NCBI GenBank assembly: GCA_027493525.1
Contig: JAOSKN010000002.1
Coordinates: 1,271,326-1,335,325, forward strand
Origin: Planctomycetota bacterium
GTDB lineage: Bacteria > Planctomycetota > SZUA-567 > H5-PLA8
Direction: 5' to 3'
Length of the DNA stretch: 64,000 bases
Shown: positions 1 through 64,000 of the stretch, one piece after another
How positions within the stretch are numbered: the first letter of the stretch is position 1
Layout of the letters: every line of letters begins with the position of its first letter
Position numbers and translations under genes: made by a program
Notes under the pieces: generated by a model
Databases searched by the model: none
Told to the model about the DNA's origin: nothing
The model's input: only the letters and a program-made list of their open reading frames with translations

Positions 1-211
1 CGATTGGGGCTGCGCACCACCGTCTGAAGCCGGTGGCAAGCAACGGATAACCGGCACGCGGAATATTAGGGGTTGCCTTCGGCTTCAGCGCGCACGGAGC
101 TTACTGTCGGACGGCACACCACTGCGTGGTGTGGCACCCGGAGGAGCGACGCGGCGAAGGTGGCTGCGGCGCGAGACGGTGGAGCAGGAGATCGGGCGGC
201 AGATCGGGAAC

Positions 212-859
212 ATGGCGTCGAAGGAGGCCCGCGAGCGGCTGCTCCAGGTGGCGATCGCCGCGCTGGAGAGCCTCGACACGCCCGGCGCGAACGCGCATAT
301 CAAGAGCGTCTACGCGGCGAGCAGCACCAAGGCGCTGCTGACGCTCTCGAACCTGTACGACGCGCGGATGCTGCTCGGCGACGCGTACAACCGGCTGACG
401 ACGGTGGTTTGCCACAGCGAGGCGTTCAGCGACCTGGTGAAGGACACGATCGGGAATTACAAGGTCGAGAACGTCGGCGGGTTCACGGTGGTGACGGGGC
501 TGCCGCAGGCGTTCGGGATGCGGATCGTGGTGGTGGACGACGCGAACCTGAAGAGCGATCCGGGCGGCGGCGATTACATGAAGTACCGCACGCTGCTCTT
601 CGGGCCCGGCGCGCTGGGGCTGATCTACCACCAGCAGTTGCGGATCGAGGCGGAGCGGCGGCTGGATTTCGAGGCGCCGTACTGGCGCGTGCTGGCGAAC
701 TTCGATTTCGCGCCGCATCTGTTCGGGATGAAGTGGACGAGCGCGACGGCCAACCCGGACAACACGGCGCTGGGCACGGCGAGCAACTGGGACGAGGCGT
801 ACAACGACCACCGCGAGGTGCTCTGCGCGGAGCTGGTCCACAACGCGACGGCGGCGTGA
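212..859 (+). CDS. hypothetical protein, possibly phage capsid-like structural protein; start uncertain (131 or 212)
   Basis: ORF 131..859 has a protein-like, non-Arg-biased translation. Bases upstream of 212 overlap the intergenic GCACACCACTGCGTGGTGTGGCACC hairpin box, so the ATG at 212 is preferred. It heads a phage-like cluster. Confidence 0.45.
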   Translation: MASKEARERLLQVAIAALESLDTPGANAHIKSVYAASSTKALLTLSNLYDARMLLGDAYNRLTTVVCHSEAFSDLVKDTIGNYKVENVGGFTVVTGLPQAFGMRIVVVDDANLKSDPGGGDYMKYRTLLFGPGALGLIYHQQLRIEAERRLDFEAPYWRVLANFDFAPHLFGMKWTSATANPDNTALGTASNWDEAYNDHREVLCAELVHNATAA

Positions 860-919
860 GCCACGGTTGTCGGTTGTCGGTTGCCGGTTGGGGCGGGGCG
901 CGGGGGCGCTCCGCCCCAT

Positions 920-1366
920 TCAGCCTTCAGCTTTCAGATTACAGCCTTTACCCAGCGGCCACAATTGAAGCTGGATTCGGGAGGCGATTTCGAAGACGCC
1001 GGCGAGGAGTCCGAGCAGGACGACGGCGGCGGCGAGGTCGAAGAGCAGGGGTTGCGCGCGCCAGCCTTCGCGCTGGAAGGAGTAGAGCATCGGCCGGTCG
1101 GGGTCCCAGTCCTTCTCGGGATTCGGGAGTTTTTCGACGTAGGCCTGATTCGAGGGCCAGCCGTAGCCGAGGTAGCGGTAGTCGTGGAAATACTGGGCGT
1201 CGGTGGCGAGCTGGCGGCCGCCGGGCGCCGGCGCGAGGACGATCTCGCCGATTTCACCTCCGATTCTGGGGGTTAAATTCAGCCAGCCGAGCGCGACCGC
1301 GCCCAGCGCGACGGCGATGAGCGTGGCGAGGTGGAGGCGGACGGCGCGCGGGGCGGGCTGGGTCAT
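920..1366 (-). CDS. hypothetical membrane protein
   Basis: The protein-like part of ORF 920..1531 begins MTQPAPRAV and has two hydrophobic segments. The earlier Arg-rich part was excluded. Confidence 0.4.
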   Translation of the reverse strand: MTQPAPRAVRLHLATLIAVALGAVALGWLNLTPRIGGEIGEIVLAPAPGGRQLATDAQYFHDYRYLGYGWPSNQAYVEKLPNPEKDWDPDRPMLYSFQREGWRAQPLLFDLAAAVVLLGLLAGVFEIASRIQLQLWPLGKGCNLKAEG

Positions 1367-1524
1367 GCGCCAGGTCCGCCGACGTTCTTCACGGGCAGGG
1401 CGTGGGTCATCGGTCGCTCCTTTATAAGGAAGGCACGGCGACGAAAGCCAGCGTAACCGAAGGGCCGGGGCGGGCAAGGGGACGCGCGGAACGGGCAGGC
1501 GGATGGCCGGAGGACAAAGAACGC

Positions 1525-1932
1525 ATGGCACTCACGGCGGAACAGACGACGCAGATCTTCGAGATGCTGGGGATCCCGGAGGGCGGGAACGGGGCGGTGC
1601 TCTCGAGCGTCGCGACGCTCTTCGGGCCGGCTTACGAGAGTTACGAGATGAGCGGCTTCGTGGATCTGGTCAACGCGCGGCTGGCGGGGTTGAGCGCGAG
1701 CCAGGAGGCGCGGGTCGGCGAGCTGCTGGCGCGCTGGTCGGCGATCGGCGCGACGAGCCCGCTGACGGTCGCGGCCGAGGGCGCGGCGCGCGGCACGCTG
1801 GCGGACCATCCTGCGGAGCGGGCGCATCTGCGGCTCGCGCTGGCGAACGTGATCGGGATCGCGGTGAGCAGCGGCGGGTTCGCGCGGGAGGCGTGGACGG
1901 CGGGAGGCGGCGGGGCGCGGGTGGCGAGGTGA
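1525..1932 (+). CDS. hypothetical protein (phage-like module)
   Basis: The translation turns protein-like from MALTAEQTTQIF onward; the upstream part of the ORF is Arg-rich junk. Confidence 0.5.
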   Translation: MALTAEQTTQIFEMLGIPEGGNGAVLSSVATLFGPAYESYEMSGFVDLVNARLAGLSASQEARVGELLARWSAIGATSPLTVAAEGAARGTLADHPAERAHLRLALANVIGIAVSSGGFAREAWTAGGGGARVAR

Positions 1933-2044
1933 GGCGAGTGAATTAAAACGCAAAATGCGCGGGTATTCCATCCTGGCTTGTGCGTTTTACGTTTTCCGCT
2001 TCTGAATGGTCCAAACTTCTACTTCTCTTTATGAGGCCAACTTC

Positions 2045-2410
2045 ATGAGCATCTGGTCATCCGTACGCGACGCGCGGGCGGAGGCGGCTTGCGCGGTCTT
2101 CGCGGAACTCGGGGTGCGCGTGGATCTGATCCACGAAGGCGCGGCGGCGGAGAATCTGGCGGCGTACCTGGAGCGCGCGGGGCAGGCGTTCGAGGCGACG
2201 CTGACTCGGCACGGCGTGGAGGAGACGCGGACGGTGCATCTGCCGCGGCAGGCCGGCTTCGCGGGGGCGGTGCGCCCGGGCGACGTGCTGGTGGCGCCGG
2301 CCGGATCGGGGACGCGCTACGTCGTTCGCGAGATCGAGAGCGACGCGCACGAGGCGGTTTTCCGGCTGCGCGTATCGCGGGCGGCGGCGCCGGTGGGCGT
2401 GGCGGTGTAG
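2045..2410 (+). CDS. hypothetical protein (phage-like module)
   Basis: ORF 2006..2410, with MSIWSSVRDARAEAA the likely start. A low-GC promoter-like stretch lies upstream. Confidence 0.45.
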   Translation: MSIWSSVRDARAEAACAVFAELGVRVDLIHEGAAAENLAAYLERAGQAFEATLTRHGVEETRTVHLPRQAGFAGAVRPGDVLVAPAGSGTRYVVREIESDAHEAVFRLRVSRAAAPVGVAV

Positions 2411-2465
2411 GTGGGTTCCGGGTTCTGAATGGGCACTTTGAGCGAGGTGCGGGACGTTCAAAAGA

Positions 2466-2634
2466 CTAGTGTCCTGTAAGCGAAATCCGTTGCGCGTTTT
2501 GGGGCGCTTTTGACCGTGCTCTTCGTTGCGCTTCGAGCGTCGTATCTTCTCGATACGGCTATTCTTCGCGCGCCTCGATCACGGCCAAAATCCCTCCCAA
2601 ACCGCATCAACGTATTTCACTTACAGAACACTAG
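2466..2634. mobile_element. MITE-like element (same family, imperfect inverted ends)
   Basis: CTAGTGTCCTGTAAGCGAAAT at the left end and ATTTCACTTACAGAACACTAG at the right. The core carries an 11-bp sub-repeat pair, TTTTGACCGTG and CACGGCCAAAA. Confidence 0.6.
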
Positions 2635-2781
2635 AACGCAGAACAAAAAGCGTAAGGCATGGTTTTGCTTGAATCGCGCGGCTGCGAATGATTGTCCGGA
2701 CTGTTGCGTTCTACGTTTCACGTTTCACGCTTTGCATTTCACGACTCCGCGGTGCTTCAAATGTGCTGGAGATTTTTTCCA

Positions 2782-3396
2782 ATGCCCGCAACCAGTCTGA
2801 TCGGCAAGACGCGCGAACGCTTGAAGGCATTGGCCGAAGGCGTGAGCGGCGGGGGCCTGACGCTGGAGGCTTCGCGCGTGCGGCTCGGCTACGACCGCAT
2901 GCTCGAAACGGGCTCGTTCTTCGCGAGCCTGCTCGAGGACGGCCCGTACCTGAGCGTGGGGAGCGCGTCGCTGGAGTACGCCTCGCAGGCGGAGTACGGG
3001 CCGGCGGAGGTGCGCGCGCTCCTGTACGCGGGCTTCGCGCGCGGGGCGGACGACGATTTCACGGCGGTCGACGATCTGCTGGAGGCGCTGCGCGTGGCGT
3101 GGAACGCGCCGGCGTCGTACGGCGAGGGCGAGGCGGCGCCGATCCGGATCGGCTGGGAGGCCTGGCGGACGGAGACGCGGACCGACCCGGGAGTGATCGT
3201 GGTGCCGCTGCGGGTGCAGTTCCCCGATCCCCCGGCGGAGTTCCGGGCGGGCCGCAACGGCGCGCGCAACCGGCTCGCCGCGCTCGCGCGGGCGCGCGCG
3301 CCTCGAACGAGGTTGACGCATTGGGTGCGGTATTTCGTCCACAAATCGCGCTTCGAAAAGCTGGCGGAGTTCAGCCGCGCGTGGCTGGGCGGGTGA
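2782..3396 (+). CDS. hypothetical protein (phage-like module)
   Basis: The ORF becomes protein-like from MPATSLIGKTRERLKA onward. The upstream part is a MITE copy. Confidence 0.5.
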   Translation: MPATSLIGKTRERLKALAEGVSGGGLTLEASRVRLGYDRMLETGSFFASLLEDGPYLSVGSASLEYASQAEYGPAEVRALLYAGFARGADDDFTAVDDLLEALRVAWNAPASYGEGEAAPIRIGWEAWRTETRTDPGVIVVPLRVQFPDPPAEFRAGRNGARNRLAALARARAPRTRLTHWVRYFVHKSRFEKLAEFSRAWLGG

Positions 3397-3410
3397 CCTG
3401 TGATCTGTGA

Positions 3411-3650
3411 TCTGTGATCTGTGAACTGTGATCTGTGACCTGTGGTCTGTGAACTGTGATCTGTGATCTGTGATCTGTGATCTGTGATCTGTGAACTGTG
3501 AACTGTGAACTGTGATCTGTGATCTGTGATCGTAATCAGTAATCAGTGATCAGTGATCTGTAATCTGTGGTCTGTGAACTGTGATCAGAATACAGAATAC
3601 AGAATACAGATTACAGATTACAGATTACAGGCATCCGAAAGGCGGACTCT
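3411..3650. repeat. tandem heptamer array (CTGTGAT / CTGTGAA / CTGTAAT) followed by inverted (CAGAATA / CAGATTA)n
   Basis: Direct 7-bp periodicity is visible, and the two halves are reverse complements, so the region can fold as a long hairpin. Confidence 0.9.
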
Positions 3651-4043
3651 ATGGGCGCGACCGGGAAGGCGTTCCGAATCGAGTCGGTGGCGCACGGGGA
3701 GACGGTCCTGAGTGGGCCGCTCGAGGTGCGGCTGCGGGAGCGGATCGGATGGACGCCGCTGGCGGCGGGCGAACGCGGCGGCGTGCCGGGCTGGGTGGCG
3801 CGGCGCGAGGGGTACGAGGCGGAGGTGCTCGCCACGGATCTGGCCGACGCGCTGGCCGCGGGCGCCAAGGCGACGCTGACGATCGTGCTGAAGGACGCGG
3901 GCGGCGGGAACGTGACGGTCTCGATCGCGGGAATGCGGCGCGGGCCGGTGGAGTGGCTGATGGAGCGCGGGCCGTTCACGCGGCGGATGGTCTTCCGGCA
4001 CGAGGGCGAGGCCGGCGCGGGGACGCTTACGGTGAGCGCATGA
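3651..4043 (+). CDS. hypothetical protein (possible tail component)
   Basis: A clean 130-aa ORF that begins immediately after the heptamer arrays. Confidence 0.5.
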   Translation: MGATGKAFRIESVAHGETVLSGPLEVRLRERIGWTPLAAGERGGVPGWVARREGYEAEVLATDLADALAAGAKATLTIVLKDAGGGNVTVSIAGMRRGPVEWLMERGPFTRRMVFRHEGEAGAGTLTVSA

Positions 4044-4083
4044 GCGCGCGCCGGCGCGGGGTTCCGAAGAGAGAGGAGCGGAG

Positions 4084-4347
4084 ATGAACGAGCGGAGGCC
4101 CACGACGGCGGCCGAGCGGGCGCTGGCGGCGCTGGCGGAGTTGTTCGCCGCTCCGGCGTCGGGCGAAGCCGAGGCGCGGAGCGAACTCGCGCTGCAGGCG
4201 GGGGAAGAGCGCGAGGCCGAGCCGGCCGGGGCGCGGCGCGCGGCGCGGCCGGAGGGCGCGACCTTCGTGAGCCTGGAGCGGCGGCGGCAGGAGGAGTGGC
4301 TCTTCGGGCGGCGCCGGCGGAGACGGAGCGGGTGGCGGGTGGACTGA
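4084..4347 (+). CDS. hypothetical small protein
   Basis: An 87-aa ORF 41 nt after the preceding gene, with an Ala/Glu-rich N-terminus and an Arg-rich tail. Confidence 0.3.
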   Translation: MNERRPTTAAERALAALAELFAAPASGEAEARSELALQAGEEREAEPAGARRAARPEGATFVSLERRRQEEWLFGRRRRRRSGWRVD

Positions 4348-4535
4348 GCGGGCGGAGCGGCCGGTTGCTGGTTGCCAGTTGCCAGTTGCCGGTTGCCGGT
4401 TGCCGGTTGCTAGGGAGCGCGCTTCGCGCGGATTTTTTCAGGCGCCGCCCCTGCCCCTCCTCAGGGAGGAGGGGAAATCGCGCAAGAACCGGCATGCAAT
4501 TTAGGGCATACCCCTTTGATTCCAGGTGCGAAAGT

Positions 4536-4660
4536 TTAAGCGTTCACTGTTCACTGTTCACTGTTCACTGTTCACTGTTCGCTGTTCACTGTTCACTGTT
4601 CACTGTTCGCTGTTCACTGTTCACTGTTCACTGTTCACTGTTCACTGTTCCTCGGAGCAA
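4536..4660. repeat. (CACTGTT)n, about 17 units
   Basis: Seen in sequence. Confidence 0.9.
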
Positions 4661-4663
4661 CCC

Positions 4664-5083
4664 ATGGCCGATTGGCTGGTTGGCGGCATTACGTACCTCG
4701 ATCCGGTTGGAATTGCAGACGCCGGCGGGCTGGTCTCGGGGCGGTACTGGCTTGGCGAGGTGCGGATTTCACACCCCGAGATCGAGGAACAATTCTACGG
4801 CTTTCCGGGGGTGGATGGGGTGGGCGTCAAGACGTTCGGGTTCCGCGGGCGGCGGCTACGGGGCGGCGTGGCGTATCTGGCGGCCTCCACCTTCGACCTG
4901 CGCGCGGCGCTCGATGCCGACCGCGCCGCGCTGCGCGGGGTCTCCTTTTCGTGCCAGGCGCCGGACGGGTCGGCGTACGCGAACTGCCGGTTGGAGGCGC
5001 TGCCCGACGGCGCGGTGCTGCTGGACGCGGGCGGGCTGTTCGCGATGCGGACGGAGTTGAGGCTCTTTCAGGCGCGGGAGTGA
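4664..5083 (+). CDS. hypothetical protein
   Basis: The translation is protein-like from MADWLVGGITYLDP onward. The upstream ORF portion is the translated (CACTGTT)n array, which is an artefact. Confidence 0.5.
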   Translation: MADWLVGGITYLDPVGIADAGGLVSGRYWLGEVRISHPEIEEQFYGFPGVDGVGVKTFGFRGRRLRGGVAYLAASTFDLRAALDADRAALRGVSFSCQAPDGSAYANCRLEALPDGAVLLDAGGLFAMRTELRLFQARE

Positions 5084-5564
5084 TGCTGTTGTCGGTTGCT
5101 GGTTGCTGGTTGCTGGTTGCTAGGGGGCGCGTTTCGCGCGGATTCATTAGGGCACCGCCCCTGCCCCTCCTCGGGGAGGAGGGGAAACGCATAAGACAGG
5201 CGGGGGCGGGTATCCGTTGCTTGCCACCACCTTCAGGTGGTGGATCGCGGCTCCCATTTATTGCTTATTCCGCCGGCTTAAGCCGGCGGAATGAGGAGCT
5301 GTTGGGGCTGGGCACCACCGGCTGAAGCCGGTGGCAAGCAACGGATAAGGGAGGCGGCACGGCGGGCGAGCAGGATGCTCGCGGACGGGAGAACGAAAAG
5401 ACGCGCGGGCGGGACGCCCACGCGAGCCGGCGAGGACGCCGGCGCTACGGGCGGGGCACGGGGCGGCTTCGCCGACCCGTGGCACGGCGGACTGAAGGAA
5501 ACGCACCTTAGCAACCGGCAACCGACAACAAACAACCAGCAACCCGATCTGCGGAGGCGAGGCG

Positions 5565-7424
5565 ATGGCTCAGTACGTTCCGAATTCCGACGACGCGCAA
5601 TTCGATCAATATGCGGGCCAGGAATTCGAGGATCCGCTGGCCTACGCGAGCGCGCAGCCCAAGCGGATCGACGCAAAATTCTTCCTCAAGCCGGTCCAGG
5701 ATGAATTGCTGCGGCTGATCGAGCTGGCCTTGGAAGGGCTGGCGGCGCTCCCGGTGCGAAATGGGACCGGAAGTCTGCTGGAAAAAGGCGCGCTGGTCCG
5801 CGTCGCCGGCTTCGACTCGGGCGCGTCGCGGTGGCTGGTGGAACCGGCCGACGCGAACGACGCTTCGCGGCCCGCGCAGTTCGTCCTGGACGAGGCGCTG
5901 GCCGACGAGGCCGAGGGCGTGGCGTACGCGCACCGAACGGTGAGCGGGCTGGACACGAGCGGGACGGCGCCGAACGATCCGGTGTATCTGTCGGCGGAGG
6001 AGGGCGTGTACGGCTTCGCGCCGCCGGAAGGCGCGGCGCGGGCGCAGGAGGTCGGGCGCGTCGCGGCGGTTGGGGCGGAGGGCGCGATCTGGTTCAGCGT
6101 GGGCGGCCTTGCGGCGGGGCGCGCCCCGGGCGGGACCGGCACGCCGGGCGCGCTGGCGCGCTGGAGCGGCGCGGGGGAGCTGGGCGACGCGGCGGTGAGC
6201 GACGACGGGAGCGATTTGACGCTGGCGCCGAGCGGGACGGTGTACGCGGCGGCGGCGCTGGTCCCGGACTCAGGAAACGCGCGGGACCTGGGGAGCGCGG
6301 AGGCGGCCTGGCGCGGCGCGTACCTGGGGGAGGACACCGGGAGCGGCGCGCACTTCGGCGCGGACGCGGACTGGCGCTGGTACTACGACGAGGCGGGGCT
6401 CGACGCGCTGATGCTGGCGGAAAGCGACGTTCCGGCGCTGGCGCTGAAGGGCTCGGACCCCGGGAATTTTAACGCGGTTTCGGACACGAATGGGAACGAC
6501 CTGTACTTCAAGACGCAGGGTGGCGGGGCGCACGCGGGCGGCAACCCGCGCGGCGGGCGGCTGATCTTCGTGACGGGCGCGGCCGGATCCGGCGGGTCGG
6601 GCGCCGAGGGCGACGTGCGTTTTCGAAGGAGCGACGGGAGCTACGAGCTGCGGATCGAGACGCGCAATTCACTGGGGCGCGGCGGCTTCGACGTGACGAC
6701 GGGTTCGCTGCTGGATTTTCGCGTCAACGGGACGATCTGCCTGAGCATCTCGAGCGGCGGATTTCAGGTCGCTTCCAGCAAGGAATTCAGCTTCGGGACG
6801 ATCTCCAACGCGGTGCTGCGGCATGCGGCGATCGGGAGCGACGCGGCGACGTACGAGTTCCAGGTCATCGGGCAGAACGCGTTCGCGGCGGCATCGACGA
6901 ACCGCAACGGCGGGAACGTGGTCGTCACGCCCGGGGCGCACGCGACGTCGGGCGGCGCGGCGGGGCGCCTGGTCGTGCGCGACCCGCACGGTTCGGCGGG
7001 CGTCGACGAGGTTCACGTGCAGCACGACGGGACCGACGCGCGGATCGAGCCGAAGAGCGGGGAACTGCGCGTGGCCGGGAGCGGGCTGCGCGTGGAGAAC
7101 GGCTGCGCGCTGGACGCTCAGACGCCGGCGGCGCTGGACTCGGACGCGAACGATTACGATCCGGGCGCGAGGACGTTCACGCGGCTGAGCGCGAGCGCGG
7201 CGCGGAACGTGACCGGCCTGGCCGGCGGGAGCGACGGGCGGCAATTGTGGGTCGCCAACGCGGGGAATTTCGCGATCGTCTTCAAACACGAGGCTGCCGG
7301 ATCGGCGGCGGCCAATCGCCTGATCGGGATCGGCGGGACCGACGTGACGCTGGCCGCGAACGAGACGGCGATTCTGATCTATGACGGGACGACGCAGCGC
7401 TGGCGGTTCATGGCGAGGACGTAG
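5565..7424 (+). CDS. phage tail fibre-like protein (Gly/Ala/Ser-rich, 619 aa)
   Basis: A long clean ORF with Gly-rich beta-strand-like composition typical of tail fibres or spikes. It sits among phage-like neighbours; the assignment is from composition and context only. Confidence 0.6.
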   Translation: MAQYVPNSDDAQFDQYAGQEFEDPLAYASAQPKRIDAKFFLKPVQDELLRLIELALEGLAALPVRNGTGSLLEKGALVRVAGFDSGASRWLVEPADANDASRPAQFVLDEALADEAEGVAYAHRTVSGLDTSGTAPNDPVYLSAEEGVYGFAPPEGAARAQEVGRVAAVGAEGAIWFSVGGLAAGRAPGGTGTPGALARWSGAGELGDAAVSDDGSDLTLAPSGTVYAAAALVPDSGNARDLGSAEAAWRGAYLGEDTGSGAHFGADADWRWYYDEAGLDALMLAESDVPALALKGSDPGNFNAVSDTNGNDLYFKTQGGGAHAGGNPRGGRLIFVTGAAGSGGSGAEGDVRFRRSDGSYELRIETRNSLGRGGFDVTTGSLLDFRVNGTICLSISSGGFQVASSKEFSFGTISNAVLRHAAIGSDAATYEFQVIGQNAFAAASTNRNGGNVVVTPGAHATSGGAAGRLVVRDPHGSAGVDEVHVQHDGTDARIEPKSGELRVAGSGLRVENGCALDAQTPAALDSDANDYDPGARTFTRLSASAARNVTGLAGGSDGRQLWVANAGNFAIVFKHEAAGSAAANRLIGIGGTDVTLAANETAILIYDGTTQRWRFMART

Positions 7425-7574
7425 GCGGTTGCTGGTTGTCGGTTGTCGGTTGCTGGTTGCTGGTTGCTGGTTGCTGGTTGCTGAGGAGTTTTTCTTCTTG
7501 TACTCATGTCACGTCGAAGGTGGTAATTTTACTGCGTGAAAGGATAACATTTACCGAACCATTAGGCGCATTCC

Positions 7575-7937
7575 ATGGGAAATCGCATTACCTACCGCGA
7601 CCTGGAGGCCTGGAAAAAGGCCATGGATTTCGTGGAGCAGGTCTACCGCCTTTCCGCTCAGTTTCCCGAATCCGAACGTTTCGGCTTGAGCGCACAATTG
7701 CGCCGGTCGGCTCTTTCCATTCCTTCTAATATCGCCGAAGGCCAAGCGCGCGCGACGGTCGCCGACTTCAAGCGCATGCTGTACATCGCCCGCGGTTCAC
7801 TGGCCGAGGCAGAGACCCAATTGTTAATAGCGGTCCGTCTTGAATACATTGGCCGAAATGCCCTGAAGCCCGTTTGGCGCCAGGCACAGACCGTTGGCCG
7901 GCTCCTGAATGGCCTGCTTCGGGCGCTGAAGGACTGA
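7575..7937 (+). CDS. four-helix-bundle protein (TIGR02436 / Avd-like family)
   Basis: A 120-aa protein whose sequence resembles the 23S-rRNA-intervening-sequence / Avd four-helix-bundle family. The gene region has markedly lower GC than its flanks. Confidence 0.7.
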   Translation: MGNRITYRDLEAWKKAMDFVEQVYRLSAQFPESERFGLSAQLRRSALSIPSNIAEGQARATVADFKRMLYIARGSLAEAETQLLIAVRLEYIGRNALKPVWRQAQTVGRLLNGLLRALKD

Positions 7938-8064
7938 AGACGCGCGCGTCTGCTGGTTGCCGGCTGTCGGTTACCGGCTGCTATGAGATTCTCTATTTAC
8001 TGCCCTCACCTCGAAGAAAAAGAAAGCACCTCAGCAACCAGCAACCGGCAGGCAAGGAGCAGCC

Positions 8065-9631
8065 ATGTCGCCAGGCATGCGAACGTCGTCGTTTCCGGGT
8101 TCGGTGGAGGAGGCGCTGCTGGATCTGCGCGTGGAGGTTCCGGAATTCGGGGGCTTCGCGCGGGTGGAATTGAAGGCCGCGCCGGGTTACGGCGCGCGGC
8201 ATTACGCGCTGTACGCCAACGCGCGGCGGGCCGGCACGGTCTGGGTTCCGGAAGGGGAAGCGGCGCGCGCGACGGTTCCGGCGCCGGCGGGGGCGGGGGA
8301 TTTGTCGGTGCACGCGGAGGACCTCGGGGATTGGCCGGGGCACGCGTACGATCCGGCGTTCACGGCGCGGGACGCCGAGTCGGGGGAGGCGCGGCAGTTG
8401 ACGCTGGCCTGGCGCGCGCGGCCGGCGTTCGTTTCGAGGGGTGACGCGCTGGGGCAGTTGACGAACTGGAACCTGGAGGGCGTCAAGCGCTTCAGCAATT
8501 CGGCGGCGGTGGAACGGCGGCCGACGCGGGCGGCGTGGAACGTGGAATTGCGCGACGATTCGGGGACGCGGACGGTGCGGCTTTACGCGGGCGCGGCGGC
8601 GGTGGCGGAAGGCTCGCGCGCGGGGGACGGGACGGTCGTCCTGGGCGCGCTGAACGGCTCGGGCCTGAGCGGGAGCGTGGAGCTGGCCTACGCGGCGGAC
8701 GCCGAGCCGGGCGGGATCGGGCTCGAGGCGCGATTTCCCGCGCGGTACGAGATCCATTACGCGCTGGGGAGCCTTGAATTTCCCCGGGAAGCGGAGGCCG
8801 AATGGAGCGACGACGGGCGCTCCAACGCGTTCCGCTGGACGAGCGGGCCGCTGGAAGCGGGGAAGCTACGCCGCGGCGGCGCGGCCGGTTTCGGACACGG
8901 GGATCGCGAGCGCGGCGGTCATAGCGCAAAGCGTAAACGTGCCGGGCGCGCCGGAGCCGCCGGGGATTCCCGAATACGCGAGCGGCGGCGCGGCGGGCAC
9001 GACGATCCGCTGGGCGGCCTCGCCGACGCCCGGCGCGACGTACCGGATCTACGCCGGCGCGGTGGGCGGCGCGATCGACACCACGACGCCCGTGACGACG
9101 GCCGCGGCGGGGAGCGGGACGCTGGAGGCGGCGCTGCCGGCGGCGGCGGGGTATCCCGGGGTGCGGCGCGTGCTGGTGCGCGCGCTTTCAGGCGGCGCGG
9201 AGGAGCGGAACGGCGCGGTGCTGGAGCTCGAGTACGATTCGAGCGGCGCGGCGGTTCCGGCGCGGCCGAATGCGCCGCGGGTGCGGGAGGTCTCGGTGAG
9301 CGGCGGGCGGACGCTGACGGTGGCAGCGGCGTATGAAGAGGCCGGCGAGCGCGCGGAGCCGGCGACGTGCGCGCTGTATCTGAAGCCGCTGGAGGAGGAA
9401 CTCGATTACGCGAGCCCCTACGCGGGCGCGGCGTGGGGCGCGGAAGTTGCGGGCGCGCGCGAGGCGGCGCTGACGGCGAGCCTGGGCGCGGACGGCTGGT
9501 ATCGGCTGGGCGTGCGCGCGCTGACGGCGGGCGGGACGTCGGACGGCAACACGCGCTGGGAGCGGGTGTACGTTTCGAGCGCGGCGCCGGCGGCGGCGGC
9601 GGGGCTGGAGGCTGCGGCGTCGCGAGGGTGA
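8065..9631 (+). CDS. hypothetical protein with apparent +1 frameshift near 8860-8890 (possible tail or baseplate protein)
   Basis: Frame 1 is protein-like for 8065 to about 8880, and frame 2 is protein-like for about 8860 to 9631. Neither frame is plausible on the other side of the junction. Confidence 0.45.
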
Positions 9632-9907
9632 GGGGGTAATATGGTGGAGCGCTGCGCGCGGATTTTTTCAGCACCGTCCCTGCCCCTCCTCGGGGAGGAG
9701 GGGAGACGGCATAGGGCGATGGAACCTAATTGAAGTAAGGCCGCTTAGCAACCCGTTGAAAAAGGGAGCGGGCCATTAAACGGCGCTTTTGCCCAACCCT
9801 TCGTTGCTCCCTCGTCACAGAGCTTCTCTGGATATGCTCCTCGGTCGCGCCTCGGTCAGGACAAAAATCGCTCGTTTACCGACCGCACCCCCATTTTCAA
9901 CGGGCTG

Positions 9908-10075
9908 CTAGTGTCCTGTAAGAGAAATCCATTGCGCATTTTGGGGTGCTTTTGGCCGTGCTCTTCGTTGCGCTCCGATCAGCGTATCTTCTTGATACGA
10001 TGACTCTTCGCGCGCCTCGATCACGGTCAAAATCCCTCCCAAACCGCATCAACGAATTTCTCTTACAGGACACTA
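9908..10075. mobile_element. MITE-like element, 168 bp, with 21-bp inverted ends CTAGTGTCCTGTAAGAGAAAT
   Basis: The inverted ends at 9908-9928 and 10055-10075 match perfectly. Its core matches repeats near 2490, 9780, 30760 and 62050. Confidence 0.7.
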
Positions 10076-10480
10076 GCGGTCGAGCTTGAGGTCGCGGAGG
10101 CGCCAGCGCCCGTTCTTGGCGGTCTGGTACTGGACGCTGCCCGAATAGACTTTGCCGATGACGTAGCGGTCGGCGCCGCCGAAGAGGCTGTCTACTTCGT
10201 TGACGGCGAAATGCTTGGTGTCGCCGGGCTTGAAGGGCGCTTTTTCGTCTTCCAATTCCACGATATTCACGCTCACCACGTAATGCGGATCGGGGGTCAC
10301 GGCGGTGACGACGTAATCGCCGCGGCCGATCGGTTCGATGTTCAGGAGCTTGGCCTTGAACGGCACGGAGTGCTCCTCAAGGAGCGGGAAGCTGGTGACG
10401 CTCTGCTTGACCTGCATGCGCTTCCCGCCGCCGCAGCCAGCGAGGAGAAGGGCGGCGAGGAGCATCGGGGCGGCGCGCAT
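10073..10480 (-). CDS. lipoprotein, hypothetical
   Basis: The mature part begins MRAAPMLLAALLLAGC, which includes a lipobox. The C-terminal part of the ORF looks like a real protein. Confidence 0.6.
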   Translation of the reverse strand: MRAAPMLLAALLLAGCGGGKRMQVKQSVTSFPLLEEHSVPFKAKLLNIEPIGRGDYVVTAVTPDPHYVVSVNIVELEDEKAPFKPGDTKHFAVNEVDSLFGGADRYVIGKVYSGSVQYQTAKNGRWRLRDLKLDR

Positions 10481-10715
10481 GGGGGCTCCGGGGGTTTGTA
10501 ATCTGTAATCTGTAATCTGTGATCTGTGATCGAAACTACGGTAATCGGTGGGCGGTGCACGGTAAACGGTAGAAATGGGGGGTTGCTGGTTACCGGTTTC
10601 CGGTTGCTGAGGTGCTTTCCTTTCTGGTTCAATTGGCAGGCGACGCATCAGAAGTTCCATGGCGACCGGCAACCGGCAACTGACAACCGGCGTGCGTGAC
10701 GAAAGCGGGGGCGCG

Positions 10716-12827
10716 ATGCCGGCATCGGCGGTGGTGAAGCTGCCTACGGGCGCGGATTTTCGGGCGGCGGTGTACGGGGTTTCGTTCGCGGGGTCGGCGG
10801 ACCCGGAAGGCGGGGCGCGGCGCGCGCCGGGGTCGCGCTTCGCGTTCGCGTCGGAGGTGCTCCTGCAGAGCGGGGCGCGGCCCTCGCACGCGCTGGTGGA
10901 GCTGCCGCTGGGGGCGTGGTCGGAGCGCGCGCCGAGGGTGGCGGCGGCGGAAGGCGGGCCGCTGGCGGGCGTAAAGCTGGGCACGCGCGCGAAGGCGCAC
11001 GTGCTGAGCGGGAAGCGGGCGTACACGCTGCTGGTGGGGAGCGTGGCGGCGATCCAGCACGACCTGGGCGCGGACGCGGCGACGCTGACGGTGCTGGACG
11101 ACCGCTGGCTGCTGGAGGGCGTGCCGGTGGCGGGCCAATTCATCCGCGATCCGGCGCGGGAATTGACGCTATACCGAGAGCGGGGGCCGTGCCGTTTCAA
11201 TCCGGACGGGCGGCCGAATTGCCTGGACACGGCGGCGGGCCCGCTCTTCGCGCCGTACCCGGGCTACGGCCGCGCGGACGGGGACGCCGAGCCGGCGCCG
11301 GGCGCGGCGACGGCGGCGGCGCGGCCGTGGCGGCACGCGGACATCGCCGAGTACCTGGCGGCGACGCTGGCGAGCGAGGCGTACGCGGCGGAGACGGCGG
11401 CGTTCCCGCACTTCGCGCGCGCGGACGCTTCGCGGGTGCTCGTGCCCGCGGGCCTGGGGCTGGCGCTGCTGGGGGACGCGGAGCACGAGCCGGAGGACGC
11501 GCGGGGCGCGGGCGGGTTCACGGCGGCCGACCGGGAGGGCGCGGGGCGCGCGCCGGACCTGACGCTGGAGGGGCTGGACCTGCTGGCGGCGCTGAACCGG
11601 GTCGTGGAGAGCGCGGGGGCCTACGCATTGTGGTGCGCGCCGCTGGAGGATTCGTGGCGTTCGGTCCTGCGGATCGTGCCGGCGCGGCACCTCGACGGGG
11701 CCGGGGGCACGGCGCTGGCGCGGCCGGCGGGCGGGGCGCTGGGGGCGCACGGCGGGGCGCTGGGGGCGCGGGCGGGGACGCTGGAGGAGGACGGGACGGA
11801 GCTGTACACGCGCGTGGTGGTGGCGGGGGACGCGGCGGAGCTGGAGCGGCGGCTGGCGTTCGAACCGGAGGGCGGGGGCGGGCTGGCGGCGGCGTGGAGC
11901 GCGGAGGACGAGGAGGCGTTCCGCGCGTACGTGCGCGACCATCCGGAGCATCCGGGCTCGGCCGAGGCGTTCCTGGAGGCGGCGTGGCGCTACCCGCGGG
12001 TCTTCGCGGCCTATCACGTCGACGCGGAATTCGACTGGCTGGAGGGGACGAAATACGCGGGCTTCCCGCGGGCGACGCCGCATCCGCCGATCCTGCCGCG
12101 GCTGCTCTCGGAATTCACGGAGGAAATCGAGGGTCAAATCCGGCGGGTATTCCCGGCCGCGACGACGGTGGAACTGGCCGACGACGAGGGCGAATTCCGG
12201 GCGCGCACGCAACTGGACGGGCTGGAGGTGGACGACGACGGGACGCTGTGGCTGCCGGGACTGCGCGAGGCGGGGCTGTCCGATCCGCAATCGGGGACCT
12301 GGAAGGGGGATCTGGCGGACGCCGGGACGCTGGAGGCGCGCGCGCTGCGGGTGACGCTGGCGCTGCGGCTGGACGCGCGGCTGACGGCGGCGCTGGGGCT
12401 GCACGGCTCGGGCGAAGGAGCGGGCGCCGATCCGAACGCCGAGGCCGGGGCGCTCGCCGAGGGCCTCGCGCGGACCTACCGGGTCGATGCGGAGGGCGCG
12501 TACCGGGAGCATCTGCGCAGGGAGAGTTGGCCGGTTCCGGAGAGCGTGGAGGGGGCGGAGGCGGCGCCGGATCGGGCGGCGGAGGGCGCGGAGCTGCGCG
12601 GCGACGGGGCGCGCGCGCGGGCGCACGCGCAGCGGCGGCTGGCGGAGGTGGCGCGGGCGCGGCGGAGCGGGCGGCTGATCTTCCCCGCGCCGGCGCTGTG
12701 GACGCCGGGGACGGCGATCGAGGAGCTGGTGAACGCGGGCGGGACGGGGCGCTATCCGGTGCGGGGCGTGGTGGCGCGGGTGCGGCATTCGTACGCGCGG
12801 CAGGAGACGGAGGTGGAGCTGGCTTGA
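10716..12827 (+). CDS. large hypothetical protein (phage-like module); start uncertain
   Basis: A 2.1-kb clean ORF. The overlapping long ORFs on other frames and on the minus strand are Arg/Gly-rich artefacts. Confidence 0.55.
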   Translation: MPASAVVKLPTGADFRAAVYGVSFAGSADPEGGARRAPGSRFAFASEVLLQSGARPSHALVELPLGAWSERAPRVAAAEGGPLAGVKLGTRAKAHVLSGKRAYTLLVGSVAAIQHDLGADAATLTVLDDRWLLEGVPVAGQFIRDPARELTLYRERGPCRFNPDGRPNCLDTAAGPLFAPYPGYGRADGDAEPAPGAATAAARPWRHADIAEYLAATLASEAYAAETAAFPHFARADASRVLVPAGLGLALLGDAEHEPEDARGAGGFTAADREGAGRAPDLTLEGLDLLAALNRVVESAGAYALWCAPLEDSWRSVLRIVPARHLDGAGGTALARPAGGALGAHGGALGARAGTLEEDGTELYTRVVVAGDAAELERRLAFEPEGGGGLAAAWSAEDEEAFRAYVRDHPEHPGSAEAFLEAAWRYPRVFAAYHVDAEFDWLEGTKYAGFPRATPHPPILPRLLSEFTEEIEGQIRRVFPAATTVELADDEGEFRARTQLDGLEVDDDGTLWLPGLREAGLSDPQSGTWKGDLADAGTLEARALRVTLALRLDARLTAALGLHGSGEGAGADPNAEAGALAEGLARTYRVDAEGAYREHLRRESWPVPESVEGAEAAPDRAAEGAELRGDGARARAHAQRRLAEVARARRSGRLIFPAPALWTPGTAIEELVNAGGTGRYPVRGVVARVRHSYARQETEVELA

Positions 12828-12851
12828 GGGGGGAAGCTCCAGGGCAAAAAA

Positions 12852-12935
12852 GACAAGTAAACAGTAAACAGTAAACAGTAAACAGTAATCAGTAATCAGT
12901 AATCAGTGAACAGTGAACAGTGAACAGTGAACAAT
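12852..12935. repeat. (AACAGTA)n (AATCAGT)n (GAACAGT)n heptamer arrays; reverse complement of CACTGTT
   Basis: Seen in sequence. Confidence 0.9.
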
Positions 12936-13335
12936 TCGGTGTGGCTCGTTTGCTGTTTTCATTTTGCTGTTTGTTTGAGATTTGGTTCTTGTCGTTTGCC
13001 GTTTTGAGTCCTGAAGGGTCGAATGAGAATAGCCCAGCGATTCATCGCTGGGAAAATGGTTGGGTTCGCTGGGCGCGGGAAGCATCAAATCAAAAGAACC
13101 AAAACCCAAACAAATTTCAAACGGCAAGAACAAAATTCCAAACAATCGGCGAACAGATCGGCGCTCGAACTCATGCCGCCCCTGCGGGGCTCAAACGAGT
13201 CAAGGGCCGAGTACCAGGGGCTTACGCCCTGGCTATAGCATGGCGGCCCCGCGGGCCTGAATGGCGGTATGGGAATTCATGCCGCGATTGTTAAGTTAAG
13301 GAAATGTGACTGCAACAGCCGGTGACCGGCCCCGG

Positions 13336-13648
13336 CACACCACTGGGTGGTGTGGCACCTAAGACTCACGACGCGGCGGAGGGGACGCTGGGCGCGGGCG
13401 AGTGGCGACCGGGAACAGAGAACCGGGAACCGGTGACCGAAAACCGTTGTTCGCGCGGGCGGCACACCACTGCGTGGTGTGGCACCCAAAACTCACGACG
13501 CGGCGGAGGGGACGCTGGGCGCGGGCGAGTGGCGACCGGGAACAGAGAACCGGGAACCGGTGACCGAAAACCGTTGTTCGCGCGGGCGGCACACCACTGC
13601 GTGGTGTGGCACCCAAAACTCACGACGCGGCGGAGGGGATGGTTGGCG
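13336..13648. repeat. 117-bp tandem repeat, about 2.7 copies, each copy containing the hairpin box GCACACCACTGCGTGGTGTGGCACC
   Basis: Copies at 13336-13452, 13453-13569, and a partial copy at 13570-13648. The box also occurs at 108-135. Confidence 0.85.
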
Positions 13649-13715
13649 CGGGCGAGCGCAGATGATAGCGCGATATTTAAGCTCATGTTTTTGAGAAAAA
13701 CTTGGATATGAAATA

Positions 13716-13938
13716 GCTACTGTTCACTGTTCACTGTTCACTGTTCACTGTTCACTGTTCACTGTTCACTGTTCACTGTTCACTGTTCACTGTTCACTGT
13801 TCACTGTTCACTGTTCACTGTTCACTGTTCACTGTTCACTGTTCACTGTTCACTGTTCACTGTTCACTGTTCACTGTTCACTGTTCACTGTTCACTGTTC
13901 ACCGTTCACCGTTCACCGTTCACTGTTCACCGTTCACC
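13716..13938. repeat. (CACTGTT)n, about 30 units, with CACCGTT variants
   Basis: Seen in sequence. Confidence 0.9.
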
Positions 13939-14140
13939 GTTCATTGGCTACCTGGCACACGGTATCCGGCAACCGGCAACCAAGCTGAGGCAGACTCTTG
14001 CATGAATCTCGACCGGACCGGCATCGATCTTTCCATCCTGCGCCGGCTGGCGCTGGCGGAGCGGGCTCGGGCGCGGGAACGGGGCCCGGCGGGGCGGACG
14101 CGGGTGCGTTCGGCGGGCGCGTTGGGGGCAGCCGTACGAC

Positions 14141-14604
14141 GTGCTCGAACTGGATTTCTTCGCCGCCGAGCCGCTTTCGGCGCAGCCGGGCTCGGGCGAG
14201 ACGGCCTTCGCGTACTCGCCGGAGCTCGTCTTCGACCCGCCGTATGGCTTCGCGCCGTACACGCTTTTGTGGGCCGAGCCGCAGCCGCTCGAACTGGACG
14301 ACGCGGCCCTGGGGGACTCTTCCGGGCTTACTTCGAACTGCGCTTCGACGACGAGCGGGTCGAGAACCTGAACGTCTTCGAGGTCTACGCGCCCGGGGAC
14401 GGGAGCGTCGCGGCGATCCCGCCGTTCATCGACAGCGCACAGGAGGCCGGGGAAGGGCGGCGGCTGGTGGGCGCGCGGCTGGCGCTTTCGGCGGACGGGC
14501 CGGGGACGGCGACGGCCACGCTGTATCCGGGCGTCTCGTGGCTGCTTTTCTTCCGTTCGCGGGAGGGTCAATACCGGCATGAGGAATTGACGATTGACGA
14601 TTGA
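14141..14604 (+). CDS. hypothetical protein with apparent frameshift near 14320
   Basis: Frame 2 is protein-like for 14141 to about 14320, then frame 1 is protein-like to 14604. Confidence 0.35.
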
Positions 14605-14684
14605 CGATTGCGGAATGCGGAATGCGGAATGCGGAATGCGGAATGCGGAATGCGGAATGCGGAATGCGGAATGCGGTTGGATGG
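14596..14684. repeat. (GAATGCG)n, about 11 units
   Basis: Seen in sequence. Confidence 0.9.
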
Positions 14685-14910
14685 GGTGACGCGACGATGC
14701 TGCGATGAAATTTAGTATGTGTTCAAATGAGGATGCAAATGCGCGGGCTGAGGCTCGCGTTTTTTTTTGCTCCATGCCTGCCGGCGGGGACGCAAGCGTA
14801 TGCGGGCGGCTCGTTGCGCTGAGGCGCGGCCCGGCCGGGTATGCATAAAAAAATGCGGAGGATACCGGTCAGGGCGTCCTCCGCATTCGATCGGGTGTGG
14901 AGGATTCCGG

Positions 14911-15144
14911 TTACTCGGCCTTCTTCTCCTCGGTCTTCGCTTCGCCGGTCTTTTCGCCGGTCTTTTCCGTCTTCTCTTCGGTCTTGCCTTCGCCGGTCTT
15001 CGCTTCTTCGCCGGTCTTGGCCTCGGTCTTGGCCTCGTCTTCCGCGTGCCCCATCGGAGCAGCGGCCATCAACCCCAGACCCAACAGCAACGCCAATGCG
15101 AAACGCACAGCACGCCCCCTTTCAATCGGGTTTCTTGCGACCAT
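14911..15144 (-). CDS. small secreted protein with KTE/KTG repeats
   Basis: Signal-peptide-like ALALLLGLGLMAAAPMGHA, followed by a charged repeat. Confidence 0.35.
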   Translation of the reverse strand: MVARNPIERGRAVRFALALLLGLGLMAAAPMGHAEDEAKTEAKTGEEAKTGEGKTEEKTEKTGEKTGEAKTEEKKAE

Positions 15145-15345
15145 CGCGAACCATTCGCGAAGCCGCTATCTTTACCATAACCTGACGAAACCATGTAGCT
15201 TATCTTCAAAGAAGCGGCTTATGTAACATTTGTCCACAAAAGGGATTATGGAATTGCGTGCCGAAATTTCCCACATCGCCTGCCCCGAATCCCTACCTTC
15301 TTATGCCGCGGCGCGAGAATTCTGGCCTGAAATCGGGCGGGTGAA

Positions 15346-15625
15346 CGGCGGTTGCCGGTTGTTGGGGTGCTTTCTTTTTTGTTTGAGGTGCTGGCGATAG
15401 ATCGAGAATTCCGAAGCAACCGAGAACCGATAACTGGCGGGCGGCGCACCTCTGCGCGGTGTGGCGCCAGGGAGGAGGCGACGCGGTTGTCGGTTGCTGA
15501 AGTGCTTGCTATTTGGATTGGAAGTGCAGGCCACAAGAAAAGAGTTCCAAAGCAGCCGGGAACCGGTGGCCGGCGGGGGGCACGGGGCAGCTTCGCTGAC
15601 CCGTGGCACGGCGGGGTGCGAGACG
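15346..15625. repeat. composite repeat element: GTTGCYG array + AT-rich core (GGTGCTTTCTTTTTTGTTTGAGGTGC...AAGAGTTCCAAAGCAACC) + inverted GAACCGG array + CGGCACGGGGCAGCTTCGCTGACCCGTGGCACGG box
   Basis: Related copies lie at 26327-26565, 27686-27885, 29093-29262, and at 20125-20188 joined to 21662-21790 (split by the IS66 element). Confidence 0.8.
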
Positions 15626-15723
15626 GTTGGCGGGGGCGCGCCGGGCGCATGCGCTTTACCGGCGCGCCGCGCCGGATAAAAGAGGGAGGAACGCAACCCC
15701 GCTTAAACCCCAGGAGCCCCGCC

Positions 15724-15954
15724 ATGGCCAAGACCACGTGCCCCATCAGCCGCGAGGAGTTCCGCGCGCACGCGAAGGCGATCAAGATCGAGATCAACGG
15801 GATCCCGATGATGGCCGAGGTGAAGGAATTCTCGACGGGTTCCTTCGGCTGGTATCTGAGCGGGAAGACGGCGCTCGAAATCGGCGGCAAGACGGTCTCG
15901 GTGCAGGTCGGCGCGAACCTGACGGTGATTGGGAGCAAGGAGTTGCCGAAGTAG
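15724..15954 (+). CDS. small hypothetical protein (76 aa)
   Basis: MAKTTCPISREEF follows a purine-rich stretch (AAGAGGGAGGAACG). The remainder of the translation is protein-like. Confidence 0.4.
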   Translation: MAKTTCPISREEFRAHAKAIKIEINGIPMMAEVKEFSTGSFGWYLSGKTALEIGGKTVSVQVGANLTVIGSKELPK

Positions 15955-15956
15955 GG

Positions 15957-16195
15957 CCGGGGGTTGGGGAAAGTATGAAGTATGAAGTATGAAGTATGAA
16001 GAAAGAGAAAGTATGAAGTATGAAATATGAAATATGAAATATGAAGTAAGAGGCTTGAGGCTTGAGGCTTGAGGCTTGAGGCTTGAGGCTTGAGGCTTGA
16101 GGCTTGAGGCTTGAGGCTTGGCAAGAGTGCTTTGGATTTCGTACTTCTTCTTTTTCATACTTCATACTTCATACTTCATACTTCATATTTCATCC
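15957..16195. repeat. nested heptamer arrays: (GTATGAA)n, then (GCTTGAG)n, then inverted (TTCATAC)n
   Basis: Seen in sequence. The outer arrays are reverse complements of each other. Confidence 0.9.
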
Positions 16196-16411
16196 TTTCC
16201 CAAACAAACGGCAAACGGCAAATGGAAAACGGCGCGGGACGGGCGGCTGAATTCGGGAGCATGGAAACATATGGGCTTGGAATTCGGAAGACAGGACAGG
16301 CGGCGAACCGCGGCCGGAGCAGGGGCGCCGGCGGCGTGGGGCGCTTGCCAGGTTCGGGACCTTCCTTTAAGTTAGCTGGATTGAAAGCCTTCAACTCAAA
16401 AGGAGCGCGCC

Positions 16412-16903
16412 ATGGCCAACCCGATCGTCGTTTTCACCACGTCGCAGGGGAGCTTTGAGGTGGAACTGTACGCGGACAAGACGCCGGCGACGGTGCAGAA
16501 CTTCGTCCAGTACGTGAGCGACAAGCACTACGACGGGACGATCTTCCATCGCGTGATCGACGGGTTCATGATCCAGGGCGGCGGTTTCGGGGCGGACGGG
16601 AAGCAGAAGCCGACGCGCGCGCCGATCAAGAACGAGTCGGGGAAGGGCCCGAAGAACTGCAACTACGGGATCGCGATGGCGCGGACGAGCGACCTGAACA
16701 GCGCGACGGCGCAATTCTACATCAACGTGGCCGACAACGCGTTCCTCGACGACGGCCAATACTGCGCCTTCGGGAAGGTGACGCAGGGGACGCAGACGAT
16801 CGACAAGATCAAGAAGGTCGCGGTGGACAAGCCGGGGCGGCTGAGCGAGGCGCAGCCGAAGACGCCGGTGGTGATCGAGTCGGCGACCGTCAAACCGCAG
16901 TAA
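16412..16903 (+). CDS. ppiB: peptidyl-prolyl cis-trans isomerase, cyclophilin type
   Basis: Cyclophilin hallmark motifs are present: FHRVIDGFMIQGGGF and NCNYGIAMAR. Confidence 0.9.
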   Translation: MANPIVVFTTSQGSFEVELYADKTPATVQNFVQYVSDKHYDGTIFHRVIDGFMIQGGGFGADGKQKPTRAPIKNESGKGPKNCNYGIAMARTSDLNSATAQFYINVADNAFLDDGQYCAFGKVTQGTQTIDKIKKVAVDKPGRLSEAQPKTPVVIESATVKPQ

Positions 16904-17095
16904 TCTGTAATCTGTGATCTGTGATCTGTGATCTGTGATCTGTGATCTGTGAGCTGTGGTCTGTGATCTGTGGTCTGTGATCTGTGGTCTGTGAGCTGTG
17001 GTCTGCAATACGTAACGGCGAACGGTAACTGCTGACGCCGCTGGCTAGTGAGGGATTTTTTACAGATTACAGATTACAGATTACAGATCACAGTC
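16903..17095. repeat. (CTGTGAT / CTGTGGT)n, then inverted (CAGATTA)n
   Basis: Seen in sequence. Confidence 0.85.
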
Positions 17096-17102
17096 TTCCC
17101 CC

Positions 17103-17981
17103 ATGCCCATACTCAAAGACCTGGCCGTCGTGCTGCGGACGTACGAGGTCTCGAACACGAGCCTCGTGCTGGTGCTCTTGGGCCGGCGGCTGGGTCAGGT
17201 GCGGGTGCTGGCGAAGGGCGCGCGGCGCTTCCACAAAAAAGGATTCGAGGGCGGCTTCGACCTGCTGGCGCAGGGCGAGGTGGTGGCGTATCCGCGGCGC
17301 GGGGAGGCGCTGTGGATATTGAAGGAGTGGGACGAGCGATCGCGCGCGGCGGGGCTGGGACGCGGGGCGCGGGAGCTGTGGGCGGCCAGTTACCTGTGCG
17401 AACTGGCGGAGGCGCTGACGCGCGAAGGCGCGGGGAGTTCGGGGGAGGACGGCGCGGGCGGGGACGAGGCGCCGGCGCGGCTGCACGGGTTGCTCGGCCG
17501 GGCCGCGCGGGCGCTGGAGTCCGGGGCATCGCCCGGCGCGACGCTGCTCTGGTTCACGCTCCACGCGCTGGAGTCGGCGGGGCTGCTGCCGGAGCTGGGG
17601 GCGTGTTCGCGCTGCGGGAAGGAGCTGGCGCGGAGCCGGCGGCCGGCGCGGCTGAACGCGGAGGGGCTGGTCTGCGAGGGGTGCCTGGCGGGGGAGGCGC
17701 TGGAGCGGCTGCCGGTGGGGGCGGCGCCGCCGGGGACGGTGGCGGAACTGGCGCGGCTGCTGGAGGCCGCGCCGGGGACGCGGCGCGCCGGGGCGGTGTG
17801 GCTGACGCCGGAGCTGCTCGGGGCGCTGCGGCATATCCAGCGCACGGGGAAGCCGGTGAAGCTGAGCGCGGGCGCGGCGCGGGCCGGGGCGCGGGCGCTG
17901 CTGGCGCTGGTCCACAACGCGCTGGAGCGCGACCTGCGCACGCTGCGGGCGGCGGCGAAGATGGTGGTGGAGATGAAGTGA
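17103..17981 (+). CDS. recO: DNA repair protein RecO
   Basis: An N-terminal OB-fold-like region (VVLRTYEVSNTSLVLVLLGRRLGQVRVLAKGARR) plus a CxxC...CxxC zinc finger. Confidence 0.85.
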   Translation: MPILKDLAVVLRTYEVSNTSLVLVLLGRRLGQVRVLAKGARRFHKKGFEGGFDLLAQGEVVAYPRRGEALWILKEWDERSRAAGLGRGARELWAASYLCELAEALTREGAGSSGEDGAGGDEAPARLHGLLGRAARALESGASPGATLLWFTLHALESAGLLPELGACSRCGKELARSRRPARLNAEGLVCEGCLAGEALERLPVGAAPPGTVAELARLLEAAPGTRRAGAVWLTPELLGALRHIQRTGKPVKLSAGAARAGARALLALVHNALERDLRTLRAAAKMVVEMK

Positions 17982-17984
17982 GAC

Positions 17985-18250
17985 CGTCATTGGTCATTGG
18001 TCATTGGTCATTGGTCATTGGTCATTGGTCATTGGTCATTGATGCGTGAAGAAACTAATTCCTGGACGATTTCAAGACATATTTAATGAATATAATGAAC
18101 TATTTAATGATTAATGATTAATGATTAATGATTAATGATTAATGATTAATGATTAATGATTAATGATTAATGATTAATGCTCAATGCTCAATGCTCAATG
18201 CTCAATGCTCAATGCTCAATGCTCAATGCTCAATGCTCAATGCTCAATGC
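17985..18250. repeat. (GGTCATT)n, (TAATGAT)n and (CTCAATG)n heptamer arrays
   Basis: Seen in sequence. Confidence 0.9.
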
Positions 18251-19330
18251 TCAGGCTTCTTCTCGCTTCCCATTCAAATTCCGGCCGATCGCTTCCAGGG
18301 TCGCGTGGTTTCCGTCGAGTTTTCCCCGGTCGATGCGGGCCTGATAGAAGTCGAGGCGGCCGAGGAACCCGCGGAGGCGGGCGGCTTCGACGGCGTGAAA
18401 GTCGGTCCAGTCTCCGGCGCCGGAGGCTTTGAGGAAATGCGCGTTGATGTACTGTTCGTAATTGCGGGGCTCGGGGAGCGCGAAGACGGGCTTGCCGAGG
18501 TAGAGGGCCTCGCCGACGAGCTGGTTGCCGGCGGTGGAGACGAGGGCGCGGCAGGCGGCGAGGTCGTCGAGGAATTGGCGGTCGTCGACGGGGAGGAATT
18601 GGAGCGCGCCGTCGGGGGGCGCGGCGCCGAGGCCGTAGACGCGGACGGGCAGGCCGCAGGCCTTGAGCGCGCCGAGGACGCGCGGGCCTCCGAAGCGGCG
18701 GAGGTAGACGAGCAGGTGGCCGGCGTCGCGGGGCCTGGCGTCGCGGACGGCGGGGCGCAGGAGCACGCCGACCTGCGTGACCGGGCCGTTGCCGCGCTTG
18801 AGCGGCGGGAAGTAGAACGAAGAGACGACGGTCTCGCGCTGCCCGCGGTAGTAGCCCTTGACGATGAGGCTCATGAAGCGCGCGTGGGCGCGCAGGTGGA
18901 AGGGCAGGGCGGAGAGGTCGCAGCAGACGAGGAAGTGCTGGTGCGAGACGCTGACGAAGGGCAGCCCGCTGGCGCGCGCGGCGCGGGGCAGCGCGGGTTC
19001 GAAATCGACGATGGCGAGGTCGGGCGCGTCGGCGTCGATGCGCCGGCGCAGGCCGGCGACGAGCGCGTTCAGATTCCAGAGGTAGCGCGCGCCGGCGGCG
19101 CCGGTCTTGAGGAAGGCGACTTCCTGGCGGCGGTTGTAGCGGAAGCGCAGGCCCGGCAGTTCGACGACCTCGACGTCGGTGCCGGCGTAGAGCGGGGCGA
19201 GGAGCGCGTGGGCGTCGCCGGGGGTGAAGAGGGTGATGCGGTGGCGCGGGCGCAGGAGCTCGACCAGCGTCCGCGCGCGCGCGGCGTGCCCGCGCCCTTC
19301 CCCCGCCATGCTGTAGAAGAGCCGGGCCAT
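18251..19330 (-). CDS. glycosyltransferase (MGT / GT1-GT28-like)
   Basis: MARLFYSMAGEGRGHAARA is a G-rich N-terminal motif typical of UDP-glycosyltransferases. The protein is 359 aa. Confidence 0.75.
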   Translation of the reverse strand: MARLFYSMAGEGRGHAARARTLVELLRPRHRITLFTPGDAHALLAPLYAGTDVEVVELPGLRFRYNRRQEVAFLKTGAAGARYLWNLNALVAGLRRRIDADAPDLAIVDFEPALPRAARASGLPFVSVSHQHFLVCCDLSALPFHLRAHARFMSLIVKGYYRGQRETVVSSFYFPPLKRGNGPVTQVGVLLRPAVRDARPRDAGHLLVYLRRFGGPRVLGALKACGLPVRVYGLGAAPPDGALQFLPVDDRQFLDDLAACRALVSTAGNQLVGEALYLGKPVFALPEPRNYEQYINAHFLKASGAGDWTDFHAVEAARLRGFLGRLDFYQARIDRGKLDGNHATLEAIGRNLNGKREEA

Positions 19331-19802
19331 GGGCGCGGGTGGGGTCCTCGGGCGAAGGAGGCGAAGTACGAACGGCAAACTGCAAACGGCAAGAACCAAA
19401 TTCCAAACAAACGGCAAACGGCAGACTGCGAACGGCTGATTGCAGACGGCAAGTGGACTATCGGTGAGGGGTGTGGGGAGGGGATGAAGGGCAGGGAAAG
19501 ATGCGGGGAAGGGGGTATTCAGTTCCGAGTTCCGAGTTCCGAGTTCCGAGTTCCGAGTGCCGGGGAAACTGCTTCTAACCACAGAGAACACAGAGATCAC
19601 GGAGGAAGAAAGTCTAGAAAAATTTTTCTCCGTGTCCTCTGTGCTCTCTGTGGTTCCATTCCGAGTGCCGGGTTCTGAGCGGCGCCGCTTGCTGCTGCAA
19701 CCCTTTCAGGGTTGGTGAGCAATGGGGCGGCGGACCCAGGGTAGGCGCGGCGCGCCAACCCTGGGCTGGGATATGCAAGCCCTTCGGGCTTGGGCGGCGG
19801 GA

Positions 19803-20093
19803 TCAGGAGGGGCTGGCGTCTTCGTCCTTCTTGCGCAGGCGGAGGCGGATGAGGATGCGGTTGCGCAGGCGGATCGCGGCGGGGAGTTCGGAGCCGAGGA
19901 TGGTGAGGCCGAGGAGGATGATCGGGGTGCCGGTCGGTCCGGGGAGCGGGAGGATCACGATCCCGGCGAGGAGGACCGTGGACCCGGCGACGCAGACGAT
20001 GACGCGGCGCGGCCACTTGAGGAGTCCGGCGCGCGGGGTTTTTCCCGGCGCGGCGCCGGGTGCGCGGTCGCGGTCGGTGGCGTCGGAGGCCAT
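19803..20093 (-). CDS. small membrane protein (PGPGW-like)
   Basis: Two hydrophobic helices with a PLPGPTGTPIILLG motif. Confidence 0.4.
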   Translation of the reverse strand: MASDATDRDRAPGAAPGKTPRAGLLKWPRRVIVCVAGSTVLLAGIVILPLPGPTGTPIILLGLTILGSELPAAIRLRNRILIRLRLRKKDEDASPS

Positions 20094-20188
20094 GGGGGCA
20101 TGATAGTCGGTCGGGGCGGGGATGCCATGGGTCTTGGTTGCCGGTTGTCGGTTGCTGGTTGCTGGTTGCTGAGGTGCTTTCTTTTCTG

Positions 20189-21661
20189 GTAACCGTTCAG
20201 TTCCCTACCGCTGCAAGGAATGCCGGAGCCTTTGCGCCGGTGCGGTGAGCAGCCAAGGCCCTGCGCAGATAGTCAAGGATGGGACGCTTTTGCAAACGCA
20301 AGGTCTGCACGGTGGTCAAGATCCGTTCGGTGAAACGGCAGCCTGCGGTACTGTGATTGCCGAAGCTCCCTTTGCGCCACAGCACCGCCGGACGCAACAT
20401 CCGTTCGGCGTGGTTGTTGGTCGGTTCGATGCCTTCGACGGCCGCGAAGGTCCACAGCGCGTCGTAGACTTTCAGCACGCGTCTGCAAAAGCGCTTGGTT
20501 TTGGGGTCCGCGCCCCTGCTTCCGAGCCGGAGCGTTCTCTGGAAACGCAGGCGTATCGGTTGCAACCGCACGTGTAGCGCGGCACGGTCGCAACGCCGGT
20601 CTTTGAAATCCTTCCAGGCCGCAAAGACCGCTCGGGCGGTCTTGCGGCCCGCTCGGCCGAGCGGTTGTGTCGCGGATCCCAGGTCGATCAACTTCTGAAA
20701 ATCGCGCTTGAGGTGCGCCCAGCAAATTTGCCGCTGCCGCGGCGGCAGGTGCGCGTAGGCGCCCCAGCGGTCGGAGCCGAGGATGCCGCAACACGCCCCC
20801 AGCAACGCCTTCAGGCCGTCCTTACCCCGGTGGGCGTGAATTTGAAAGGCTGCGACGCTCCGCGTGGCTGCCACCCACAGCCAACACAGCTTGCCACCCT
20901 TCGCCCAGCCGGTTTCATCCACGTTTTTGAAAGCCGCCCCACGCACGGCCGCCAGCGCCTGCGCGTGAGGCCCTTCCAGCGCGCCGCTCATCTCGTGTTC
21001 GAGCTTGATCACCGTGCCCAGGGATAGCGGGACCCCAAAGACGGTCTCGGCGAGTTCCTGGACGTTGCGCTTGCTGGCGTGGCCACGCCCACTCAGATAC
21101 GACAACGCCGCCGCCAGGTTGGGACCCAGCGCATGGGCTTGAATCTCCGGCGGAATCTCCGCGCGGGTGCGGCAGCCGCAGCACGGACAGGTGCGTGCGT
21201 GCCCCTGGTATTCGGTGATTTCGGCCGGCTGCGGCGGCAACTCCGCGACTTGATGCCAAGTCGGAGGCGGATCGTGTGGCCCTGGCCGCTTAGACAAGGG
21301 GGCTTGGCATTCCGCACATACGTGCGGCACGTAATGGACCACGTGCGTGACCCGTTCGGGCGGCAAACGTACACGGTGATGGCCCGGATGTCCGGGTTGT
21401 CCGCCGGGTTTGCGGCCGCTCGGCTTCTTGGCGGCTGGAGGCTTCTGCCAGGGCGCATCGGACGACGGTGGTTTGGAAGAGTTCGAGGAATTCTGGTTCA
21501 AGCGCTCGGAAAGCCGCTCCAGCTTGGCTTCCAATTCTTCGATCCGCGCCAGGAGCACCGCGCAATTCGGACAAGCCGGGTTGGGTTTAAGCTCGCGCAC
21601 ACATACAGTATCGGATGGCGTGACGTAAAAAATGAGCCTTCATAGGGGACTGAACGGTTAC
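20189..21661. mobile_element. IS66-family insertion sequence with a single transposase gene, about 20-bp inverted ends, and 8-bp TSD CTTTTCTG
   Basis: Left inverted end is GTAACCGTTCAGTTCCCTAC; the right end reverse-complements to GTAACCGTTCAGTCCCCTATG. The direct repeat CTTTTCTG sits at 20181-20188 and 21662-21669. Confidence 0.8.
20197..21600 (-). CDS. IS66 family transposase
   Basis: The N-terminal CPNC zinc finger, leucine zipper and NSSNSSKPPSSD motif are characteristic of IS66 transposases (TnpC). The protein is 467 aa. Confidence 0.85.
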   Translation of the reverse strand: MRELKPNPACPNCAVLLARIEELEAKLERLSERLNQNSSNSSKPPSSDAPWQKPPAAKKPSGRKPGGQPGHPGHHRVRLPPERVTHVVHYVPHVCAECQAPLSKRPGPHDPPPTWHQVAELPPQPAEITEYQGHARTCPCCGCRTRAEIPPEIQAHALGPNLAAALSYLSGRGHASKRNVQELAETVFGVPLSLGTVIKLEHEMSGALEGPHAQALAAVRGAAFKNVDETGWAKGGKLCWLWVAATRSVAAFQIHAHRGKDGLKALLGACCGILGSDRWGAYAHLPPRQRQICWAHLKRDFQKLIDLGSATQPLGRAGRKTARAVFAAWKDFKDRRCDRAALHVRLQPIRLRFQRTLRLGSRGADPKTKRFCRRVLKVYDALWTFAAVEGIEPTNNHAERMLRPAVLWRKGSFGNHSTAGCRFTERILTTVQTLRLQKRPILDYLRRALAAHRTGAKAPAFLAAVGN

Positions 21662-21868
21662 CTTTTCTGTTTGAGGGGCAGGCAACAGGAAGAGAGTTCC
21701 ATAGCAACCGGGAACTGACAACCGAGAACTGGCAACTGGCGGGCGGCACGGGGCAGCTTCGCTGACCCGTGGTACGGAGGGGAAAAAAACCGCCCAGGCC
21801 GGGGGCTGGCGGCCTGGGCGGGGGCGGCCTTCGGACTCCTCCTGGGGGAGAGGAGCGGAAGGGCCGGG

Positions 21869-23479
21869 TTACTTGGCGCTGCCGGTGCGGCCGAGGCGGG
21901 CGGTGTAGAGGAGGCTCGCGGCGGCCTGGTACTCCCGCGCGCCGAGGCGGAGCTGGAGGTCCACGCCGACCGGGACGCGGCGGACGGTCGCGTTGAGGAG
22001 CCCTTCGTCGTCCCAGTTGGCGCCGAGGTCGCCCTTGAGGGCGAGGGTGAAGGCGCCGGTGCGCGCGGCGAGGCGGAAGAGGCTCGCGCCGTTGCGGCCG
22101 AGGCCGCGGCGGTCGAGGGTGAACGTGAGCGCCGCGCCGCCGAGGTCCACTTCGACGAGGGCGCCTTCGGGGGCGAAGCCGGCGGGGAGGGCGAGAAGGC
22201 CGCGGACGGTCGCGGCGTCGCGGCCGGGCCGGGCGAAGTTGCGGGCGAGGCTCGCGCGGAGGCGTTCCACGGCCAGGGGTTCGGCGGGCTCGGCGGGGGC
22301 GGCTTCGATCACGACCTGGAAGCTGGCGCTGTCGGTCCCGCCTTTGCCGTCGCCGACTTCGACGTTCACGGTGTAGGTTCCGGGCGCGGCGTAGGCGTGA
22401 ACGGCGTTGGCGCCGGAGCCGCTCGCGCCGTCGCCGAAGGTCCAGGCGAAGGAGAGCGGGTCGCCGTCGGCGTCGGAGGCGCTGGCGCTGAAGAGGATCT
22501 CGTCGCCGGGGCGCGCGGGGAGCGAAGCGGCGTCCCAGGCGAGCAGTTGGGGCGCGGCGTTGGCGGGCGGCGGGGGCGGCGGGGCGAGCGGGCCGTCGAG
22601 GACATCGCCGAGGAAGGCGAGGAGCTGCGCGTCGGAGACCTGCGCGGGGTTGGCGAGGTCCAGGCCGGCGAGGGCGGCGGGAACGTCGGGGCGGCGGTAG
22701 CGGATGTAATCGAAGAAGGCGACGAGGTCGGGGTTGCCGCCGGCGATGACGCTGGTGTTGTAGGCGTAGGGGTCGGCGCCGCTCATGGAGGCCCAGTCGG
22801 TGTAGGCGGTGAGGCCGACCTGGAGGCTGGCGGGGAAGTCGGGGCGGTGGTAGCGGCGGTGGACGGCCCAGGCGCCGCCGGGGAAGCGGCGGAGGACGAG
22901 GACGACCGCGCCGATGCGCGCGACGCGGATCTCGGCGCGCGGCGCGGCGTCGTCGATCTCGAGGAAGGAGTCGCTGGCGATGGTGGACTTGACCTCGAAC
23001 TGGAACGTGCCGGGGGCGTTGGCCGAGCCGATGGAGAGGAAGATGTAGTTCTCGCCGCCGGGGGCCCAGGTCTGCGGGGTGACGTCGCGGGGGGCGCGGA
23101 TCATGATCCCGGCGAGGGAGTAGTAGGCCTGCGGGGCGCCGGCGCCGGCGCGGCGGCGCGGTTCGACGTCGGTGGTGACGACGAAGTCGCCGGCGACGGG
23201 CTTGAAGGCGAGGACGCCGCGGTAATCCCGATACCAGCCGCTGGCGTAGGGCATCAGCATCAAGCGTCCGGGAGAGGACTGCCCGACGTCGGCGGCTTCG
23301 AGTTGGTCGGCGTTCCACTGCTCCACCGTGTTGACGCGCTGGAAGCGCGCGAAGGCGTCCGGGTCGTCGAACTCCTCGGAGAGCGGGGCCAGGTCGTCCT
23401 GGGCGAGGGCGGGCGCGGCGGCGGCGAGCGCGAGGATGCAGGCCGCGGCCAGGCGCCGGAAGGGGAGGGATCGGGTCAT
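21869..23479 (-). CDS. secreted protein with PKD domain
   Basis: A signal peptide, and a PKD motif: LSFAWTFGDG...HAYAAPGTYTVNVEVGDGKGG. Confidence 0.7.
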   Translation of the reverse strand: MTRSLPFRRLAAACILALAAAAPALAQDDLAPLSEEFDDPDAFARFQRVNTVEQWNADQLEAADVGQSSPGRLMLMPYASGWYRDYRGVLAFKPVAGDFVVTTDVEPRRRAGAGAPQAYYSLAGIMIRAPRDVTPQTWAPGGENYIFLSIGSANAPGTFQFEVKSTIASDSFLEIDDAAPRAEIRVARIGAVVLVLRRFPGGAWAVHRRYHRPDFPASLQVGLTAYTDWASMSGADPYAYNTSVIAGGNPDLVAFFDYIRYRRPDVPAALAGLDLANPAQVSDAQLLAFLGDVLDGPLAPPPPPPANAAPQLLAWDAASLPARPGDEILFSASASDADGDPLSFAWTFGDGASGSGANAVHAYAAPGTYTVNVEVGDGKGGTDSASFQVVIEAAPAEPAEPLAVERLRASLARNFARPGRDAATVRGLLALPAGFAPEGALVEVDLGGAALTFTLDRRGLGRNGASLFRLAARTGAFTLALKGDLGANWDDEGLLNATVRRVPVGVDLQLRLGAREYQAAASLLYTARLGRTGSAK

Positions 23480-23825
23480 CTCGAGGCTCCTTTAAGAAGG
23501 GAGGGCGCTGCGCCCTCGTGGTTCGAAGGGCGCTAGGGCAAATGGGAGTCCTGGGGGATGCTGGGTTGGTGAATTCGTGCATCATATTATATATGAATAG
23601 GTTGTAATAATAGAGGTATGTTGTTTAATACAACATCTTGTCTCATCTCTAATTCGGGCCGGATCGCGGGAGCGGCTTGGGCCGCCGCGGGCGTTCAAAA
23701 AACTTACGGCGTATGAGATTCGAATGAGGTGTTTGCACGTGCGGGGCGAATCCAACAACGCCGCATCTAAACCGCAGAGCCCGCAGAGAGCGCAAAGGCA
23801 GTAAGGGTAAGGATGAAGGGCCGCG

Positions 23826-23995
23826 GCCTTAAAGTGCGTCCTAAATCGTCTCGCAGTCGTCTTCGGGCGGCGGGCTTCGCGATGCGTCGTTGGCCTCCTC
23901 GCCGGATGCTCGTCCCGATACGGCTCGTTCGGCCGCCTCGCCTCGCTTGCCCGGCGCTCCGAAGCCGCCTCGCGATCCGGTTTTAGGGCGCACTC
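23826..23995. repeat. about 165-bp dispersed repeat (copy 1 of 2)
   Basis: Near-identical to 33846..34015, on the same strand. Confidence 0.7.
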
Positions 23996-24213
23996 TTAGA
24001 ACACGCGCAGGGTTTTCCTGCCCGACATGCTTGAAATCGCGAGAAGACTTCTCCGCGCACTCTGCGGTTCATGCCGCGTGGCGGTGTTCGAGAGGGCCGG
24101 CGGGGGCGGTGGAGAAGGGTACGAGTCGAGGCGGCGGATCGAGTAGGATTGTACGAGTGTCCCAGCGTATCCATCCCGGGAAGCGGACGGATCAACCCCA
24201 GGGAGAACGGACG

Positions 24214-26313
24214 ATGAACGGGAACGGGAAACTGCGGAAGCGGATGCTGGCGGCGCTGCTCGTGTGCGCGGCCGGGGCGTGGCCGGCGCGCGGTGCGGAG
24301 TGGCACGTGGACCAGCGTCACGCGGGGGCGAGCGACGCGAACGCGGGCGGGGCGGAGGCGCCGTTCAAGACGCTCGCGAAGGGGGTCGCTTCGGCGCGGG
24401 CGGGGGACACGATCCGGGTGAAGCCGGGCATGTACCGCGAGGAGCTGGTCTTCAAGGCCTCGGGCGCGCCGGGGAAGCGGATCGTGCTGAAGGCGGAGGC
24501 GGGCCCGGGCGAGCGGGTGATCCTGAGTGGGTCGGAGGAGCTGAAGGGCTGGCGTCCGAGCACTCGGGAGGAGGCGCGCGGGAACCCGCATTTCGAGCGG
24601 ATCTACGTGGCGGAGACGGACGTGAAGCCCTTCGGGATCTTCGTGGACGGGGTGGCGGCGAAGCTGGCGCGGATGCCGCGGAACGAGAAGTCGTGGTTCG
24701 CGGCGGAGTCGAGCGCGGGGACGTCGATCCGCGACGCGCAGCACCTGACGCAGCCGGCGGGCTTTTACGAAGGCGGGACGATCGTGGTGCGGCATCCGAG
24801 CACCAACCGGTTCCGCGACACGATCGTGCGCTACGACGCGGAGGCGCGCGAGCTGCATTTCGCCTCGAAGATGACCGAGTCGGTCTCGGGGAAGGACCAG
24901 TACTGCGTGCAGAACCTCCCGAACCTGATCGAGGGGCCGGGGCAGTTCGCATGGGAGGCGCGCGGGGAGCGCTTCCGGATTTTCCTCTGGCCGCCGGAGG
25001 GCGGAGCGCTGGAAAAGCGGTTGGTCGAGCAGCCGGTGCGCGGGGCGAGCGGGTTTCTGGCGAGCTGGGATCCCGGGGTGGGGCACCTGACGCTGGACGG
25101 GCTGGAGATACAGCACGGCGTCTCGGGCGCGATCGGGGGCTCGGGCGGGAAGGACCTGGAGATCGTGAACTGCATCCTGCACCACAACCTGGGCGGGGGG
25201 AGCCGGCATGCGATCGCGCTGAACCGGCAGGAGGGCGCGCTGATCCGGCACAACATCGTGATGCATAACAACCACAGCGGGATCGGGCTCTCGTACGGCC
25301 GGGAGCTGCGGATCGAGGAGAACTGGATCTTCAAGAACCGCGTCGACGGAATGGCGATGGGCTGGGAGACGCGGAAGGTGACGGTGGCGCGGAACCTGAT
25401 TCAGGACCAGTGGGACGGCGGGCATCCGGACGGGTTCCAGACCTTCCGGCAGGTGAGCGAGCTGACGCTGGACAGCAACCTGATCTTCAACACGGGGCAG
25501 ATGTGGCAGTGCGGGAGCACCTCGAACAGCCGGATGGTGAACAACATGTTCGTGGGCTCGCACGACAACGGGCTGAGCATCACTTCGCGGATCATCTTCG
25601 ACAAGTACGGCAACGAAGGGCAGACGTGGGCGTTCAACACGCTGGCGTTCTTCAAGCTGGGAGGCATGAGCCTGGTGAAGGACTTCAAGGTGCACGACAG
25701 CGTGATCGCGCCGGGGACGCGGATGGCGCTGATGAGTTCGTTCCTGAAGTACGAGTGGACGAGCGACCGGAACCTGTACTGGGCGCCGGGGGCGAAGGAG
25801 GCGACGTTCCACTGGAAAGGGGAGTCGCTGAACTTCGAGAAGTACCGCGAGGCCTCGGGGCAGGACCGGCATTCGAAGTACGGCGCGCCGTGCTTCCGCC
25901 GCGCGCCGGCGCACTACAGCGGCGGGACGGACGGGGCGCACGAGCGGGGCAAACTGTTCCTTTCGAACATGAGCCCGAGCGAGTGGGAGGCCGGGGACCA
26001 CGTCGAGGTGAACTGGGACGGGATCGCGCGAAAGATCAAGGCCTCGGGCGAGGGCTGGATCGAGTTTGAGCCGGCGCTGGCCGAGGCGCCGGACGGCCCG
26101 CGCTTCGTGGCCGCCAACTGGAAGAAGGAGACGAACTTCGAGCTGGACCTGCGCGTGACGGACGAGAGCCCGGCGAAGGGGCTGGGCGAGGGCGGCAAGG
26201 ACGCCGGCTCGAGCGTGGACATCCAGGCGTACCTGCGGCTGGATTTCGACGGCGACGGCAAGCGCGATGTACCCGAACTGCCGAAGGCGCTGGAGCACCT
26301 GAAGCCGCGCTAG
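24214..26313 (+). CDS. right-handed parallel beta-helix repeat protein (putative polysaccharide lyase or hydrolase), secreted
   Basis: The ORF is protein-like from MNGNGKLRKRMLAALLVCAAG (signal peptide) onward. The GDTIRVKPGMY motif and NxxG repeats suggest a pectin-lyase fold. Confidence 0.75.
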   Translation: MNGNGKLRKRMLAALLVCAAGAWPARGAEWHVDQRHAGASDANAGGAEAPFKTLAKGVASARAGDTIRVKPGMYREELVFKASGAPGKRIVLKAEAGPGERVILSGSEELKGWRPSTREEARGNPHFERIYVAETDVKPFGIFVDGVAAKLARMPRNEKSWFAAESSAGTSIRDAQHLTQPAGFYEGGTIVVRHPSTNRFRDTIVRYDAEARELHFASKMTESVSGKDQYCVQNLPNLIEGPGQFAWEARGERFRIFLWPPEGGALEKRLVEQPVRGASGFLASWDPGVGHLTLDGLEIQHGVSGAIGGSGGKDLEIVNCILHHNLGGGSRHAIALNRQEGALIRHNIVMHNNHSGIGLSYGRELRIEENWIFKNRVDGMAMGWETRKVTVARNLIQDQWDGGHPDGFQTFRQVSELTLDSNLIFNTGQMWQCGSTSNSRMVNNMFVGSHDNGLSITSRIIFDKYGNEGQTWAFNTLAFFKLGGMSLVKDFKVHDSVIAPGTRMALMSSFLKYEWTSDRNLYWAPGAKEATFHWKGESLNFEKYREASGQDRHSKYGAPCFRRAPAHYSGGTDGAHERGKLFLSNMSPSEWEAGDHVEVNWDGIARKIKASGEGWIEFEPALAEAPDGPRFVAANWKKETNFELDLRVTDESPAKGLGEGGKDAGSSVDIQAYLRLDFDGDGKRDVPELPKALEHLKPR

Positions 26314-26326
26314 GCGGCGGCCGGGG

Positions 26327-26565
26327 GAGCGACGCGGTTGCTGGTTGTCGGTTGTCGGTTGTCGGTTGCCGGTTGCTGGTTGCTGGTTGCTGAGGTGCTT
26401 TCTATTTTGGTTCGAGGTGGAGGCGGTACATCAAGAGGTTCGAAGGAACCGGAAACCAAGACTTGAGAACCGACACCTGACACCCGGCACCCAGGAACCA
26501 GGAACCAGGAACCGGGAACCGGTGACCGGCAACTGGCAACCAGCAACTGGCAACTGATTTCGGCT
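26327..26565. repeat. composite GTTGCYG/GAACCGG repeat element
   Basis: Seen in sequence. Confidence 0.8.
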
Positions 26566-26573
26566 GGCGTTTT

Positions 26574-27626
26574 TCAGTGCCGGAAGAGGCGCTCGCATTC
26601 CGCGGGCGAGAGGGCGCGGTCGTAGAGGCGCAGTTCGTCGAGGGCGCCGACGAAGCCGTTCTCCTGGTCCCTGTCGCCGCCGACGACGAGAATGCCGACA
26701 TTGGCCTGGCTCAGGCGCTCCAACAACGGATCGGAGCACGCCAGGGGCGCGCCGTCCAGGCGGGCCGTGACGCGCTCGCCGTCCCAGACCAGGACCGCGT
26801 GGCGCCAGCGCCCGTCGAAGAGTTCGGGGGCGGGAAAGACCAGGCGCTTCCGGCCTGCGCGCAGGCAGAGCGCGTCATCGGCCAGTTCCAGGGAGGCGAA
26901 GGGATAGATCTTGAAGACCGTGAACTGGGCGCGTTCCGTTCGCGCCGGGCTGATCCAGAACGAAATGGTGAACGCGCGCAAGTTGCTCCACGGGGGCGCG
27001 GCGCGGACGAGGAGCTTGGGCACGGGCGAGCGCGCGGGCTGGGCGGCAAAGCGCAGGGCGCGGCCGAAGGGCCCGGCGTCGAAGGCGGCCTGCCCGTCCT
27101 GCCAGGAGACCTCCTGAGCCAGCGGGCTGGCGTCTTGGACGCGGTCGTTGAAGTCGAGGTGCAGGATCAGGCCCCGCGCGGGCGCGGATTCCTCCGCGGG
27201 GCCGCCGGGAGGCGCATCCGCGGCACGGTCCGGCTGGCGCATCGGCGCGGCGGGGCCGCGCGAGGCGCTGGCCATGAAGAGGACGGTGGCGGAGAAGACG
27301 GCGGCGGCGAGGGCGCTGGCGAGGCCGAGGGCCCACTTCGTGGCGCGCGGCGCAGGATGTGGCGCGGGTTGCGCGCGCGGCGCGGGGGCGGGGCGGTGCG
27401 GCATGCGCGGGGTGGGCGGCTGGGCCTGGGCGGCGTCGGCTTGCTGGACGAGCTTGCGGGCCTGGGATTCGTTGAGGGGCAGGGTCTCGAGGGTCACGAT
27501 GCCGGCGGCGCAGTCGGCGCAGAAGACCCCGCGGAGTTTCTTGTCGCGCGCGGCGCCGGCCTCGAGGTCGTGCTCGGTCAGGCGCGCGCCGCACTTTTCG
27601 CAGTAATAGAATTTCAAGCCATCCAA
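26574..27626 (-). CDS. LamG-like jellyroll (concanavalin A-like) domain protein with N-terminal zinc ribbon and TM helix
   Basis: Cys pairs at YYCEKCG and FCADC form a zinc ribbon, followed by a hydrophobic helix. The C-terminal domain is LamG-like. Confidence 0.65.
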   Translation of the reverse strand: MDGLKFYYCEKCGARLTEHDLEAGAARDKKLRGVFCADCAAGIVTLETLPLNESQARKLVQQADAAQAQPPTPRMPHRPAPAPRAQPAPHPAPRATKWALGLASALAAAVFSATVLFMASASRGPAAPMRQPDRAADAPPGGPAEESAPARGLILHLDFNDRVQDASPLAQEVSWQDGQAAFDAGPFGRALRFAAQPARSPVPKLLVRAAPPWSNLRAFTISFWISPARTERAQFTVFKIYPFASLELADDALCLRAGRKRLVFPAPELFDGRWRHAVLVWDGERVTARLDGAPLACSDPLLERLSQANVGILVVGGDRDQENGFVGALDELRLYDRALSPAECERLFRH

Positions 27627-27685
27627 GCCCCGCGCGGCCCATGGCGATGCTATGCATTCGGCGCGGCGAATTCAAGACGGGCGGG

Positions 27686-27885
27686 GGCGGGATGGTTGCC
27701 GGTTGCCGGTTGTCGGTTGCTGGTTGCTGGTTGCCGGTTGCTGAGGTGCTTTATTTTTTGTTTGGTGGTGCAGGCAACACAAAAAGAGTTCCAAAGCAAC
27801 CGGCAACCGGCAACCGAGAACCGGCAACCGCTGAGCGGCACGGGGCGGCTTCGCTGACCCGTGGCACGGCGGGGTGGGCGGGATG
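27686..27885. repeat. composite GTTGCYG/GAACCGG repeat element with CGGCACGGGGCGGCTTCGCTGACCCGTGGCACGG box
   Basis: Seen in sequence. Confidence 0.8.
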
Positions 27886-28009
27886 CTCGCGGTAACCGGA
27901 GAACGAAAAGACGCGCGGGCGGGACGCCCACGCGAGCCGGCGAGGACGCCGGCGCTACGGCGGCTGCGCCGACCCATGGCACGGCATGTGGGATGCCGGC
28001 GCTACGGGG

Positions 28010-29007
28010 TTACTTCAGGGCGTCGACGCCGGCTTGGGCGACTTCGTGATCCTTGGCGATGGAGTCGCCGCTGACGCCGATGGCTCCGACGAAGCGGCCC
28101 TGGGCGTCGAAGATGGGGAGTCCGCCGGGGAAGGTGATCAGTCCGCCGTTGCTGTGCTCGATGCGGTAAAGCGGGGCCTTGGCTTCCTTGTCGAGGCGCG
28201 AGAGGTCGCCGATGACGCCGGTGGGGAGCTTGAAGCACCAGGAGGTGCGGGCCTTGCGGTGCGCGATGTCGGCGCTGCCGGGCCAGGCGTCGTCCTGCTG
28301 GCCGGCGGCGAGGACGGTGCCTTCGGCGCCCAGGACGTAGATGTGCATCTTGACCTTGGTCTTGGTGACGTCGCTGTCGGTCGCGGCGGCCTTCTTGAGC
28401 GCGGCGTGGAGCGCGACGCCGGCGCCGTAACTGGAGAGGGTGGGGACGGCCTGGGCGGCGTTCTTGCCGAGGTCCTTGGCCTTCTCGACGCCGGCCTGGG
28501 CGACGGCTTCGTCGTTGTCGACGGTGTCGCCGCTGACGCCGATCGAGCCGATGAGCGCGCCGGCCTCGTTGACGATGGGCAGGCCGCCGGGGAAGGTGAT
28601 CAGTTCGCCGTTGCTGTGCTCGATGCCGTACAGCGGGGCGCCGGCCTTCCCGTCGGTGCGGGAGAGTTCGCCGAGGGCGCGGGTGGCGAGATTGAAGCAC
28701 CAGCTCGTGCGGGCCTTCTTCATCGCGATGTCGGCGCTGCCGGGCCACGCGCCGACGGCCTGGGAGCCGGCGAGGAGCGTGCCTTCGCGGCCCAGGACGT
28801 AGACGTGCATCTTGCACTTTTGGCCCTTGTAGACGCCGCTCTCGGTCTTCTCGGCCTTCTTCTGGGCTTCCTCGACGATCTTCTCGGCGGCCTCGCGCGT
28901 GAGCGTGGAGACCTGGGTGAAGAGCGGCGGTTTGGGCTCTTCGCCCGCGCGGAGGGCCGGGGCGCAGAGCAGCAGCAGGGCGGCGAGGGCGGCGAGGCGG
29001 CGGGGCA
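28010..29007 (-). CDS. tandem GlcG/DUF336 (heme-binding HbpS-like) domain protein, secreted
   Basis: The ORF is protein-like from MPRRLAALAALLLLCAPALRA (signal peptide). The GSIGVSGD motif appears twice, in two GlcG-like halves. Confidence 0.65.
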
Positions 29008-29092
29008 TGGGAAGCTCCTTTACCTGTCCGGGTTCGGGTGACAAGGGGGCGGTTGTATAGAGTTGCGCGGAGGGAGGCAACTGAAGTTCCGG

Positions 29093-29262
29093 GTGGCGGT
29101 TGCCGGTTGCCGGTTGCTGGTTGCCGGTTGCTGAGGTGCGTTCTTTTTTGTTGGAGGTGCAGGCAACAAGAAAAGAGTTCCAAAGCAACCGCGAACCGGC
29201 AACCGAGAACCGGGAACCGGCGGTCGGCACGGGGCAGCTTCGCTGACCCGTGGCACGCGTGC
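29093..29262. repeat. composite GTTGCYG/GAACCGG repeat element with conserved box
   Basis: Seen in sequence. Confidence 0.8.
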
Positions 29263-29346
29263 CCCTCCTCGAAGAGGAGGGGAAAGTGCGCACAGCGAAG
29301 TTAACTACCTTAGGCAGAACTGTTTTGCACTCACGCATTGGGAAAC

Positions 29347-29434
29347 TGGAGGAGGACAGAGGACTCGAACCCCACTCCCGAAGGAGCGATCCGTTTTCGA
29401 GACGGTCCCGGCACGCCTGTCCGGTTTATCCTCC
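29347..29434 (-). tRNA. tRNA-Ser(CGA)
   Basis: Manual cloverleaf: GGAGGAT/GTCCTCC acceptor stem, long variable arm, CCA encoded. Confidence 0.8.
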
Positions 29435-29446
29435 CGGTGCGGGCGC

Positions 29447-30022
29447 CTATCCGACGCCCTGCATCCGCTGGCCTAGTACGAACGGCGCCCAACGCGGCTC
29501 GTGATGGACGATTCGCGGCGGGAGCTGTTCGGGGCGCGCGGGCCGGCTGCGCAGCGCCATGCCCGCCGTCTCCGGCGTGCGGTCGCGCTTGCGCCGGTTG
29601 CACGGCACGCAGGCGGCGACGCAGTTGGCCCAGACTGAGCAGCCCCCCTGTGCGCGCGGCAGGACGTGGTCCACGGTCAGCTTGTGCGCCGGCAGATGCG
29701 CGCCGCAGTACTGGCACGTGTAGCCGTCCCGGCGGAGCACGTTGTACCGGGAGAACGCCGGCTTGCGCTCGGGCACGCGGTCGTAGAAGGTCAGCACGAT
29801 CACCTCGGGCGCGAGGAGGTCGCACGTCGCCGTGCGCACCCGCGGCGAATCGGGCGCGCAGGCCACGCGGGTCCAGGACGCGAAATCGTGCGTGGAGTAG
29901 TCCTCCAGCCGCACGGCGCGCGCGTGGCCGTCCACGAGCTTGCAGAGCGCGCGGAGCACCGACGTCACGTCGATCGGCGTCCAGTGCTTGTTGAGGACCA
30001 GCGTCGGCCGTTCCAGTACCAC
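29447..30022 (-). CDS. HNH endonuclease
   Basis: The HNH motif is present: YTCQYCGAHLPAHKLTVDHVLPRAQGG...NCVAACVPCNRRK. Confidence 0.8.
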   Translation of the reverse strand: MVLERPTLVLNKHWTPIDVTSVLRALCKLVDGHARAVRLEDYSTHDFASWTRVACAPDSPRVRTATCDLLAPEVIVLTFYDRVPERKPAFSRYNVLRRDGYTCQYCGAHLPAHKLTVDHVLPRAQGGCSVWANCVAACVPCNRRKRDRTPETAGMALRSRPARPEQLPPRIVHHEPRWAPFVLGQRMQGVG

Positions 30023-30044
30023 CAGCGTGTCCTTTCCGTTGCGT

Positions 30045-30118
30045 TGGCAAGGCGCCGAGGAGTCGAACCCCGCCGGGCGGTTTTGGAGACCGCTCAGGTC
30101 CCCGGACCATCGCGCCTT
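30045..30118 (-). tRNA. tRNA-Trp(CCA)
   Basis: Manual cloverleaf; anticodon loop CTCCAAA. Confidence 0.8.
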
Positions 30119-30138
30119 GTCGTATCCGCCTCTCGAAC

Positions 30139-30213
30139 TGGCTCGCCCGCCGGGAGTCGCACCCGGACCTCGACCTTCGCAAAGTCGTGTGCGGTCTGTT
30201 ACACCACGGGCGG
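30139..30213 (-). tRNA. tRNA-Arg(GCG) candidate, with C1xA72 mismatch
   Basis: A full cloverleaf with anticodon loop TTGCGAA. It is a paralog of the tRNA at 36302..36377. Confidence 0.55.
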
Positions 30214-30225
30214 ATTGGGCTCTCC

Positions 30226-30300
30226 TGGCGCCTCCGCGAGGACTCGAACCCCGATCGGCCGGTTAGAAGCCGGCTGCTCTGTCCCTTGAGCTACGAAGGC
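30226..30300 (-). tRNA. tRNA-Arg(TCT)
   Basis: Manual cloverleaf; anticodon loop CTTCTAA. Confidence 0.8.
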
Positions 30301-30309
30301 GCTGCGGAT

Positions 30310-30383
30310 TGGCGCTCCCGGGAGGATTTACACCCCCAACTCCCGGTTCGAAGCCGGGTATGATTCTGTTTCACCACGGGAGT
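30310..30383 (-). tRNA. tRNA-Arg(TCG) candidate, with A1xC72 mismatch
   Basis: Cloverleaf with anticodon loop CTTCGAA. Confidence 0.6.
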
Positions 30384-30422
30384 CCGAATTTCATGCTCAT
30401 TCTTCAACCTTAATTCCACATG

Positions 30423-30496
30423 ATGGTGTCCCGGGAGGGACTTGCCCCCCCAACTTCCTGACCCTGAATCGGGCGCCTCTGCTTGGGCTACCGGGA
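30423..30496 (-). tRNA. atypical tRNA-like gene (anticodon CAG, short variable arm, T-loop GGCAAGT, 3-bp D stem)
   Basis: The acceptor GTCCCGG/CCGGGAC pairs perfectly and CCA is encoded. The anticodon stem carries a C/A mismatch, and there is no long variable arm, so it is not a canonical tRNA-Leu. Confidence 0.4.
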
Positions 30497-30597
30497 CACA
30501 ACGCCTCGCCTCCATGCGGGGGCCGGAGAGCCGCGCGCCGGACGGCGCGCGGTTCTGCGAACTCCGCGTTCCCGCGCGCATGGCCTCGCGCGCAACA

Positions 30598-30683
30598 TGG
30601 TCGGGGCGGGGAGAGTCGAACTCCCATGGGCGAACCCGCCGGCCTCTCGAACCGGTGCGTATGCCTAGTTCCGCCACGTCCCG
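30598..30683 (-). tRNA. tRNA-Leu(GAG) (type II), with one acceptor mismatch
   Basis: 86 nt, with a long variable arm and A73. The anticodon loop is TCGAGAG. Confidence 0.6.
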
Positions 30684-30690
30684 AATGTCA

Positions 30691-30930
30691 TGGTGTCGCG
30701 GGCAGGACTTGCACCTGCACTAAGTACCGCGCCGCGAAAGTTCCTGACCCACTGCTGGAGCCTTTTGTCCCGGCTCTTCGTTGCGCCTTGGTCTCAGATC
30801 TTCGTCCCGATATGCTCCCTCGGCGCGCCTCGACCCGGGACAAAATGCCCGGCGCATTGGGCCAGCTACTTTCGCGGCGCGGTACCAAGCCGGGTTTGAG
30901 CCGGCCGCCTCTGCATTGGGCTACCGCGAC
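30691..30930 (-). pseudogene. tRNA-like gene (paralog of 30423..30496, anticodon CAA) split by a 162-bp insertion
   Basis: The 3' half at 30691-30723 carries the T-arm, CCGCGAC and CCA. The 5' half at 30886-30930 reads GTCGCGGTAGCCCAATGCAGAGGCGGCCGGCTCAAACCCGGC. The halves are separated by the element at 30724..30885. Confidence 0.5.
30724..30885. mobile_element. 162-bp MITE-like insertion with perfect 18-bp inverted ends GTACCGCGCCGCGAAAGT
   Basis: The inverted ends sit at 30724-30741 and 30868-30885. The core matches the roughly 105-bp unit (TTTTGNCCNGG ... CCGGGACAAAA) seen near 2490, 9780, 9940 and 62050. Confidence 0.65.
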
Positions 30931-30952
30931 ACGATTCAAGTTCCATGCAATG

Positions 30953-31036
30953 AGGAGCGCGGAGGAGTCGAACCCCATGCCTCGCGGCACGCGCGGTCTT
31001 CCAAACCGTCTCGAGCACCGGCTCGAATCACACTCC
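30953..31036 (-). tRNA. tRNA-Ser(GGA) (type II, CCA not encoded)
   Basis: GGAGTGT acceptor stem, anticodon loop TTGGAAG, and a long variable arm. Confidence 0.65.
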
Positions 31037-31065
31037 GGATCAAGTTTTCCTTTCACGTCTCAAAT

Positions 31066-31152
31066 TGGAGGAGGGCGGAGGACTTGAACCTCATGCCCGC
31101 AGGCACGCCCTGTGTAGCAGACAGGCCCGGAAACCCATCCGGGTCACCCTCC
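31066..31152 (-). tRNA. tRNA-Ser(GCT) (type II)
   Basis: 87 nt; anticodon loop CTGCTAC; CCA encoded. Confidence 0.75.
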
Positions 31153-31164
31153 GCACCTAGAAAA

Positions 31165-31253
31165 TGGTCGCCCCGGAGGGAGTCGAACCCTCACGTCCTA
31201 AACGGACACGAGCTTCTGAGGCTCGCGCGTCTTCCAGATTCCGCCACAGGGCG
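31165..31253 (-). tRNA. tRNA-Leu(CAG) (type II)
   Basis: 89 nt; anticodon loop CTCAGAA; A73; CCA encoded. Confidence 0.8.
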
Positions 31254-31346
31254 AAGGAATTGGGACCGCGGAGGCGGCGCGCTCCAGGGGTGGAGCCGCC
31301 TGGGAGAGGGCGCGCACCGCGCTCCGCAATCCGGTTCCTTATTCAG

Positions 31347-32654
31347 CTACAGGAGCTTGACCACACGGTCGGCCAAGCCCTTCTCACCCAACATCACGGT
31401 CAGGTTGGCCTTCTGCGTGACCTTCTCCAGGACCTCCAGCTCGCGCAGGCGCATCAGCGTCGGGTTGTGCTCCAGCACCTTCGCCGTGTTGGCCTGCATG
31501 CGCATGGCCGCGGTCTCCTCGCGGCGCGTGATCAGAGCCGCCTCGGCCGCCTTCTTGGCCTCGGTGACCTTGTTCAACAGGTCCTTCATCTCGCCCGGCA
31601 GGATCACGTCACGGATGCCGAGCGCGATCACTTCCAGGCCGAACGCCGTGGCGCGGTCCTTCAACTGCCCTTCCAGCTCGCGCGCCACTTCGTCCTTGGC
31701 CGCCAGCAGCGCATCGAGATCGCGCGTGCCGATCGCTGCCCGCAGGCTCAACTGCGCCTCGCGGTACAGCGCCTGGCGGTAGTCGTCGGTGACCGTCGCC
31801 GCCTTCACGGCGTCGGCCACGCGGAAGTTCACGACCGCGTTGAGGCGCAGCGTCACCTTGTCGGCGGTCATGATCTCCTGGCCCTGGATGTCCACGACCT
31901 GCTCGCGCAGGTCCACCGTGAACAGCCGCACCTGGCCCACGTCCTTCCAGAACGCGTGCTTTCCGGCGCCCAGCGTGGCCTGGTGCGCGCCGTCCTTGAA
32001 GAAGACGGCGGCGTGGCCCGGCTCGACCGCCAGCCACTCGAGCGCCTCCTGCGCGCCGGCGGCCTTCTGGATGGCCGCCAGTTCGCCGTGCTCGAAGCGT
32101 CCCTTGCCCGCGTCCACGACCTCGACCTTGACGTCGTGGTACTTGGTCGGGATCAGGTGCAGGCCGCGCCCGAGCACGCGCTCGAAGCGCCCGTCGCGCC
32201 AGACGAGCGCGCGCTCGCGGTCCTTCAGGTCCACGGCGCGGGCCTCGCCGTCGAAGGCGCCCGTGGCGAGCACTTCCGCCAGGTCGCGGTGCGCGAAGAC
32301 CGCGGCGCGCAGGTCCACGACGTCCACGCGGACGTCGCGGAAGACCGTCCAGAGGACGTAGCGGCCTGGCTTCAGGACGCGCTCCAGGCGCCCGTCGAGC
32401 CACACGATGCCGCGTTCGTGCGCCTTCAGCTCGACTACGCGGGCGTCCTTGCCCAGGCGGCCGCTCTTCACGATCACGTCCAACTGGGCGTGCTCGAACC
32501 AGGCCTCGCGCACGTTGACCTTCTCGACGCGGACCCGGAAGAACGGGTCGGCAAAGCGGTGCTTGCCCGGCTGCAGCAGCCCCTCGAACTGGCCCTCGCG
32601 GAAGAGCAGGCCGCGCTCGTGCGGCAGGATCTTGAACGTACGCATCAGCAGCAT
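31347..32654 (-). CDS. SPFH/band-7 (stomatin/slipin-like) domain protein
   Basis: The ORF is protein-like from MLLMRTFKILPHERG onward. The SPFH core is recognisable (VVNFRVADAVKAATVTDDYRQAL), followed by a coiled-coil C-terminus. Confidence 0.8.
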   Translation of the reverse strand: MLLMRTFKILPHERGLLFREGQFEGLLQPGKHRFADPFFRVRVEKVNVREAWFEHAQLDVIVKSGRLGKDARVVELKAHERGIVWLDGRLERVLKPGRYVLWTVFRDVRVDVVDLRAAVFAHRDLAEVLATGAFDGEARAVDLKDRERALVWRDGRFERVLGRGLHLIPTKYHDVKVEVVDAGKGRFEHGELAAIQKAAGAQEALEWLAVEPGHAAVFFKDGAHQATLGAGKHAFWKDVGQVRLFTVDLREQVVDIQGQEIMTADKVTLRLNAVVNFRVADAVKAATVTDDYRQALYREAQLSLRAAIGTRDLDALLAAKDEVARELEGQLKDRATAFGLEVIALGIRDVILPGEMKDLLNKVTEAKKAAEAALITRREETAAMRMQANTAKVLEHNPTLMRLRELEVLEKVTQKANLTVMLGEKGLADRVVKLL

Positions 32655-33050
32655 GCTGCACCTCGCCTTCTCGGGTGGCGGCCACAGGGCCGCCTTCAAC
32701 CCGCTGCCCTCTTGGTTCGTGCCCCGGTCGGGCCAGGGCAGAGCTTGTTCGCGACGCCGGCGGCGAAACGACCTTTGGGAGGCGGACCGCCGGTCCGCCA
32801 CACCTTCGGCACGGAGCACCGCTTGAGCCCCGCGCTACTCCCGGATTCGAGCCCCGGCTTGCGCGCGCGAACCCTACGGGCTTCACGCGCGCGCCCCGGA
32901 ACCGTCTCCCGGTTTGGCGCAGGACGGTATCCGCGCGCTTCAGGGCGCCGTCGCGTGCTGCCGAATTCCGAGCTGGAACGAGCCTCGAAATCCGGCGGGC
33001 CGAGCGCGACGACCGCCCCCCTCGGGCCTCACGGTTACGCTTTTGCAAGC

Positions 33051-33122
33051 GTGTTGGCGCAGGATTCGAACCTGCAACTCACGGATTAAAAATCCGCTGC
33101 TCTTCCCTTGAGCTAGCCATGG
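33051..33122 (-). tRNA. tRNA-Lys(TTT)-like; acceptor 5' strand poorly paired (possible pseudogene)
   Basis: The D-arm (TAGCTCAAGGGAAGAGC), anticodon loop (TTTTTAA) and T-arm (GCAGGTTCGAATCCTGC) are canonical, but only 4 bp of the acceptor stem pair. Confidence 0.5.
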
Positions 33123-33205
33123 TCGGATGGCGGGAGTCGAACCCGCGTTCCCCTTGCGAGGAACCAGTTCCAAGCTGGCGCGCCTTCCCCGGCGCGTCAT
33201 CCGTG
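33120..33205 (-). tRNA. atypical tRNA-like gene (Pro-TGG-like anticodon hairpin CTTGGAA, extended variable region)
   Basis: A T-arm (GCGGGTTCGACTCCCGC) and a CCA end are present. The acceptor has one mismatch and the structure is irregular. Confidence 0.35.
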
Positions 33206-33214
33206 GTGCGCGGC

Positions 33215-33287
33215 AAGCCGGGCGAGATTCGAACTCGCGTCCTCCGGGGCAACCGCCCCGGCGCTCTGCCACTGAGCTACCCGCCTC
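33215..33287 (-). tRNA. tRNA-like gene, identity undetermined (6-nt anticodon loop, acceptor mismatch)
   Basis: The D-arm (TAGCTCAGTGGCAGAGC) and T-arm (GCGAGTTCGAATCTCGC) are canonical. The anticodon hairpin CCGGGG CGGTTG CCCCGG is irregular. Confidence 0.4.
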
Positions 33288-33452
33288 CGCGCGCGACTGA
33301 CATTTCGCCTTCGTCAGATCCCATGTCCGGAACACGCGCGGGCGATCACGGTGTGAGCCCGCACGCGCCGCTGGCCCGGCGTCGGTCAGTATTCGGTTTT
33401 GTCATCGAACCACCCGGTCTCCTTGTTTTTCCCGGTCTGCGATACTGCCTCA

Positions 33453-33526
33453 TGGCGCCCGCTGGAGGAGTCGAGCCTCCGTCTCCACCGCGTCGAGGTG
33501 GCGCTCTCCCGTTGAGCTAAGCGGGC
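33453..33526 (-). tRNA. tRNA-Val(GAC)
   Basis: Perfect acceptor GCCCGCT/AGCGGGC; anticodon loop TCGACGC; CCA encoded. Confidence 0.75.
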
Positions 33527-33531
33527 CGAGC

Positions 33532-33605
33532 TGGTAGCCGCTGAAGGAGTCGAACCTTCGTCTCCAGCGTGTGAAGCTGGCGCCCTGCCCTTAGGCGAAG
33601 CGGCT
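33532..33605 (-). tRNA. tRNA-Val(CAC)
   Basis: Acceptor AGCCGCT/AGCGGCT; anticodon loop TTCACAC; CCA encoded. Confidence 0.75.
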
Positions 33606-33606
33606 A

Positions 33607-33692
33607 TGGGGGCCTCGACGGGATTTGAACCCGCACCACGCGAGCGAGCGGCCTTTGGGAAACGCGCTTCCCAGTCACGGCGGTTTGCGGCC
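33607..33692 (-). tRNA. tRNA-like element (T-arm + acceptor + CCA), probable pseudogene
   Basis: The 3' end reads GCGGGTTCAAATCCCGT CGAGGCC C CCA. The 5' partner GGCCGCA leaves 2 mismatches, and no clean anticodon arm is visible. Confidence 0.3.
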
Positions 33693-33845
33693 AGGTCCCG
33701 TACGGTTACCCGTACGGGCGTGACACGGTGCATCCTCAACCCTTGCCGCGCCCCACACCCGATCAGGCCCCACGGGCCTTCGCGATCGGTAGCAGGTCTC
33801 GCGTGCCCTGTTACGGGGCCGGTTCTACGTTTTCCGGCAGGCTGC

Positions 33846-34015
33846 CTTGTGAGCGCGTCCTAAAACGCCTCGCGATCGTCTTGGGGCGGCGGGCCGCGCG
33901 ATGCTTCGTTGGCCTGCTCGCCGTATGCTCGTTCCGATACGGCTTGCGCGGCCGCCTCGCCTCGCTTGCCCGGCGCTCCCAAGCCGCCTCGCGATCCGAT
34001 TTCAGGACGCACTCA
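33846..34015. repeat. about 165-bp dispersed repeat (copy 2 of 2)
   Basis: Matches 23826..23995. Confidence 0.7.
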
Positions 34016-34046
34016 TTGCCTCACGAGGCCCAGCGTTATTCGGTTT

Positions 34047-34122
34047 TGGTAGCGAGCCGTGGAATCGGACCACGCTTGCAGGCTTATGAGACCCGCCAGA
34101 CCCCCAGGCCTTGCCACTCGCT
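34047..34122 (-). tRNA. tRNA-Met(CAT)-like (elongator Met or Ile-lysidine type)
   Basis: Acceptor AGCGAGT/GCTCGCT; anticodon hairpin CGGGT CTCATAA GCCTG; T-loop TCCGATT; CCA encoded. Confidence 0.55.
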
Positions 34123-34181
34123 ATCGAACGCTTTTCCTCCTTTGCTCGGTCCTCAGTCCTCGGTGCTCCGTCCTGCCGTAA

Positions 34182-34265
34182 TGGTGGGGTCGTAAGGAAT
34201 CGAACCTCCCAGCCTCGCGGCGCAGGGGTTACGGCCCTGCCCTGATCCCACTCAGCAGCGACCCC
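34182..34265 (-). tRNA. tRNA-Tyr(GTA) (type II)
   Basis: Perfect acceptor GGGGTCG/CGACCCC; anticodon loop CCGTAAC; long variable arm; CCA encoded. Confidence 0.75.
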
Positions 34266-34352
34266 GATCCAAATACGGAATGTCGAATTCGGAATGCGGA
34301 ATAATGAAAGAATCCGCAGGCCATTTTCGTTTCATTCCGGAGCCTTAATTCA

Positions 34353-34430
34353 TGGTCGGGATGGAGGGATTCGAACCCCCGATCTCCTGGCCCCCAGCCA
34401 GGCGCGCTGGCCATGCTGCGCTACATCCCG
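34353..34430 (-). tRNA. tRNA-Pro(GGG)
   Basis: Acceptor CGGGATG/CATCCCG; anticodon loop CTGGGGG; CCA encoded. Confidence 0.8.
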
Positions 34431-34450
34431 ATGCGGCCCTCCTTCGAGTT

Positions 34451-34528
34451 TGGTCGGGGTGGCAGGATTCGAACCTGCGACCTCTGCAATCCGAATGCAG
34501 CGCGCTCGCCAAACTGCGCTACACCCCG
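34451..34528 (-). tRNA. tRNA-Pro(CGG)
   Basis: Acceptor CGGGGTG/CACCCCG; anticodon loop TTCGGAT; CCA encoded. Confidence 0.8.
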
Positions 34529-34631
34529 GGGAACGGCTGTGATCTGTAATCTGTAATCTGAGGCTCCACCTTTCATTCTGGTACCGACTCGTACCTTATT
34601 CACTGTTCACAGATCACAGACCACAGATCTC

Positions 34632-34707
34632 TTGGCGGGGCCCCCGGGAATCGAACCCGGTTCTCCTGCGCTTCAGGCAGGCGCAATGACCACACCTGCT
34701 CAAGCCC
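34632..34707 (-). tRNA. tRNA-Phe(GAA)
   Basis: Anticodon loop CTGAAGC; CCA encoded. Confidence 0.75.
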
Positions 34708-34709
34708 CA

Positions 34710-34786
34710 CTGGCGCCCGCGGCCGGAGTCGCACCGGCTTACTCCACCGTGACAAGGTGGCGGCTCCACTGTTTCGCCTTCGCGGG
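34710..34786 (-). tRNA. tRNA-Asp(GTC)
   Basis: Acceptor GCCCGCG/CGCGGGC; anticodon loop TTGTCAC; CCA encoded. Confidence 0.8.
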
Positions 34787-34803
34787 CCCTGCTCCTTTGC
34801 GTA

Positions 34804-34877
34804 TGGAGGCCGCGGAGGGCTTCGCACCCCCGTGGACGGCTTTGCAGGCCGCCGCCTTGCTCCTCGGCCACGCGGCC
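34804..34877 (-). tRNA. tRNA-Cys(GCA)
   Basis: Acceptor GGCCGCG/CGCGGCC; anticodon loop CTGCAAA; CCA encoded. Confidence 0.8.
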
Positions 34878-34892
34878 GAATCTCCGCCGGCA

Positions 34893-34967
34893 TGGGGTGA
34901 CTTGCGGGAGTTGAACCCGCTCTGCGAGCCTCACAAGCTCGCGTGCGCCCGGCACACTCAAGCCACC
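34893..34967 (-). tRNA. tRNA-His(GTG) with encoded G-1
   Basis: Anticodon loop TTGTGAG. An extra 5' G pairs with C73, which is a His identity element. Confidence 0.8.
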
Positions 34968-34977
34968 ATCCAAGTCC

Positions 34978-35051
34978 TGGTCGGACGGGGAGGAATCGAA
35001 CCTCCGCCGGCTGCTCATCAGACAGCCGTGCTCCCGTTACACCACCGTCCG
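34978..35051 (-). tRNA. tRNA-Ile(GAT)
   Basis: Acceptor CGGACGG/CCGTCCG; anticodon loop CTGATGA; CCA encoded. Confidence 0.8.
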
Positions 35052-35056
35052 CCCGT

Positions 35057-35611
35057 TCACTGCTTCTCGGCGCCCTGCGCCAGCCACTCTTCGCGCAGCA
35101 GGCCCATGACCAGCGTGTCCTGGTACCGGCCTTCGAAGTAGGCGTTCTGGCGCAGCACGCCTTCCTTGATAAAGCCGGCCTTCTCGTAGGCCCGGATCCC
35201 GCCGCGATTGCAGGCGAAGACGTGCAGGTAGATGCGGTTCAGGTTCAGCGTTTCGAACCCGTATCCGACGATCAACCGGGTCGCTTCGGTCCCGTAGCCT
35301 TTGTTCCATTCCTCTTTCGCACCGATGTAGATGCCGAACTCGGCGCGGCGGTCCTTTTCGAGCCCCGGGCGGAGCCCGGTTCCGCCGAGGAAACGGTCGT
35401 TCTCCTTCAAGGCGATCGCGAGGACGGTCTGGCGCTCGTCGACCAGGACCTTGTCCAGCCACTGCTCTTCGGCTTCCTTCGTCAGCGGCCGATGCCAGTT
35501 CAGTGTTCGCGCGACTTCGCCGTCGTTGAGGTACGTCAGGATCTGCGGCACGTCCTCCTTGCTCAGTGGCCGCAGGTAGATCCGCTCGCCGATCAGGAAT
35601 GCGTTGTGCAT
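35057..35611 (-). CDS. GNAT family N-acetyltransferase (RimJ/RimL-like)
   Basis: Begins MHNAFLIGERIYLRPLSKEDV. An acetyl-CoA-binding motif is present (RNAYFEGRYQDTLVMGLL). The gene is embedded in the tRNA array. Confidence 0.8.
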   Translation of the reverse strand: MHNAFLIGERIYLRPLSKEDVPQILTYLNDGEVARTLNWHRPLTKEAEEQWLDKVLVDERQTVLAIALKENDRFLGGTGLRPGLEKDRRAEFGIYIGAKEEWNKGYGTEATRLIVGYGFETLNLNRIYLHVFACNRGGIRAYEKAGFIKEGVLRQNAYFEGRYQDTLVMGLLREEWLAQGAEKQ

Positions 35612-35628
35612 GGCCCACTTTCCTTTCC

Positions 35629-35702
35629 TGGTTGGCCCGCGAGGATTCGAACCTCGGCCTGCGGAGCCAAAGTCCGCCGTCCTGCCTCTAGACGACGGGC
35701 CA
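35629..35702 (-). tRNA. tRNA-Gln(TTG)
   Basis: U1:A72; anticodon loop CTTTGGC; CCA encoded. Confidence 0.8.
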
Positions 35703-35709
35703 TTCGATC

Positions 35710-35785
35710 TGGCGTCCCCGGCGGGATTCGAACCCGCGTCGCCAGGCTGAGAACCTGGCATCCTCAACCGCTAGACGACAGGGAC
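35710..35785 (-). tRNA. tRNA-Glu(CTC)
   Basis: Anticodon loop TTCTCAG; CCA encoded. Confidence 0.8.
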
Positions 35786-35795
35786 ACTGCTGCAT

Positions 35796-35870
35796 TGGAA
35801 CGGCCGGCGGGAATCGAACCCGCCCTTCGACGTTGGAAGCGTCGCGTGCGCCCGCTCACACTTCGACCGC
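35796..35870 (-). tRNA. tRNA-Gly(TCC)
   Basis: Anticodon loop CTTCCAA; CCA encoded. Confidence 0.7.
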
Positions 35871-35910
35871 CTGCGCTTTGATCCTCCCAAGAACCTCGCA
35901 CCTGCCGTCT

Positions 35911-35984
35911 TGGCTGCGGGGCAAGGATTCGAACCTCGCTTTCCTGGTTCAGAGCCAGGCGTCCTGCCGCTAGACGACCCCGCA
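35911..35984 (-). tRNA. tRNA-Gln(CTG)
   Basis: U1:A72; anticodon loop CTCTGAA; CCA encoded. Confidence 0.8.
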
Positions 35985-35988
35985 ACGT

Positions 35989-36064
35989 TGGTGCGTCCGG
36001 TGGGGCTCGAACCCACACGCACCCGGGTAAGAACCGGGCTCTCTGCCACTCGAGTTCCAGACGC
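35989..36064 (-). tRNA. tRNA-Lys(CTT)
   Basis: Anticodon loop TTCTTAC; CCA encoded. Confidence 0.8.
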
Positions 36065-36074
36065 GACCTGTACG

Positions 36075-36147
36075 TGCCTCCGGGAGGATTCGAACCTCCA
36101 CCCCTCGGCTTAAAAGGCCGGTATGCTGCCGTTGACACCACGGAGGC
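36075..36147 (-). tRNA. tRNA-Lys(TTT) (CCA not encoded)
   Basis: Perfect acceptor GCCTCCG/CGGAGGC; anticodon loop CTTTTAA. Confidence 0.75.
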
Positions 36148-36202
36148 GCACGTTTGATTGCTTTTCGTTTCACGCTCGCCTCCAAGTCCCGCTCCTCCCG
36201 TT

Positions 36203-36276
36203 TGGCAGCCCCACGGGGATTTGAACCCCGACCTCCGGATTGAAACTCCGGCATCCTCCCCTTAGACGATGGAGCC
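36203..36276 (-). tRNA. tRNA-Glu(TTC)
   Basis: Anticodon loop GTTTCAA; CCA encoded. Confidence 0.75.
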
Positions 36277-36301
36277 GCTTTGCGTTTCATGCTCCCTGCA
36301 T

Positions 36302-36377
36302 TGGTGGAGCGGCCGGGACTCGCACCCGGAACTCGACCGTGCGAAAGTCGTGTGTTGCTGGTTAGCACCACCGCCCC
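36302..36377 (-). tRNA. tRNA-Ala(CGC) with G3:U70
   Basis: Acceptor GGGGCGG/CCGCTCC carries the G3:U70 Ala identity pair. Anticodon loop TTCGCAC. Confidence 0.7.
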
Positions 36378-36396
36378 ACGCTGCGTACGCCTCCTT

Positions 36397-36470
36397 TGGC
36401 TCCGGCGGGAGGATTCGAACCTCCGTCTCCTGATTAACAGTCAGGGATGTTGCCCTTACACCACACCGAA
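36397..36470 (-). tRNA. tRNA-Asn(GTT)
   Basis: Anticodon loop CTGTTAA; CCA encoded. Confidence 0.8.
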
Positions 36471-36476
36471 CCGCGT

Positions 36477-36550
36477 TGGTGGAGCGTGCGGGACTTGAAC
36501 CCGCATCCCGAGGCTGCCGGCCTCGCATCCTTCCGTTGAACGAACGCCCC
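36477..36550 (-). tRNA. tRNA-Ala(GGC) with G3:U70
   Basis: Acceptor GGGGCGT/ACGCTCC; anticodon loop CCGGCAG. Confidence 0.75.
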
Positions 36551-36567
36551 ACGGGTACTTCACAAGC

Positions 36568-36638
36568 TGGAGCCGCAGGCAGGAGTCGAACCCGCCAGGC
36601 CTCTTTACGAAAGAGGCGCGTGCCCGGCACACCGCGGC
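36568..36638 (-). tRNA. tRNA-Thr(CGT)
   Basis: Anticodon loop TTCGTAA; short D arm; CCA encoded. Confidence 0.7.
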
Positions 36639-36649
36639 AGAGCACGAAC

Positions 36650-36723
36650 TGGAGCCGCCCGAGGGAATCGACCCCCCCTGCTCGCCACCAGGGAGCCGTG
36701 CGAACCATCGGCGCCGGAGCGGC
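36650..36723 (-). tRNA. tRNA-Thr(GGT)
   Basis: Anticodon loop CTGGTGG; CCA encoded. Confidence 0.65.
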
Positions 36724-36733
36724 CCGTCGAAAC

Positions 36734-36806
36734 TGGAGCGGGGGCGGGAATCGAACCCGCGTCTCGAGCTCGGCATGCTCGCGCTCTCCCGTTGAGCTAC
36801 ACCCGC
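36734..36806 (-). tRNA. tRNA-Gly(GCC)
   Basis: D-arm TAGCTCAACGGGAGAGC; anticodon loop ATGCCGA; CCA encoded. Confidence 0.75.
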
Positions 36807-37454
36807 TTTGCGTACGTTCCTCCGCGGCGAGACAACAAGGCCCCGGCGAAGAACCGTGGGTTCTTCGAAAATCTGCCTTGTGGTTTTGCGGCGGGCGCGC
36901 GACGCCTCATCCGAAAATTAAGTCTTAGAATCCGACCCAATTCCCTCGCGCGCCCGTCGTTCGCGGCCTGCGCCGCCGGCACGTCCTCAACGCAAAACAA
37001 AAAAGCCTTCCCGGGTCGTCCCCAGGAAGGCTCTGGCCTTGCGGCAGTTAGAAGCTCTTCCTAGGGTGTGGAGCCTCCGTTGAAGCTCCGCTCGCCGTTG
37101 GCGTACGGCATATCGCCATGGGCGAGGCTCGATTCCGTTGAGCCGCCTTTGGCGCATGGGCCGCCCGCGACGCGCCACGCTTGGGGCGCGTATGCGGCGG
37201 ATAGGAAGAAGGTTCGCTGCGTCATCGTACGTTCCGTCCCTTTCAAACGACTTGCCTCAACCAACCGCACAAAGCCGGATTCGTCAAGAGGCGCCGGGAC
37301 ATATTTCGAACAAAAATGCGTTCAAAATGCTGCCAATCGAGGCGCGCGATCCGGGAGGGCGGGGACGGCACTGGCAGCCCGGGGGCGGCGCGCTAGGCTT
37401 GTAACATCCTTGGAACGGCTTGTTACCAGGCGCCACGACGCAAGGAACGCCCGC

Positions 37455-38288
37455 ATGCCCGCCGCCGCGTTGACCGACACCTCGAAACTCTGCGTCCATA
37501 CGATCACGACCAAGCCGCTGAGCCTGGACGAAGCGCTGGAGGCCTATCCACGCGCGGGGGTACGGGGGATCACGGTCTGGCGGCAGGCCTTGGAAGGCCG
37601 GAATCCGGCGGCCTCGGGCAAGCGCATTCGCGAGGCGGGGCTTTCGATCGTGAGCCTCTGCCGCGGCGGCTTTTTTCCCGCGCGCGAAGCCTCGAGGCGG
37701 CAGGCCGCGATCGACGAGAATCGGCGGATCGTGGACGAAGCTGCGGCGCTGGGCGCGCCGCTGGTCGTGCTGGTCTGCGGCGCCGTGCCGGGTCAGCCGC
37801 TTGGCGAAAGCCGCGCCCAGATCCGGGACGGGATCGCGGCGGTCGCCGACCATGCCAGGGCATGCGGGGTGAAGCTGGCCGTCGAACCGCTGCATCCGAT
37901 GTACGCCGACGACCGCTCCGCCATCAACACGCTGCGCCAGGCCAACGACCTGTGCGAGGCCCTGGACCATCCGGCGGTCGGCGTGGCGGCGGACGTGTAC
38001 CATTTATGGTGGGATCCCGAACTCGAGGCGCAGATCGCGCGCTGCGGGCGCGCGGGCCGGCTCTGGGCCTTCCATATCTGCGACTGGAAGACTCCGACCG
38101 AAGACCTGCTCAACGACCGCGGCCTGATGGGCGAGGGCTGCATCGACCTGCGCGGGATCCGCGGCTGGGTCGAGGCGGCGGGCTTCGGCGGCTTCAACGA
38201 AGTGGAGGTCTTTTCCAACCGGCGCTGGAAGCTGGACCAGCGGGCGTACCTCGAGGAGATCCGGAAGGCGTACCTGGAACGCGCGTGA
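37455..38288 (+). CDS. sugar phosphate isomerase/epimerase (xylose isomerase-like TIM barrel)
   Basis: Protein-like from MPAAALTDTSKLCVHTITT onward. The pattern of conserved His/Glu/Asp residues fits the AP-endonuclease-2 / xylose-isomerase-like TIM-barrel family. Confidence 0.8.
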   Translation: MPAAALTDTSKLCVHTITTKPLSLDEALEAYPRAGVRGITVWRQALEGRNPAASGKRIREAGLSIVSLCRGGFFPAREASRRQAAIDENRRIVDEAAALGAPLVVLVCGAVPGQPLGESRAQIRDGIAAVADHARACGVKLAVEPLHPMYADDRSAINTLRQANDLCEALDHPAVGVAADVYHLWWDPELEAQIARCGRAGRLWAFHICDWKTPTEDLLNDRGLMGEGCIDLRGIRGWVEAAGFGGFNEVEVFSNRRWKLDQRAYLEEIRKAYLERA

Positions 38289-38327
38289 GGGCAGGCCCGG
38301 ACGAGCAGACCCTAAAAGGAGCGGCGC

Positions 38328-39476
38328 ATGAAGGAGCATCGAGTCGGCATCATCATGAACGGCGTCACCGGGCGCATGGGCACCAACCAGCACCTGATCC
38401 GTTCGATCCTCGCCATCCGGCAACAGGGCGGGGTGAAGCTGGGTCCGGGCGAGACGATCGTCCCCGAGCCGCTGCTGGTCGGGCGCAACACGGACAAGCT
38501 TCGCGCGCTGGCCGCGGCCAACGGCGTGGAGCGCTACACGACCGATCTCGACGCGGCGTTGAAGGACGCCAAGTACCAGATCTATTTCGACGCCGGCATG
38601 ACGCAGCACCGGGTCGAGAACCTGCGCAAGGCGCTGGCGGCGAAGAAGCACATTTACTGCGAGAAGCCCACGGCGATCGACACGGCGGGCGCGCTGGCGA
38701 TCTACAAGGAGGCGCAGCGCTCGGGGCTCAAGCACGGCGTGGTGCAGGACAAGCTCTGGCTGCCTGGGCTGCTGAAGCTGAAGTACCTGCTCGACACCGG
38801 CGCGCTCGGCGACGTGCTCTCCGCGCGCGGCGAATTCGGCTACTGGGTCTTCGACGGCTACGCGCAGGCGTGCCAGCGGCCAAGTTGGAATTACCGCAAG
38901 GAGGACGGCGGCGGGATCATCGTGGACATGCTCTGCCACTGGCGCTACGTGATCGACAACCTCTTTGGCAACGTGAAGGCGGTGAGCTGCCTTGGCGCGA
39001 CGCACGTGCCGAAGCGAGTGGACGAGAACGGCAAGGAGTTCGCCTGCACGACCGACGACGCCGCGTACGCGACGTTCCTGACCGAGCGGGGCGTCATCTG
39101 CCATTTCAATTCCTCATGGTGCGTGCGCGTGCGGCGCGACGACCTGCTGACGGTCCAGGTGGACGGTACGAAGGGCAGCGCCGTGGCCGGGCTGCGGCGC
39201 TGCTTCGTGCAGCACGACAGTTACACGCCGAAGCCGGTCTGGAATCCGGACATCGACCAGCCGATCAACTTCTTTTCGAACTGGGAAGAGGTGCCGAACA
39301 ACCGTCCGTACGACAACGCGTTCAAGATCCAGTGGGAGCTGTTCCTGCGGCATGTCGTAAAGGACGAACCGTTCCGCTGGGGCCTGCTCGAGGGCGCCAA
39401 GGGTGTACAATTGGCCGAAAAGGGCCTGGAGAGCTGGGCCAAGCGGGCCTGGGTGGACCTGCCGAGCCTGGATTGA
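38328..39476 (+). CDS. Gfo/Idh/MocA family oxidoreductase
   Basis: An N-terminal Rossmann motif (IGIIMNGVTGRMG) and an EKP motif; 382 aa. Confidence 0.85.
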   Translation: MKEHRVGIIMNGVTGRMGTNQHLIRSILAIRQQGGVKLGPGETIVPEPLLVGRNTDKLRALAAANGVERYTTDLDAALKDAKYQIYFDAGMTQHRVENLRKALAAKKHIYCEKPTAIDTAGALAIYKEAQRSGLKHGVVQDKLWLPGLLKLKYLLDTGALGDVLSARGEFGYWVFDGYAQACQRPSWNYRKEDGGGIIVDMLCHWRYVIDNLFGNVKAVSCLGATHVPKRVDENGKEFACTTDDAAYATFLTERGVICHFNSSWCVRVRRDDLLTVQVDGTKGSAVAGLRRCFVQHDSYTPKPVWNPDIDQPINFFSNWEEVPNNRPYDNAFKIQWELFLRHVVKDEPFRWGLLEGAKGVQLAEKGLESWAKRAWVDLPSLD

Positions 39477-39496
39477 GGCCGCGTCGCGAGGCGCCC

Positions 39497-39823
39497 ATGG
39501 CCAAGCACGAACGGAAGCCGCCCCCGCTGCCGTCCTTTCCCGCGGGCCGCACGCCCGAGGCGCTCGTACCGCTGCTGGGCGAGACGGTCGTCGTCGATAT
39601 CGACGCCCATATGCTGTACTTGGGCAAGCTCGAATACGCCGACGACGCGTTCCTCGCGCTGAGCGAAGTGGACGTCCACGAGGACAAGGCCGAGGCGCTG
39701 AGCAAGGAAGCCTACGTCCACGAGGCGCGGAACATCGGCGTGCGCGCGAACCGGCATCTGACCTGGGTGCGCATGGCGCGGGTCGTCTCGATCTCCAGGC
39801 TCGCCGATATCAAGAACTTCTGA
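39497..39823 (+). CDS. hypothetical small protein (108 aa)
   Basis: Begins MAKHERKPPPL, 20 nt after the preceding gene's stop. Confidence 0.5.
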   Translation: MAKHERKPPPLPSFPAGRTPEALVPLLGETVVVDIDAHMLYLGKLEYADDAFLALSEVDVHEDKAEALSKEAYVHEARNIGVRANRHLTWVRMARVVSISRLADIKNF

Positions 39824-39861
39824 AGGCTGACGAAGGGCCGGCGCGCGGTAGAATGCCGCGC

Positions 39862-41945
39862 ATGGCACGTCCCGCCGTCGCGCTCCTGGTCCTGCTCGCG
39901 GCCCTTGGCCGCTGGGCCTGCGCGGGCATCGCGGAGGTCGTGCCCGAAGAGGGTCCCGCCGACGGGCGGCCCGCGGCCATTCCCATCCTCGACGGCGTGG
40001 CCCCGGACCGGGCGCTGGGTCTGTCTGAGCGGCGTGAATACGCGAGCGGGCGCCGCGCCGGTGGACGCCTACGAGTGGCGGCAGCTCAAGGGCCCCCCGC
40101 TGCGCTTCTTTGCCGAGCAGAAGGAGAGCGTCCGCGTCTGGGCGTTCCTCGAGATGCCCGGCGCCTACCATCTTATTCTGCGCGCCCGGAACGAACGCGG
40201 CTGGTGCCCGTTCGCGCCGCTGGAATTCGAAGTCGAGGAGGATCCCGAACGGCGCGCCGGGCCGGACTTCCTGATGCCCGTGGGCTTCGGGGAGAAGCTC
40301 GTGCTCAGCGGCGAAGGCTGGAAGCAGGTCTACGGCGAAGCGGTCGAATTGCGGCGCGCGGAGGACGGCAGCGAGACGGTGGTGCGGCTGGTCAAGCCCG
40401 GGCTGTTTCTGTTCGAGGCGCTGCACGCGGGCGACATCCCCGAACGGCACGGCTACTGGCTGCCCTCGGACAAGGACGGCGTGCTCGGCGACCGCCGTCC
40501 GGAGGCCAAGGTCCCGGCCACGCTGTGGGGCGTGGTCGGGCAGCCGCTGACGGTGGACGGCGGCCTGAGCCGCGATCCCGACGGCGACCCGCTCACCGCG
40601 CGCTGGATTCGTTCCGAAGAGGAAGACCTGAAGCAGACCGACGAGAAGGGCCTCGCGGCGGTCTTCGTCGCCAGCAAGCCCGGCAACTACCGGCTGCAAC
40701 TGGTGGTCTCGGACGGGCGCCTGGAAGCGCTCGCCGAGTGCTACGTCGAGTTTCGCGAGGCGGGCGATCAGGATCCCGCCTACCCGGCCCTGCCGGACCT
40801 GCCGCAGGCCGAGGCGTGGCCCGCGGAGGCAACGGTGGGGTTGTACGAGTCGGATCTGGACCGCGCCGTGCAGGTGCTCCCCGCGCGCGGCGGGGTGACG
40901 CTGCGCGTGGCGCAGGAATTTCACGACGCGGCGCGCCTGTCGGACATACCGCTGCACCTGGCGGTGCGCGACGGGCCGACGCGGCTCGCGCTGGACTGGA
41001 TCGCGCGGCAGGCCGGCGGCTGGTACGTGCGCGACGGAGAGCGCGACGTGTGGCTCGTGGGCGCGGGCCGCACGGTCCGCGAAGACCCGCTTACGAACGT
41101 CGTGCTGCCCGTCGACGCGTTGTACGCCGAAGGCAAGGACGACGAATTCCTCAAGCTGCTGCTCGACTGCTTCGCGGGCGTGCTGAAGCAGCGCCGGGAT
41201 AGCAGCATCACCGTGGAATCCAAGACCAAGCAGGTCATCGCGTTCCTGCCTCGAACGGCCAGCGACCGGCTGAAGGAGGTGCTCTTCCACCTGCGCACGC
41301 CGAAGGGCCTGGGTCTCCCGCCGCCCCTGCCGCTCGACGTCGAGGCGCGCCGCATGCGGCTGGTGCTGGAGCAGAAAAAGCTCACCCTGGAGCGGACGAG
41401 CCGGCGGCTGGATCTGCTCTTGCGCGACCTGGGCGATCTTGCGGGCGTGCAGGTCGGCTTCGATCCGCGCGAGTTCGGAGTCAAGGTCTACTCGAGCGCG
41501 GCCTTTACGGGCAAGTTGCCGCGCCTGACGGTGAAGTTCGAAGGGCCGCTGCGGCAAGTGGTGCGCGACCTCTGCGCGGCGGCGGGCTTCGACGGCTGCC
41601 AGGTTGAGGCCGGGGGCGGGCTCTGGTTCTACAAGGGGGCGGCGCCGTACCCGTACGGGGGAGTCGCTCTGGGAGACGGCGATCGTGCACAGCTACGAAC
41701 TCTCCACGGTGCTGCGGCGTTTGCCGCTGCTGAGCGGCGAGGCGGTGGCGCACGAGGTCCGGAGGCGCGTCTATCCGGGCTCCTGGAAGGACCCGGCCGT
41801 GGCGTGCATCTACCACAAGGCCAGCGAGCGGCTGATCGTGATCCACGGGGCCGTGGCGCAGGAGCAGGCGCTTAAGGTCCTGCTCGACCTGCAGGACCGG
41901 GGCGAGTGGGCGCTGGGCCCGGTGGCCGCGCCAGAGGAAAAGTGA
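39862..41945 (+). CDS. hypothetical secreted protein; reading frame broken by 2 apparent frameshifts (near 40020 and 41660)
   Basis: The signal peptide MARPAVALLVLLAALG is in frame 1, the body is in frame 2 (ORF 39905..41875), and the C-terminus is in frame 3 (ORF 41604..41945). The shifts fall at G/C runs. Confidence 0.45.
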
Positions 41946-42041
41946 ACCCGATTCGGCTGAAGGTTTCGGCGCCGCGCCAGTCCCTTGGTTGGACTCGGGT
42001 TTGCTGATAGGCTCCTTCAGGACTTTTAACGGGAAGCGCGG

Positions 42042-43337
42042 ATGGCGCCTGAACAATCCACCGCCACGGCGGGTTCACCGGATGTACAGTCGCCGGCCAA
42101 ACGGCTGCCGCGGTGGGCGCGTGTGCTGTGCTGGACCGGCGGCGTTCTGGCGGTGCTGGCGCTTGCGGGCTACCTCTCGCTTCCTTACCTGATGCCGCAT
42201 CACAGCGCGCCGCGCGAAGCGATGCGCGAGATCGCCCCAAGCGACGACAAGGCGCTGGACGCGATCCGGCGCGGTTTCGAATACCTGCGCGTACACCAGG
42301 AGACCAACGGGCACTTCTCGACGGGTCTGCTCGACCCCAAGCCGGGCTTCACGGCGCTGGTGGTGGACGCGCTGGCGCGGCTGCCGGTGGACCTGCGCCC
42401 CGAGGACAAGCTGATGCTTGAGAAGGCCGCGCAGGCGATCGTCTCCTGCCAGCGCGAGAACGGCTCGATCTGCACGCCGGGCCTGGGGGTGGAGGTCTAC
42501 ACGACGGCCGTCAGCATGATGGCGCTCAAGGCGCTGAACGATCCGCGCTTCGACGAGGCGATCAAGCGCGCCCAGGCGTACATGGTTAAGGCGCAGCGCG
42601 GCGAGAGCGCGGGGGACCTGAACTCGGGAGGCGTCGGCTACAACCCGGGTTCGCGCCCCGACGGCAGCGTCTCGGCGATGTGGGTGGAGGCCATGAAGGA
42701 GACCGGGGTGGACGAAAACAGCGAGGCCTTCGAGAACGCCAAGAAGTTCTTCACCCGCCTGCAGAACAACCCCGAAACGAACACCGCCCCGCCGCCCGAG
42801 GGCGCCGCGCTCTCGAACGACGGCGGCTTCATCTACCGGCCCGGCGAATCCAAACCGCCCGACGAGATCAATCGCGAAGGCAAGCGCGTGCCGCAGAGCT
42901 ACGGCTTGATGAGTTACGCGGGGCTCAAAAGTTTCCTCTACATGAACGTGAGCAAGGACGACGACCGCGTGAAGTCGGCGTGGCGCTGGGTGCAGCAGAA
43001 TTACACCCTCGAAGAGAACCGCAACATCGGCTCCGATGGCCTGTACTACTATTACATGACCATGGCCAAGGCGCTTGCGGCCTACGGCGAGCCGGCGATC
43101 GAGACGCCGGATGGAAAGCAACACGCCTGGGCGCGGGAACTGACCGAGAAGGTGCTCTCGCTTCAGCGGCGGGACGGCTCCTGGCAGAATACGGTCAGCC
43201 CCAAGTGGATGGAAAACGACAGCGTGCTCGTGAGCGCCTACGCCTTGCGTACGCTGGCGATCTGCCGCAAGTTCCTCTCCGAGCATCCCGTGCGGGCGGC
43301 GCCCGACGAGGTGAAGCCGGAAGCGAAGACCGAATAG
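42042..43337 (+). CDS. prenyltransferase/squalene oxidase repeat (terpenoid cyclase-like) protein with N-terminal TM
   Basis: An N-terminal TM helix, then repeated aromatic/Gly-rich segments suggestive of squalene-hopene-cyclase-like repeats. Confidence 0.6.
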   Translation: MAPEQSTATAGSPDVQSPAKRLPRWARVLCWTGGVLAVLALAGYLSLPYLMPHHSAPREAMREIAPSDDKALDAIRRGFEYLRVHQETNGHFSTGLLDPKPGFTALVVDALARLPVDLRPEDKLMLEKAAQAIVSCQRENGSICTPGLGVEVYTTAVSMMALKALNDPRFDEAIKRAQAYMVKAQRGESAGDLNSGGVGYNPGSRPDGSVSAMWVEAMKETGVDENSEAFENAKKFFTRLQNNPETNTAPPPEGAALSNDGGFIYRPGESKPPDEINREGKRVPQSYGLMSYAGLKSFLYMNVSKDDDRVKSAWRWVQQNYTLEENRNIGSDGLYYYYMTMAKALAAYGEPAIETPDGKQHAWARELTEKVLSLQRRDGSWQNTVSPKWMENDSVLVSAYALRTLAICRKFLSEHPVRAAPDEVKPEAKTE

Positions 43338-43665
43338 CCGTGCTGGCTGTCTTGTAATCCATTGGTGTAAAATGAGTTGAGTGATCGGACCTGCGGCATC
43401 CGATTGCTGGAATTAAGCCTTGCACGTCCGAATGTTTCGGGTCGTGCACCTCCGGATTCTCCGTTGTGAATTCATGCCTTCCCCGGTCCTCTACACCTAT
43501 CCCATTTCCGCCCTTCCGGTTGCGCAAGCGAGCGCGAATTAGGGAACGCATTGGACCGGAAATTGTTTTTCAGCGGTCTCAAGCGGTTCTTGGCTGCTGG
43601 TGGAGCGCGAGTGCCTCCCGTGCGGCCAAGGGGTCCGCGAGATCCCTCTCCTCGGAGACCCGCGC

Positions 43666-43818
43666 ATGTCGGACAAGGGAAAGAAGTCTCCGGCGAAACC
43701 GAAGGCCAAGAAGCAGACCCAGGCCGCTCCGGCGCCCATCGCGCCGCAGACGGCCAGGCCTGTCCCGAAGCCTGCGGTCCCCCCGCCGCCCGCCGACGAG
43801 TCGCTCGGCAGGCGATAG
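43666..43818 (+). CDS. small basic Lys/Pro/Ala-rich protein
   Basis: MSDKGKKSPAKPKAKKQTQAAP... Confidence 0.3.
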   Translation: MSDKGKKSPAKPKAKKQTQAAPAPIAPQTARPVPKPAVPPPPADESLGRR

Positions 43819-43882
43819 CCGTACCGCCATGCCGCGGACTTTGTGTGTCAGGGACCAGGAAGGAAACGAAGGAGGAAGCAGC

Positions 43883-44191
43883 ATGAAGTCCAAGTACCAC
43901 GCGCCGGCGATGCTGGCGGCTTGTCTGGTGGCGCTGTGCCTGGTGAACGCCGCTCCGGTTCTGGCCGGCGACGCGACGGTCACGGGCGCCGTGAGCGTGA
44001 CCCAGGATGGCGACAACGTGACGGCCGTCACGATCAAGACCGAGGACGGCAAGAGCTACAGCGTCACGCTGGACGAGAAGGGCAAGGAAGTCGCCAAGCA
44101 CAATGGGAAGAAGGTCACCGTCACCGGCGAAGTCGCCGAGAAGGATGGGGCGCACTGGATCACGGTGAAGGAAGCCAAGGCCGCCGAATAG
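43883..44191 (+). CDS. small secreted protein (tandem paralog 1)
   Basis: A signal peptide, and the motif ATVTGAVSVTQDGDNVTAVTIKTEDGK...KKVTVTGEVAEKDGAHWITVK. Confidence 0.55.
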   Translation: MKSKYHAPAMLAACLVALCLVNAAPVLAGDATVTGAVSVTQDGDNVTAVTIKTEDGKSYSVTLDEKGKEVAKHNGKKVTVTGEVAEKDGAHWITVKEAKAAE

Positions 44192-44313
44192 CACCCGCCG
44201 GCCAAGCGTTCCAAGCGGGCGGGCGCGGCGCCGAGAAGGCGCGCGCCCGCCCCATGTTTCTCCCGAGTCGCAGCTTCACTCTTGCAAGCAACTCATTTTT
44301 GGAGCGATAACCC

Positions 44314-44670
44314 ATGAAGAACTTTGCTGCCATGACGTTGGCGTTCGCCCTGGTCCTGGCCCTACAGGCCGGCCGGGTTTGCGCCGAAGACGCCACCGTG
44401 ACGGGCACCGTGAGCGTGACCGAGGAAAACAACGAGGTCAAGGCGATCACGATCACCGACGAGGCCGGCAAGGCCTTCAGTGTCGTGATCGACGAGAAAG
44501 CCAAGAAGCTGGCCGCGCACAAGGAAAAGAAGGTCACGGTGACCGGCGCGACGGAAGAGAAGGAAGGCGTCACCTGGATTACCGTGAAGGGCGTCAAGCC
44601 TGCCGGCGCGCAGAAGACGGGCGGGGGCAAGAAGACGGGGAAGAAGACCGAGGCGCCGGCTGGCGAGTAA
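44314..44670 (+). CDS. small secreted protein (tandem paralog 2)
   Basis: Same architecture as 43883..44191: ATVTGTVSVTEENNEVKAITITDEAGK...KKVTVTGATEEKEGVTWITVK. Confidence 0.55.
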   Translation: MKNFAAMTLAFALVLALQAGRVCAEDATVTGTVSVTEENNEVKAITITDEAGKAFSVVIDEKAKKLAAHKEKKVTVTGATEEKEGVTWITVKGVKPAGAQKTGGGKKTGKKTEAPAGE

Positions 44671-44745
44671 TCCGCATCCGGGAACACCGTACCGCAGTTC
44701 AGGGGCAGGCCGGTTCGGCCTGCCCTTTTTTTTCTCGGGCGCAGG

Positions 44746-46246
44746 CTACTCGGCAGGAACTGCTTTGAGCACGTCCAGGGCGGCGCCGGCCGCCGGGTCG
44801 GGGCCCGCGGCGAGGTCTTCCAAGGGCTTGCGCGAGGCGGATTCGGCGGCCTTGGCCAGCGCGGCGACCAGGGCCTGGAGCGGCGCCTCTTCGAGCTTCG
44901 CCAGCGCATCGTCGAGGGTCTCGCGCTGCCGGACGGAGAGCGTTTGGCCCTTGCCGCGCAGGGCCGCGCCGAGTGCCGCGAGACGCTCTTCGTTCCAGAC
45001 CCGCGAGCGCGCCGTGCAGGTCATGTCCTTGAGGAAGAAGTCGAGCGCGGAGAAGTTCCAGCGCAGCGAGCCGTCCTGGAGCTTCTGGCCCAGCGGGCCG
45101 ACGGAAGCCAGCTCGCCGGGGAGTTTGAGCCGCACCAGGTAAATGTGCTCGATGGGCGCGAAATTGGCCTCGACGTGGGCGCCGAGCATCCTCGCGAGGG
45201 CCGCTTCGCGCTGAGGCCTCGCGTCTTCCGCGGGCTTCAGGTTGCGCTCCTCGATGCCTTTGCCCAGGCTCTCGACGAGGCCCTGCATGCGCTTCTCGAG
45301 CGCGTCGGCGATCGTCTTGTGGGTCTCTTCGAGGCGCGTGGCCGCGCCGCTCTGCTCGGTAGCGGCCTCCGCGGCCTTCTGGACGGCCCGCAGCGCGAGC
45401 GGGCCCAGCTCGACGAGGGCCTTGCGCGCGTGTTCCTGCTCGTCCACGCTCCCTCCGGCGAGCTGTTCGATAAGGCGCTTGATGGCGGCGTCGTCGCGAG
45501 GGAGCTGGCGGTCGGGCTTCAACTGCGCGCGGTTGAGGCAGTGCCGGATCAGTACGCGCACGACCTCGCGCGGGTCGCTCGCCATCAACTGGTTGACGTT
45601 CTTGATCGGGAAGCCGCCCAGGGCCAGACGGAAGGCGACGGAGCCGAGGGTCGCGATCACCCCGCTCTTGGGCAGCCGCTCGGCCGAATCGGCGACGAGT
45701 TTCTGCAGGTCCTTCTCGAGGTAGCGCTTGACGGGTTCGAGGTCGTGCGTGGCTCCGAATTCGCGCTCGGCGTCCTTCAGCAGCGCCTCGCGGAAGTTGG
45801 CGTATTCGCCGAGCAGGGTCTGCTCGAACTCCTCCGGCTGCACGGTGTCGCGGTAGACTTCCTCGTACGTGTACGAAGTGGAGATGAAATGGTCGCGCAC
45901 CTTCAAGGCGGCCGTGCAGCCGGCGACGCGCTTGAGCGCCTTCACTTCGCATGCGTAGCCCGGCGGGATGGGCTGCCCCGGCTTGAGCTTCGCGACGGCG
46001 CGGAAGCGCGCGGGCTCGTCCGCCTCCACCGTCCATTCCGGCGCCGCGGGCACGTGAAAGCGCTTGGCCGGGTACAGCTCCCCTTCCTTGGAGCGCTCGG
46101 CGTCCTGGAGCGTCACCTCGATCTCGCGCCTGCCCGAGCCGTCGGCCTCGATGGTTGTCGCGATCTGCGTATCGACGGTGCAGCCGGCCAGGAGCAGCGC
46201 CGCCAGCAGGACCAGGGTGCGTGAAGTGAAGCTTTGAACGCGCATG
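44746..46246 (-). CDS. lipoprotein, hypothetical (500 aa)
   Basis: Begins MRVQSFTSRTLVLLAALLLAGC, which includes a lipobox. Confidence 0.6.
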
Positions 46247-46641
46247 CCGTTTCCAGGGCCTTCCATCAAGACGACGAGCCGGGCGAATGCTTCATGACGT
46301 CCGTTCCGGCATTTCAGCGCCGCTTGTCGTGGAGGCGGCCAACGGGTCGCCGGCAGATAGTGAAGGGCCAGTGGGAATCGAATTACGAGAAAAGCGGCTC
46401 GGTCACCGGCGCGCCCTCGCCTCATCCCGCGGATGCCGTGGAGAGTATAGGCCGCGTCGCCTGGATGTCTGCCTTGAAGAACGATTCTTTAACCTCTTGC
46501 CATTCTGGGGCCTGCGGGGGCGATCGGGCCGACCGGCGCGCAGGGGTGGCCGCTTGCCGCATGTATAGCGCCCAAATAGCAGCCAATCCTCATTCGGGTC
46601 CCGCGAACAGGGTACAAGACCTGGTGAAGGAGGACGAAATC

Positions 46642-48573
46642 ATGCTCACGCTCAAGTCGTTCCGGATGCCGGGGTTGATGCTGCTGCTGGCCTGCGCGGC
46701 GGCCCGCGCGGAATACGCGCCCACCGCGCCGCGCACGACGCTGAAGGACGGCGAGATCGGCGTGAGCGCACCGGGCGTCTGCGCTCAGCGAGGCGCGACC
46801 TATGTACTCACACAAGACATCACGAGCCCCACGAGCGGGCTGTTCCTGGCCCAGAACGTCACGCTCGACCTGAACGGGCATACGCTCAGCTTCGCCAGCG
46901 GCCCGTACGAGCGCGTCCCGAACCACGGCTTCGAGGAGGGGCTCGCGCACTGGGATACTTCGCAGGCTCCTCGCGCGGAGGCCGTCGAGACCGCCCGGAC
47001 TCGGCCGTTCGTCGGGAAGTACGTCTGCCGGCTTCCTCGCGGCGAGGAGCTGGTCTCGCCTTACGTCACGCTTCCGGTTGCCCGGCGGAGCTACTATGCG
47101 ATGGTGGGCGTGCTGGCGAAGGAGATGCGCGTCAGCGTATCCGTCGACGATGCGCAGGGCCGGCCGGTCTCGTGCGCCTTTCAGTTCGGGACCAATACGC
47201 GGCAGAGCTGCCCGGAGCCGAATCGCGAGCCGAAGCTGGGCGGCGGGTTCGTCTTCGCGCACCTGCATGGGCTGCCGGCCGGGAAGTACCGGATTCGCGT
47301 GAAGGCCGAGACCGACTGCCTGATCGACGAGGTGGACCTCCAGCCGGCGCTGGACGTGGGCGTGGGGATCGTCGAACAGGTCCTGCCGTGGGCGTACTAC
47401 AAGTGCATCCTGGACGGTGACAGTACGGCCTTCTTCGACTGGCACGGGCGCGAGAAGGAAGTGCCGCTGGTCAAAGGCCCAGGGACGATCACGATCATGA
47501 ACGGCGTGATTCGGGGCGGCGCGGCCGGCGTGCGCAATTGGGGCATTCAGTCCACCGCGAAGCAGGCGAAACTGGTGGTGAAGAACGTGAAGTTCGTCTG
47601 CACCGGCGTGAACGCCTTCGCGCTCGAAGGGGGCGACGCGGACGTGCTGGACTGCCGCATCGAGAGCGAGACGCCTTTTCTCATCGACCGGCACCGCCAG
47701 GCGGATTACCCGGTCAGCGTGCGCGGGGCGAAGCGGAGCGTCATTGCGGGGAACGAGTGGATCGGCGGGCAGGGCGGGCTGAACATCGACGGCCAGGACG
47801 CCGAGATCCACCACAACGTCTTCCGCGTACAGCAGACCGTGACCAACCACTACTGCATCGGGCCGGGCGGGGATGGGCACAAGATCCACGACAACGTCTT
47901 CGAGCCGCAGCAGGGCTCCGGCATCTACATCGGGCGCAGCAAGGGCGTGGAGGTCCACGACAACGTCTTCCGCATCGCGGCCTCCCCGCCGATCTGCGAA
48001 TACGCGCACACCGACTACAGCGTCAGCGCGGTGCGGTTGAGCGATTACAACGCCAAGCCCGGCGACGCCAAGGGCGTCTGCGCGGGCAACAGCGTTTATC
48101 GCAACAAGATCTTCATCGCGGGCCGGGACTATCCCGAATTCCGCGCCTCGAGCCCGACGATGAAGGGCTACGAGCCCCGGGCGTACGGTTTCTTCATCTC
48201 CGTGGGCGGCGGCGTGAACCGGATCTACGAAAACGAGATCGTGGTGGAGCATCAGGCGCCGGATTCGGCCATGGCCGGCGCGTACGCGTTCTTCATCGGC
48301 GGGTCGGACAATGGCGGGGAGATCTTCCGCAACCGGATCACGACCAACGTGCCGGCCTTCTGGATCGCCAGCAGCTACGGCCCGGCCGCGAACGCGAAGA
48401 TCCACGAAAACACGGTCACGAAGCCCGCCGGCGTGGCGCGCGCCTTCAAGCCCGTGCGCATGGGCTGTTCGAGCTTCACGGCCACGAACATCGAATTCAA
48501 GGGCAACACGTTCGTGAACCTGGCCTTCGGCGTGGACGCCACCGACCGGCCGCACACCTATACCAACAATTGA
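46642..48573 (+). CDS. right-handed parallel beta-helix repeat protein, secreted
   Basis: A signal peptide (MLTLKSFRMPGLMLLLACAAARA), and repeated NxIxG / HDNVF motifs. Confidence 0.7.
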   Translation: MLTLKSFRMPGLMLLLACAAARAEYAPTAPRTTLKDGEIGVSAPGVCAQRGATYVLTQDITSPTSGLFLAQNVTLDLNGHTLSFASGPYERVPNHGFEEGLAHWDTSQAPRAEAVETARTRPFVGKYVCRLPRGEELVSPYVTLPVARRSYYAMVGVLAKEMRVSVSVDDAQGRPVSCAFQFGTNTRQSCPEPNREPKLGGGFVFAHLHGLPAGKYRIRVKAETDCLIDEVDLQPALDVGVGIVEQVLPWAYYKCILDGDSTAFFDWHGREKEVPLVKGPGTITIMNGVIRGGAAGVRNWGIQSTAKQAKLVVKNVKFVCTGVNAFALEGGDADVLDCRIESETPFLIDRHRQADYPVSVRGAKRSVIAGNEWIGGQGGLNIDGQDAEIHHNVFRVQQTVTNHYCIGPGGDGHKIHDNVFEPQQGSGIYIGRSKGVEVHDNVFRIAASPPICEYAHTDYSVSAVRLSDYNAKPGDAKGVCAGNSVYRNKIFIAGRDYPEFRASSPTMKGYEPRAYGFFISVGGGVNRIYENEIVVEHQAPDSAMAGAYAFFIGGSDNGGEIFRNRITTNVPAFWIASSYGPAANAKIHENTVTKPAGVARAFKPVRMGCSSFTATNIEFKGNTFVNLAFGVDATDRPHTYTNN

Positions 48574-48585
48574 CGGCGGGCTTCT

Positions 48586-49650
48586 TCAAGCCTTGCCCAG
48601 CACGCGCGCGGCGGCGCGTAGGGCTTCGTCGATCTGTGCGCCCGAGACGTCGCGATGGGTGACCATGCGCAGGCGCGCGCCCAGGGCGAGGCAGCGGACG
48701 CCTTCGGCCTCCAGCGCGCGCTGAAGCCAGGCCGCGTCGCCCTTGGGACCCCGGTACTCGAAGAACAGGATGTTGGTCCGCACGGCGGCGGGGTCGGCCG
48801 AGATGCCGGGCAGGGCGGCGAGGCCTTCGGCCAGGCGGCGCGCGTGCGCGTGATCCTCGGCGAGCCGCGCTACGTTATCCTCTTCGAGGGCCAGTAGCCC
48901 GCAGGCGGCCAGGACGCCCGCCTGCCGCATCCCGCCGCCCAGCATCTTGCGGAGCGCATGCGCCTGGACGATCAGGTCCCGCGAGCCGCAGACGAGCGAG
49001 CCGACCGGCGCGCCGAGCCCCTTCGAGAGGCAGAAACTGACCGAGTCGGCGGCCTCGGCCAGCGACTTGGAACTCACCCCGAGCGCTACGGCGGCGTTGA
49101 AGAGGCGCGCGCCATCGAGGTGGACCTTGATCCATGGCGCGCGTGACCTGGCCGCATCGGCGGCGGCGCGCATGTCGGCGGCGTTCTGCACGGCGCCGCC
49201 GCAGAAGTTGTGCGTGTTTTCCAGGCAGAGCAGGGAGGTCGTGGGCAGGTGGCTGTTTCCGCCTGGAAGGCCGTACCCGACGTGGATCGCCGCGCGTACG
49301 GCATCCGGATCCAGGCGTCCCTGCGCGTCCTCGGCCAGCGGCCACTTATTGACCTGCGCCAAGCGCGCGTAGGCGCCGGCCTCGGCGGTGTGGATGTGCG
49401 AGCGCGAACCGACGAGGATTTCGCTGCCCGCGGGGGCTTGCGCCATCACGGCGATCAGGTTGGCCATGCAGCCGCTGGGGACGAAGAGGGCCGCGGGCTT
49501 TCCGATTCGTTCGGCCGCCCGCTCCTCCAGCCGCCGGACGGTGGGGTCGTCGCCGAAGACGTCGTCGCCGACTTCGGCGGCGGCCATGGCCTTGCGCATG
49601 GTTGCGTCGGGCGCGGTGACGGTGTCGGAGCGAAGGTCGATGGGGGTCAT
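48586..49650 (-). CDS. ltaE: low-specificity L-threonine aldolase
   Basis: Beta-eliminating-lyase family motifs are present (RSDTVT, SGCMANL, FCLSKGLGAPVGS). Confidence 0.8.
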   Translation of the reverse strand: MTPIDLRSDTVTAPDATMRKAMAAAEVGDDVFGDDPTVRRLEERAAERIGKPAALFVPSGCMANLIAVMAQAPAGSEILVGSRSHIHTAEAGAYARLAQVNKWPLAEDAQGRLDPDAVRAAIHVGYGLPGGNSHLPTTSLLCLENTHNFCGGAVQNAADMRAAADAARSRAPWIKVHLDGARLFNAAVALGVSSKSLAEAADSVSFCLSKGLGAPVGSLVCGSRDLIVQAHALRKMLGGGMRQAGVLAACGLLALEEDNVARLAEDHAHARRLAEGLAALPGISADPAAVRTNILFFEYRGPKGDAAWLQRALEAEGVRCLALGARLRMVTHRDVSGAQIDEALRAAARVLGKA

Positions 49651-51518
49651 GGGGCGGCGCCTTCCGTAGCGTCGGGCCTCGGGGCCGGATCGCCGAGCGA
49701 GGCGGGCTTGGGCGCGTCCGGCGCATCCGCTGCGTCCGGAGCGTCCGGTGTACTGGGAATCGGTTTCGTGCTCCGGCGGGGGCGCGGCGCGGCGGACATG
49801 ACCATGGTGAAGCCCGAGCGCAGGGCGACTTCGCGGCGGATCCGCCGGACGTGCTTGCGGATCTCCTCTTCGGGCACGGCCAGGTCCTCGAGCAGCGCGC
49901 GCGCCAGGCCCATCGAGACTTCGATCTCCTCGAAGCTCACGTGTTGCGCGCCGGCGGCTTCCAACTTGACCTTCTCCGTCAGGTAGCGCGCGCGGGAGAT
50001 GATGACCAGCTCGGGATTGAGCAGCCGGGCGGTGGCGACGATGGCGCTGCGGCTTTCCAGGTCGGGCAGGGTGACGAGCAGGAAATCGGCGTGGTGCGCG
50101 CCCGCGGCCTCGAGGATCTCGCGCCGGCTCGCGTCGCCGTAGATCGAGGCGATTCCGAGGTTCTTGAGGCGCTTGACGGTCTCGAGGTTGAGGTCGATCA
50201 CGAAAGGCCGCACCCCGAACTCGTTGAGCAGGCGCGTCAGGGTTTTCCCGACCGGCCCGTAGCCGACCACGATCGCCCGCGCGTGCTCGTGGTCCATGTC
50301 CCCGCCGTCCTCCGCGGCGCCCGCGGGCGCGGAGCCTCGCGCGAAGAGCCGACCCGCCAGTGCGCCCATCCGGCCGCTGAGGCTGACCTCGAACGGCGCC
50401 AAGACCATCGAGAGCACGGCCAGGGCGAGCACGAATTTATACGCATCGCCGTCCAGGAGCCCGACCCCCTGAGCCTGCCGGCCCAGCACGAAGCTGAACT
50501 CGCCGATGTGCGCGAGCGCCAGGCCCGTCCCGGTTGCCAGCGTCGCCGGCACCTTCAGCACGAGCAGGCTCCCCGCGGCGACGCTGAGCTTGAGGACGAG
50601 CATTCCCGCCATGGCACCGGCCAGGTAATGCAGGTTCGCGCCGACGAAGGACAGGTCCACCAGCAGCCCCACGCTGACGAAGAAGAACGCCAGGGCGAGG
50701 TTCCGCAGCGTGCTCAGGTCCGCCAGGATCTGCGAGGAGAAAGGCGTGTCGGCGAGGACCAGGCCCCCGAGGAACGCGCCCAGGGCCAGCGAGGCGCCGG
50801 CGTGCTCCGCGGCCAGCGCGACGCTGAGGCATGCGCCAAGCGAGAGGAGCGAGAAGGCTTCAGGCAGGCGCGCGATCGCGGTGCGCTCGAAGAGCCGCGG
50901 GAGCACGTAGCGCGAGCCCAGGAAGAGCAGCGGCAGGACCACGAAGAGGAAGCCCATCTGCTTGATCGCGTCCCATGCCGAGCCCTCGCCGCCTTCGCCC
51001 AGCAGCCCGGCCAGCAGGGGTAGGAAGGCGACGGCCAGGATCGCGGCGATGTCCTGGAACAGGAGCACCGCCAGGCAGAGCTTTGCGCGCGCCGAGTCGG
51101 CCTCGCGGCGGTCGGCGAAGGTCTTCATCACCAGCGCGGTGGAACTGAAAGCGACCATCATTCCGACCACGATCGCCGCAGCGACCGGCGCGCCCAGCAA
51201 CCAGGCGATGCCGCCCGCCGCAAGTGCTGTAAGCCCGACCTGCAGGCCGCCGCCGACCAGGCATCTGGAGAGCATGCTCTTCAGGTGCTCAAGGTGGAAT
51301 TCGAGGCCGATGAAGAACATCAGCAGGATGACGCCGAACTCGGCCCAGACCTCCGTGTCCTCGTGGTGCTCCAGGAGCAGGTTCTTCACGGGCGCGGCGA
51401 AGATACCGATCGCGAGGTAGCCAAGGATGGGCGAAAGTCCGACGCGCTGCAGCAGCCAGGCCAGGCCCGCGGCGCCCAAGGTAAGCGCGGTGAGGACGAT
51501 AAACGGTCCGTGTTCCAT
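49647..51518 (-). CDS. monovalent cation:proton antiporter-2 (CPA2) family protein with C-terminal TrkA-N/RCK domain (KefB-like)
   Basis: Multiple TM helices plus a Rossmann-like segment (IVVGYGPVGKTLTRLL). Confidence 0.8.
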   Translation of the reverse strand: MEHGPFIVLTALTLGAAGLAWLLQRVGLSPILGYLAIGIFAAPVKNLLLEHHEDTEVWAEFGVILLMFFIGLEFHLEHLKSMLSRCLVGGGLQVGLTALAAGGIAWLLGAPVAAAIVVGMMVAFSSTALVMKTFADRREADSARAKLCLAVLLFQDIAAILAVAFLPLLAGLLGEGGEGSAWDAIKQMGFLFVVLPLLFLGSRYVLPRLFERTAIARLPEAFSLLSLGACLSVALAAEHAGASLALGAFLGGLVLADTPFSSQILADLSTLRNLALAFFFVSVGLLVDLSFVGANLHYLAGAMAGMLVLKLSVAAGSLLVLKVPATLATGTGLALAHIGEFSFVLGRQAQGVGLLDGDAYKFVLALAVLSMVLAPFEVSLSGRMGALAGRLFARGSAPAGAAEDGGDMDHEHARAIVVGYGPVGKTLTRLLNEFGVRPFVIDLNLETVKRLKNLGIASIYGDASRREILEAAGAHHADFLLVTLPDLESRSAIVATARLLNPELVIISRARYLTEKVKLEAAGAQHVSFEEIEVSMGLARALLEDLAVPEEEIRKHVRRIRREVALRSGFTMVMSAAPRPRRSTKPIPSTPDAPDAADAPDAPKPASLGDPAPRPDATEGAAP

Positions 51519-51533
51519 GGAGGGTCAATCCAG

Positions 51534-52604
51534 TTACGCGGGGGCCTCGCCGGCGCCGGGCGAAAGAAACCGCTGGCGCAGGGCGCCCAGGTTTTCCGAA
51601 GGTCCGAGCACGACGATCGTGCAGCCCAGGTCCAGCTTGAACTCGGCGGTGGGATTGTAGCTGAGGTGTTCCTGGCCCTGCGGCAGCGCGGCGACGACGA
51701 GGATGCCCTCCTTGTGGAGCCCCGAAGTGGCGAGGGTGAGGTTCTCCATGGCGCTGCCGGCCTGCACGGTCAGTTCCTCGAAGCGATAGTCCCCCGCGCG
51801 GTCGCGGAGCATGCGGTCGAGGAATCCGACGGCCGTGGGCCGGACGAGTTCGCTGACCAGGCGCATGCCGCCGATCTCCGTTGGGTTGATCACACGGTCG
51901 GCTCCCGCGGCGCGGAGCTTGGCGGCGGCGAAGACGTCCACGACCTTGCTGACGATCCGCAGCTTGGGGTTGAGCCGTCTGGCGGAGAGGACGAGGAAGA
52001 GGTTCTCCTTGTCGTCGGACAAACAGGCGATCAGCCCGCTCGCGCGGTCGATGCCGGCTTTTTTAAGGGTGTCGTCGTTATCGGCGTCGTCGGCCAGGTA
52101 GAGGAACTCGCCCAGCTCCTCGGTGGCCCGGGCGAGCGCCTCGGGATCGCGGTCGATCGCGACGAAGGGGCGCTTGGTTTTGAGCAGCTCGTCGATGGCG
52201 TGGAGCCCCGTGATCCCCGCGCCGCAGACGATGATGTGCCCGGCGAGCTTGGCCATGCGCTTTTCCATGCGCCGCCTCCTGAGGATGTCGCTGAAGAGGC
52301 CCTCGACGATCAAGGCCAGTATGTTGGAGAGGACGAACGCGGGCACCCCGACGCCCACCATCGCCAGAACCATGGTGAAGTACAACGCCACCGCGGGCCC
52401 GTGCTCCAGCTCCAGGATGTCGCCGTAGCCGATGGTGCTGAGCGTGATCACGACCATGAAGAGGCATTTGTTGAAAGTCCAGTCCGGACGGTCGTAGTAG
52501 TGGCCCAGGCCCCAGTAGACGAAGGTACTGATGACGGTGATCCCGACGAGCGCGATGGCGCCGCCAACGAGCCAGCGAATGGGGTCGTAGCTGGATTGGG
52601 CCAA
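51534..52604 (-). CDS. potassium channel protein with RCK/TrkA-N domain
   Basis: The K+ selectivity filter TIGYGD is present, with a Rossmann segment (IIVCGAGITG). Confidence 0.8.
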   Translation of the reverse strand: MAQSSYDPIRWLVGGAIALVGITVISTFVYWGLGHYYDRPDWTFNKCLFMVVITLSTIGYGDILELEHGPAVALYFTMVLAMVGVGVPAFVLSNILALIVEGLFSDILRRRRMEKRMAKLAGHIIVCGAGITGLHAIDELLKTKRPFVAIDRDPEALARATEELGEFLYLADDADNDDTLKKAGIDRASGLIACLSDDKENLFLVLSARRLNPKLRIVSKVVDVFAAAKLRAAGADRVINPTEIGGMRLVSELVRPTAVGFLDRMLRDRAGDYRFEELTVQAGSAMENLTLATSGLHKEGILVVAALPQGQEHLSYNPTAEFKLDLGCTIVVLGPSENLGALRQRFLSPGAGEAPA

Positions 52605-52623
52605 AGCGTGCGAGCTCCCCTGG

Positions 52624-53841
52624 CTACGCCGGTGTGATCTGGCCCAGTATGCGCGGCCCGAAGGCGCCGGTCGCCGAGCGCAGGTTGCCGGGCCGCCCGC
52701 GGAGGGTTTCGCGCGCGAGCACCGCGAAGCCGATCGCCTCCTTGGCCTTCACCGGCAGGCCGAAATCGTCGGAAAGGTGGAATTCGACCTTGCCGAATTC
52801 CTTTTTCACTCGCGCCATCAGCGTGGCGTTCAGCGCCCCGCCGCCGGAGACGATGATCTCGCCGATCCGCCCCTTGGGCTCGATCCAGTTCTTGTACGCC
52901 TCGCTCAGTGCGATGGCCGTGAAGTCCGTCACGGTGCGCAGGGTGTCCTTGGGCTTCACCGCGCGCTTGATGCCCCACTCGTAGAGCTGCTTGGCGTAGG
53001 CCAGCCCAAACTCCTCCCGGCCGGTGGATTTGGGCGGCTTGCGCTTGAGGAACTCGTGCTTGAGCAACTCGGAGAGAATGTACCCATCCACCTCGCCCTG
53101 CGCGGCCAGCTCGCCGTCCTTGTCGTAGCCCTGCTTGCCCAGGGTCATGAGCTGGATCATCGCGTCGATGAGCATGTTGCCCGGGCCGGTGTCGAAGGCG
53201 AGCACCTCTTCTTCCTGGGCCCCGGCGGGCAGGTAAGTGAAGTTGGTGATGCCGCCGATGTTGACCGCCAGGCGCGCGTGCTCGGGATGGGTCAGCAGCA
53301 AGTAGTCGATGTAGGGGATCAGCGGCGCGCCCTGGCCGCCGGCGGCCATGTCGCGCGTGCGGAAGTTGCTCACCACCGGCACCTCGAGCTGTTCGGCGAT
53401 CATCGCGGCCTCGCCGAGCTGCAGCGTCGAGCCGATGCGCTCGGAGATGCCCGTGGCCATGATCCCCGAGTCGAAGCGCGGCGGCAGGTGCGCGACCGTC
53501 TGCCCATGGCTGCCGACGGCGTGGATGTCGGAAGGCTTGAGCCCGGCTTTCATGAGCACCGACATGGCCGCGCGCGCGAAGGTCGCCCCGAGCCGGAAAT
53601 TGAGCCGGCAGACCTCTTCGGTTCGCGACTCCCCGCGCGAGACCTTCAGCACGTCCTGCTGGATTTTTTTGGAGTACGGCTCGGTCACGAAATCCAGCAG
53701 CTTGATCTGGACATGCCCCTGGCCTTCGCCGCCGATCTCGCAGAGCGCGGCGTCGACGCCGTCGCAACTGGTGCCAGAGATGAGGCCGATCACGCGCATC
53801 GGATCGGGCGGATTGAGCTGCTCGTGCAGCGACTTGGGCAT
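52624..53841 (-). CDS. anmK: anhydro-N-acetylmuramic acid kinase
   Basis: The AnmK N-terminus is recognisable (IGLISGTSCDGVDAAL) and the length fits, about 400 aa. Confidence 0.8.
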   Translation of the reverse strand: MPKSLHEQLNPPDPMRVIGLISGTSCDGVDAALCEIGGEGQGHVQIKLLDFVTEPYSKKIQQDVLKVSRGESRTEEVCRLNFRLGATFARAAMSVLMKAGLKPSDIHAVGSHGQTVAHLPPRFDSGIMATGISERIGSTLQLGEAAMIAEQLEVPVVSNFRTRDMAAGGQGAPLIPYIDYLLLTHPEHARLAVNIGGITNFTYLPAGAQEEEVLAFDTGPGNMLIDAMIQLMTLGKQGYDKDGELAAQGEVDGYILSELLKHEFLKRKPPKSTGREEFGLAYAKQLYEWGIKRAVKPKDTLRTVTDFTAIALSEAYKNWIEPKGRIGEIIVSGGGALNATLMARVKKEFGKVEFHLSDDFGLPVKAKEAIGFAVLARETLRGRPGNLRSATGAFGPRILGQITPA

Positions 53842-54043
53842 CGATCACCATCCTTCCATGCATAAGGCGCATGCGGCCCGGATCCCGCGGCGCGGCGGTC
53901 CCGACAAAAGGCCCGCGCATTCTAGCCGGACGCCTGCCGCGCTCCAGTGGCTTGAGCCCCGCGCGGCGACTTTCGGAAAGGCTGCGCCTTCACTTGAGCG
54001 CGCAGGGGATTCGGCTATCTTGCTGCCTCGCCCTTACGGGCGT

Positions 54044-54130
54044 GCCCAGGTGGCGGAATTGGCAGACGCGCTGGCTTCAGGTGCCAGTGGCCGCAAGGCC
54101 GTGGAGGTTCAACTCCTCTCCTGGGCACCA
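54044..54130 (+). tRNA. tRNA-Leu(CAG) (type II)
   Basis: Acceptor GCCCAGG/CCTGGGC; anticodon loop TTCAGGT; long variable arm; A73; CCA encoded. Confidence 0.8.
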
Positions 54131-54836
54131 AAATAACAAGTTACGTGAACGGGCGTCCGTGTCGTGAAAGCGGACGCCCGCCTGCCGAAGTTGGCGTCCC
54201 TCAAGAAGTTCAAAAGATGTCCACCTGCAATGCCGGTCATGAAGTGGGAACGGCATCGGACGATGGCAGGCCAAGTTTCGAGCACAATAAGAGCACAACG
54301 GATATCGCTTGCGGCCCGCCACTGGGCCGTAGAAACGTGTCCCCAGCTTCCCGAGGCGATCCGTGCGGGGATTCTTGCCATGCTCGCTAGGGTGAAAAAA
54401 CCGGCAACGCCGGTTCTGAATCGCTTGCGCGAACTGCATCGCCTGGGCATCCGTTTAACGAAGACGTTGCCGTGTGATCGGTAAGTTGCGTTGTAGTGCT
54501 AAGGGCCAGTCTGTGAATTGCTTGGGACGATCTGCTGGCGGCGGCCTGCGCGGGACTTCAGCAGGACTTCGGCGAGCTCCGTCGAGCCGCTCACGCGCCT
54601 GATCTCCTCTCGGATAGGGCTTGTTCGCCTTCTTCGTCCCGCTTGGCCGGCGCGGCGCATCTCGCCCCAATTAATTTCCAGACTGGCCCTAAGTACAGAC
54701 TGACCAGGATCGAGAGATTCCACAGTTCCCCCAAGATCTGGTCGGGAGTGTCGATTTCAGAGTGTTTATGGTGCAGGATTCTGTGTATAAGATAACCGCG
54801 GCAGTGGATGAGCTGTTGGGATGTTGGTTTGAGGTT

Positions 54837-55715
54837 ATGAGTACGTTGCTCAGGAACGATTTTATCGTTCTTTCTTTGGCAGTCATAGCGACAAGTTTTC
54901 AGTTGAACGCGGTTGAGATATTCCCATCGGCGCCAGACCCCGTCTCTTCCGAACAGCTTTGTTCTACGACGCTCAGGTTACGGCTTCGCCGCCAAGTAGG
55001 CGAGATCATCTATACCGAGCACGGTTCGGCGTTCGGAGTGGACTTAAGCACGTTCGGCGTGGCGAGTCCGCGATACATGCTGACGGCAGCCCATTGCGTT
55101 TTGTCCGACGATGGCAAGTTGACCACTGGCGAGTTACTTGTGGAAATCGCACCGCCGGCACGGGCCGTTCAGGAGCGCGGCATCAAGTCCGCGGAGACGT
55201 ACGACGAAGCCAGGCAGGGCGGTTCAGAAAAAACGGCGCCCACGTTGGTCGGCAGCACGCAAGATCACGCAGCCGCATTGAACGAATTGGCGCGGTACGA
55301 CGGCATCTGGGCCAAGTGCGAGGTGATCGCGCTTGATCGTGAACACGACCTGTGTCTGCTGCGATGTGCAGCCGATGTCCCGGTCCTTTCCAAGCTGGAT
55401 CCGCAGGCCGACGAGCCCGCGCCGGGCGCGGAGCTCATGGTCGTCGGGTGTCCGCGTGGCGTGTCGCCCAAGGCCAGCAGTGGGACGCTGAAGCAGAAGG
55501 AAACGCCCGAATGCAGCCGGTTCTGGAGGGCCGAGGCCGACTTCGACCACGGCAATTCCGGCGGCCCGGTGTACCGGAAGGACGATGGCCGGTTCCTGGG
55601 CGTCGCGGTGGCGGGCGTGCCCGACACGCAGGGGCGCTTCGACCCCCACGTCGCGCTCTTCGTCCCGCAACGAACCGTATTCGAGTTCGTGAAGCGGAAC
55701 TTGCCTCGGCCCTGA
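54837..55715 (+). CDS. trypsin-like (S1/chymotrypsin family) serine protease; start uncertain
   Basis: The motifs TAAHCV and GNSGGPV are present. The gene's 5' region is low in GC. Confidence 0.6.
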   Translation: MSTLLRNDFIVLSLAVIATSFQLNAVEIFPSAPDPVSSEQLCSTTLRLRLRRQVGEIIYTEHGSAFGVDLSTFGVASPRYMLTAAHCVLSDDGKLTTGELLVEIAPPARAVQERGIKSAETYDEARQGGSEKTAPTLVGSTQDHAAALNELARYDGIWAKCEVIALDREHDLCLLRCAADVPVLSKLDPQADEPAPGAELMVVGCPRGVSPKASSGTLKQKETPECSRFWRAEADFDHGNSGGPVYRKDDGRFLGVAVAGVPDTQGRFDPHVALFVPQRTVFEFVKRNLPRP

Positions 55716-55725
55716 AACCGCTTCG

Positions 55726-56256
55726 TCACAGGATTCCAGGCGTCTTCTTGGCTTCGCCTTCGGGCGCGTCGGGAGTCTTCATCGGCTCATCGGCTTGCAT
55801 GGCTTCGAGGGCGGCGTTGTACAGGTCGTCGAGGTCGTGCAGCGCTTCCTTCAGGTGCGCGCGGAAGGCGGTCCACTCATCTTGGGTGGAAGCTTGGACA
55901 TACGCGATCCTGTCGTCGAGGCGCTGGATGCCCAACTTGAGTTCCGCGATAATGCGCTCGTATTGCGCCTTGGCATGGGCCTTGGAATCCTCGATCGAGG
56001 GTTTGAGTTCGTCGACCTTGCGCTTGAGTTCCTTCAGGCGCTCTTTGGCCGCGCCGATCACCTCGTCGTACTCTTCGCCGGCAAAGTCCGAGGTGGCATC
56101 CCAGGCCTCGCGGACCTCCTCCTTCATTCGATCGCCGGCACTCGTTTTCTCGCCGACCTTCTCGTCGGTTTTTTCCTTATCAGGTCCGACCGCACAGCCG
56201 GCCAGGAACAGGCCAAGCGCGGCGAGCGAGAGCGTGGCGCGTTGCTTGCATACCAT
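55726..56256 (-). CDS. lipoprotein, coiled-coil, hypothetical
   Basis: MVCKQRATLSLAALGLFLAGC includes a lipobox. Confidence 0.5.
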   Translation of the reverse strand: MVCKQRATLSLAALGLFLAGCAVGPDKEKTDEKVGEKTSAGDRMKEEVREAWDATSDFAGEEYDEVIGAAKERLKELKRKVDELKPSIEDSKAHAKAQYERIIAELKLGIQRLDDRIAYVQASTQDEWTAFRAHLKEALHDLDDLYNAALEAMQADEPMKTPDAPEGEAKKTPGIL

Positions 56257-56382
56257 GGCGTAGTCCTCCCCATCGTGAGTTCGGGACGGATTGGCGTGGC
56301 GCAAGGCCGGGGGCGAAGCGTTGCACTTCGCCCCCGGCGCCGCGGCACCAGCTGCCTTCGGCGCCGCGGGTGCGGAATGCGC

Positions 56383-57360
56383 CTACTTTCCGTCCGGCGG
56401 CGGCGACGGCATGCCGGGTACGTCGCCATATTTGTCCATGCATTCGGCGATGCCGGAATAATCGCCTTTGGCGCGCTTCACCCACACCAATCGCTCCGGC
56501 TGCTCCAGTTCCTGCCGCGTCACGGTCTCGAACTTGGCTGGAATGGTACGTTGGATCGTCTTCTCCGGCTCGACCATGATCATCTTGTCGACGTTCTCGA
56601 AGCGCGCCGGTATCGTGGTCCACTCATAGTGTTCCGGCTCGGTGCAGACGACCTGCTCGACCGTCTTGAACTCCGCCGGGATCGCCACCTTCTCGGTTCG
56701 CGCCGGTTCGGTGCATTGTTGGACGCAGACGATCTTCTTCTCGGCCGGCACCTGTTCCTCCTCGAGGCGCGCTTCTTCGACGAGGACGCGTTTGGTAACC
56801 GTCGCGAACTTGGCAGGGATCAGGATCGTCTCGTAGCACTTGTGAATGCCTTCGCTGTGCACTTCGCGGACCTCGGCGCGTTCTGGGCATATTTCGATCT
56901 GCTCGGTCCGGGTTTCATAGCGAGCGGGAATCAGCCGTTGCTTCGTATAGGCTTCCTTCACCACGACTTCCTTCTCGACCGTCTCGTACCTGGCCGGGAT
57001 CTGCCGATAGGCGAAGGACGCTTCCTTTTCGCATACGGTCACTTGCCGGGTCTCAAATTTCGCTGGGACCAGTTGGGCGACCTTTTTCTCAGGCTCGATC
57101 TGAATCTGCTGGGCCTGCGCTTCGAATTTCGCCGGGACGATCTCCGCGTAGGTCGATTCCGGACGCACCTCAACCTGCTCCGTGACCGTCTTGATGACCG
57201 CGGGACGGCACTCGAGGCACCAGACCTCGCCGGGCTTCGCCGGCGGCGGCTCCCCTTCCTGGAACGGCACCTCCTGCGCCGATGCCTCCGCAGCCATGAG
57301 GAAGGCCGACAAGAGGACGACCCAGGCGACGAAGGCGGCGCAGTGTCGTATTGCTCGCAT
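56383..57360 (-). CDS. secreted repeat protein (IPAKFETV-type repeats)
   Basis: A signal peptide, then 8 or more degenerate repeats of the type IPA(K/R)(F/Y)ETV. Confidence 0.5.
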   Translation of the reverse strand: MRAIRHCAAFVAWVVLLSAFLMAAEASAQEVPFQEGEPPPAKPGEVWCLECRPAVIKTVTEQVEVRPESTYAEIVPAKFEAQAQQIQIEPEKKVAQLVPAKFETRQVTVCEKEASFAYRQIPARYETVEKEVVVKEAYTKQRLIPARYETRTEQIEICPERAEVREVHSEGIHKCYETILIPAKFATVTKRVLVEEARLEEEQVPAEKKIVCVQQCTEPARTEKVAIPAEFKTVEQVVCTEPEHYEWTTIPARFENVDKMIMVEPEKTIQRTIPAKFETVTRQELEQPERLVWVKRAKGDYSGIAECMDKYGDVPGMPSPPPDGK

Positions 57361-57597
57361 GTCTTGATCCTCCAATGCTAGGTTTCGTGACCTCAAGACT
57401 TCCGTCTGCCGGTCAACGTTCGACCGGCCGGCTGCCAGCGTGCATGGTCACCTCCTGTTCAACGGCCGGGAGAAAGCGCCCGTTCTCGGCTCCCGCATTC
57501 AACGGCAAGAGGCCCCTCTACTTCATGCGTCAGGCTTCAAGCCACGAAAGCGCGTGCCCGGGCGGATGCAGGCGGTCCTGCCGCGGCAAACCCAGGA

Positions 57598-57900
57598 TCA
57601 CTTTTCTTGTGTCAAGGCGTCTCGCAGCGGCTTGAGTTCCGAGCCTGGACGATGAGTCAGCATCCGGACGATGGCCGAATCGGGAACGCCGGCTTCGTGC
57701 AGTTCGATGATCTCGTCGGCGGTCAGGTCGAAACGGCCCGGTTCCTGGTCAATCTCGTCGATCAAGCGCGATTCGACGGCGCCGCCGCGGGCGAGCCTGG
57801 CGATGCGGTCTTCGGGTTCGGCCGACCAGTACGCCCAGCCCAGGCCCAGGGCGGCAAGCAGGCACGCGGCCCAGAAAAGTACGACGGCGCGACTGGACAT
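57598..57900 (-). CDS. small membrane protein
   Basis: MSSRAVVLFWAACLLAALGLGWAYW forms a TM helix. Confidence 0.35.
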   Translation of the reverse strand: MSSRAVVLFWAACLLAALGLGWAYWSAEPEDRIARLARGGAVESRLIDEIDQEPGRFDLTADEIIELHEAGVPDSAIVRMLTHRPGSELKPLRDALTQEK

Positions 57901-58004
57901 GAGTGGCTCCTTTCCCATCCGAGCTGAAGACAGATCGCTTGTGAAGCGAGGCGCCGTCTCCGGCAGGCCGCGGCCCGCGGAGGCGCCCGCCTCGCTAACG
58001 TGCT

Positions 58005-59831
58005 TCACGGCTGGAGCGCGCGGCGATTCTCGCGCCGTTGCTTGCGCGCTTCCTGGCGCCGCCGCTGTTCCGCTTGCCGCTCCGCGCGGCGCTGCTGTAC
58101 CGCCTCGTGGCGTTCCTGCCGGCGTTGCTGGCGCACGGCTTGGCGCTGGCGCTGCCGGCGTTTGCGTTCCTGCCGGCGCTGAAGGGCGCCTTCCTGCGGC
58201 TCCGTCTTCTCCTGCCGCTGCTGTTGCTGGCGCACGCGGGCATCCTGCAGGCGTTGCTGCCGGCGCTCTTGCTCCTGATTCTGGCGTTTTCGAGCGTCCT
58301 CGCGCCGCGCCTCACGCTGGGATTGCCGACGCTGCCGGTTCTCCTGCCGCTGCTCTTGGCGTTCCTCGCGGCGTTCCTGAACGTCCTCGCGCCGCGTCTC
58401 GCGCTGGGATTGCCGACGCTGCCGGTTCTCCTGCCGCTGCTCTTGGCGTTCCTCGCGGCGTTCCTGAGCGTCCTCGCGCCGCGTCTCGCGCTGGGATTGC
58501 CGACGCTGCCGGTTCTCCTGCCGCTGCTCCTGGCGTTCCTCGCGGCGTTCCGCGCGAGTAGCCTGCGCCTGCTCCCAGCGCGCCCTGCGGGCCGCGGCGC
58601 CTTCAACCTGGCGCACGCGGCCATCGCGGATCGCCCGCTCGATGCGCGCCTGCCTCGCGGTGGCGGCCTGCGTGGGGTCTGCCGGCGCGCTGTTGCGCAC
58701 ACGCGGCCTGAAGACCGACACCGATCCGCCCTGCCGGACCTCGCCCGCGGCCAGCGCTTCGTTGGAGGATGCCTCCAGGTTGCGGATCCGGACCGTTTCG
58801 ATGTTGCCCCGCGTCGAACGGCGCACGTGGTCAATCGAGACGCCGCGGTTGATGACCTGGTTGTTGTCTCCCACGATGTAGGTGTTGTTCACTACGGTTG
58901 TGCGGTTGTAGACGTCGCGCCTGCGGTGTCTCGGCACGGCGACGCGGCGCAGGTCGGCCGCGAAGAACGAGCCGGACGGTACGAACGCGTAGCGGTCCTC
59001 GTGCAGCCCGAAATGGAAGCCAAACCCGACGTGGTCTCCGTGGAACGAGAAGCCCACGCCGGCCTCGAAGCGCGCTTCCGGAGGCAACGGCGCCCAGCCG
59101 TAATACTCGTCGGAGACCCGCCAATCCACCCAGGCCGGCGCCCAGACGGTGTCGGGCACCCAGACCCAATGGTAGCCCGGATCGTAGTGCCACCGGCCGT
59201 AGTGGAACGGGATCCAGCCCCACGAGTAATCCGAGTACCAGTACCAGCCTTGGTCTGAATGGAGCCAATGCCCGTGGTCGCAATACGGCCTCCAGTCGGC
59301 ATGGCCCACGGCGACCGTGGGCGTCCATACGTATCCGTAAGGCGCCAGGTGTCGCCATTGCCCGTGGGGCGCCAGTTCGCCGTAGAAGAAGCTGAAGTTC
59401 ACCTCGCTGCCCGGAGGGGCCACCGTCAAGCCGGCTGCCACCTGCACGTCGCCATCGGTCCGGACCGGTCCGGGGTCGGTGTACGTGTAGCGCTGAGCGT
59501 CTCCGGGCTCGCCCGCTTCGCCCGGCGCGCGGGGCGCGGCCTGGCGGTCGGCAAGCGGCTCCTGCCTGGGCGCGTCGTCCGCCGCGTCCGGATGGCGCTC
59601 GAGCATCGCGTCGATCACCTCAGGTGAGACGCCCGCGTCTTCCAGCGCGTCCAGTTCCTGGTCGTCCAGGTCATAGGTCCGTTCGGAATGCCGGACGTAA
59701 GCCAGGACGACCTCGTCGGACAGGCCGTGCTGGCGGAGCTTCACGATCTCGCTCGTGTCGTCCGCGGCGCTCGCCGCCGTGCCGACCAGCAACAGCGGGG
59801 TCCATACGTACCACGGTATGCGCCCAATCAT
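58005..59831 (-). CDS. secreted Trp/Tyr-rich protein with C-terminal tandem charged (RQEQRQENRQRRQSQRE) repeats
   Basis: Signal peptide MIGRIPWYVWTPLLLVGTAASA. The DNA at 58240-58560 contains 3 near-identical 75-bp repeats. Confidence 0.55.
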   Translation of the reverse strand: MIGRIPWYVWTPLLLVGTAASAADDTSEIVKLRQHGLSDEVVLAYVRHSERTYDLDDQELDALEDAGVSPEVIDAMLERHPDAADDAPRQEPLADRQAAPRAPGEAGEPGDAQRYTYTDPGPVRTDGDVQVAAGLTVAPPGSEVNFSFFYGELAPHGQWRHLAPYGYVWTPTVAVGHADWRPYCDHGHWLHSDQGWYWYSDYSWGWIPFHYGRWHYDPGYHWVWVPDTVWAPAWVDWRVSDEYYGWAPLPPEARFEAGVGFSFHGDHVGFGFHFGLHEDRYAFVPSGSFFAADLRRVAVPRHRRRDVYNRTTVVNNTYIVGDNNQVINRGVSIDHVRRSTRGNIETVRIRNLEASSNEALAAGEVRQGGSVSVFRPRVRNSAPADPTQAATARQARIERAIRDGRVRQVEGAAARRARWEQAQATRAERREERQEQRQENRQRRQSQRETRREDAQERREERQEQRQENRQRRQSQRETRREDVQERREERQEQRQENRQRRQSQREARREDARKRQNQEQERRQQRLQDARVRQQQQRQEKTEPQEGALQRRQERKRRQRQRQAVRQQRRQERHEAVQQRRAERQAEQRRRQEARKQRRENRRALQP

Positions 59832-60167
59832 GAGGTGACCTCCTCGAGTAGCGTCTCGGCGAAAGCAACGGGCGGTGCGAGACCGCCGTGACCAGCTCAA
59901 GGCATACAAGAGGCCAATTCGGTGGCTTACTCCTAACTTGCTGGCTGGATGGGGGTTCGCTATGCGTATGGCCGGAGGCACGAACGATGCGACCCTCCGG
60001 AAATCGGACGTTCGATTGAATCTCGCGCAGCGCGCGCGAGGGCCGGCGAAACGGCGCGCATAGTGGAAGACCTGAGTACAGGGCTGTATAGTTCGCTTGC
60101 CGGGCTATTGAGCGGGAACCCAGGAGCGATTCGGTACGTGTTCATCCTGCACGTGCTCTACAAAGGC

Positions 60168-62015
60168 ATGAGTTCCCGGTTCCCCTTGCAGGACCAGGGG
60201 CGCTGGCGTCTGGGCCGCAAAGAACCCTGCGAGATCGTCGTTCCGGATCCACGCATCTCCGCCGAGCACGCCGAATTGCAATACGAAGACGAGAACCTGG
60301 TGCTGCGGAGGACCAAGGGCCGCAACGCGATCGTCTACGACGGCCGCGCCGTAACGGAGGCCGTATTGCGCGAGGGCTCGAGCTTCGACATCGGCGACAC
60401 GAATTTTACCTTGGCCGCAGAGCAGGACGGCTTGAACGTCCTGGATACGCGCACGGTGCTCGCGGGCACCTGGAGCAGTTTCTCGGTCCTCGAACACGCG
60501 CCGCCCGACGAAGAGGACGATGAGCAAACGCGCGCGCTGAACCGGCGCAAGAGCCCGTCGGCGGCGGTGCCCGGACGCCTGGTGGCGCAGGTCGGCTACT
60601 TGTTGAAGAACGCCCAGGACCGCCAGACGCTGGCCGAACTGGTCCTGGACCTGGCGTGCCAGCGCATGGACGCCCAGCGGGCGCTGTTGGCGCGAGTCGA
60701 AGGCGCGGAGCATCTCGATCTGGAGGCCTCGCGGGGGTTTCCCGAGCACACCACCGTCGCAGAACTCATCTCCAAATCCGCCCTGCGGCAACTCGTCGAC
60801 GGGCAACGCGCGGTTCTCATCGCGGACACCGAGCGCAGCGCCTCCAAGATCGCTTCGCAGCAGAGCGTGCTCCGAAACCACATCCGCACCATCGCCTGCA
60901 CGCCGATCTTCGATTCCGAAGGCGCGCTGCGCAGCTTGCTCTACGTAGACAATCCGGACCGGCCTTCCGCGTTCACCATCCAGGACGCCGAACTGCTGAT
61001 CTGGCTGGGGCAGGTGTACGGGCTGCTGAGCGAAAACCTGGAGATGGGCCGGCAACTCGACACGGAACTCGCCGTGCTCAAGGCGGCGGCCGTGCGCGAA
61101 GCCCATGTGGTCGCCGAATCCCCGACGATGGTCAAGCTGCTGGGCAAGGTGAAAAAGGCCGCCGCCAGCGAAGCCAACGTCCTGTTGATGGGGGAGAGCG
61201 GCACCGGAAAGGAGTGCATCGCGCGCTTGCTGCACGTCCAGTCGCCGCGCGCGCAGAAGGCGATCGTGGCGCGAAACTGCGCCGCGATTCCCGAGAATCT
61301 GTTCGAGTCCGAGATGTTCGGCCATAAGAAGGGCGCGTTCACCGGCGCCGACCGGGATCGTCAGGGCGCCTTCGTCGAAGCCGATGGCGGTACTCTGTTC
61401 CTCGACGAAATCGGCGACCTCGACCTCGCGCTACAGACGAAACTCCTTCGCGCGATTCAGGAAGGCCGCGTCCAGCCGGTCGGCAGCGACAAGGAGGTCG
61501 AGGTCGACGTGCGCCTGATCTGCGCGACAAACCGCAACCTGCCCGACCTTGTGCAAAGCAAGGAGTTTCGCGACGACCTGTATTACCGGGTCGCCACGGT
61601 CGTGCTCGAAATCCCGCCGCTTCGCGAGCGCGTCGAGGATATCCCGGCGCTCTCGACTTATTTCATCGAACGTTTGAGCGACAATGGACGCCGGCTCTCC
61701 GGGGCGGCCATGCAGAAGCTCAAAGACTACGCCTGGCCCGGCAACGTCCGCGAACTGCTCTCGGTCCTCGAGGAAGCCGTCATCTTCTCCGCCAGCGACG
61801 AACTCACGCCCGACGACCTGAACCTGCGCATGGACGGCGGGCAGCAGATCCACCTCCGCGACGACGCCCTCGCCGAGGTCGAACGCCGGCATATCCTTCA
61901 GGTCCTCCAGAAGGTTGACGGCAACAAGACCGAGGCGGCCAAGATCCTGGGCATTGCCCGCAGCACCATGGTTTTGAAGCTCAAGAGTTACGAGCAGGGC
62001 GAAAGAAAAGACTGA
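60168..62015 (+). CDS. sigma-54-dependent Fis-family transcriptional regulator (FHA + GAF + AAA+ + HTH)
   Basis: Walker A (GESGTGKE), the GAFTGA motif and an ESELFGH-like motif are present, with a C-terminal Fis-type HTH. Confidence 0.85.
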   Translation: MSSRFPLQDQGRWRLGRKEPCEIVVPDPRISAEHAELQYEDENLVLRRTKGRNAIVYDGRAVTEAVLREGSSFDIGDTNFTLAAEQDGLNVLDTRTVLAGTWSSFSVLEHAPPDEEDDEQTRALNRRKSPSAAVPGRLVAQVGYLLKNAQDRQTLAELVLDLACQRMDAQRALLARVEGAEHLDLEASRGFPEHTTVAELISKSALRQLVDGQRAVLIADTERSASKIASQQSVLRNHIRTIACTPIFDSEGALRSLLYVDNPDRPSAFTIQDAELLIWLGQVYGLLSENLEMGRQLDTELAVLKAAAVREAHVVAESPTMVKLLGKVKKAAASEANVLLMGESGTGKECIARLLHVQSPRAQKAIVARNCAAIPENLFESEMFGHKKGAFTGADRDRQGAFVEADGGTLFLDEIGDLDLALQTKLLRAIQEGRVQPVGSDKEVEVDVRLICATNRNLPDLVQSKEFRDDLYYRVATVVLEIPPLRERVEDIPALSTYFIERLSDNGRRLSGAAMQKLKDYAWPGNVRELLSVLEEAVIFSASDELTPDDLNLRMDGGQQIHLRDDALAEVERRHILQVLQKVDGNKTEAAKILGIARSTMVLKLKSYEQGERKD

Positions 62016-62418
62016 ATCGCCGCCTAAGTGGCCTTTCGGTGCGCGTTCAAGAATCTGCTTGGCCCTTTTGACCGTGCTCTTCGTCGTTCGTTCGTTGCAG
62101 ATGTTCTCCGAATATGCTCCTCGCTCACTCCTCGATCACGGTCAAAATGGCCGGCGCATATTCCTTGAATTCGCACCGCAAGGCCGCTTAGCCGCGGCGA
62201 CGTATGAGACTCGCTTTGCCCACCGATAATCGGACGTTCCACTCCGACGCGCCTTGGCCAAGCGGCCCGCGCGTTTTCCGCAACCTTAGCGACCTTCAAG
62301 ACTTGAAGCGTCAAGCGGCGCCCGCTGCGTCATTGGCATGTGGTTCGCCTGGAATCTCCGCGCACGATGTCCGGAACCGGTATCGGTGCGCATTCGCACT
62401 TTGAAAAGGAGACCGAAC

Positions 62419-63114
62419 ATGTCGAACAAGATGCTGAGCCTCGCGCTTTCCTTGGCAGTACTGTTGGCCTTGGGCGTGGCGGCCACGGAGTTCGCGCCGC
62501 AGCCCGCCGGCCCGGAAGCGCCAGTGAAGAAGGAACAGCGCAACGCCCTGGAAGTGCTGAAGGCGGACGTGAACTACAGCATCCTTGTCGCTGCCGTTCA
62601 GGGGACGGAGGTGGAGCACATCCTCCAGGACCGGAAGGGCATCACCTTTTTCGCGCCGCTGAACGAGGCGTTCGAGCGCGTCCCGAAGCTCGCGGAACTG
62701 CTCGCCGACAAGCCGCGGCTCACCGCGGTGCTCAAGCGCCACGTGATACCCAACTACGTGATTGCGTTGAACCGGCTGCGCGAGTTGGAGGCGGTCCAGC
62801 CTCTCGAAGGCGAGATCCTCGAGATCGAGCAAGGCGACAAGCACCTTGAAATCAACGATGCCAAGATCCTCGTGCCGGACGTCCCCGCCGCGAACGGGAT
62901 CGTGCACGGCATCGACCACGTCCTGATGAAGAATAACGACTCGATGCTCCGCGAGGCGGGCGCGGCCATCGAACGCAGCCTCAAGCACGCGGCCGAAGAG
63001 GTCGGGGACGCCTTCGGCGACACGGAGAATGCAGAAACGTCCAAGCCGGACGGCGCATCGGCCAAGACGCCGGACGAGCCGCAGGCCGGCGAAATGGACG
63101 GCGCACGCAAGTAA
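62419..63114 (+). CDS. fasciclin (FAS1) domain protein, secreted
   Basis: A signal peptide, and the FAS1 motifs TFFAPLNEAF and NGIVHGIDHVL. Confidence 0.7.
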   Translation: MSNKMLSLALSLAVLLALGVAATEFAPQPAGPEAPVKKEQRNALEVLKADVNYSILVAAVQGTEVEHILQDRKGITFFAPLNEAFERVPKLAELLADKPRLTAVLKRHVIPNYVIALNRLRELEAVQPLEGEILEIEQGDKHLEINDAKILVPDVPAANGIVHGIDHVLMKNNDSMLREAGAAIERSLKHAAEEVGDAFGDTENAETSKPDGASAKTPDEPQAGEMDGARK

Positions 63115-63186
63115 CCGGTCATCCCGCGGCCGGCCACCGGCGCCGGCCGCGGGGCGGCGGGCGCACCCATTCCAGGAGACGACGAC

Positions 63187-63684
63187 ATGCGCCGCATCGC
63201 GATCAGGGAAGTCTTGACGGAAGGCGTGCATGACTCCGCGCCCCGCGCGAAAAACTGGACGCCGCATCTAGTGGATGTGATGAGGTGCGAAGGCTGCTAC
63301 GAGCTGTTTCTGGCCGCCCTGGAGGCCTGCGACCTGGATGAACGGCTCAAGCAGGACGGTCCATTTACGGTCTTCGCGCCCATGGATCGGGCATTCAGGC
63401 GAACCGCCGACCTGCGCGAGATGGTGCGGCACGGCGGCGACCTCCGGTCGGTCCTTACGCGCCACGTCGTCCGGGGCCGGATGAGCACCGACGCCCTGCT
63501 TGCGTGCAGGGAAGTCTCGCCGCTCTTCGGCGCGAGCCTGCCTGTCGGCCTGGCTGGGCGCCTTCCGGCGGTCGGCGGTGCGCGAATCGAGCAGCCGGAC
63601 ATCTTCGCGGGTAATGGCGTTCTGCACGGGATCGATCGCATCGTGCTCGGGGCCGAAGCGGCGGTGCACGCCGTCGGCGCGTGA
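63187..63684 (+). CDS. fasciclin (FAS1) domain protein
   Basis: The motifs TVFAPMDRAF and NGVLHGIDRIV are present. Confidence 0.6.
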   Translation: MRRIAIREVLTEGVHDSAPRAKNWTPHLVDVMRCEGCYELFLAALEACDLDERLKQDGPFTVFAPMDRAFRRTADLREMVRHGGDLRSVLTRHVVRGRMSTDALLACREVSPLFGASLPVGLAGRLPAVGGARIEQPDIFAGNGVLHGIDRIVLGAEAAVHAVGA

Positions 63685-63723
63685 TGCGCTCGTCATGCGA
63701 AGGCCTGAAAACGGAGAACGATC

Positions 63724-64000
63724 ATGACGGTACAAGCGCTGGAGCACGAAGCCCTCGCCTCGATGCGGGTCGCCGCGAGGGTGGCCGAGGCCGATGGCGT
63801 CCTGCACGAACGCGAACGCAGTTCCCTTCGCCGCATGCTCGACGGTTCCGCCGTCCCGCAGGACTTTACGCTCGAATGGTGCCTGCATCCGGCCGAGAGT
63901 CTGGACACGCTGCTGGAGGAGATTCACAGCCCCGAAATGCGCCAGCGAACCTACGAGATGGCGTGTCTGGTCGCCCAGGCCGACGGGCGCTTCAGCGACG
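63724..64000 (+). CDS. TerB-like (tellurite-resistance / DjlA N-terminal-like) protein, partial at window end
   Basis: Begins MTVQALEHEALASMRVAARVAEADGVLHERE. Confidence 0.4.
   Translation, partial: MTVQALEHEALASMRVAARVAEADGVLHERERSSLRRMLDGSAVPQDFTLEWCLHPAESLDTLLEEIHSPEMRQRTYEMACLVAQADGRFSD

Follow-up and report, generated by a model that had tools for sequence, protein, structure and literature searches.

A phage-derived structural module, probably a decaying prophage-like remnant, in a Planctomycetota chromosome

The first 14.6 kb of a 64-kb stretch of Planctomycetota DNA (hereafter the window, numbered from its first nucleotide) hold a phage-derived structural module encoded on the plus strand of the chromosome. 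We consider it likely, on the basis of sequence comparison, that positions 1-14604 correspond to two-thirds, on the right-hand side, of a phage-derived element that is complete in sister Planctomycetota and is now a cryptic, decaying prophage-like remnant in this genome. The usual order in these relatives is an HTH_17 regulator, small ORFs, the large terminase, portal, scaffold, major capsid protein (MCP), connector-type genes, and a tail-type block (139 aa, fibre, 516 aa, 722 aa and 192 aa). Here the element is broken within the capsid gene at codon 134, one tail gene has lost its frame, the spacers have been invaded by host intergenic repeats (7-nt arrays, hairpins and a small RNA), and a four-helix-bundle gene that stands alone has also entered a spacer. 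The finding is real but fairly ordinary.

A preliminary description of this DNA had proposed a phage-like structural module, and that proposal stands: orthologous loci carry terminase, portal, scaffold and full-length MCP genes, viral contigs share the tail block, and gene order from the MCP to the 722-aa gene is syntenic, across the whole stretch, with the orthologous loci L001, L002 and L009. The same-strand run of genes without housekeeping homologues is found on the plus strand from 158 to 12827, but two conserved minus-strand genes lie inside it: a small, moron-like membrane-protein gene (920-1366, about 52% identical to the L001 copy) and a lipoprotein gene (10073-10480, 58% identical to the L001 copy). 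The module also extends beyond 12827, where it had been supposed to stop: the last conserved gene, of a 192-aa family, lies at 14002-14604 (plus strand; 41% identity to L013 12319-12897). The truncated, degenerate state of the element had been missed. Downstream of the module, genes for PPIase, RecO and AnmK and a 31-tRNA array identify the window as bacterial chromosome.

The capsid gene fragment and the head region

The first gene (158-859, plus strand), previously described as capsid-like, does encode an MCP, but only a fragment of one. It scores 87.3 bits with Pfam PF20036 (Gp13-like, HK97-fold; cutoff 26.4, E = 1.6e-24) and matches PHROG 247 (major head protein) at 2.5e-29, the PF20036 match spanning only profile positions 98-307 of 313, with the N-terminal third (1-97) absent. 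Homology starts at codon 134 (nt 158), and the fragment corresponds to codons 134-366 of the full-length, 366-aa L001 orthologue, to which it is 91% identical over that span. The 5' third of the gene is replaced by repeat DNA (1-157) that matches other repeats of the window: nt 4-50 recur at 5302-5348, and nt 112-139 correspond to the hairpin core of a 127-nt tandem repeat at 13333-13713.

The break is peculiar to this genome: the MCP is complete in every other related locus with sufficient upstream DNA to judge. A full MCP gene is present in about 25 related loci, where, as far as the DNA extends, it follows terminase, portal and scaffold genes. The orthologous loci encode a Terminase_6N protein, a portal (PHROG 145, 1.9e-41) and a scaffold (PHROG 206). 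By contrast, the TerL, portal and scaffold of L001, used as tblastn queries, gave zero matches in the 64-kb window, and no portal from this genome is among the 52 portal homologues or five top clusters in a protein database that does contain the 722-aa and four-helix-bundle proteins of the same genome. The proximity of a terminase or an integrase had been suggested as a check on the phage interpretation; the terminase was found in the orthologous loci and not in the window, and profile scans detected no integrase family in window ORFs, many small ones of which are unannotated.

These observations suggest that the head genes are truly gone from the genome, but they could instead sit farther upstream, past an insertion, annotated as pseudogenes and so missing from protein databases. 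With the MCP broken, the terminase, portal and scaffold genes missing from the window, a tail gene frameshifted and the spacers invaded, the element in this genome would be unable to build capsids on its own. A counterpoint to its being a remnant is that all remaining module ORFs are open, which, together with the close identity of the MCP C-terminal part to that of L001 at a dN/dS of 0.18, implies either that inactivation was recent or that some genes are still selected. At 67% GC, long open frames do survive by chance.

The tail-type block and the repeat-filled spacers

Between the capsid fragment and the tail-type block lie small plus-strand genes that are conserved to differing degrees. 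In every relative checked, the gene at 1525-1932 has a counterpart after the MCP (44-73% identity); no family match was found for its product, which is probably a head-completion or connector protein. The gene at 2006-2410 has a sub-threshold match to Phage_attach (20.1 bits against a cutoff of 26), that at 2782-3396 is kept across the family (27-69% identity), that at 3651-4043 is 48% identical to the L001 copy, and in that at 4084-4347 comparison with relatives shows the C-terminus alone to be conserved.

The tail-type block begins at 4664-5083 (plus strand) with a gene that is also found on the IMG/VR viral contigs L096 and L097, and the order 139 aa, fibre, 516 aa and 722 aa recurs on IMG/VR viral contigs. 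The identification of 5565-7424 (plus strand) as a tail-fibre-like gene was upheld: its product exceeds the cutoff for PF25692 (Phage_depo_C; 31.2 bits, cutoff 25, E = 3e-7), and over residues 520-616 it shares 39-42% identity with proteins annotated as phage tail fibres. The N-terminal anchor region (about residues 2-220/330) is conserved and keeps its order with its neighbours on viral contigs L096-L099, and the C-terminus is an exchangeable Phage_depo_C beta-sandwich domain. The next conserved gene (8065-9631, plus strand) is a split orthologue of a single 516-524-aa gene, with a +1 frameshift at a G/A run near 8862-8875, as judged against the single ORFs in L001, L002, L009 and L096-L099; lying in a homopolymer, this frameshift could be an assembly error. 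The 722-aa ORF (open from 10659, with a conserved start, M20, giving 10716-12827, plus strand) is a member of a large family, as yet uncharacterised, with 437 clusters at 50% identity, which closes the tail-type block on viral contigs; its AlphaFold2 model is unusable, at a pLDDT of 35.

The intergenic spacers of the module are swollen with 7-nt repeat arrays. These comprise GTGATCT and CAGAATA repeats at 3393-3630, GCCGGTT and GTTCACT arrays at 4360-4650, and a pair of arms flanking a low-GC island, (GGTTGCT)n at 7427-7492 and (AGCAACC)n at 8023-8063, the right arm being 78% complementary to the left. The spacer at 12856-13943 is filled with heptamer arrays, an Acido-Lenti-1 RNA (13007-13052, minus strand) and the 127-nt tandem repeat.

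The damage might conceivably be an artefact of long-read MAG assembly, the MCP break being a repeat mis-join and the frameshift a homopolymer error in an element that is really intact. Consistent with this, the frameshift falls in a GGGG/AA run, the junction at nt 113-139 abuts a hairpin repeat that is also present three times at 13.3-13.7 kb, and the 2.6 Mb source contig suggests long reads. We nevertheless think it quite unlikely, because the relatives' full-length MCP genes have no such repeat at codon 134 to seed a mis-join, the protein database holds no portal protein of this genome, and the repeat expansion and the four-helix-bundle insertion are independent signs of decay.

The four-helix-bundle gene and the retroelement question

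The gene at 7575-7937 (plus strand), within the low-GC island, is a stand-alone TIGR02436/PF05635 four-helix-bundle gene and a genome-specific insertion. It scores 120.1 bits against TIGR02436 (cutoff 24) and 127.8 bits against PF05635 (cutoff 33.8; profile positions 1-106 of 106), and its AlphaFold2 model (pLDDT 96.4) consists of four helices that Foldseek aligns with 2GSC (TM 0.92, rmsd 0.6) and 2RLD (TM 0.80). The closest solved relative is Xcc0516 (PDB 2GSC), a protein that is not part of a diversity-generating retroelement (DGR), with 51% identity. Earlier assignment of the gene to an Avd/TIGR02436 family is correct at the level of the four-helix-bundle superfamily, but not in the sense of a DGR Avd, as the DGR-Avd equivalog NF033474 (NCBIfam) failed at 29.2 bits (cutoff 80); PF22296 (bAvd) failed as well, at 31.5 bits (cutoff 40). 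The gene had also been called AT-rich: its GC is indeed lower than that of its neighbours (0.587 versus 0.70-0.77), but it is not truly AT-rich. Separate acquisition is supported, as the corresponding spacer of L001, L002 and L009, the three relatives in which it could be compared, lacks the gene.

The position of this gene beside the fibre gene had hinted at a prophage tail module with a DGR, in which an Avd gene adjoins a variable-repeat fibre gene and the reverse transcriptase (RT) and template are located a short way beyond the window. The hint has some basis: the predicted model has an Avd-type four-helix-bundle fold (TM 0.77 to BPP-1 Avd, PDB 4DWL), the protein matches PHROG 3206, 'Avd protein of DGR' (8.5e-10), and PF05635 and Avd are homologous members of one superfamily (PMC10053308). 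The kinship is distant, however, with only 13% identity to Avd; besides the two failed Avd profiles, an 81-sequence family profile of the protein does not reach 4DWL at E<=0.01. Homologues are located inside unrelated operons, between NurA and HerA and between OppB and OppC, and the gene is absent from orthologous modules. The fibre C-terminus, moreover, is Phage_depo_C and not a C-type-lectin or Ig variable-repeat scaffold.

The other parts of a DGR were likewise not found in the window, in agreement with the preliminary description, which had reported neither an RT nor a template repeat there. ORF family scans revealed no RVT family in any scanned substantial ORF of the 64 kb, and the IGxxxSQ...YxDD motif occurs zero times among six-frame ORFs 50 aa or longer. 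Repeat searches, including a permissive blastn in which 1-13000 was compared with the whole window, gave no pair of template and variable repeats (TR and VR) with at least 78% identity in coding regions and none with A-biased mismatches; neither the fibre 3' end, for which a repeat with adenine-specific changes had been proposed, nor any module gene is repeated in the window at that identity. A DGR is therefore exceedingly improbable, and the gene at 7575-7937 is an unrelated later insertion, not part of a mutagenic retroelement. It resembles other TIGR02436/PF05635 proteins (the 23S rRNA intervening-sequence protein family, to which Xcc0516 belongs) in its full-length profile matches far above cutoffs, its superposition on 2GSC, and its being a small lone gene with unrelated genes on either side, as is also seen in L014 and L015; it differs in sitting not within an rRNA gene but in a heptamer-repeat spacer between inverted arms.

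Intact relatives and comparison with known systems

The intact relatives are 17-25 kb long, are bounded by host genes and start with an HTH_17 gene; it is plausible that they produce particles. Their Pfam annotation (five left ends, three right ends) includes no integrase, replication or lysis family, and no integrase appears in the annotated flanks of L009-L011, L013, L094 and L095, where many small ORFs are unannotated. Some members (L006, L094 and L095) are 'head-only' with an HTH_17 gene. The 52 portal homologues are all from Planctomycetota or unnamed metagenome contigs, and IMG/VR contains no member of the close family; the nearest relative on a viral contig shows 34-36% identity in the portal. 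Across relatives MCP identity is 72-92%, compared with 36-43% for the terminase; with dS near saturation, this conservation speaks for purifying selection and against recent transfer.

It is possible, if doubtful, that the intact relatives form undescribed, Planctomycetota-restricted, integrase-less particle-gene clusters of 17-25 kb, akin to gene transfer agents (GTAs) or satellites, the window copy being a decayed member. If so, selection could be keeping clusters of this layout (HTH_17, TerL, portal, scaffold, a hyper-conserved MCP and connectors, the podovirus-like tail block being present in some and absent in others) as a system of that sort and not as ordinary temperate phages. That the family is a domesticated GTA-like particle-gene cluster or capsid-forming satellite of a Planctomycetota lineage, whose remaining genes are still used in the window copy, with head genes supplied from elsewhere, seems unlikely. 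The size, boundaries and annotated gene content of the relatives, the head-only members, the restricted distribution and the unusual MCP conservation all fit such a system, as do the codon GC3 of module genes, which equals that of host genes, and the host-type heptamer repeats within the elements of several genomes. Against it, the chromosomal flanks differ in every genome examined (PPIase/RecO in the window versus ORF6N...DnaE, trmE/pfkB and ispH), even between the window and L001 despite their MCP identity; gene content is mosaic, as in phages; the tail block is found on 27-41 kb viral contigs too; the many unannotated small ORFs could hide lysogeny or replication functions; and the broken MCP argues against function here.

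Like RcGTA-type GTAs and capsid-forming PICIs (cf-PICI), the family is a small cluster of nearly all packaging and head genes and some tail genes, with no recognisable replication or integration genes, host-like codon usage and head genes that are under strong purifying selection; the AlpA-like HTH gene with which it begins on the left has a counterpart in the satellites. Unlike GTAs it lacks a conserved chromosomal position, unlike PICIs it has no defining integrase or primase among annotated families, and unlike capsid-forming PICI-type satellites, which have no tail genes, window-type members carry a tail block. The window copy, moreover, is broken.

The remnant we favour is best compared with cryptic prophages of tailed phages with an SPP1-type (Gp13-like, HK97-fold) capsid. 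It differs from these in that no integrase family was seen among annotated ORFs, and no att site was noticed, intact relatives included, in the shortness of the elements, in the lack of Pfam, PHROG or PDB relatives for most tail-region proteins, in heavy colonisation by host heptamer repeats, and, relative to cultured phages, in an MCP identity of only about 25%. It shares with them the head-to-tail order on one strand, an MCP of PF20036 and PHROG 247, the T4-type large terminase N-domain, portal and scaffold of its relatives, a fibre with an exchangeable C-terminal receptor-binding or depolymerase-type domain, moron-like genes on the opposite strand, and decay by truncation, frameshift and insertions.

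Gene content and truncation of the capsid region

The phage-derived module at positions 1-14604 of the window, a bacterial chromosome segment with a GC content of 67%, is probably what is left of a prophage-like element, cryptic and in decay. The ORFs of the module were picked by GC3 guidance (homology-trimmed starts are used for several of them elsewhere) and lie on the + strand at 131-859, 1402-1932, 2006-2410, 2692-3396, 3651-4043, 4084-4347, 4526-5083, 5565-7424, 7575-7937, 8065-9631 and 10659-12827, forming the same-strand run that the preliminary description had recognized. The first ORF encodes a major capsid protein (MCP; Pfam PF20036 Gp13-like, 1.6e-24; PHROG 247, 2.5e-29); the 619-aa product of 5565-7424 contains a Phage_depo_C domain scoring over the Pfam cutoff, and annotated phage tail fibre proteins share 39-42% identity with its residues 520-616; and 7575-7937 encodes a four-helix-bundle (4HB) protein (PF05635, 2.4e-37; TIGR02436, 120 bits, cutoff 24) from a gene with a GC content of 0.587, as against 0.70-0.77 in its neighbours. 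The earlier portrayal of capsid-like, fibre-like and compositionally distinct 4HB genes was therefore correct. Two genes on the opposite strand, for a membrane protein (920-1366) and a lipoprotein (10073-10480), are conserved with the related loci L001 and L002, and 1.2 kb of repeats separates the 722-aa gene (10659-12827) from the last conserved gene of the module (14002-14604, the 192-aa family).

Of the 313 positions in the Pfam profile, the window MCP matches 98-307 only. Eight related loci (MCP identity 71-92%) were found by scanning GTDB species genomes, and the MCP is 339-370 aa long in all of those having enough upstream DNA to judge; a metagenome scan with the window's MCP fragment added 22 relatives, all of other species and at most 89% identical, with a full-length MCP in each that has enough upstream DNA and a scaffold gene ahead of it where the DNA suffices. 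The alignment to the MCP of L001 (91% identity) begins at residue 134 of that protein, corresponding to window nt 158, and the 157 nt 5' of this point consist of genomic repeats: nt 4-50 recur at 5302-5348, and nt ~112-139 match the core hairpin of a tandem repeat at 13333-13713 (127-nt unit, 2.6 copies). The presence of this same core, GGCACACCACTGCGTGGTGTGGCACCC, exactly at the truncation point hints that the deletion in the capsid gene was made by repeat-mediated recombination.

In the relatives, the genes ahead of the MCP are, in order, a Terminase_6N large terminase, a portal (PHROG 145, 1.9e-41) and a scaffolding protein (PHROG 206), and none of the three is found within the 64-kb window. 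With neither the N-terminal third of the MCP nor the packaging genes present, the window locus is unable to form capsids. The damage extends to a second gene: 8065-9336 and 8774-9631 correspond to a single ORF of 516-524 aa in L001, L002, the related locus L009 and four viral contigs, and a +1 shift lies within a G/A run near 8862-8875 of the window copy. That this damage is an assembly artefact is unlikely in our judgement. The capsid junction pattern had no match in JGI metagenomes. The portal of this genome was not found among 52 portal homologues or the five top clusters of a database that does contain its 722-aa and 4HB proteins. As a test of pseudogenization, dN/dS was indecisive: no value reaches 1, dS is close to saturated, and two of the gene pairs were mis-framed. 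The open state of the surviving ORFs is weak evidence of function at 67% GC.

Chromosomal setting, repeats and the four-helix-bundle gene

Downstream of the module lie genes for a cyclophilin PPIase (16412-16903) and RecO (17103-17981), a glycosyltransferase, and an IS66-family transposase (DDE_Tnp_IS66, 1.4e-30; 20197-21600, - strand) in a lower-GC patch, with AnmK, a K+ channel and other housekeeping genes farther on. An array of 31 tRNA genes for nearly every amino acid (29347-36806, - strand) lies on the downstream side, some 15 kb from the phage remnant, and is broken up by genes for an HNH endonuclease (29447-30022) and an SPFH/Band 7 protein (31347-32819). Internal duplications occur in a DUF6600 protein gene (58005-59981, - strand), where an 87-nt unit is present three times in tandem at 58292-58551 with 97% identity, in an HbpS-like gene (28023-28784), and at 43949-44605.

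The first 30 kb of the window also contains 26 arrays of 7-nt tandem repeats (3393-29219), with many different units and all intergenic; examples are found at 3393-3630, 4542-4650, 13719-13943, 14609-14676, 16050-16120, 18104-18253, 27694-27830 and 29089-29219. They are often inverted pairs that yield long hairpins (two of them have z = -8.4 and -6.6), and the related loci L003-L006 and L010 have heptamer arrays with other units. The arrays resemble the STRR repeats of cyanobacteria and the TAACTGA repeats of Beggiatoaceae (PMC4679880); in the literature searched, "heptanucleotide" and "Planctomycetes" were nowhere found together, and no report of such repeats in Planctomycetes was found. An Acido-Lenti-1 RNA motif (Rfam RF01687; 13007-13052, - strand; 49.6 bits, gathering score 37) lies in the repeat-filled stretch that separates the 722-aa gene from the last gene of the module; this RNA, named for other phyla, is here present in Planctomycetota.

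The 4HB gene had been assigned to the Avd/TIGR02436 family, with a hint of a diversity-generating retroelement (DGR). The AlphaFold2 model of its product is a confident four-helix bundle (pLDDT 96.4), closest to Xcc0516 (2GSC; TM 0.92, 51% identity), followed by 2RLD (TM 0.80) and the Avd of BPP-1 (4DWL; TM 0.77, identity just 13%). The assignment thus stands for TIGR02436 and an Avd-like fold and fails for Avd in the DGR sense, as the protein falls below the cutoffs of the DGR-Avd equivalog (29.2 bits vs 80) and bAvd (31.5 vs 40) models. As the preliminary description had observed, no reverse transcriptase (RT) family or template repeat is present: neither an RT, nor a DGR-RT motif, nor a pair of template and variable repeats (TR/VR) was found within the 64-kb window, and a DGR is, as far as the window goes, exceedingly improbable.

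Separate acquisition, also proposed earlier, agrees with the lower GC of the gene and with its absence from the spacer between the fibre and 516-aa genes of L001, L002 and L009. The island around it has a GC content of 0.553 and is bracketed by inverted (GGTTGCT)n / (AGCAACC)n arms. Elsewhere, TIGR02436 4HB genes are squeezed tightly into unrelated operons (L014, 3001-3462, NurA/HerA; L015, 3001-3411, OppB/OppC), and a 57%-identical homologue is found in another copy of the element (L118, 3551-3892, - strand), where its position and strand both differ from those in the window. A DGR in L118 was rejected, the sole large ORF there being without an RT-like PDB match; so was a multicopy mobile 4HB element, with one copy only in the window and the nearest of more than 4190 homologues 64% identical. 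The sites in L014, L015 and L118 suggest that the TIGR02436 family spreads as small intergenic insertions, and the two occurrences in about 350 kb of element loci look like background density. Given the absent RT and TR/VR pair, the failed Avd models, the gene-free spacers, the unrelated neighbourhoods and the bracketed low-GC island, the 4HB gene is a separate insertion into a repeat-rich spacer, unrelated to a DGR. For the window, a suspected DGR phage module thereby becomes a truncated phage remnant with an unrelated inserted 4HB gene; more generally, a TIGR02436 gene beside a fibre gene should be taken for a DGR only when accompanied by an RT and a TR/VR pair.

A tail-type block shared with viral contigs

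The 722-aa protein, 100% identical to M5U26_16880 of a Planctomycetota MAG (NCBI), belongs to a family of 437 clusters at 50% identity (220 at E<=1e-30), with no Pfam match in 56 members, no PDB relatives and only two marginal PHROG hits, each single-member. PDB sequence searches with the 722-aa, 619-aa and 516-aa proteins gave no believable match, GenBank phages had no tblastn match to the 722-aa or 516-aa family, and an AlphaFold2 model of the 722-aa protein, built on an alignment of 8 sequences, failed (pLDDT 35). Four IMG/VR viral contigs of 27-41 kb (L096-L099) carry, at about 4000-12200 in each, the 722-aa (~700-aa) protein after homologues of the fibre N-terminus and of the 516-aa protein, in the same order as in the window; the 139-aa gene (4664-5083 in the window) is present on L096 and L097 only, and L097 has no fibre hit. 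These contigs come from other, lower-GC hosts, and their head genes are unrelated to the planctomycete ones. This comparison is the best evidence that 4664-12827 is a genuine virion (tail-end) module and that the fibre combines a conserved anchor with a swappable tip. A short-tailed architecture is only a guess, made because there is no tape-measure-like gene. A large uncharacterized family and its neighbours are now tied to a conserved tail-type block on viral contigs.

An element family in Planctomycetota

The related loci come, without exception, from Planctomycetota MAGs or metagenomes. As drawn from L009-L011, L013, L094, L114 and L119, the elements total about 17-25 kb and are usually ordered as follows: a host gene, an HTH_17 gene, conserved ORFs of ~140 and ~90 aa and sometimes a 540-558-aa protein; terminase, portal, scaffold and MCP, then a homologue of 1402-1932 and further small genes; and finally the 139-aa, fibre, 516-aa, 722-aa and 192-aa genes and a host gene. 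Three loci (L006, L094, L095) end after the small genes downstream of the MCP. In L095 (820-2700) the terminase gene is broken into two pieces of 199 and 175 aa; a gene for an IS200-type Y1 transposase (2188-2700) lies just downstream of both and upstream of the portal. L095 is a further copy of the element family, decaying independently. Families for integration, replication or lysis were not found in any annotated flank, where many small ORFs carry no annotation, and the host genes flanking the element are different in every genome.

The main alternative to a decaying prophage-like element is that the whole family is domesticated or satellite-like. Its small size, lack of an integrase hit, head-only variants and restriction to Planctomycetota speak for this, as does MCP identity of 72-92% against 36-43% for the terminase with dS saturated; its mosaic content, its variable chromosomal position and the occurrence of tail-block relatives on viral contigs speak against it, and we consider it unlikely. 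No Planctomycetes gene transfer agent was described in the subset of titles and abstracts checked, and no close MCP relatives were found in IMG/VR.

With decay of a prophage-like element as the preferred reading, the feature in the window is real but ordinary, and its larger interest lies with the family: it points to small phage-derived elements that form a coherent, so far unannotated group in Planctomycetota, for which very few viruses are, to our knowledge, known. Across L001, L005, L006, L010 and others, identity falls from 72-92% in the MCP to 48-58% in the portal and 36-43% in the terminase, and synonymous divergence is near saturation in all three alike. The capsid protein of this family is thus far better conserved than its terminase, the reverse of the ranking usual among phages.

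What the first reader, a model, noticed from the sequence alone, without database searches (positions are those of the whole stretch)
3411..19560. Pervasive intergenic tandem arrays of more than 12 distinct 7-bp units, frequently in inverted pairs
The units seen are CACTGTT, CTGTGAT, CAGATTA, GAATGCG, GTATGAA, GCTTGAG, GGTCATT, TAATGAT, CTCAATG, CCGAGTT, AACAGTA and GTTGCCG. Many arrays are followed within tens of bp by their reverse-complement array: CTGTAAT/ATTACAG at 3420-3650; GTATGAA ... TTCATAC around a GCTTGAG array at 15957-16195; CTGTGAT/CAGATTA at 16903-17095. These pairs would form very long hairpins or cruciforms. Strict 7-bp periodicity across so many unrelated unit sequences suggests a dedicated generating mechanism rather than slippage alone. 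That could be replication-slippage hot spots tied to a 7-nt register, or a site-specific system.
Basis: seen in the sequence. Interest (0 to 1): 0.75.

Follow-up and report, generated by a model that had tools for sequence, protein, structure and literature searches.

The report
Seven-base repeat hairpins filling a prophage
The spaces between genes in a virus-derived segment of a Planctomycetota genome are built almost entirely from tandem 7-base repeats, often as mirror-image pairs, and because the neighbouring ordinary genes lack them this gives an internal control for the old puzzle of why bacteria favour 7-base repeats.

Summary
Exact tandem runs of three or more units number 36 for period 7, and 0 or 1 for every other period from 2 to 15. 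About 94% of array bases are non-coding, and 9 inverted pairs fold into very stable hairpins.

Three corrections apply.
- The 21 exact units collapse into about 9 families linked by single substitutions.
- The arrays run from 0.86 to 29.2 kb, with four small ones at 34 kb. None lie in the 14 spacers of 37-64 kb.
- The array zone matches a prophage- or GTA-like segment with strand-wide GC3 skew.

Seven homologous head-gene clusters in other Planctomycetota assemblies carry period-7 arrays at the same kinds of positions. Units mostly differ, and in two loci the arrays stop where ordinary genes begin. One unit, GGTTGCY, forms the arms of a dispersed hairpin element with at least 7 copies. One copy is split by an IS66 insertion.

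Best reading: STRR-like heptanucleotide microsatellites that expand and decay in place in the spacers of a phage-derived element. A dedicated generator or a function is neither shown nor excluded. This is a new variant of a known, unexplained kind.

The parts
1..859 (+). 3' part of the major capsid gene (HK97/Gp13-like). It marks the head module of the phage-derived element, which runs off the left edge of the window.
   Evidence: Pfam PF20036 E=1.6e-24. PHROG major head protein E=2.5e-29. Homologues of 73-91% identity in Planctomycetota MAGs.
864..890 (.). (CGGTTGT/GGTTGCC) x3.9 array, starting 5 nt after the capsid stop codon.
3393..3630 (.). (CTGTGAT and variants) x27.9, directly followed by (CAGAATA/CAGATTA) x6.4. 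This is an imperfect inverted pair filling the spacer from the stop at 3396 to the ATG at 3651.
   Evidence: MFE -102 kcal/mol, z -6.3.
4360..4410 (.). (GGTTGCC) x7.3 array after the stop at 4347. It is followed by a dispersed ~70-nt repeat that includes a terminator-like hairpin at 4417-4438.
4542..4650 (.). (GTTCACT) x15.6 array ending 13 nt before the ATG at 4664.
5094..5544 (.). (GGTTGCT) x4 at 5094-5121 and (AGCAACC) x5 at 5510-5544, flanking a structured 390-nt spacer.
7427..8063 (.). (GGTTGCT) x8.1 and (CAGCAAC) x2.7 arms with GCTGAGG/CCTCAGC junctions. They enclose a 23S-rRNA-IVS/bAvd-like four-helix-bundle gene at 7575-7937 (+).
   Evidence: Pfam PF05635 E=2.4e-37.
10497..10691 (.). 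(TGTAATC) x5, then one copy of the GGTTGCY-armed hairpin element at 10581-10691.
12856..12973 (.). (AGTAAAC -> AGTAATC -> AGTGAAC) x11.1 in blocks of variants, then a (GTTTGCT) x3.7 partial inverse.
13719..13943 (.). (ACTGTTC) x32.1, the longest array. Its unit is the inverse of the last block of the 12856-12933 array.
14586..14676 (.). (ATTGACG) x3.6 abutting (TGCGGAA) x9.7.
15349..15610 (+). Two copies of the GGTTGCY-armed hairpin element, each with only 2-unit arms (15349-15435 and 15476-15610).
15971..16233 (.). (AAGTATG) x10.7, (GAGGCTT) x10.1, (TTCATAC) x6.3 and (CAAACGG) x4.1. The palindrome extends into the unique flanks.
   Evidence: MFE -134 kcal/mol, z -9.7.
16903..17093 (.). (ATCTGTG) x14.7 and (TTACAGA) x4.9. 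The pair spans the whole spacer between the cyclophilin stop (16903) and the recO ATG (17103).
17986..18253 (.). (GTCATTG) x8, (TTAATGA) x10.9 and (AATGCTC) x11.1, between convergent recO and a glycosyltransferase gene.
   Evidence: MFE -87 kcal/mol, z -13.
19371..19562 (.). (AACGGCA), (CAAACGG) and (AGTTCCG) x6 arrays.
20135..21772 (+). A hairpin-element copy split by an IS. The arms are 20135-20171 and 21704-21740, with the conserved tail at 21745-21772.
20189..21661 (-). IS66-family insertion sequence. Transposase at 20197-21600 (-). TIR GTAACCGTTCAGTYCCCTA. 8-bp target duplication CTTTTCTG at 20181-20188 and 21662-21669.
   Evidence: Pfam PF03050 E=1.4e-30. Sequence. GC3 skew 0.01 against 0.13-0.61 for its neighbours.
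26335..26556 (+). Hairpin-element copy with long arms: (CGGTTGC) x8 and (GGAACCR/GCAACYR) x about 9-12.
   Evidence: MFE -133 kcal/mol.
27694..27864 (+). Hairpin-element copy: 7 left units, a 55-nt core, 5 right units and a conserved GC hairpin tail.
29089..29253 (+). Hairpin-element copy and the last strong array. It lies 94 bp before tRNA-Ser at 29347-29434, where the GC3 skew ends.
34145..34629 (.). Four short arrays between tRNA genes, including the inverted pair (CTGTAAT) x3.4 and (TCACAGA) x3.3.
179..29008 (+). Segment in which every gene, on either strand, has G>C at third codon positions of the + strand (GC3 skew 0.13-0.61). It coincides with the array zone.
   Evidence: Composition profile.

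Best explanation
**What it is.** The first ~29 kb of the window, and probably DNA to its left, belongs to a prophage- or GTA-like element that is conserved across a family of Planctomycetota. Its non-coding spacers are made of heptanucleotide microsatellites of the kind known as STRR or heptameric SSRs.

**Shown.**
- The arrays are strictly period 7.
- They are non-coding and fill spacers from about 0-5 nt after a stop codon to about 7-21 nt before the next start.
- They come in about 9 unit families and are often mirrored as inverted pairs.
- They are restricted to the element.
- They recur at the same kinds of positions in homologous elements of other genomes, with mostly different units.

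**Inferred mechanism.** A 7-bp tandem duplication, once present, expands and contracts in place by slipped-strand mispairing or unequal exchange. Point mutations then create variant units that expand in turn, giving blocks of variants and units one substitution apart. Old arrays decay into ordinary-looking spacer, which leaves residual lag-7 periodicity.

**Inverted pairs.** These arise because many arrays grow inside pre-existing palindromic spacer elements. One such family has GGTTGCY arms, a 55-nt core and at least 7 copies in the window whose arms hold 2 to about 12 units.

**Consequence of the restriction.** Neighbouring chromosomal spacers in the same genome lack arrays. The driver is therefore not simply the host's general replication. 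Either the element's own replication or recombination history drives it (three of eight elements also carry a strong element-limited GC skew), or the element's spacers tolerate or favour such DNA.

Why the register is 7 remains unexplained here, as it is elsewhere.
For: - **Period exclusivity:** 36 exact runs at period 7 against 0-1 at all other periods.
- **Non-coding location and flush boundaries** (relatives).
- **Expansion in place:** blocks of variant units occur within arrays. Units form a single-substitution network with 14 pairs against 5.0 expected. Paralogous copies of one hairpin element are 78% identical in core and tail but carry 2 to about 12 arm units.
- **Decay:** spacers without scored arrays still show lag-7 identity of 0.36-0.44 against about 0.28 at other lags.
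- **Restriction to the element:** 17 of 23 spacers carry arrays in 1-29.4 kb against 0 of 14 in 37-64 kb, p = 6e-6. GC3 skew of 0.13-0.61 on both gene strands ends at about 29 kb.
- **Phage nature:** capsid. L080 is collinear with window 165-12062. Terminase, portal, scaffold and capsid are present in relatives.
- **Family trait:** period-7 TRF rows number L086 23, L089 21, L087 20, L088 9, L084 7, L080 7, L090 4. In L087 and L089 all arrays lie within the cluster and none in the 6-6.6 kb of ordinary genes beyond it. RecO loci of relatives have essentially none.
- **Dispensability:** the closest relative, L080, has only short degenerate arrays, and its spacers are not unusually structured (median z -0.2).
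- **Wider occurrence:** unrelated phage contigs also carry multi-unit, period-7-only arrays between structural genes.
Against: - Plain slippage does not predict one single period. No molecular ruler was identified.
- If the element is replicated passively by the host, a purely mutational origin does not explain why flanking host spacers are array-free.
- Some arrays persist at orthologous sites between relatives whose capsids are both 75-85% identical to the window's: ATTGCGG after the capsid stop in L084 and L089, and AATGATG/CATTCAT before the capsid start in L084 and L087. That hints at retention.
- The tight placement between the stop codon and the Shine-Dalgarno sequence also fits a function.
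- One array in L088 (16113-16179) and four small ones in the window's tRNA cluster lie outside the cluster proper.
- Only 64 kb of a 2.6-Mb contig was seen, so 'element-restricted' is established locally, not genome-wide.
Confidence: 0.55

Rival explanations
1. **Selected RNA hairpins.** The inverted arrays are kept because the long stems between cistrons act on the transcript, for example as RNase III-type processing sites, 3' or 5' stabilisers, or insulators that keep the downstream ribosome-binding site free. Phage T7 intergenic RNase III sites and the stems of 23S rRNA intervening sequences work this way. On this reading the heptamer register is only how such stems grow.
For: - Left arms start 0-5 nt after stop codons. 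Right arms end 7-21 nt before ATG, with a GGAG-like motif in between, both in the window and in L086, L087, L039 and L063.
- The stems are very stable.
- Arrays are retained at orthologous positions in some relatives.
- An IVS-protein gene sits inside one pair of arms.
Against: - The excess of G.U pairs on the + strand (117 against 31) follows GC skew, not gene orientation. It vanishes or reverses in unskewed relatives: L086 63 against 88, L084 6 against 16.
- Arrays also occupy divergent, convergent and tRNA spacers.
- About 60% of arrays have no inverted partner.
- The closest relative's spacers are unstructured.
Confidence: 0.17
2. **Boundary recombination motifs.** The same few units recur at many gene boundaries, so the arrays serve as register-tolerant homology for recombination. 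This would swap, delete or insert gene cassettes within the element and between related phages, as PeSL motifs do in T4-type phages. A variant is that they are folded single-strand sites, like integron attC.
For: - CTGTRAT occurs at 4 loci, GTTCACT at 3 and GGTTGCY at about 12 within 35 kb.
- Gene content downstream of the capsid differs between relatives, with unrelated cargo inserted between arrays: GH172, ParE/antitoxin and TerB in L086; a response regulator in L087 and L089; an IVS protein, cyclophilin and RecO in the window.
- PeSL precedent: PMC2839356, PMC4122927.
Against: - No recombination junction was actually observed.
- No integrase or recombinase lies in the window.
- No promoter-like motif was found (0 sigma-70-like sites in 20 kb).
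- The gene order of the structural core is conserved despite the arrays.
Confidence: 0.1
3. **Host-wide STRR-like property.** The host replisome or repair system of this species makes heptamer arrays everywhere, as in Nostocales. On this reading the array-free 37-64 kb is an atypical stretch.
For: - Genome-wide heptamer excess is documented in Nostoc and Xanthomonas (PMC4692102).
- L088 has one array among ordinary genes.
- Small arrays lie in the tRNA cluster.
Against: - 0 of 14 spacers in 37-64 kb carry arrays.
- In L087 and L089 the arrays stop at the cluster border.
- RecO loci of five relatives have none.
Confidence: 0.1
4. **Protein-binding arrays.** A protein with a 7-nt footprint coats the arrays and tunes transcription or translation of the next gene. 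It could be a cold-shock or S1-type single-strand binder, or a DNA-binding regulator encoded by the element.
For: - The arrays lie close to start codons.
- The idea has been proposed for TAACTGA repeats (PMC4679880) and for Nostoc recF/recO heptamers (bioRxiv 10.1101/2022.06.06.494920).
- TGA/TCA is enriched in units: 12 against 5.4 expected.
Against: - About 9 unrelated unit families in one element, and different units in each relative, argue against sequence-specific binding.
- No candidate protein was identified.
Confidence: 0.05
5. **Assembly artefact.** The arrays come from repeat collapse or expansion, or from chimeric joining.
For: Arrays up to 230 bp exceed short-read length, and the source reads are not available.
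Against: - The same architecture appears in eight independent assemblies from NCBI, JGI, ENA and Logan.
- Short arrays are identical in independent assemblies of the same element.
- Interspersed variant units are not what a collapse produces.
Confidence: 0.03

Closest known systems
Cyanobacterial STRR heptanucleotide repeats (Calothrix/Nostoc) and the general excess of heptameric SSRs in bacteria (Mrazek et al. 2007, as cited in PMC4692102)
   Same: - Tandem 7-nt units, with several different units per genome.
- Intergenic, with variable copy number.
- No other period is favoured.
- Function unknown; polymerase slippage with a 7-nt preference has been proposed.
   Different: - Here the host is a 67% GC Planctomycetota MAG.
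- The arrays are confined, in the 64 kb seen, to a phage-derived element rather than spread over the chromosome.
- A large share are inverted pairs.
Xanthomonas GGGAATC and Nostoc GGGGAYT intergenic heptamer repeats (PMC4692102)
   Same: - Intergenic heptamer arrays.
- In Xanthomonas they often occur as convergent inverted pairs able to form stem-loops or cruciforms.
- Length and sequence vary between close relatives at the same intergenic site.
   Different: - Those are one G-rich, quadruplex-prone unit per genome.
- Here there are about 9 families, mostly not G-rich, and many are AT-rich in a GC-rich genome.
Beggiatoaceae, cyanobacterial and Bacteroidetes TAACTGA direct repeats (PMC4679880)
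   Same: Heptamer arrays a few nucleotides upstream of start codons, in lineages with weak Shine-Dalgarno usage.
   Different: - A single conserved unit, usually 2-6 copies, genome-wide.
- Not in inverted pairs.
Pervasive tandem repeats of Borg elements (PMC9879509)
   Same: - Tandem repeats pervade a mobile or extrachromosomal element and are nearly absent from the host chromosome.
- They evolve fast and arise independently at many sites.
   Different: - Borg repeat units have many lengths and often lie in genes, where they create disordered protein regions.
- Here there is one strict period of 7 and the arrays are only non-coding.
PeSL promoter/stem-loop boundary motifs of T4-type phages (PMC2839356, PMC4122927)
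   Same: Repeated structured motifs sit at gene boundaries of a phage genome, next to variable cargo genes.
   Different: - PeSLs are a conserved promoter plus terminator sequence, not microsatellites.
- No promoter motif was found here.
REP/REPIN and MITE-like palindromic intergenic elements
   Same: The element with GGTTGCY arms, a 55-nt core and a GC-hairpin tail is a dispersed palindromic intergenic repeat with at least 7 copies.
   Different: - Its arms are variable-length heptamer arrays.
- No RAYT or matching transposase and no target duplications were seen.
- The other unit families have no shared core.

Membership tests
Heptanucleotide SSR / STRR-type repeats | Head-to-tail tandem copies of a 7-nt unit, three or more copies | tested here: met
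   36 exact runs and 53 TRF rows at period 7, with up to 32 copies.
Heptanucleotide SSR / STRR-type repeats | Located in non-coding DNA | tested here: met
   2076 of 2206 array bp lie outside my gene map, which covers 69% of the window.
Heptanucleotide SSR / STRR-type repeats | Several distinct units in one genome | tested here: met
   21 exact canonical units in about 9 families.
Heptanucleotide SSR / STRR-type repeats | Dispersed over the whole chromosome | tested here: not met
   Within the window the arrays are confined to 0.86-34.6 kb, and 0 of 14 spacers in 37-64 kb have any. The rest of the 2.6-Mb contig could not be read.
G-quadruplex-type heptamer repeats (Xanthomonas/Nostoc GGGNATC) | Unit contains a G3-4 run, so that four or more units can form a quadruplex | tested here: not met
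   None of the 21 units has a GGG run.
REP/REPIN or MITE (for the GGTTGCY-armed element only) | Multiple dispersed copies of one palindromic sequence in intergenic DNA | tested here: met
   Six copies align at 78% identity (A1) and a seventh lies at 26335-26556. The conserved tail occurs 5 times against 0 in shuffles.
REP/REPIN or MITE (for the GGTTGCY-armed element only) | Cognate transposase (RAYT or parent IS) and target-site duplications | tested here: inconclusive
   The window has no Y1 transposase, and the only transposase (IS66) has unrelated ends. No flanking duplications are evident. The rest of the genome was not seen. A Y1_Tnp gene lies in the homologous cluster of L088.
CRISPR array | Repeats of 23-50 nt separated by unique spacers of similar length | tested here: not met
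   The units are 7 nt and directly abutting.
Integron attC / cassette array | IntI integrase and conserved R/L core sites in each hairpin | tested here: not met
   No integrase domain appears in the proteins scanned. There is no shared core among hairpins of different unit families.
PeSL boundary motif | Conserved early promoter adjoining the stem-loop | tested here: not met
   0 sigma-70-like sites in 1-20 kb against 1.9 expected. Planctomycete promoters may differ.
Tailed-phage-derived element (prophage or GTA-like) | Head module: large terminase, portal, scaffold, HK97-fold capsid in order | tested here: met
   The capsid lies in the window. Terminase, portal and scaffold lie directly upstream in collinear relatives. 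The window starts inside the capsid gene.
Tailed-phage-derived element (prophage or GTA-like) | Integrase, attachment sites and a replication module (prophage), or proven packaging of host DNA (GTA) | not testable with these tools
   No integrase appears in the 10 kb upstream of the capsid in relatives. tRNA genes abut the element (L080:14-83; window 29347-29434). Particle production needs experiment.
IS66 family insertion sequence (the element at 20189-21661) | DDE_Tnp_IS66 transposase, terminal inverted repeats starting GTAA, 8-bp target duplication | tested here: met
   PF03050 E=1.4e-30 with DUF6444 and zf-IS66. The TIR matches at 17 of 18 positions, and CTTTTCTG is duplicated.

The most novel reading that the evidence does not exclude
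The heptamer arrays are not a passive by-product. They are a cis-acting feature specific to a class of phage-derived elements: the element's own replication, packaging or recombination machinery creates 7-nt staggered or slipped intermediates at gene boundaries. The resulting hairpins would then act as boundary elements that process transcripts and/or mediate cassette exchange. On this reading the 'heptamer excess' long noted in some bacterial genomes could partly be a footprint of such elements. The element-limited occurrence, the conserved architecture with changing sequence in eight related elements, and similar arrays in unrelated phage contigs do not exclude it.
Probability: 0.18. Interest if true: 0.85.

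Novelty: new variant of a known kind. Interest (0 to 1): 0.6.

Why it matters
The excess of 7-nt tandem repeats in some bacteria has been known since 1990 (STRR) and 2007 (genome surveys). It has no accepted mechanism or function. Here the arrays are dense inside a phage-derived element and absent from adjoining chromosomal spacers of the same genome, and in two related genomes they likewise stop at the element border. That gives an internal control: the cell, host replisome and repair system are the same, but the outcome differs. The question then narrows to what is special about the element, namely its replication mode, recombination or selection on its spacers. The family also offers eight or more natural replicates with different units for testing turnover rates and function. 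Separately, the conserved head cluster, whose capsid is 91% identical where RecO is only 68%, may be a domesticated phage-like system in Planctomycetota.

Tried and rejected
1. **G.U wobble asymmetry as proof of RNA-level selection.** The + strand has 117 G.U pairs against 31 on the - strand. The asymmetry holds between - strand genes and disappears or reverses in unskewed relatives, so it reflects strand composition.
2. **Correlated copy numbers of left and right arms** (mirroring by template switching or selection). Spearman rho is -0.03 over 9 pairs.
3. **Hairpins as the conserved primary feature, with arrays secondary.** The closest relative's spacers are unstructured, with median z -0.2.
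4. **Synteny of the RecO region with relatives.** Only RecO itself matches. The RecO loci L001-L005 lack arrays.
5. **Search for the hairpin element elsewhere.** The tail pattern gave 0 hits in viral and metagenome contigs. Core motifs were absent from 79 fetched loci.
6. **Relatives of the 722-aa protein in metagenome contigs.** None found.
7. **Close capsid relatives in IMG/VR.** None found.
8. **One protein search wasted.** It used a wrong reading frame.
9. **A shared gene between array-rich phage contigs and this element.** Only array-to-array and terminase matches were found.
10. **Promoter and terminator scan.** No promoter-like sites, and terminator-like sites only modestly above shuffles.
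11. **Exact-sequence look-up of the source contig.** It is not on record.

Full report
**Observation.**
Tandem Repeats Finder reports 167 rows in the window, 53 of them with period 7. I counted exact runs that span at least three units. Period 7 gives 36 runs (1399 bp). Every other period from 2 to 15 gives none or one, and Markov shuffles give none.

A looser definition gives 40 arrays and 2206 bp. Only 130 bp of these overlap a codon-bias gene map that covers 69% of the window. The raw sequence shows arrays that begin within a few bases of stop codons and end 9-19 bases before the next start. Examples are 3393-3630 before the ATG at 3651, 4542-4650 before 4664, and 16903-17093 between the cyclophilin stop and the recO start.

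They fold with MFEs of -88 to -134 kcal/mol and z-scores of -5.7 to -13. Overall, 18 of 47 arrays have an inverted partner within 700 bp, against 8.9 +/- 3.2 when units are permuted.

**Corrections to the observation.**
- *Units.* The units are not unrelated. The 21 exact canonical units fall into about nine families connected by single substitutions: 14 such pairs against 5.0 expected and at most 12 in 300 shuffles. The largest family links CTGTGAT, CTGTAAT, CTGTGAA, CAGTGAA and CAGTAAT. Arrays contain blocks of variant units, for example AGTAAAC x4, AGTAATC x3, AGTGAAC x4 at 12856-12933.
- *Extent.* The arrays extend well beyond the given coordinates, from 862 to 29230, with four weak arrays at 34145-34629.
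- *Absence elsewhere.* They are absent from the rest of the window. In 1-29.4 kb, 17 of 23 spacers carry arrays. In 37-64 kb, 0 of 14 do (Fisher p = 6e-6).

**What the array zone is.**
The window opens inside a major capsid gene (Pfam Gp13-like, PHROG major head protein). Every gene from 179 to 29008, whichever strand it is on, has G>C at third codon positions of the + strand (GC3 skew 0.13-0.61). The exception is an IS66 transposase at 0.01. From 29447 onward the skew is near zero (profile). Chromosomal loci of relatives have low skew.

The zone ends at a tRNA-Ser gene. That gene is the first of 31 tRNA genes packed into 29.3-36.8 kb on the - strand.

The capsid has homologues of 73-91% identity in many Planctomycetota MAGs. 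RecO of the same closest MAG is only 68% identical. The locus in that MAG (L080) is collinear with window 165-12062. It has large terminase, portal and scaffold genes directly upstream of the capsid. The array zone is therefore a prophage- or GTA-like element, or at least its head-to-tail part plus cargo.

**Comparative test.**
I fetched seven homologous clusters from independent assemblies. Their period-7 TRF rows were L086 23, L089 21, L087 20, L088 9, L084 7, L080 7 (short and imperfect) and L090 4. Other periods were few.
- The arrays sit 0-5 nt after stop codons.
- Right arms end 7-21 nt before ATG, with a GGAG-like motif in between.
- Many are inverted pairs, such as GAAGTGC/ACTTCGT, AATGATG/CATTCAT and GGTTTCA/AACCTGA.
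- In L087 all 20 arrays lie within the first 14.43 kb. There the cluster ends, the GC skew falls from 0.13-0.29 to about 0, and ABC-transporter genes begin.
- In L089 all 21 arrays lie within 15.0 kb, with none in the 6 kb of kinase genes beyond.
- Between 61% and 68% of spacers longer than 40 bp carry arrays in L086 and L087.
- The RecO loci of five relatives have essentially none.
- Units mostly differ between genomes, but some orthologous arrays persist. ATTGCGG follows the capsid stop in both L084 and L089. CAGGGTT in L087 resembles CAGGGTTT in L088. AATGATG/CATTCAT precedes the capsid start in both L084 and L087.
- Short arrays are identical in independent assemblies of the same element.

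**A dispersed hairpin element.**
The GGTTGCY arrays are arms of a repeated element. Its layout is (GGTTGCY)n, then the core TGAGGTGCTTTCTTTTTTGTTTGAGGTGCAGGCAACAAGAAAAGAGTTCCAAAGC, then (AACCGRS)n, then a GC-rich hairpin tail GGCACGGGGCRGCTTCGCYGACCCGTGG.

Six copies align at 78% identity. The tail occurs five times, always on the + strand and only within 5-30 kb. Arm length ranges from 2 units (15349, 15476) to about 12 (26335-26556).

One copy was split by an IS66-family insertion sequence at 20189-21661. It has 18-bp inverted ends and a perfect 8-bp target duplication, CTTTTCTG. Removing the IS restores the core. A pair of the same arms encloses a 23S-rRNA-IVS/bAvd-like gene at 7575-7937.

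The varying arm lengths show that heptamer arms change length in place. They also explain why many arrays come as inverted pairs.

**Tests of function.**
- *Wobble asymmetry.* The + strand of the hairpins has far more G.U pairs than the - strand (117 against 31). This also holds between - strand genes. In relatives without GC skew the asymmetry vanishes or reverses: L086 63 against 88, L084 6 against 16, L088 32 against 29. In skewed L087 it is present, 95 against 38. It therefore reflects strand composition, not selection on a transcript.
- *Arm lengths.* Left and right arm copy numbers are uncorrelated.
- *Closest relative.* The spacers of L080 have only degenerate arrays and are not unusually structured. 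Long hairpins are therefore not an indispensable feature of the cluster.
- *Spacer types.* Arrays occupy co-directional, convergent, divergent and tRNA spacers alike.

These results weaken, but do not exclude, an RNA-processing role.

**Wider occurrence.**
Scans of IMG/VR for two of the units found 53 and 22 stretches. Several of these contigs carry many period-7 arrays of different units and none of periods 5, 6, 8 or 9. Examples are L039, L063, L016 and L068, plus a group at 44-49% GC. Four of them encode head, tail or tape-measure proteins, and their arrays sit between structural genes just upstream of ribosome-binding sites. They share no genes with the planctomycete element apart from a terminase. 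Only viral contigs were scanned, so no enrichment in phages can be claimed.

**Comparison with what is known.**
Heptameric SSRs are over-represented in many bacteria, and a polymerase-slippage explanation has been proposed (Mrazek 2007, as cited in PMC4692102). Three heptanucleotide repeats were described in Calothrix (cited there). Xanthomonas GGGAATC arrays are intergenic, vary between close relatives, and often form convergent inverted pairs (PMC4692102). TAACTGA repeats lie just upstream of start codons in Beggiatoaceae (PMC4679880). Heptamer repeats near recF and recO affect reporter expression in Nostoc (bioRxiv 10.1101/2022.06.06.494920). Element-restricted pervasive tandem repeats are known from Borgs (PMC9879509), and structured boundary motifs from T4-type phages (PMC2839356, PMC4122927).

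The present case belongs to the heptanucleotide-SSR kind. It differs in host phylum, in the number of unit families and in the frequency of inverted pairs. Above all, it is confined to a conserved phage-derived element. I found no paper describing that.

**Verdict.**
The finding is real. The best-supported reading is that the arrays expand and decay in place as 7-nt microsatellites in the spacers of a phage-derived element, partly seeded in palindromic spacer elements. The reason for the 7-nt register and for the restriction to the element is open. A dedicated generator or a function remains possible but is not shown. I rate it a new variant of a known kind, with interest 0.6.

Noticed in passing
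window 29347-36806 (- strand); also 54044-54130 (+): A cluster of 31 tRNA genes by ARAGORN in 7.5 kb, all on the - strand. Rfam finds two more, at 33055-33119 and 34714-34787. Together they cover nearly all amino acids. An HNH endonuclease, an SPFH/Band 7 gene and a GNAT gene are interspersed. The cluster starts exactly where the GC3-skewed, array-rich segment ends.
   Followed up: partly
window 179-29008: All genes on both strands have G>C at third codon positions of the + strand (0.13-0.61), then about 0 from 29447 onward. The same element-limited skew is seen in L080 and L087 but not in L084, L086, L088 or L089. The cause is unknown; it may be the replication mode of the element.
   Followed up: partly
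window 1-12827; L080, L084, L086-L090: A head-to-tail gene cluster is conserved and collinear across many Planctomycetota MAGs. Its capsid is far more conserved (91%) than RecO (68%) between the same two genomes. No integrase lies in the 10 kb upstream in relatives, and cargo genes vary. It could be a domesticated (GTA-like) element.
   Followed up: partly
window 13007-13052 (-): An Rfam Acido-Lenti-1 RNA match (49.6 bits against a gathering score of 37) lies in the loop between a T-rich and an A-rich inverted arm (12963-12998 and 13086-13121). The motif was described from Acidobacteria and Lentisphaerae (PMC2864571).
   Followed up: no
window 13333-13656: A 127-bp unit is repeated 2.6 times at 96% identity. 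Each copy contains a CACACCACTGCGTGGTGTG hairpin and a short ACCGGGA heptamer run. Similar small CACCAC...GTGGTG hairpins occur at 5225-5245, 5315-5337 and 15440-15470.
   Followed up: no
window 20189-21661: A complete single-ORF IS66-family insertion sequence with an 8-bp target duplication sits in the T-rich core of a hairpin element. Its GC3 skew of 0.01 marks it as a recent arrival.
   Followed up: yes
window 7575-7937 (+): A 23S-rRNA intervening-sequence protein / bAvd-like four-helix-bundle gene lies between inverted GGTTGCT arms. It is absent from the collinear position in L080. The layout recalls rRNA intervening sequences, which are excised at a long stem.
   Followed up: partly
window 4413-4480 and 5125-5190; L080:1809-1869: A second dispersed repeat, AGGGRGCGCGYTTCGCGCGGATT...CCCCTGCCCCTCCTCRGGGAGGAGGGGAAA, follows GGTTGCY arrays. 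The first copy has a terminator-like hairpin plus a T-run. It is also present in the AMXMBFR7 relative at 77% identity.
   Followed up: no
L088:2188-2700: A Y1 (IS200/IS605- or RAYT-type) transposase gene lies inside the homologous cluster, next to a fragmented terminase. This enzyme class acts on single-stranded hairpins.
   Followed up: no
L087:9795-9985: An 87-bp tandem duplication contains a whole heptamer hairpin unit (the AATGATG arm plus loop) upstream of the capsid gene. So larger duplications also act on these spacers.
   Followed up: no
window units overall: TGA/TCA occurs in 12 of 21 units (5.4 expected from composition) and TAG/CTA in none (4.5 expected). Because 7 is not a multiple of 3, any unit with a stop triplet closes all three reading frames within 21 nt.
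   Followed up: partly

Follow-up and report, generated by a model that had tools for sequence, protein, structure and literature searches.

In a phage-derived, mobile-looking island of a Planctomycetota genome we find a family of palindromic repeats, which we hold, with middling confidence, to be lineage-specific mosaic elements of the BOX/ERIC/REP-BIME kind whose arms are slippage-prone heptamer arrays. The distinctive trait of the family is that both hairpin arms are tandem 7-nt arrays: the left arm repeats GGTTGCY, the right one its complement GRCAACC, including GRGAACC variants. The arms enclose a conserved AT-rich tip of ~55 nt, and a separate 34-nt box as well as further small hairpin modules join the element in changing combinations. 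The family looks like a new flavour of bacterial hairpin-forming repeats and not like a promoter. All positions refer to the window, i.e., the whole stretch of 64,000 nucleotides that was analysed.

Copies of the repeat and their homology

A profile search with the AT-rich core detected eight homologous copies (seven on the + strand, one on the - strand; E = 1e-12 to 4e-22), which are palindromic, measure 90-220 bases and all reside in intergenic spacers. The copies and their associated modules are:

5088-5121, +, left-type (GGTTGCT)n array at the head of spacer 5060-5565, able to pair with inverted array 5500-5544
5454-5487, +, box copy with 3 mismatches and a compensatory CGGC/GCCG variant, without AT-rich core
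5500-5544, -, inverted left half, AACGCACCTTAGCAACC plus (RRCAACC)n, ending 21 nt 5' of ATG 5565
7427-7500, +, (GGTTGCT)8 array with degenerate left core, beginning 3 nt past stop 7424
7950-8050, -, full composite copy in reverse orientation (profile E 2.3e-12), 15 nt 5' of ATG 8065
10581-10691, +, box-less composite copy, its end 25 nt 5' of ATG 10716
15350-15434, +, short composite copy, leading member of a tandem pair; a diverged box-like hairpin comes next (~15441-15470)
15485-15571, +, composite copy, trailing member of that tandem pair
15578-15611, +, box copy; ATG 15724 lies 113 nt downstream
20136-20188, +, left array and left core of the IS-split copy, 43 nt from where a minus-strand PGPGW gene starts (20093)
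20189-21661, -, IS66-family (single-ORF) insertion sequence of 1,473 bp inside the AT-rich hairpin tip; not a family member
21662-21740, +, right core and right array of the IS-split copy
21744-21777, +, box copy
26336-26556, +, longest composite copy, without box (87 pairs, -133 kcal/mol), flanked by convergent stops 26313 (+) and 26574 (-)
27691-27830, +, composite copy, 65 nt from start 27626 of a minus-strand LamG-domain gene and also downstream of a minus-strand HbpS-like gene
27836-27869, +, box copy, followed by module M5 (27863-27960)
29090-29221, +, composite copy, flanked by tRNA-Ser (29347-29434, -) and by the minus-strand HbpS-like gene with start 29008
29225-29258, +, box copy
29262-29285, +, CCCCTCCTC-GAGGAGGGG hairpin module

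The preliminary description had proposed a dispersed family of at least five copies, and this is borne out: all five listed copies share the order of array, AT-rich core and inverted array. The entry at 15346 turned out to comprise two copies (15350-15434 and 15485-15571), and the eighth, full copy at 7950-8050 lies in the opposite orientation. The copies are homologous, as the core alignment has a mean column identity of 84% and all copies show the same left-right asymmetries of the core. With ~60-89% likeness among them (the closest pair shares 89% identity over 170 nt), the copies represent a diverged family and not near-identical copies, and they differ chiefly in the number and variants of their heptamer units. 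The 56-nt core that had been quoted as the shared sequence finds one match only at ≤3 mismatches.

The 34-nt box occurs five times with ≤3 mismatches, always on the + strand (5454, 15578, 21744, 27836 and 29225), where shuffled sequences gave an expectation of 0.00. Contrary to the earlier statement that each copy contains it, the box is missing from three copies (those at 26327, 10581-10691 and 15350-15434), and once, at 5454, it is found without a core. The box is an independent module in a broader mosaic of hairpin modules, of which M4 and M5 reappear in other combinations. M5 recurs at 5356-5450 and holds a terminator-like minus-strand hairpin at 27934-27912, and the CCCCTCCTC-GAGGAGGGG module recurs at ~4455-4478, 5163-5186 and 9680-9704 as well as in spacers of the related locus L005. 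The core-less box at 5454 falls outside the range of 15346-29262 covered by the preliminary description.

Hairpin structure

A feature overlooked in the preliminary description is that the right array, (GRCAACC/GRGAACC)n, is the reverse complement of the left one, (GGTTGCY)n. Each copy is consequently one very large, imperfect hairpin that carries the AT-rich core at its tip. Whole elements fold with 30-87 pairs at ΔG values of -30 to -133 kcal/mol, the arms are complementary by 75-91% over 35-60 nt, and the consensus fold retains 20 pairs. The box is a 10-bp hairpin that is 100% paired in its five copies, one pair varying between A-U, G-U and G-C. As regards conservation of structure, the three copies tested fold far better than shuffled sequences (z = -8 to -10), but significant covariation is absent from the core (seven sequences with mostly invariant pairs), and for the box a shuffle control performed equally well in 210 of 500 cases.

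The + strand of every hairpin folds 6-48 kcal/mol better than the - strand, and 96 G-U pairs stand against ~11, along with 19 G-G and no C-C mismatches. This bias parallels an excess of G on the + strand that is extreme over 1-29 kb (GC skew at four-fold sites of +0.3 to +0.68, on either gene strand), and it was not seen in the spacers of two related clusters. Since the fold bias mirrors the regional G excess, it provides no evidence for selection on a + strand RNA.

Insertion sequence and mode of spread

The earlier observation that one copy was the target of an IS66 insertion is correct, as the 20125/21662 copy is split by an IS66-family element with inverted repeats GTAACCGTTCAGT and a perfect 8-bp target duplication CTTTTCTG. 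A second sequence lying between pairing arms is found further upstream, where the array at 7427-7500 pairs with 8023-8063 across a gene for an Avd/23S-IVS-protein-like product (7575-7937). Judging from these two cases, the hairpin tip may be a preferred place where new DNA is tolerated, which would give rise to nested spacers.

It had also been suggested that the family might be a MITE, that is, a transposon deletion derivative whose ends are recognised by a transposase that moves it in trans. The elements are indeed palindromic, non-coding, multi-copy, 60-89% alike and exclusively intergenic, and the syntenic spacers of L005 lack them. However, none of the eight copies is bordered by target-site duplications, the ends consist of variable heptamer arrays rather than fixed terminal inverted repeats (TIRs), and the sole transposase of the 64-kb window, that of the IS66 family, has unrelated ends. 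The contrast is a direct one, since two genuine MITE families with sharp TIRs of 10-15 bp share the same island. On the evidence of the window we regard a classical MITE as unlikely; for the family, no mobilising enzyme was found in this stretch, nor any target duplication or clean empty site. From our point of view, the mosaic repeat could have multiplied recently and locally within the lineage by an insertion or a template-switch/recombination route, with arms that would lengthen and shorten through replication slippage.

Gene context

The spacers that hold copies are of divergent, co-directional and convergent type. Six of the eight copies lie 15-115 nt from a start codon, with the left half proximal to it in four copies and the right half in two, and three copies adjoin minus-strand genes. 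The location upstream of genes that had been ascribed to the family hence applies to most copies, but these occur in both orientations relative to the gene, and one copy sits between convergent gene ends.

This context bears on the proposal that the elements are a shared promoter or UP-element module, in which the AT-rich core would recruit RNA polymerase and drive the adjoining gene. The core is the sole AT-rich stretch within a region of 67% GC, the distance of 15-115 nt to a start codon in six of eight copies would suit a promoter, and composite promoter-terminator repeats are known from T4-like phages (PMC4122927). No sigma-70-type -35/-10 pair was, however, detected in any core on either strand, in a scan that covers this consensus only; as promoters of Planctomycetota are poorly known, the exclusion is not a strict one. 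The core moreover forms a hairpin tip between GC-rich arrays with no promoter hexamers downstream, the gene-relative orientation is mixed, a pair that better resembles a promoter (TTGAAT-17-TAGCAT) is located upstream of 27626 and beyond the element, and the copy at 26336-26556 between convergent stop codons needs no promoter. Taken together, we consider the promoter reading of the preliminary description to be very unlikely.

The same spacers could alternatively serve in translation control, the functional part being the A/C-rich, G-poor array 5' of the ribosome-binding site, either as an unstructured leader, a standby site or a site where a protein binds the mRNA. Past the preceding stop codon, the complementary G/U-rich array would mask it, and the number of units, by setting hairpin strength, would tune or couple neighbouring cistrons in a phage-like operon. 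The A/C-rich arrays stop 10-25 nt before the starts at 3651, 4665, 5565, 8065, 10716, 14002 and 17103 and leave the Shine-Dalgarno (SD) sequence free (e.g., AAGGAG of ATG 8065 beside the 7950-8050 copy); in the minus-strand sense such arrays are found 43-82 nt 5' of the starts at 20093, 27626 and 29008. The related clusters L005 and L006 likewise have such arrays, of unrelated units, ahead of starts, G/T-rich arrays begin 0-30 nt past the stop codon in 11 of 14 + strand genes, and TAACTGA arrays beside start codons of Beggiatoaceae have been proposed as post-transcriptional sites (PMC4679880). This adjacency may be trivial, though, because a palindrome inserted into a short original spacer must abut both stop and start. 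Given further that the 26336 copy lies between convergent genes, that the A/C-rich array of the relatives mostly has no complementary partner, and that covariation is not significant, translation control appears rather unlikely.

The island and its relatives

The repeat family is one part of a wider heptamer-array phenomenon. Positions 1-35 kb of the window constitute a repeat-rich island that begins with a phage-like head-tail gene cluster and further contains the IS66-family element, the MITEs and 31 tRNA genes. All of the ~40 intergenic heptamer arrays, with more than 10 unit types, fall within these 35 kb and none within 37-64 kb, and the core-bearing repeat family is the most frequent type among them. 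Other heptamer arrays build analogous hairpins (15956-16212, 16912-17093 and 3546-3628), and (GGTTGCY)n arrays are joined to other modules at 864, 4360 and 5088.

The arrays might also be cooperative sites for a small DNA-binding protein that occupies contiguous 7-bp units, in which case the island might use them as operators, insulators or partition/packaging sites. A precedent is the omega repressor/centromere protein of plasmid pSM19035, which binds contiguous WATCACW heptads. The 7-bp periodicity of the arrays is unbroken in both direct and inverted orientation, similarity to the omega heptad is seen in some units (TGTGATC, complement GATCACA), and the arrays are limited to one mobile-looking island. 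Against this, numerous proteins would be needed for more than 10 unrelated unit sequences, the longest arrays (up to 32 units) far exceed known operators, the units differ between related clusters, and the proteins scanned revealed no gene of ribbon-helix-helix or ParB-like type. Such a role hence seems highly doubtful to us.

Positions 162-14567 are syntenic with L005 at 70-89% nucleotide identity, but core and box are missing there; altogether, two related genomes lack both in their syntenic clusters, and the core profile had no match in three related loci. Instead, the syntenic clusters of two related genomes bear other heptamer arrays in the same spacers, namely (CAACATC)n in L005 and (TTCCAAT)9, (GAAACCC)n and (AACCAGA)3 in L006. 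Exact-match scans with patterns of the box (28 nt) and the left junction (21 nt) gave no match in the genome and viral collections scanned and a single small, unrelated hairpin in the metagenomes, and there was no Rfam match to the family. The combination of core and box thus appears to be lineage-specific.

Comparison with known repeats

The pneumococcal BOX element (boxA-boxBn-boxC) is likewise a modular, non-coding intergenic repeat in which the count of internal tandem units varies and the terminal modules form a long stem-loop with each other; it too lies scattered near genes in either orientation and has no defined transposase. It differs in that its tandem part is the 45-nt boxB, whereas here a 7-nt unit makes up both arms; BOX further shares no sequence similarity with the present family, belongs to a different host phylum, and the present copies were seen in one island only. 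ERIC and Correia (NEMIS) elements fold into RNA hairpins whose cleavage by RNase E or RNase III alters the stability of the flanking mRNA. They resemble the present family as imperfect palindromes of ~100-150 nt in transcription units or spacers, with an AT-rich centre and predicted long double-stranded RNA stems; however, Correia elements are bounded by fixed TIRs and duplicate a TA target, neither feature was found here, and the arms of the present family are variable-length simple-sequence arrays.

REP/BIME mosaics, reportedly treated by Di Nocera and co-workers in 2013, similarly combine short imperfect palindromes (here the box, M2 and M5 hairpins) with other motifs into variable extragenic mosaics of strongly co-oriented modules. 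The present box, in contrast, carries no GTAG/CGTC tag (GTAG occurs only in the M5 palindrome, on the minus strand), the window contains no RAYT-type gene, and nothing among REP elements corresponds to the large hairpin with heptamer arms.

The PeSL repeats of T4-like phages, i.e., composite promoter-terminator repeats (PMC2839356, PMC4122927) that drive modular shuffling (PMC4122927), also recur as composite stem-loops that separate small genes where a phage-type genome is plastic, and gene-bracketing direct copies coincide with differences in gene content among relatives. PeSLs, however, contain a recognisable early promoter, which is not detectable here, and have no tandem-repeat arms. Lastly, heptameric simple sequence repeats are over-represented in the intergenic DNA of many bacteria, sometimes as inverted pairs, with the cyanobacterial STRR, GGGGAYT of Nostoc and GGGAATC of Xanthomonas as examples (PMC4692102), and TAACTGA arrays of Beggiatoaceae lie directly upstream of start codons (PMC4679880). 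Tandem 7-nt units of variable copy number, an exclusively intergenic location often beside start or stop codons and occasional inverted pairs able to form stem-loops are shared features. Those repeats comprise one or few units genome-wide, whereas more than 10 types occur here in ~35 kb, and one of them, GGTTGCY, has spread as a unit together with the conserved, non-repetitive core and the box to which it is fused.

Implications

As to function, the mosaic repeat, if it has any, is most probably a hairpin spacer at the RNA or DNA level. When transcribed, it would form a long double-stranded RNA stem between cistrons, which could protect mRNA 3'-ends, serve as a partial terminator or be targeted by double-strand-specific RNases; such roles are described for ERIC, Correia and the intercistronic hairpins of phage T7. 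A purely selfish model would leave the persistence of heptamer arrays in the same spacers of three diverged genomes unexplained, and this persistence hints at a function or a conserved generating mechanism. By analogy with the PeSL repeats of T4-like phages, the direct copies at 26336, 27691 and 29090, which bracket the LamG and HbpS-like genes, would further be substrates for cassette-like gain and loss of genes.

Composition of the repeat family

In the preliminary description, a composite repeat family was proposed for this region, and it exists, albeit with corrections. The box, a separate 34-nt hairpin module, was found five times in the window at up to three mismatches, always on the + strand (5454, 15578, 21744, 27836 and 29225), against an expectation of 0.00 in shuffles. 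Since the family is diverged, the originally quoted 56-nt core matches a single site in the window at up to three mismatches, but a profile derived from an alignment of seven cores (A1, with columns 84% identical on average) recovers eight copies there with E values of 1e-12 to 4e-22.

Composite copies in the window (position of copy; core profile match and strand; setting)
7950-8050; 8039-7974, - strand, full reverse copy; co-directional spacer
10581; 10602, + strand; co-directional spacer
15350; 15357, + strand; beside a divergent or minus-strand start
15485; 15492, + strand; beside a divergent or minus-strand start
20136; 20164 / 21662, + strand, split copy; beside a divergent or minus-strand start
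26336; 26385, + strand; between convergent stops
27691; 27736, + strand; beside a divergent or minus-strand start
29090; 29126, + strand; beside a divergent or minus-strand start

The box had been assigned to every copy, which is incorrect, as the copies at 26336, 10581 and 15350 lack it and the box at 5454 has no core. What had been described as one copy at 15346 does contain the core, but is a tandem pair (15350-15434 and 15485-15571). The reported IS66 insertion into one copy was confirmed.

20189-21661: IS66-family element of 1,473 bp; transposase encoded by a single ORF (Pfam DDE_Tnp_IS66, 1.4e-30); inverted repeats GTAACCGTTCAGT; target-site duplication CTTTTCTG, 8 bp, perfect

The left array of the element consists of (GGTTGCC/GCT/GTC)n units and the right array of GGCAACC, AGCAACC and GACAACC units together with GRGAACC variants. 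As the two arrays are reverse complements of each other and the halves of the AT-rich core likewise show imperfect complementarity, each copy represents one long imperfect hairpin with the core at its tip. Arm complementarity amounts to 75-91% over 35-60 nt, and the predicted folds comprise 30-87 pairs per copy with minimum free energies (MFE) of -30 to -133 kcal/mol (z = -8 to -10 versus shuffles in the three copies tested). A check of structure conservation in the cores yielded a consensus fold that keeps 20 pairs, but nearly all of these are invariant or show one-sided changes, and there is consequently no statistical covariation. Fixed asymmetries between the core halves, namely TGAGGTGC versus the complement of GTTCCAAA, are common to all copies, which hence descend from one ancestor and are not independent products of slippage. 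The box forms its own hairpin with a 10-bp stem in which 100% of the cells are paired; one pair varies between A-U, G-U and G-C across the copies, which is not significant with five sequences. Pairing between the two ends of each spacer, as seen in the MFE folds, was dropped as evidence, since any GC-rich RNA tends to behave in this way, and pairing evidence was restricted to explicit long array helices.

Heptamer arrays and other modules

The element belongs to a wider set of about 40 heptamer arrays of more than 10 unit types between 864 and 34627 (examples are GTGATCT, GTTCACT x32, GAATGCG, AAGTATG, GAGGCTT, GTCATTG, TTAATGA, AATGCTC and AGTTCCG), and none was detected in 37-64 kb of the window by the same TRF and period-7 scans. 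All arrays of at least 21 nt lie within spacers or touch stop codons, and with at least two tandem 7-nt units in non-coding DNA only, they belong to the intergenic heptameric simple-sequence repeats. Other inverted array pairs form giant hairpins of the same kind (15956-16212, 16912-17093 and 3546-3628). Self-comparison further revealed a mosaic of other short hairpin modules that are re-used in varying combinations.

Short hairpin modules
M1: 4-50, 5302-5348
M2: 108, 13333, 13460, 13587
M4: 4378-4477, 5088-5187, 9649-9704
M5: 5356-5450, 27863-27960

Since (GGTTGCY)n arrays are also joined to such modules at 864, 4360 and 5088, the composite is the commonest combination of a BIME-like mosaic in which the box is not obligatory. 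Within M5 (5402-5450 and 27912-27960), a minus-strand terminator-like hairpin with a T-run accompanies a GTAG-tagged REP-like palindrome, likewise on the minus strand (GTAGCGCCGGCGTCCTCGCCGGC). A 127-nt tandem repeat (13333-13656, 2.6 copies, 96%) carries in each unit a CACACCAC-GTGGTGTG hairpin, another of which lies at 108-139, together with a mini-array of GGGAACC. The longest array of the window, (ACTGTTC)32 at 13719-13943 (98% perfect), follows this tandem repeat. A complementary array, (AGTGAAC)4, is located some 800 nt upstream of it at 12906-12933.

Gene content of the island

At its left edge, the window cuts a major capsid gene of phage type (Pfam Gp13-like, 1.6e-24; PHROG 247, 2.5e-29), which is followed by head-tail and depolymerase-like genes. 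The repeat-rich island further contains an Avd/23S-IVS-protein-like gene, the IS66-family element, an HNH gene, 31 tRNA genes on the minus strand and two classical MITE families.

2466-2634 and 9908-10076: MITE pair of 169 nt, 89% identical, with 15-bp terminal inverted repeats CTAGTGTCCTGTAAG
23836-23995 and 33855-34014: second MITE-like family, 160-nt pair, 89%, with ends GCGYCCTAAA...TTTAGGRCGC

The Avd-like gene and the 169-nt pair had prompted the idea of a diversity-generating retroelement, which was rejected because the mismatches are not adenine-specific and there is no reverse transcriptase; with its 15-bp terminal inverted repeats, the pair is a classical MITE and not a template/variable pair. 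One copy of the 160-nt MITE overlaps with the start that was called mechanically for a beta-helix gene (TTG, 23890); the true start of this gene is probably further downstream.

The tRNA genes (29347-36806, - strand) cover most amino acids and are interrupted by the HNH endonuclease gene (29447-30022) and an SPFH/Band-7 gene (31347-32819), with small heptamer arrays between tRNAs at 34145-34629. A 1.1-kb spacer harbours an Acido-Lenti-1 RNA (13007-13052, - strand; 49.6 bits, above gathering) and, in inverted orientation, a second copy that narrowly misses the threshold (13214-13258, + strand; 36.4 against 37 bits); the two lie between inverted arms that are degenerate (12963-12998 / 13086-13121). 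The homologue of a 516-aa protein of the related locus L005 is split over two frames at 8065-9631 (8065-9336 and 8774-9631; deposited protein 423 aa), and is either a frameshifted pseudogene or the result of an assembly indel. The minus-strand gene 28010-29008 encodes a signal peptide and two HbpS-like haem-degrading domains, and contains an internal duplication (28023-28322 / 28485-28784, ~79% nucleotide identity).

Related loci and strand composition

Positions 162-14567 are syntenic with a terminase-capsid-tail cluster of the L005 metagenome-assembled genome (MAG) at 70-89% nucleotide identity, and a third genome, L006, shows protein-level matches to the cluster. The synteny of this cluster (terminase, Gp13-like capsid, depolymerase-like fibre and several unknown genes) is kept in the three Planctomycetota MAGs.

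Extents of the conserved head-tail cluster
Window: 1-14600
L005: 1-15650
L006: 400-12900

No integrase was seen within reach of the cluster and the flanking genes differ between the three MAGs; the cluster could be a prophage remnant or gene-transfer-agent-like. No close relatives of the capsid and a 76-aa protein were found in IMG/VR.

Searches with the core profile and the box detected neither in L005, L006 or the RecO-region loci of relatives. In exact-match scans, a 28-nt box pattern and a 21-nt left-junction pattern had no match in GTDB species representatives or IMG/VR, and the box pattern had none in JGI metagenomes either. As the core and box are absent from the related loci and the box is unmatched in these collections, the family is lineage-specific and recent. 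The left-junction pattern matched a single 1-kb contig in the JGI metagenomes, which carries a much smaller hairpin. This hairpin, (GGTTGCT)3-GAGGTGCCTCACGGTGA-(CCAGCAA)3 at 685-755 of the contig, has the same GAGGTGC junction as the element, sits between an ABC-transporter ATPase gene and the upstream neighbour of that gene, and either is distantly related to the element or arose convergently.

The three diverged genomes nevertheless have heptamer arrays of differing sequence in the same spacers of the phage-like cluster, whereas their host-like DNA, including that nearby, has none. L005 carries short arrays of 2-3.6 units in the corresponding spacers and shares module M4 with the window. In L006, (TTCCAAT)9, (GAAACCC)n and (AACCAGA)3 lie directly 5' of ribosome-binding sites, and the capsid stop is followed by a hairpin of (AATTTTG)n/(CAAAATT)n. 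The composite copies are missing from the syntenic L005 spacers, which are too diverged to delimit an empty site, and the differences in gene content between the window and L005 fall in array-filled spacers.

For every hairpin in the window, the + strand gives the more stable fold, with a margin of 6-48 kcal/mol; this strand has 96 G-U pairs versus about 11, and the same stems contain 19 G-G mismatches and no C-C mismatch. The GC skew of the + strand at four-fold-degenerate sites is +0.3 to +0.68 in 1-29 kb, whichever strand the gene is on, compared with about +0.1 for 37-64 kb. Three recent arrivals in 1-29 kb depart from this, namely the Avd-like gene at -0.31, the transposase of the IS66 element at -0.04 and the HNH gene at -0.14. 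The L005 cluster (1-18000) is also skewed (+0.2 to +0.27 overall), and L006 is not. An advantage of sense-strand folding was not seen in the spacers of the two related clusters. Given the G-G without C-C mismatches, the regional G excess and the lack of an advantage in the relatives, we treat the asymmetry as compositional and rejected it as a sign of selection on RNA.

Position relative to genes

Arrays begin 0-30 nt past the stop codon in 11 of 14 + strand genes, and A/C-rich arrays stop 10-25 nt short of start codons, leaving the Shine-Dalgarno sequence free. From the latter arrangement, one could imagine that the A/C-rich array 5' of the ribosome-binding site serves as a translation-control spacer, a reading that we regard as unlikely. 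The tight fit against stops and starts would be expected if palindromes had entered originally short spacers and later insertions had gone into the hairpin tips. The IS insertion directly demonstrates this hairpin-tip route, and the Avd-like gene also lies between pairing arms.

The statement that the copies are located upstream of genes holds in so far as most of them lie by starts (with corrected gene starts at 29008 and 27626, and 10716 fixed by homology), but their orientation is mixed, with the left half proximal to the start codon in four copies and the right half in two, and the copy at 26336 lies between convergent stops. This bears on the suggestion that the AT-rich core acts as a shared promoter or UP element. 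A scan of 1-30.3 kb on both strands, limited to the sigma-70-type consensus, found no -35/-10 pair with 16-18-nt spacing in any core, which together with the mixed orientation and the copy between convergent genes speaks against a promoter module; we therefore consider it very improbable.

The ATG of the deposited 722-aa protein M5U26_16880 lies inside the right arm of a composite copy (10659-10716), whereas the L005 homologue and sequence conservation support ATG 10716 as the start. In this case, repeat arms are annotated as coding, and such arrays can mislead gene callers.

Comparison with known repeat classes

The proposed MITE nature of the family has the inverted arms in its favour. However, these arms are variable heptamer arrays without fixed ends, the only transposase in the window, that of the IS66 family, has other ends (GTAACCGTTCAGT), and the suggested search for target-site duplications found no direct repeats in the flanks of any of the eight copies, although the IS inside one of them has a perfect duplication. 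The two genuine MITEs of the island, moreover, have sharp terminal inverted repeats, unlike the element. A classical MITE thus appears quite improbable.

As in REP/BIME repeats, which are 20-40-bp imperfect extragenic palindromes arranged in mosaics, the box (34 nt, 10-bp stem) and the hairpins of M2, M4 and M5 are combined in different ways. REP/BIME palindromes have a GTAG or CGTC tetranucleotide tag at one end (PMC3733652). The box has neither; such a tag is seen only in the M5 palindrome, whose minus strand reads GTAGCGCCGGCGTCCTCGCCGGC. GTGGCAC was rejected as a REP-like tag because its 10 occurrences show no enrichment over the 8.3 expected, and no Y1 transposase (RAYT) was detected among the window proteins scanned.

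The PeSL repeats, composite stem-loop repeats of T4-like phages, resemble the element in having a stem-loop and in bracketing genes, and differ in that no promoter was found in the element cores with the sigma-70 consensus scan. In Rfam 15, only tRNAs and Acido-Lenti-1 (13007-13052) reach the gathering score and the element matches no family; sub-threshold matches of the hairpins are to plant miRNA-precursor models only and mean no more than 'long hairpin'. An integron attC site was rejected because the arms GGTTGCY / GRCAACC are unlike the R''/R' core sites (RYYYAAC...GTTRRRY) and the neighbouring genes do not look like cassettes; no integron integrase was found among the window proteins scanned. 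IHF sites were likewise discarded, as the sequences do not fit. That heptad arrays are bound by proteins at the DNA level is, in our opinion, highly doubtful.

Interpretation and significance

The copies are homologous, hairpin-shaped, modular, restricted to spacers and specific to this lineage, and foreign DNA has been inserted into a tip. The best explanation, in which our confidence is about even, is that the element belongs with the BOX/ERIC/Correia/REP-BIME elements as a palindromic mosaic repeat, specific to this lineage and with heptameric simple-sequence arms. Such an element may spread by an insertion or template-switch route, with arm length changing through slippage, and could act as a long double-stranded RNA stem in 3'-end protection, partial termination or RNase processing. 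The direct copies at 26336, 27691 and 29090, which bracket LamG and HbpS-like genes, might further permit cassette-like gain and loss of genes, as for PeSL repeats (PMC4122927).

A bolder reading, which we hold to be rather unlikely, is that paired heptamer arrays serve as a conserved device for controlling expression in a Planctomycetota head-tail cluster of phage origin, which may be gene-transfer-agent-like. The G/U-rich array past each stop would then pair with the A/C-rich array before the next ribosome-binding site, so that the whole spacer folds away and stop and start meet for coupling, shunting or RNase processing. Arm slippage would tune the output of each structural gene, and in the GGTTGCY composite this device would have reached its most successful form, one that propagates itself.

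Both palindromic repeats in intergenic DNA and heptameric simple-sequence repeats have been described before, but separately. To our knowledge, a dispersed hairpin element with heptamer-array stems, packed into a phage-derived island, has not been described. The mosaic repeat favoured here fuses the two kinds, and since its stems are slippage-prone arrays, each hairpin can become more or less stable in increments of 7 bp. From a practical point of view, an N run (assembly gap) at 5130-5240 of L006, directly beside the (TTCCAAT)9 array, suggests that arrays break short-read assemblies and are hence probably more frequent in MAGs than the assemblies show. Earlier work has reported heptameric repeats in intergenic DNA, which have remained unexplained (PMC4692102; PMC4679880). 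The persistence of arrays in three genomes makes the long-standing question of why 7-nt repeats accumulate testable in a small and defined operon.
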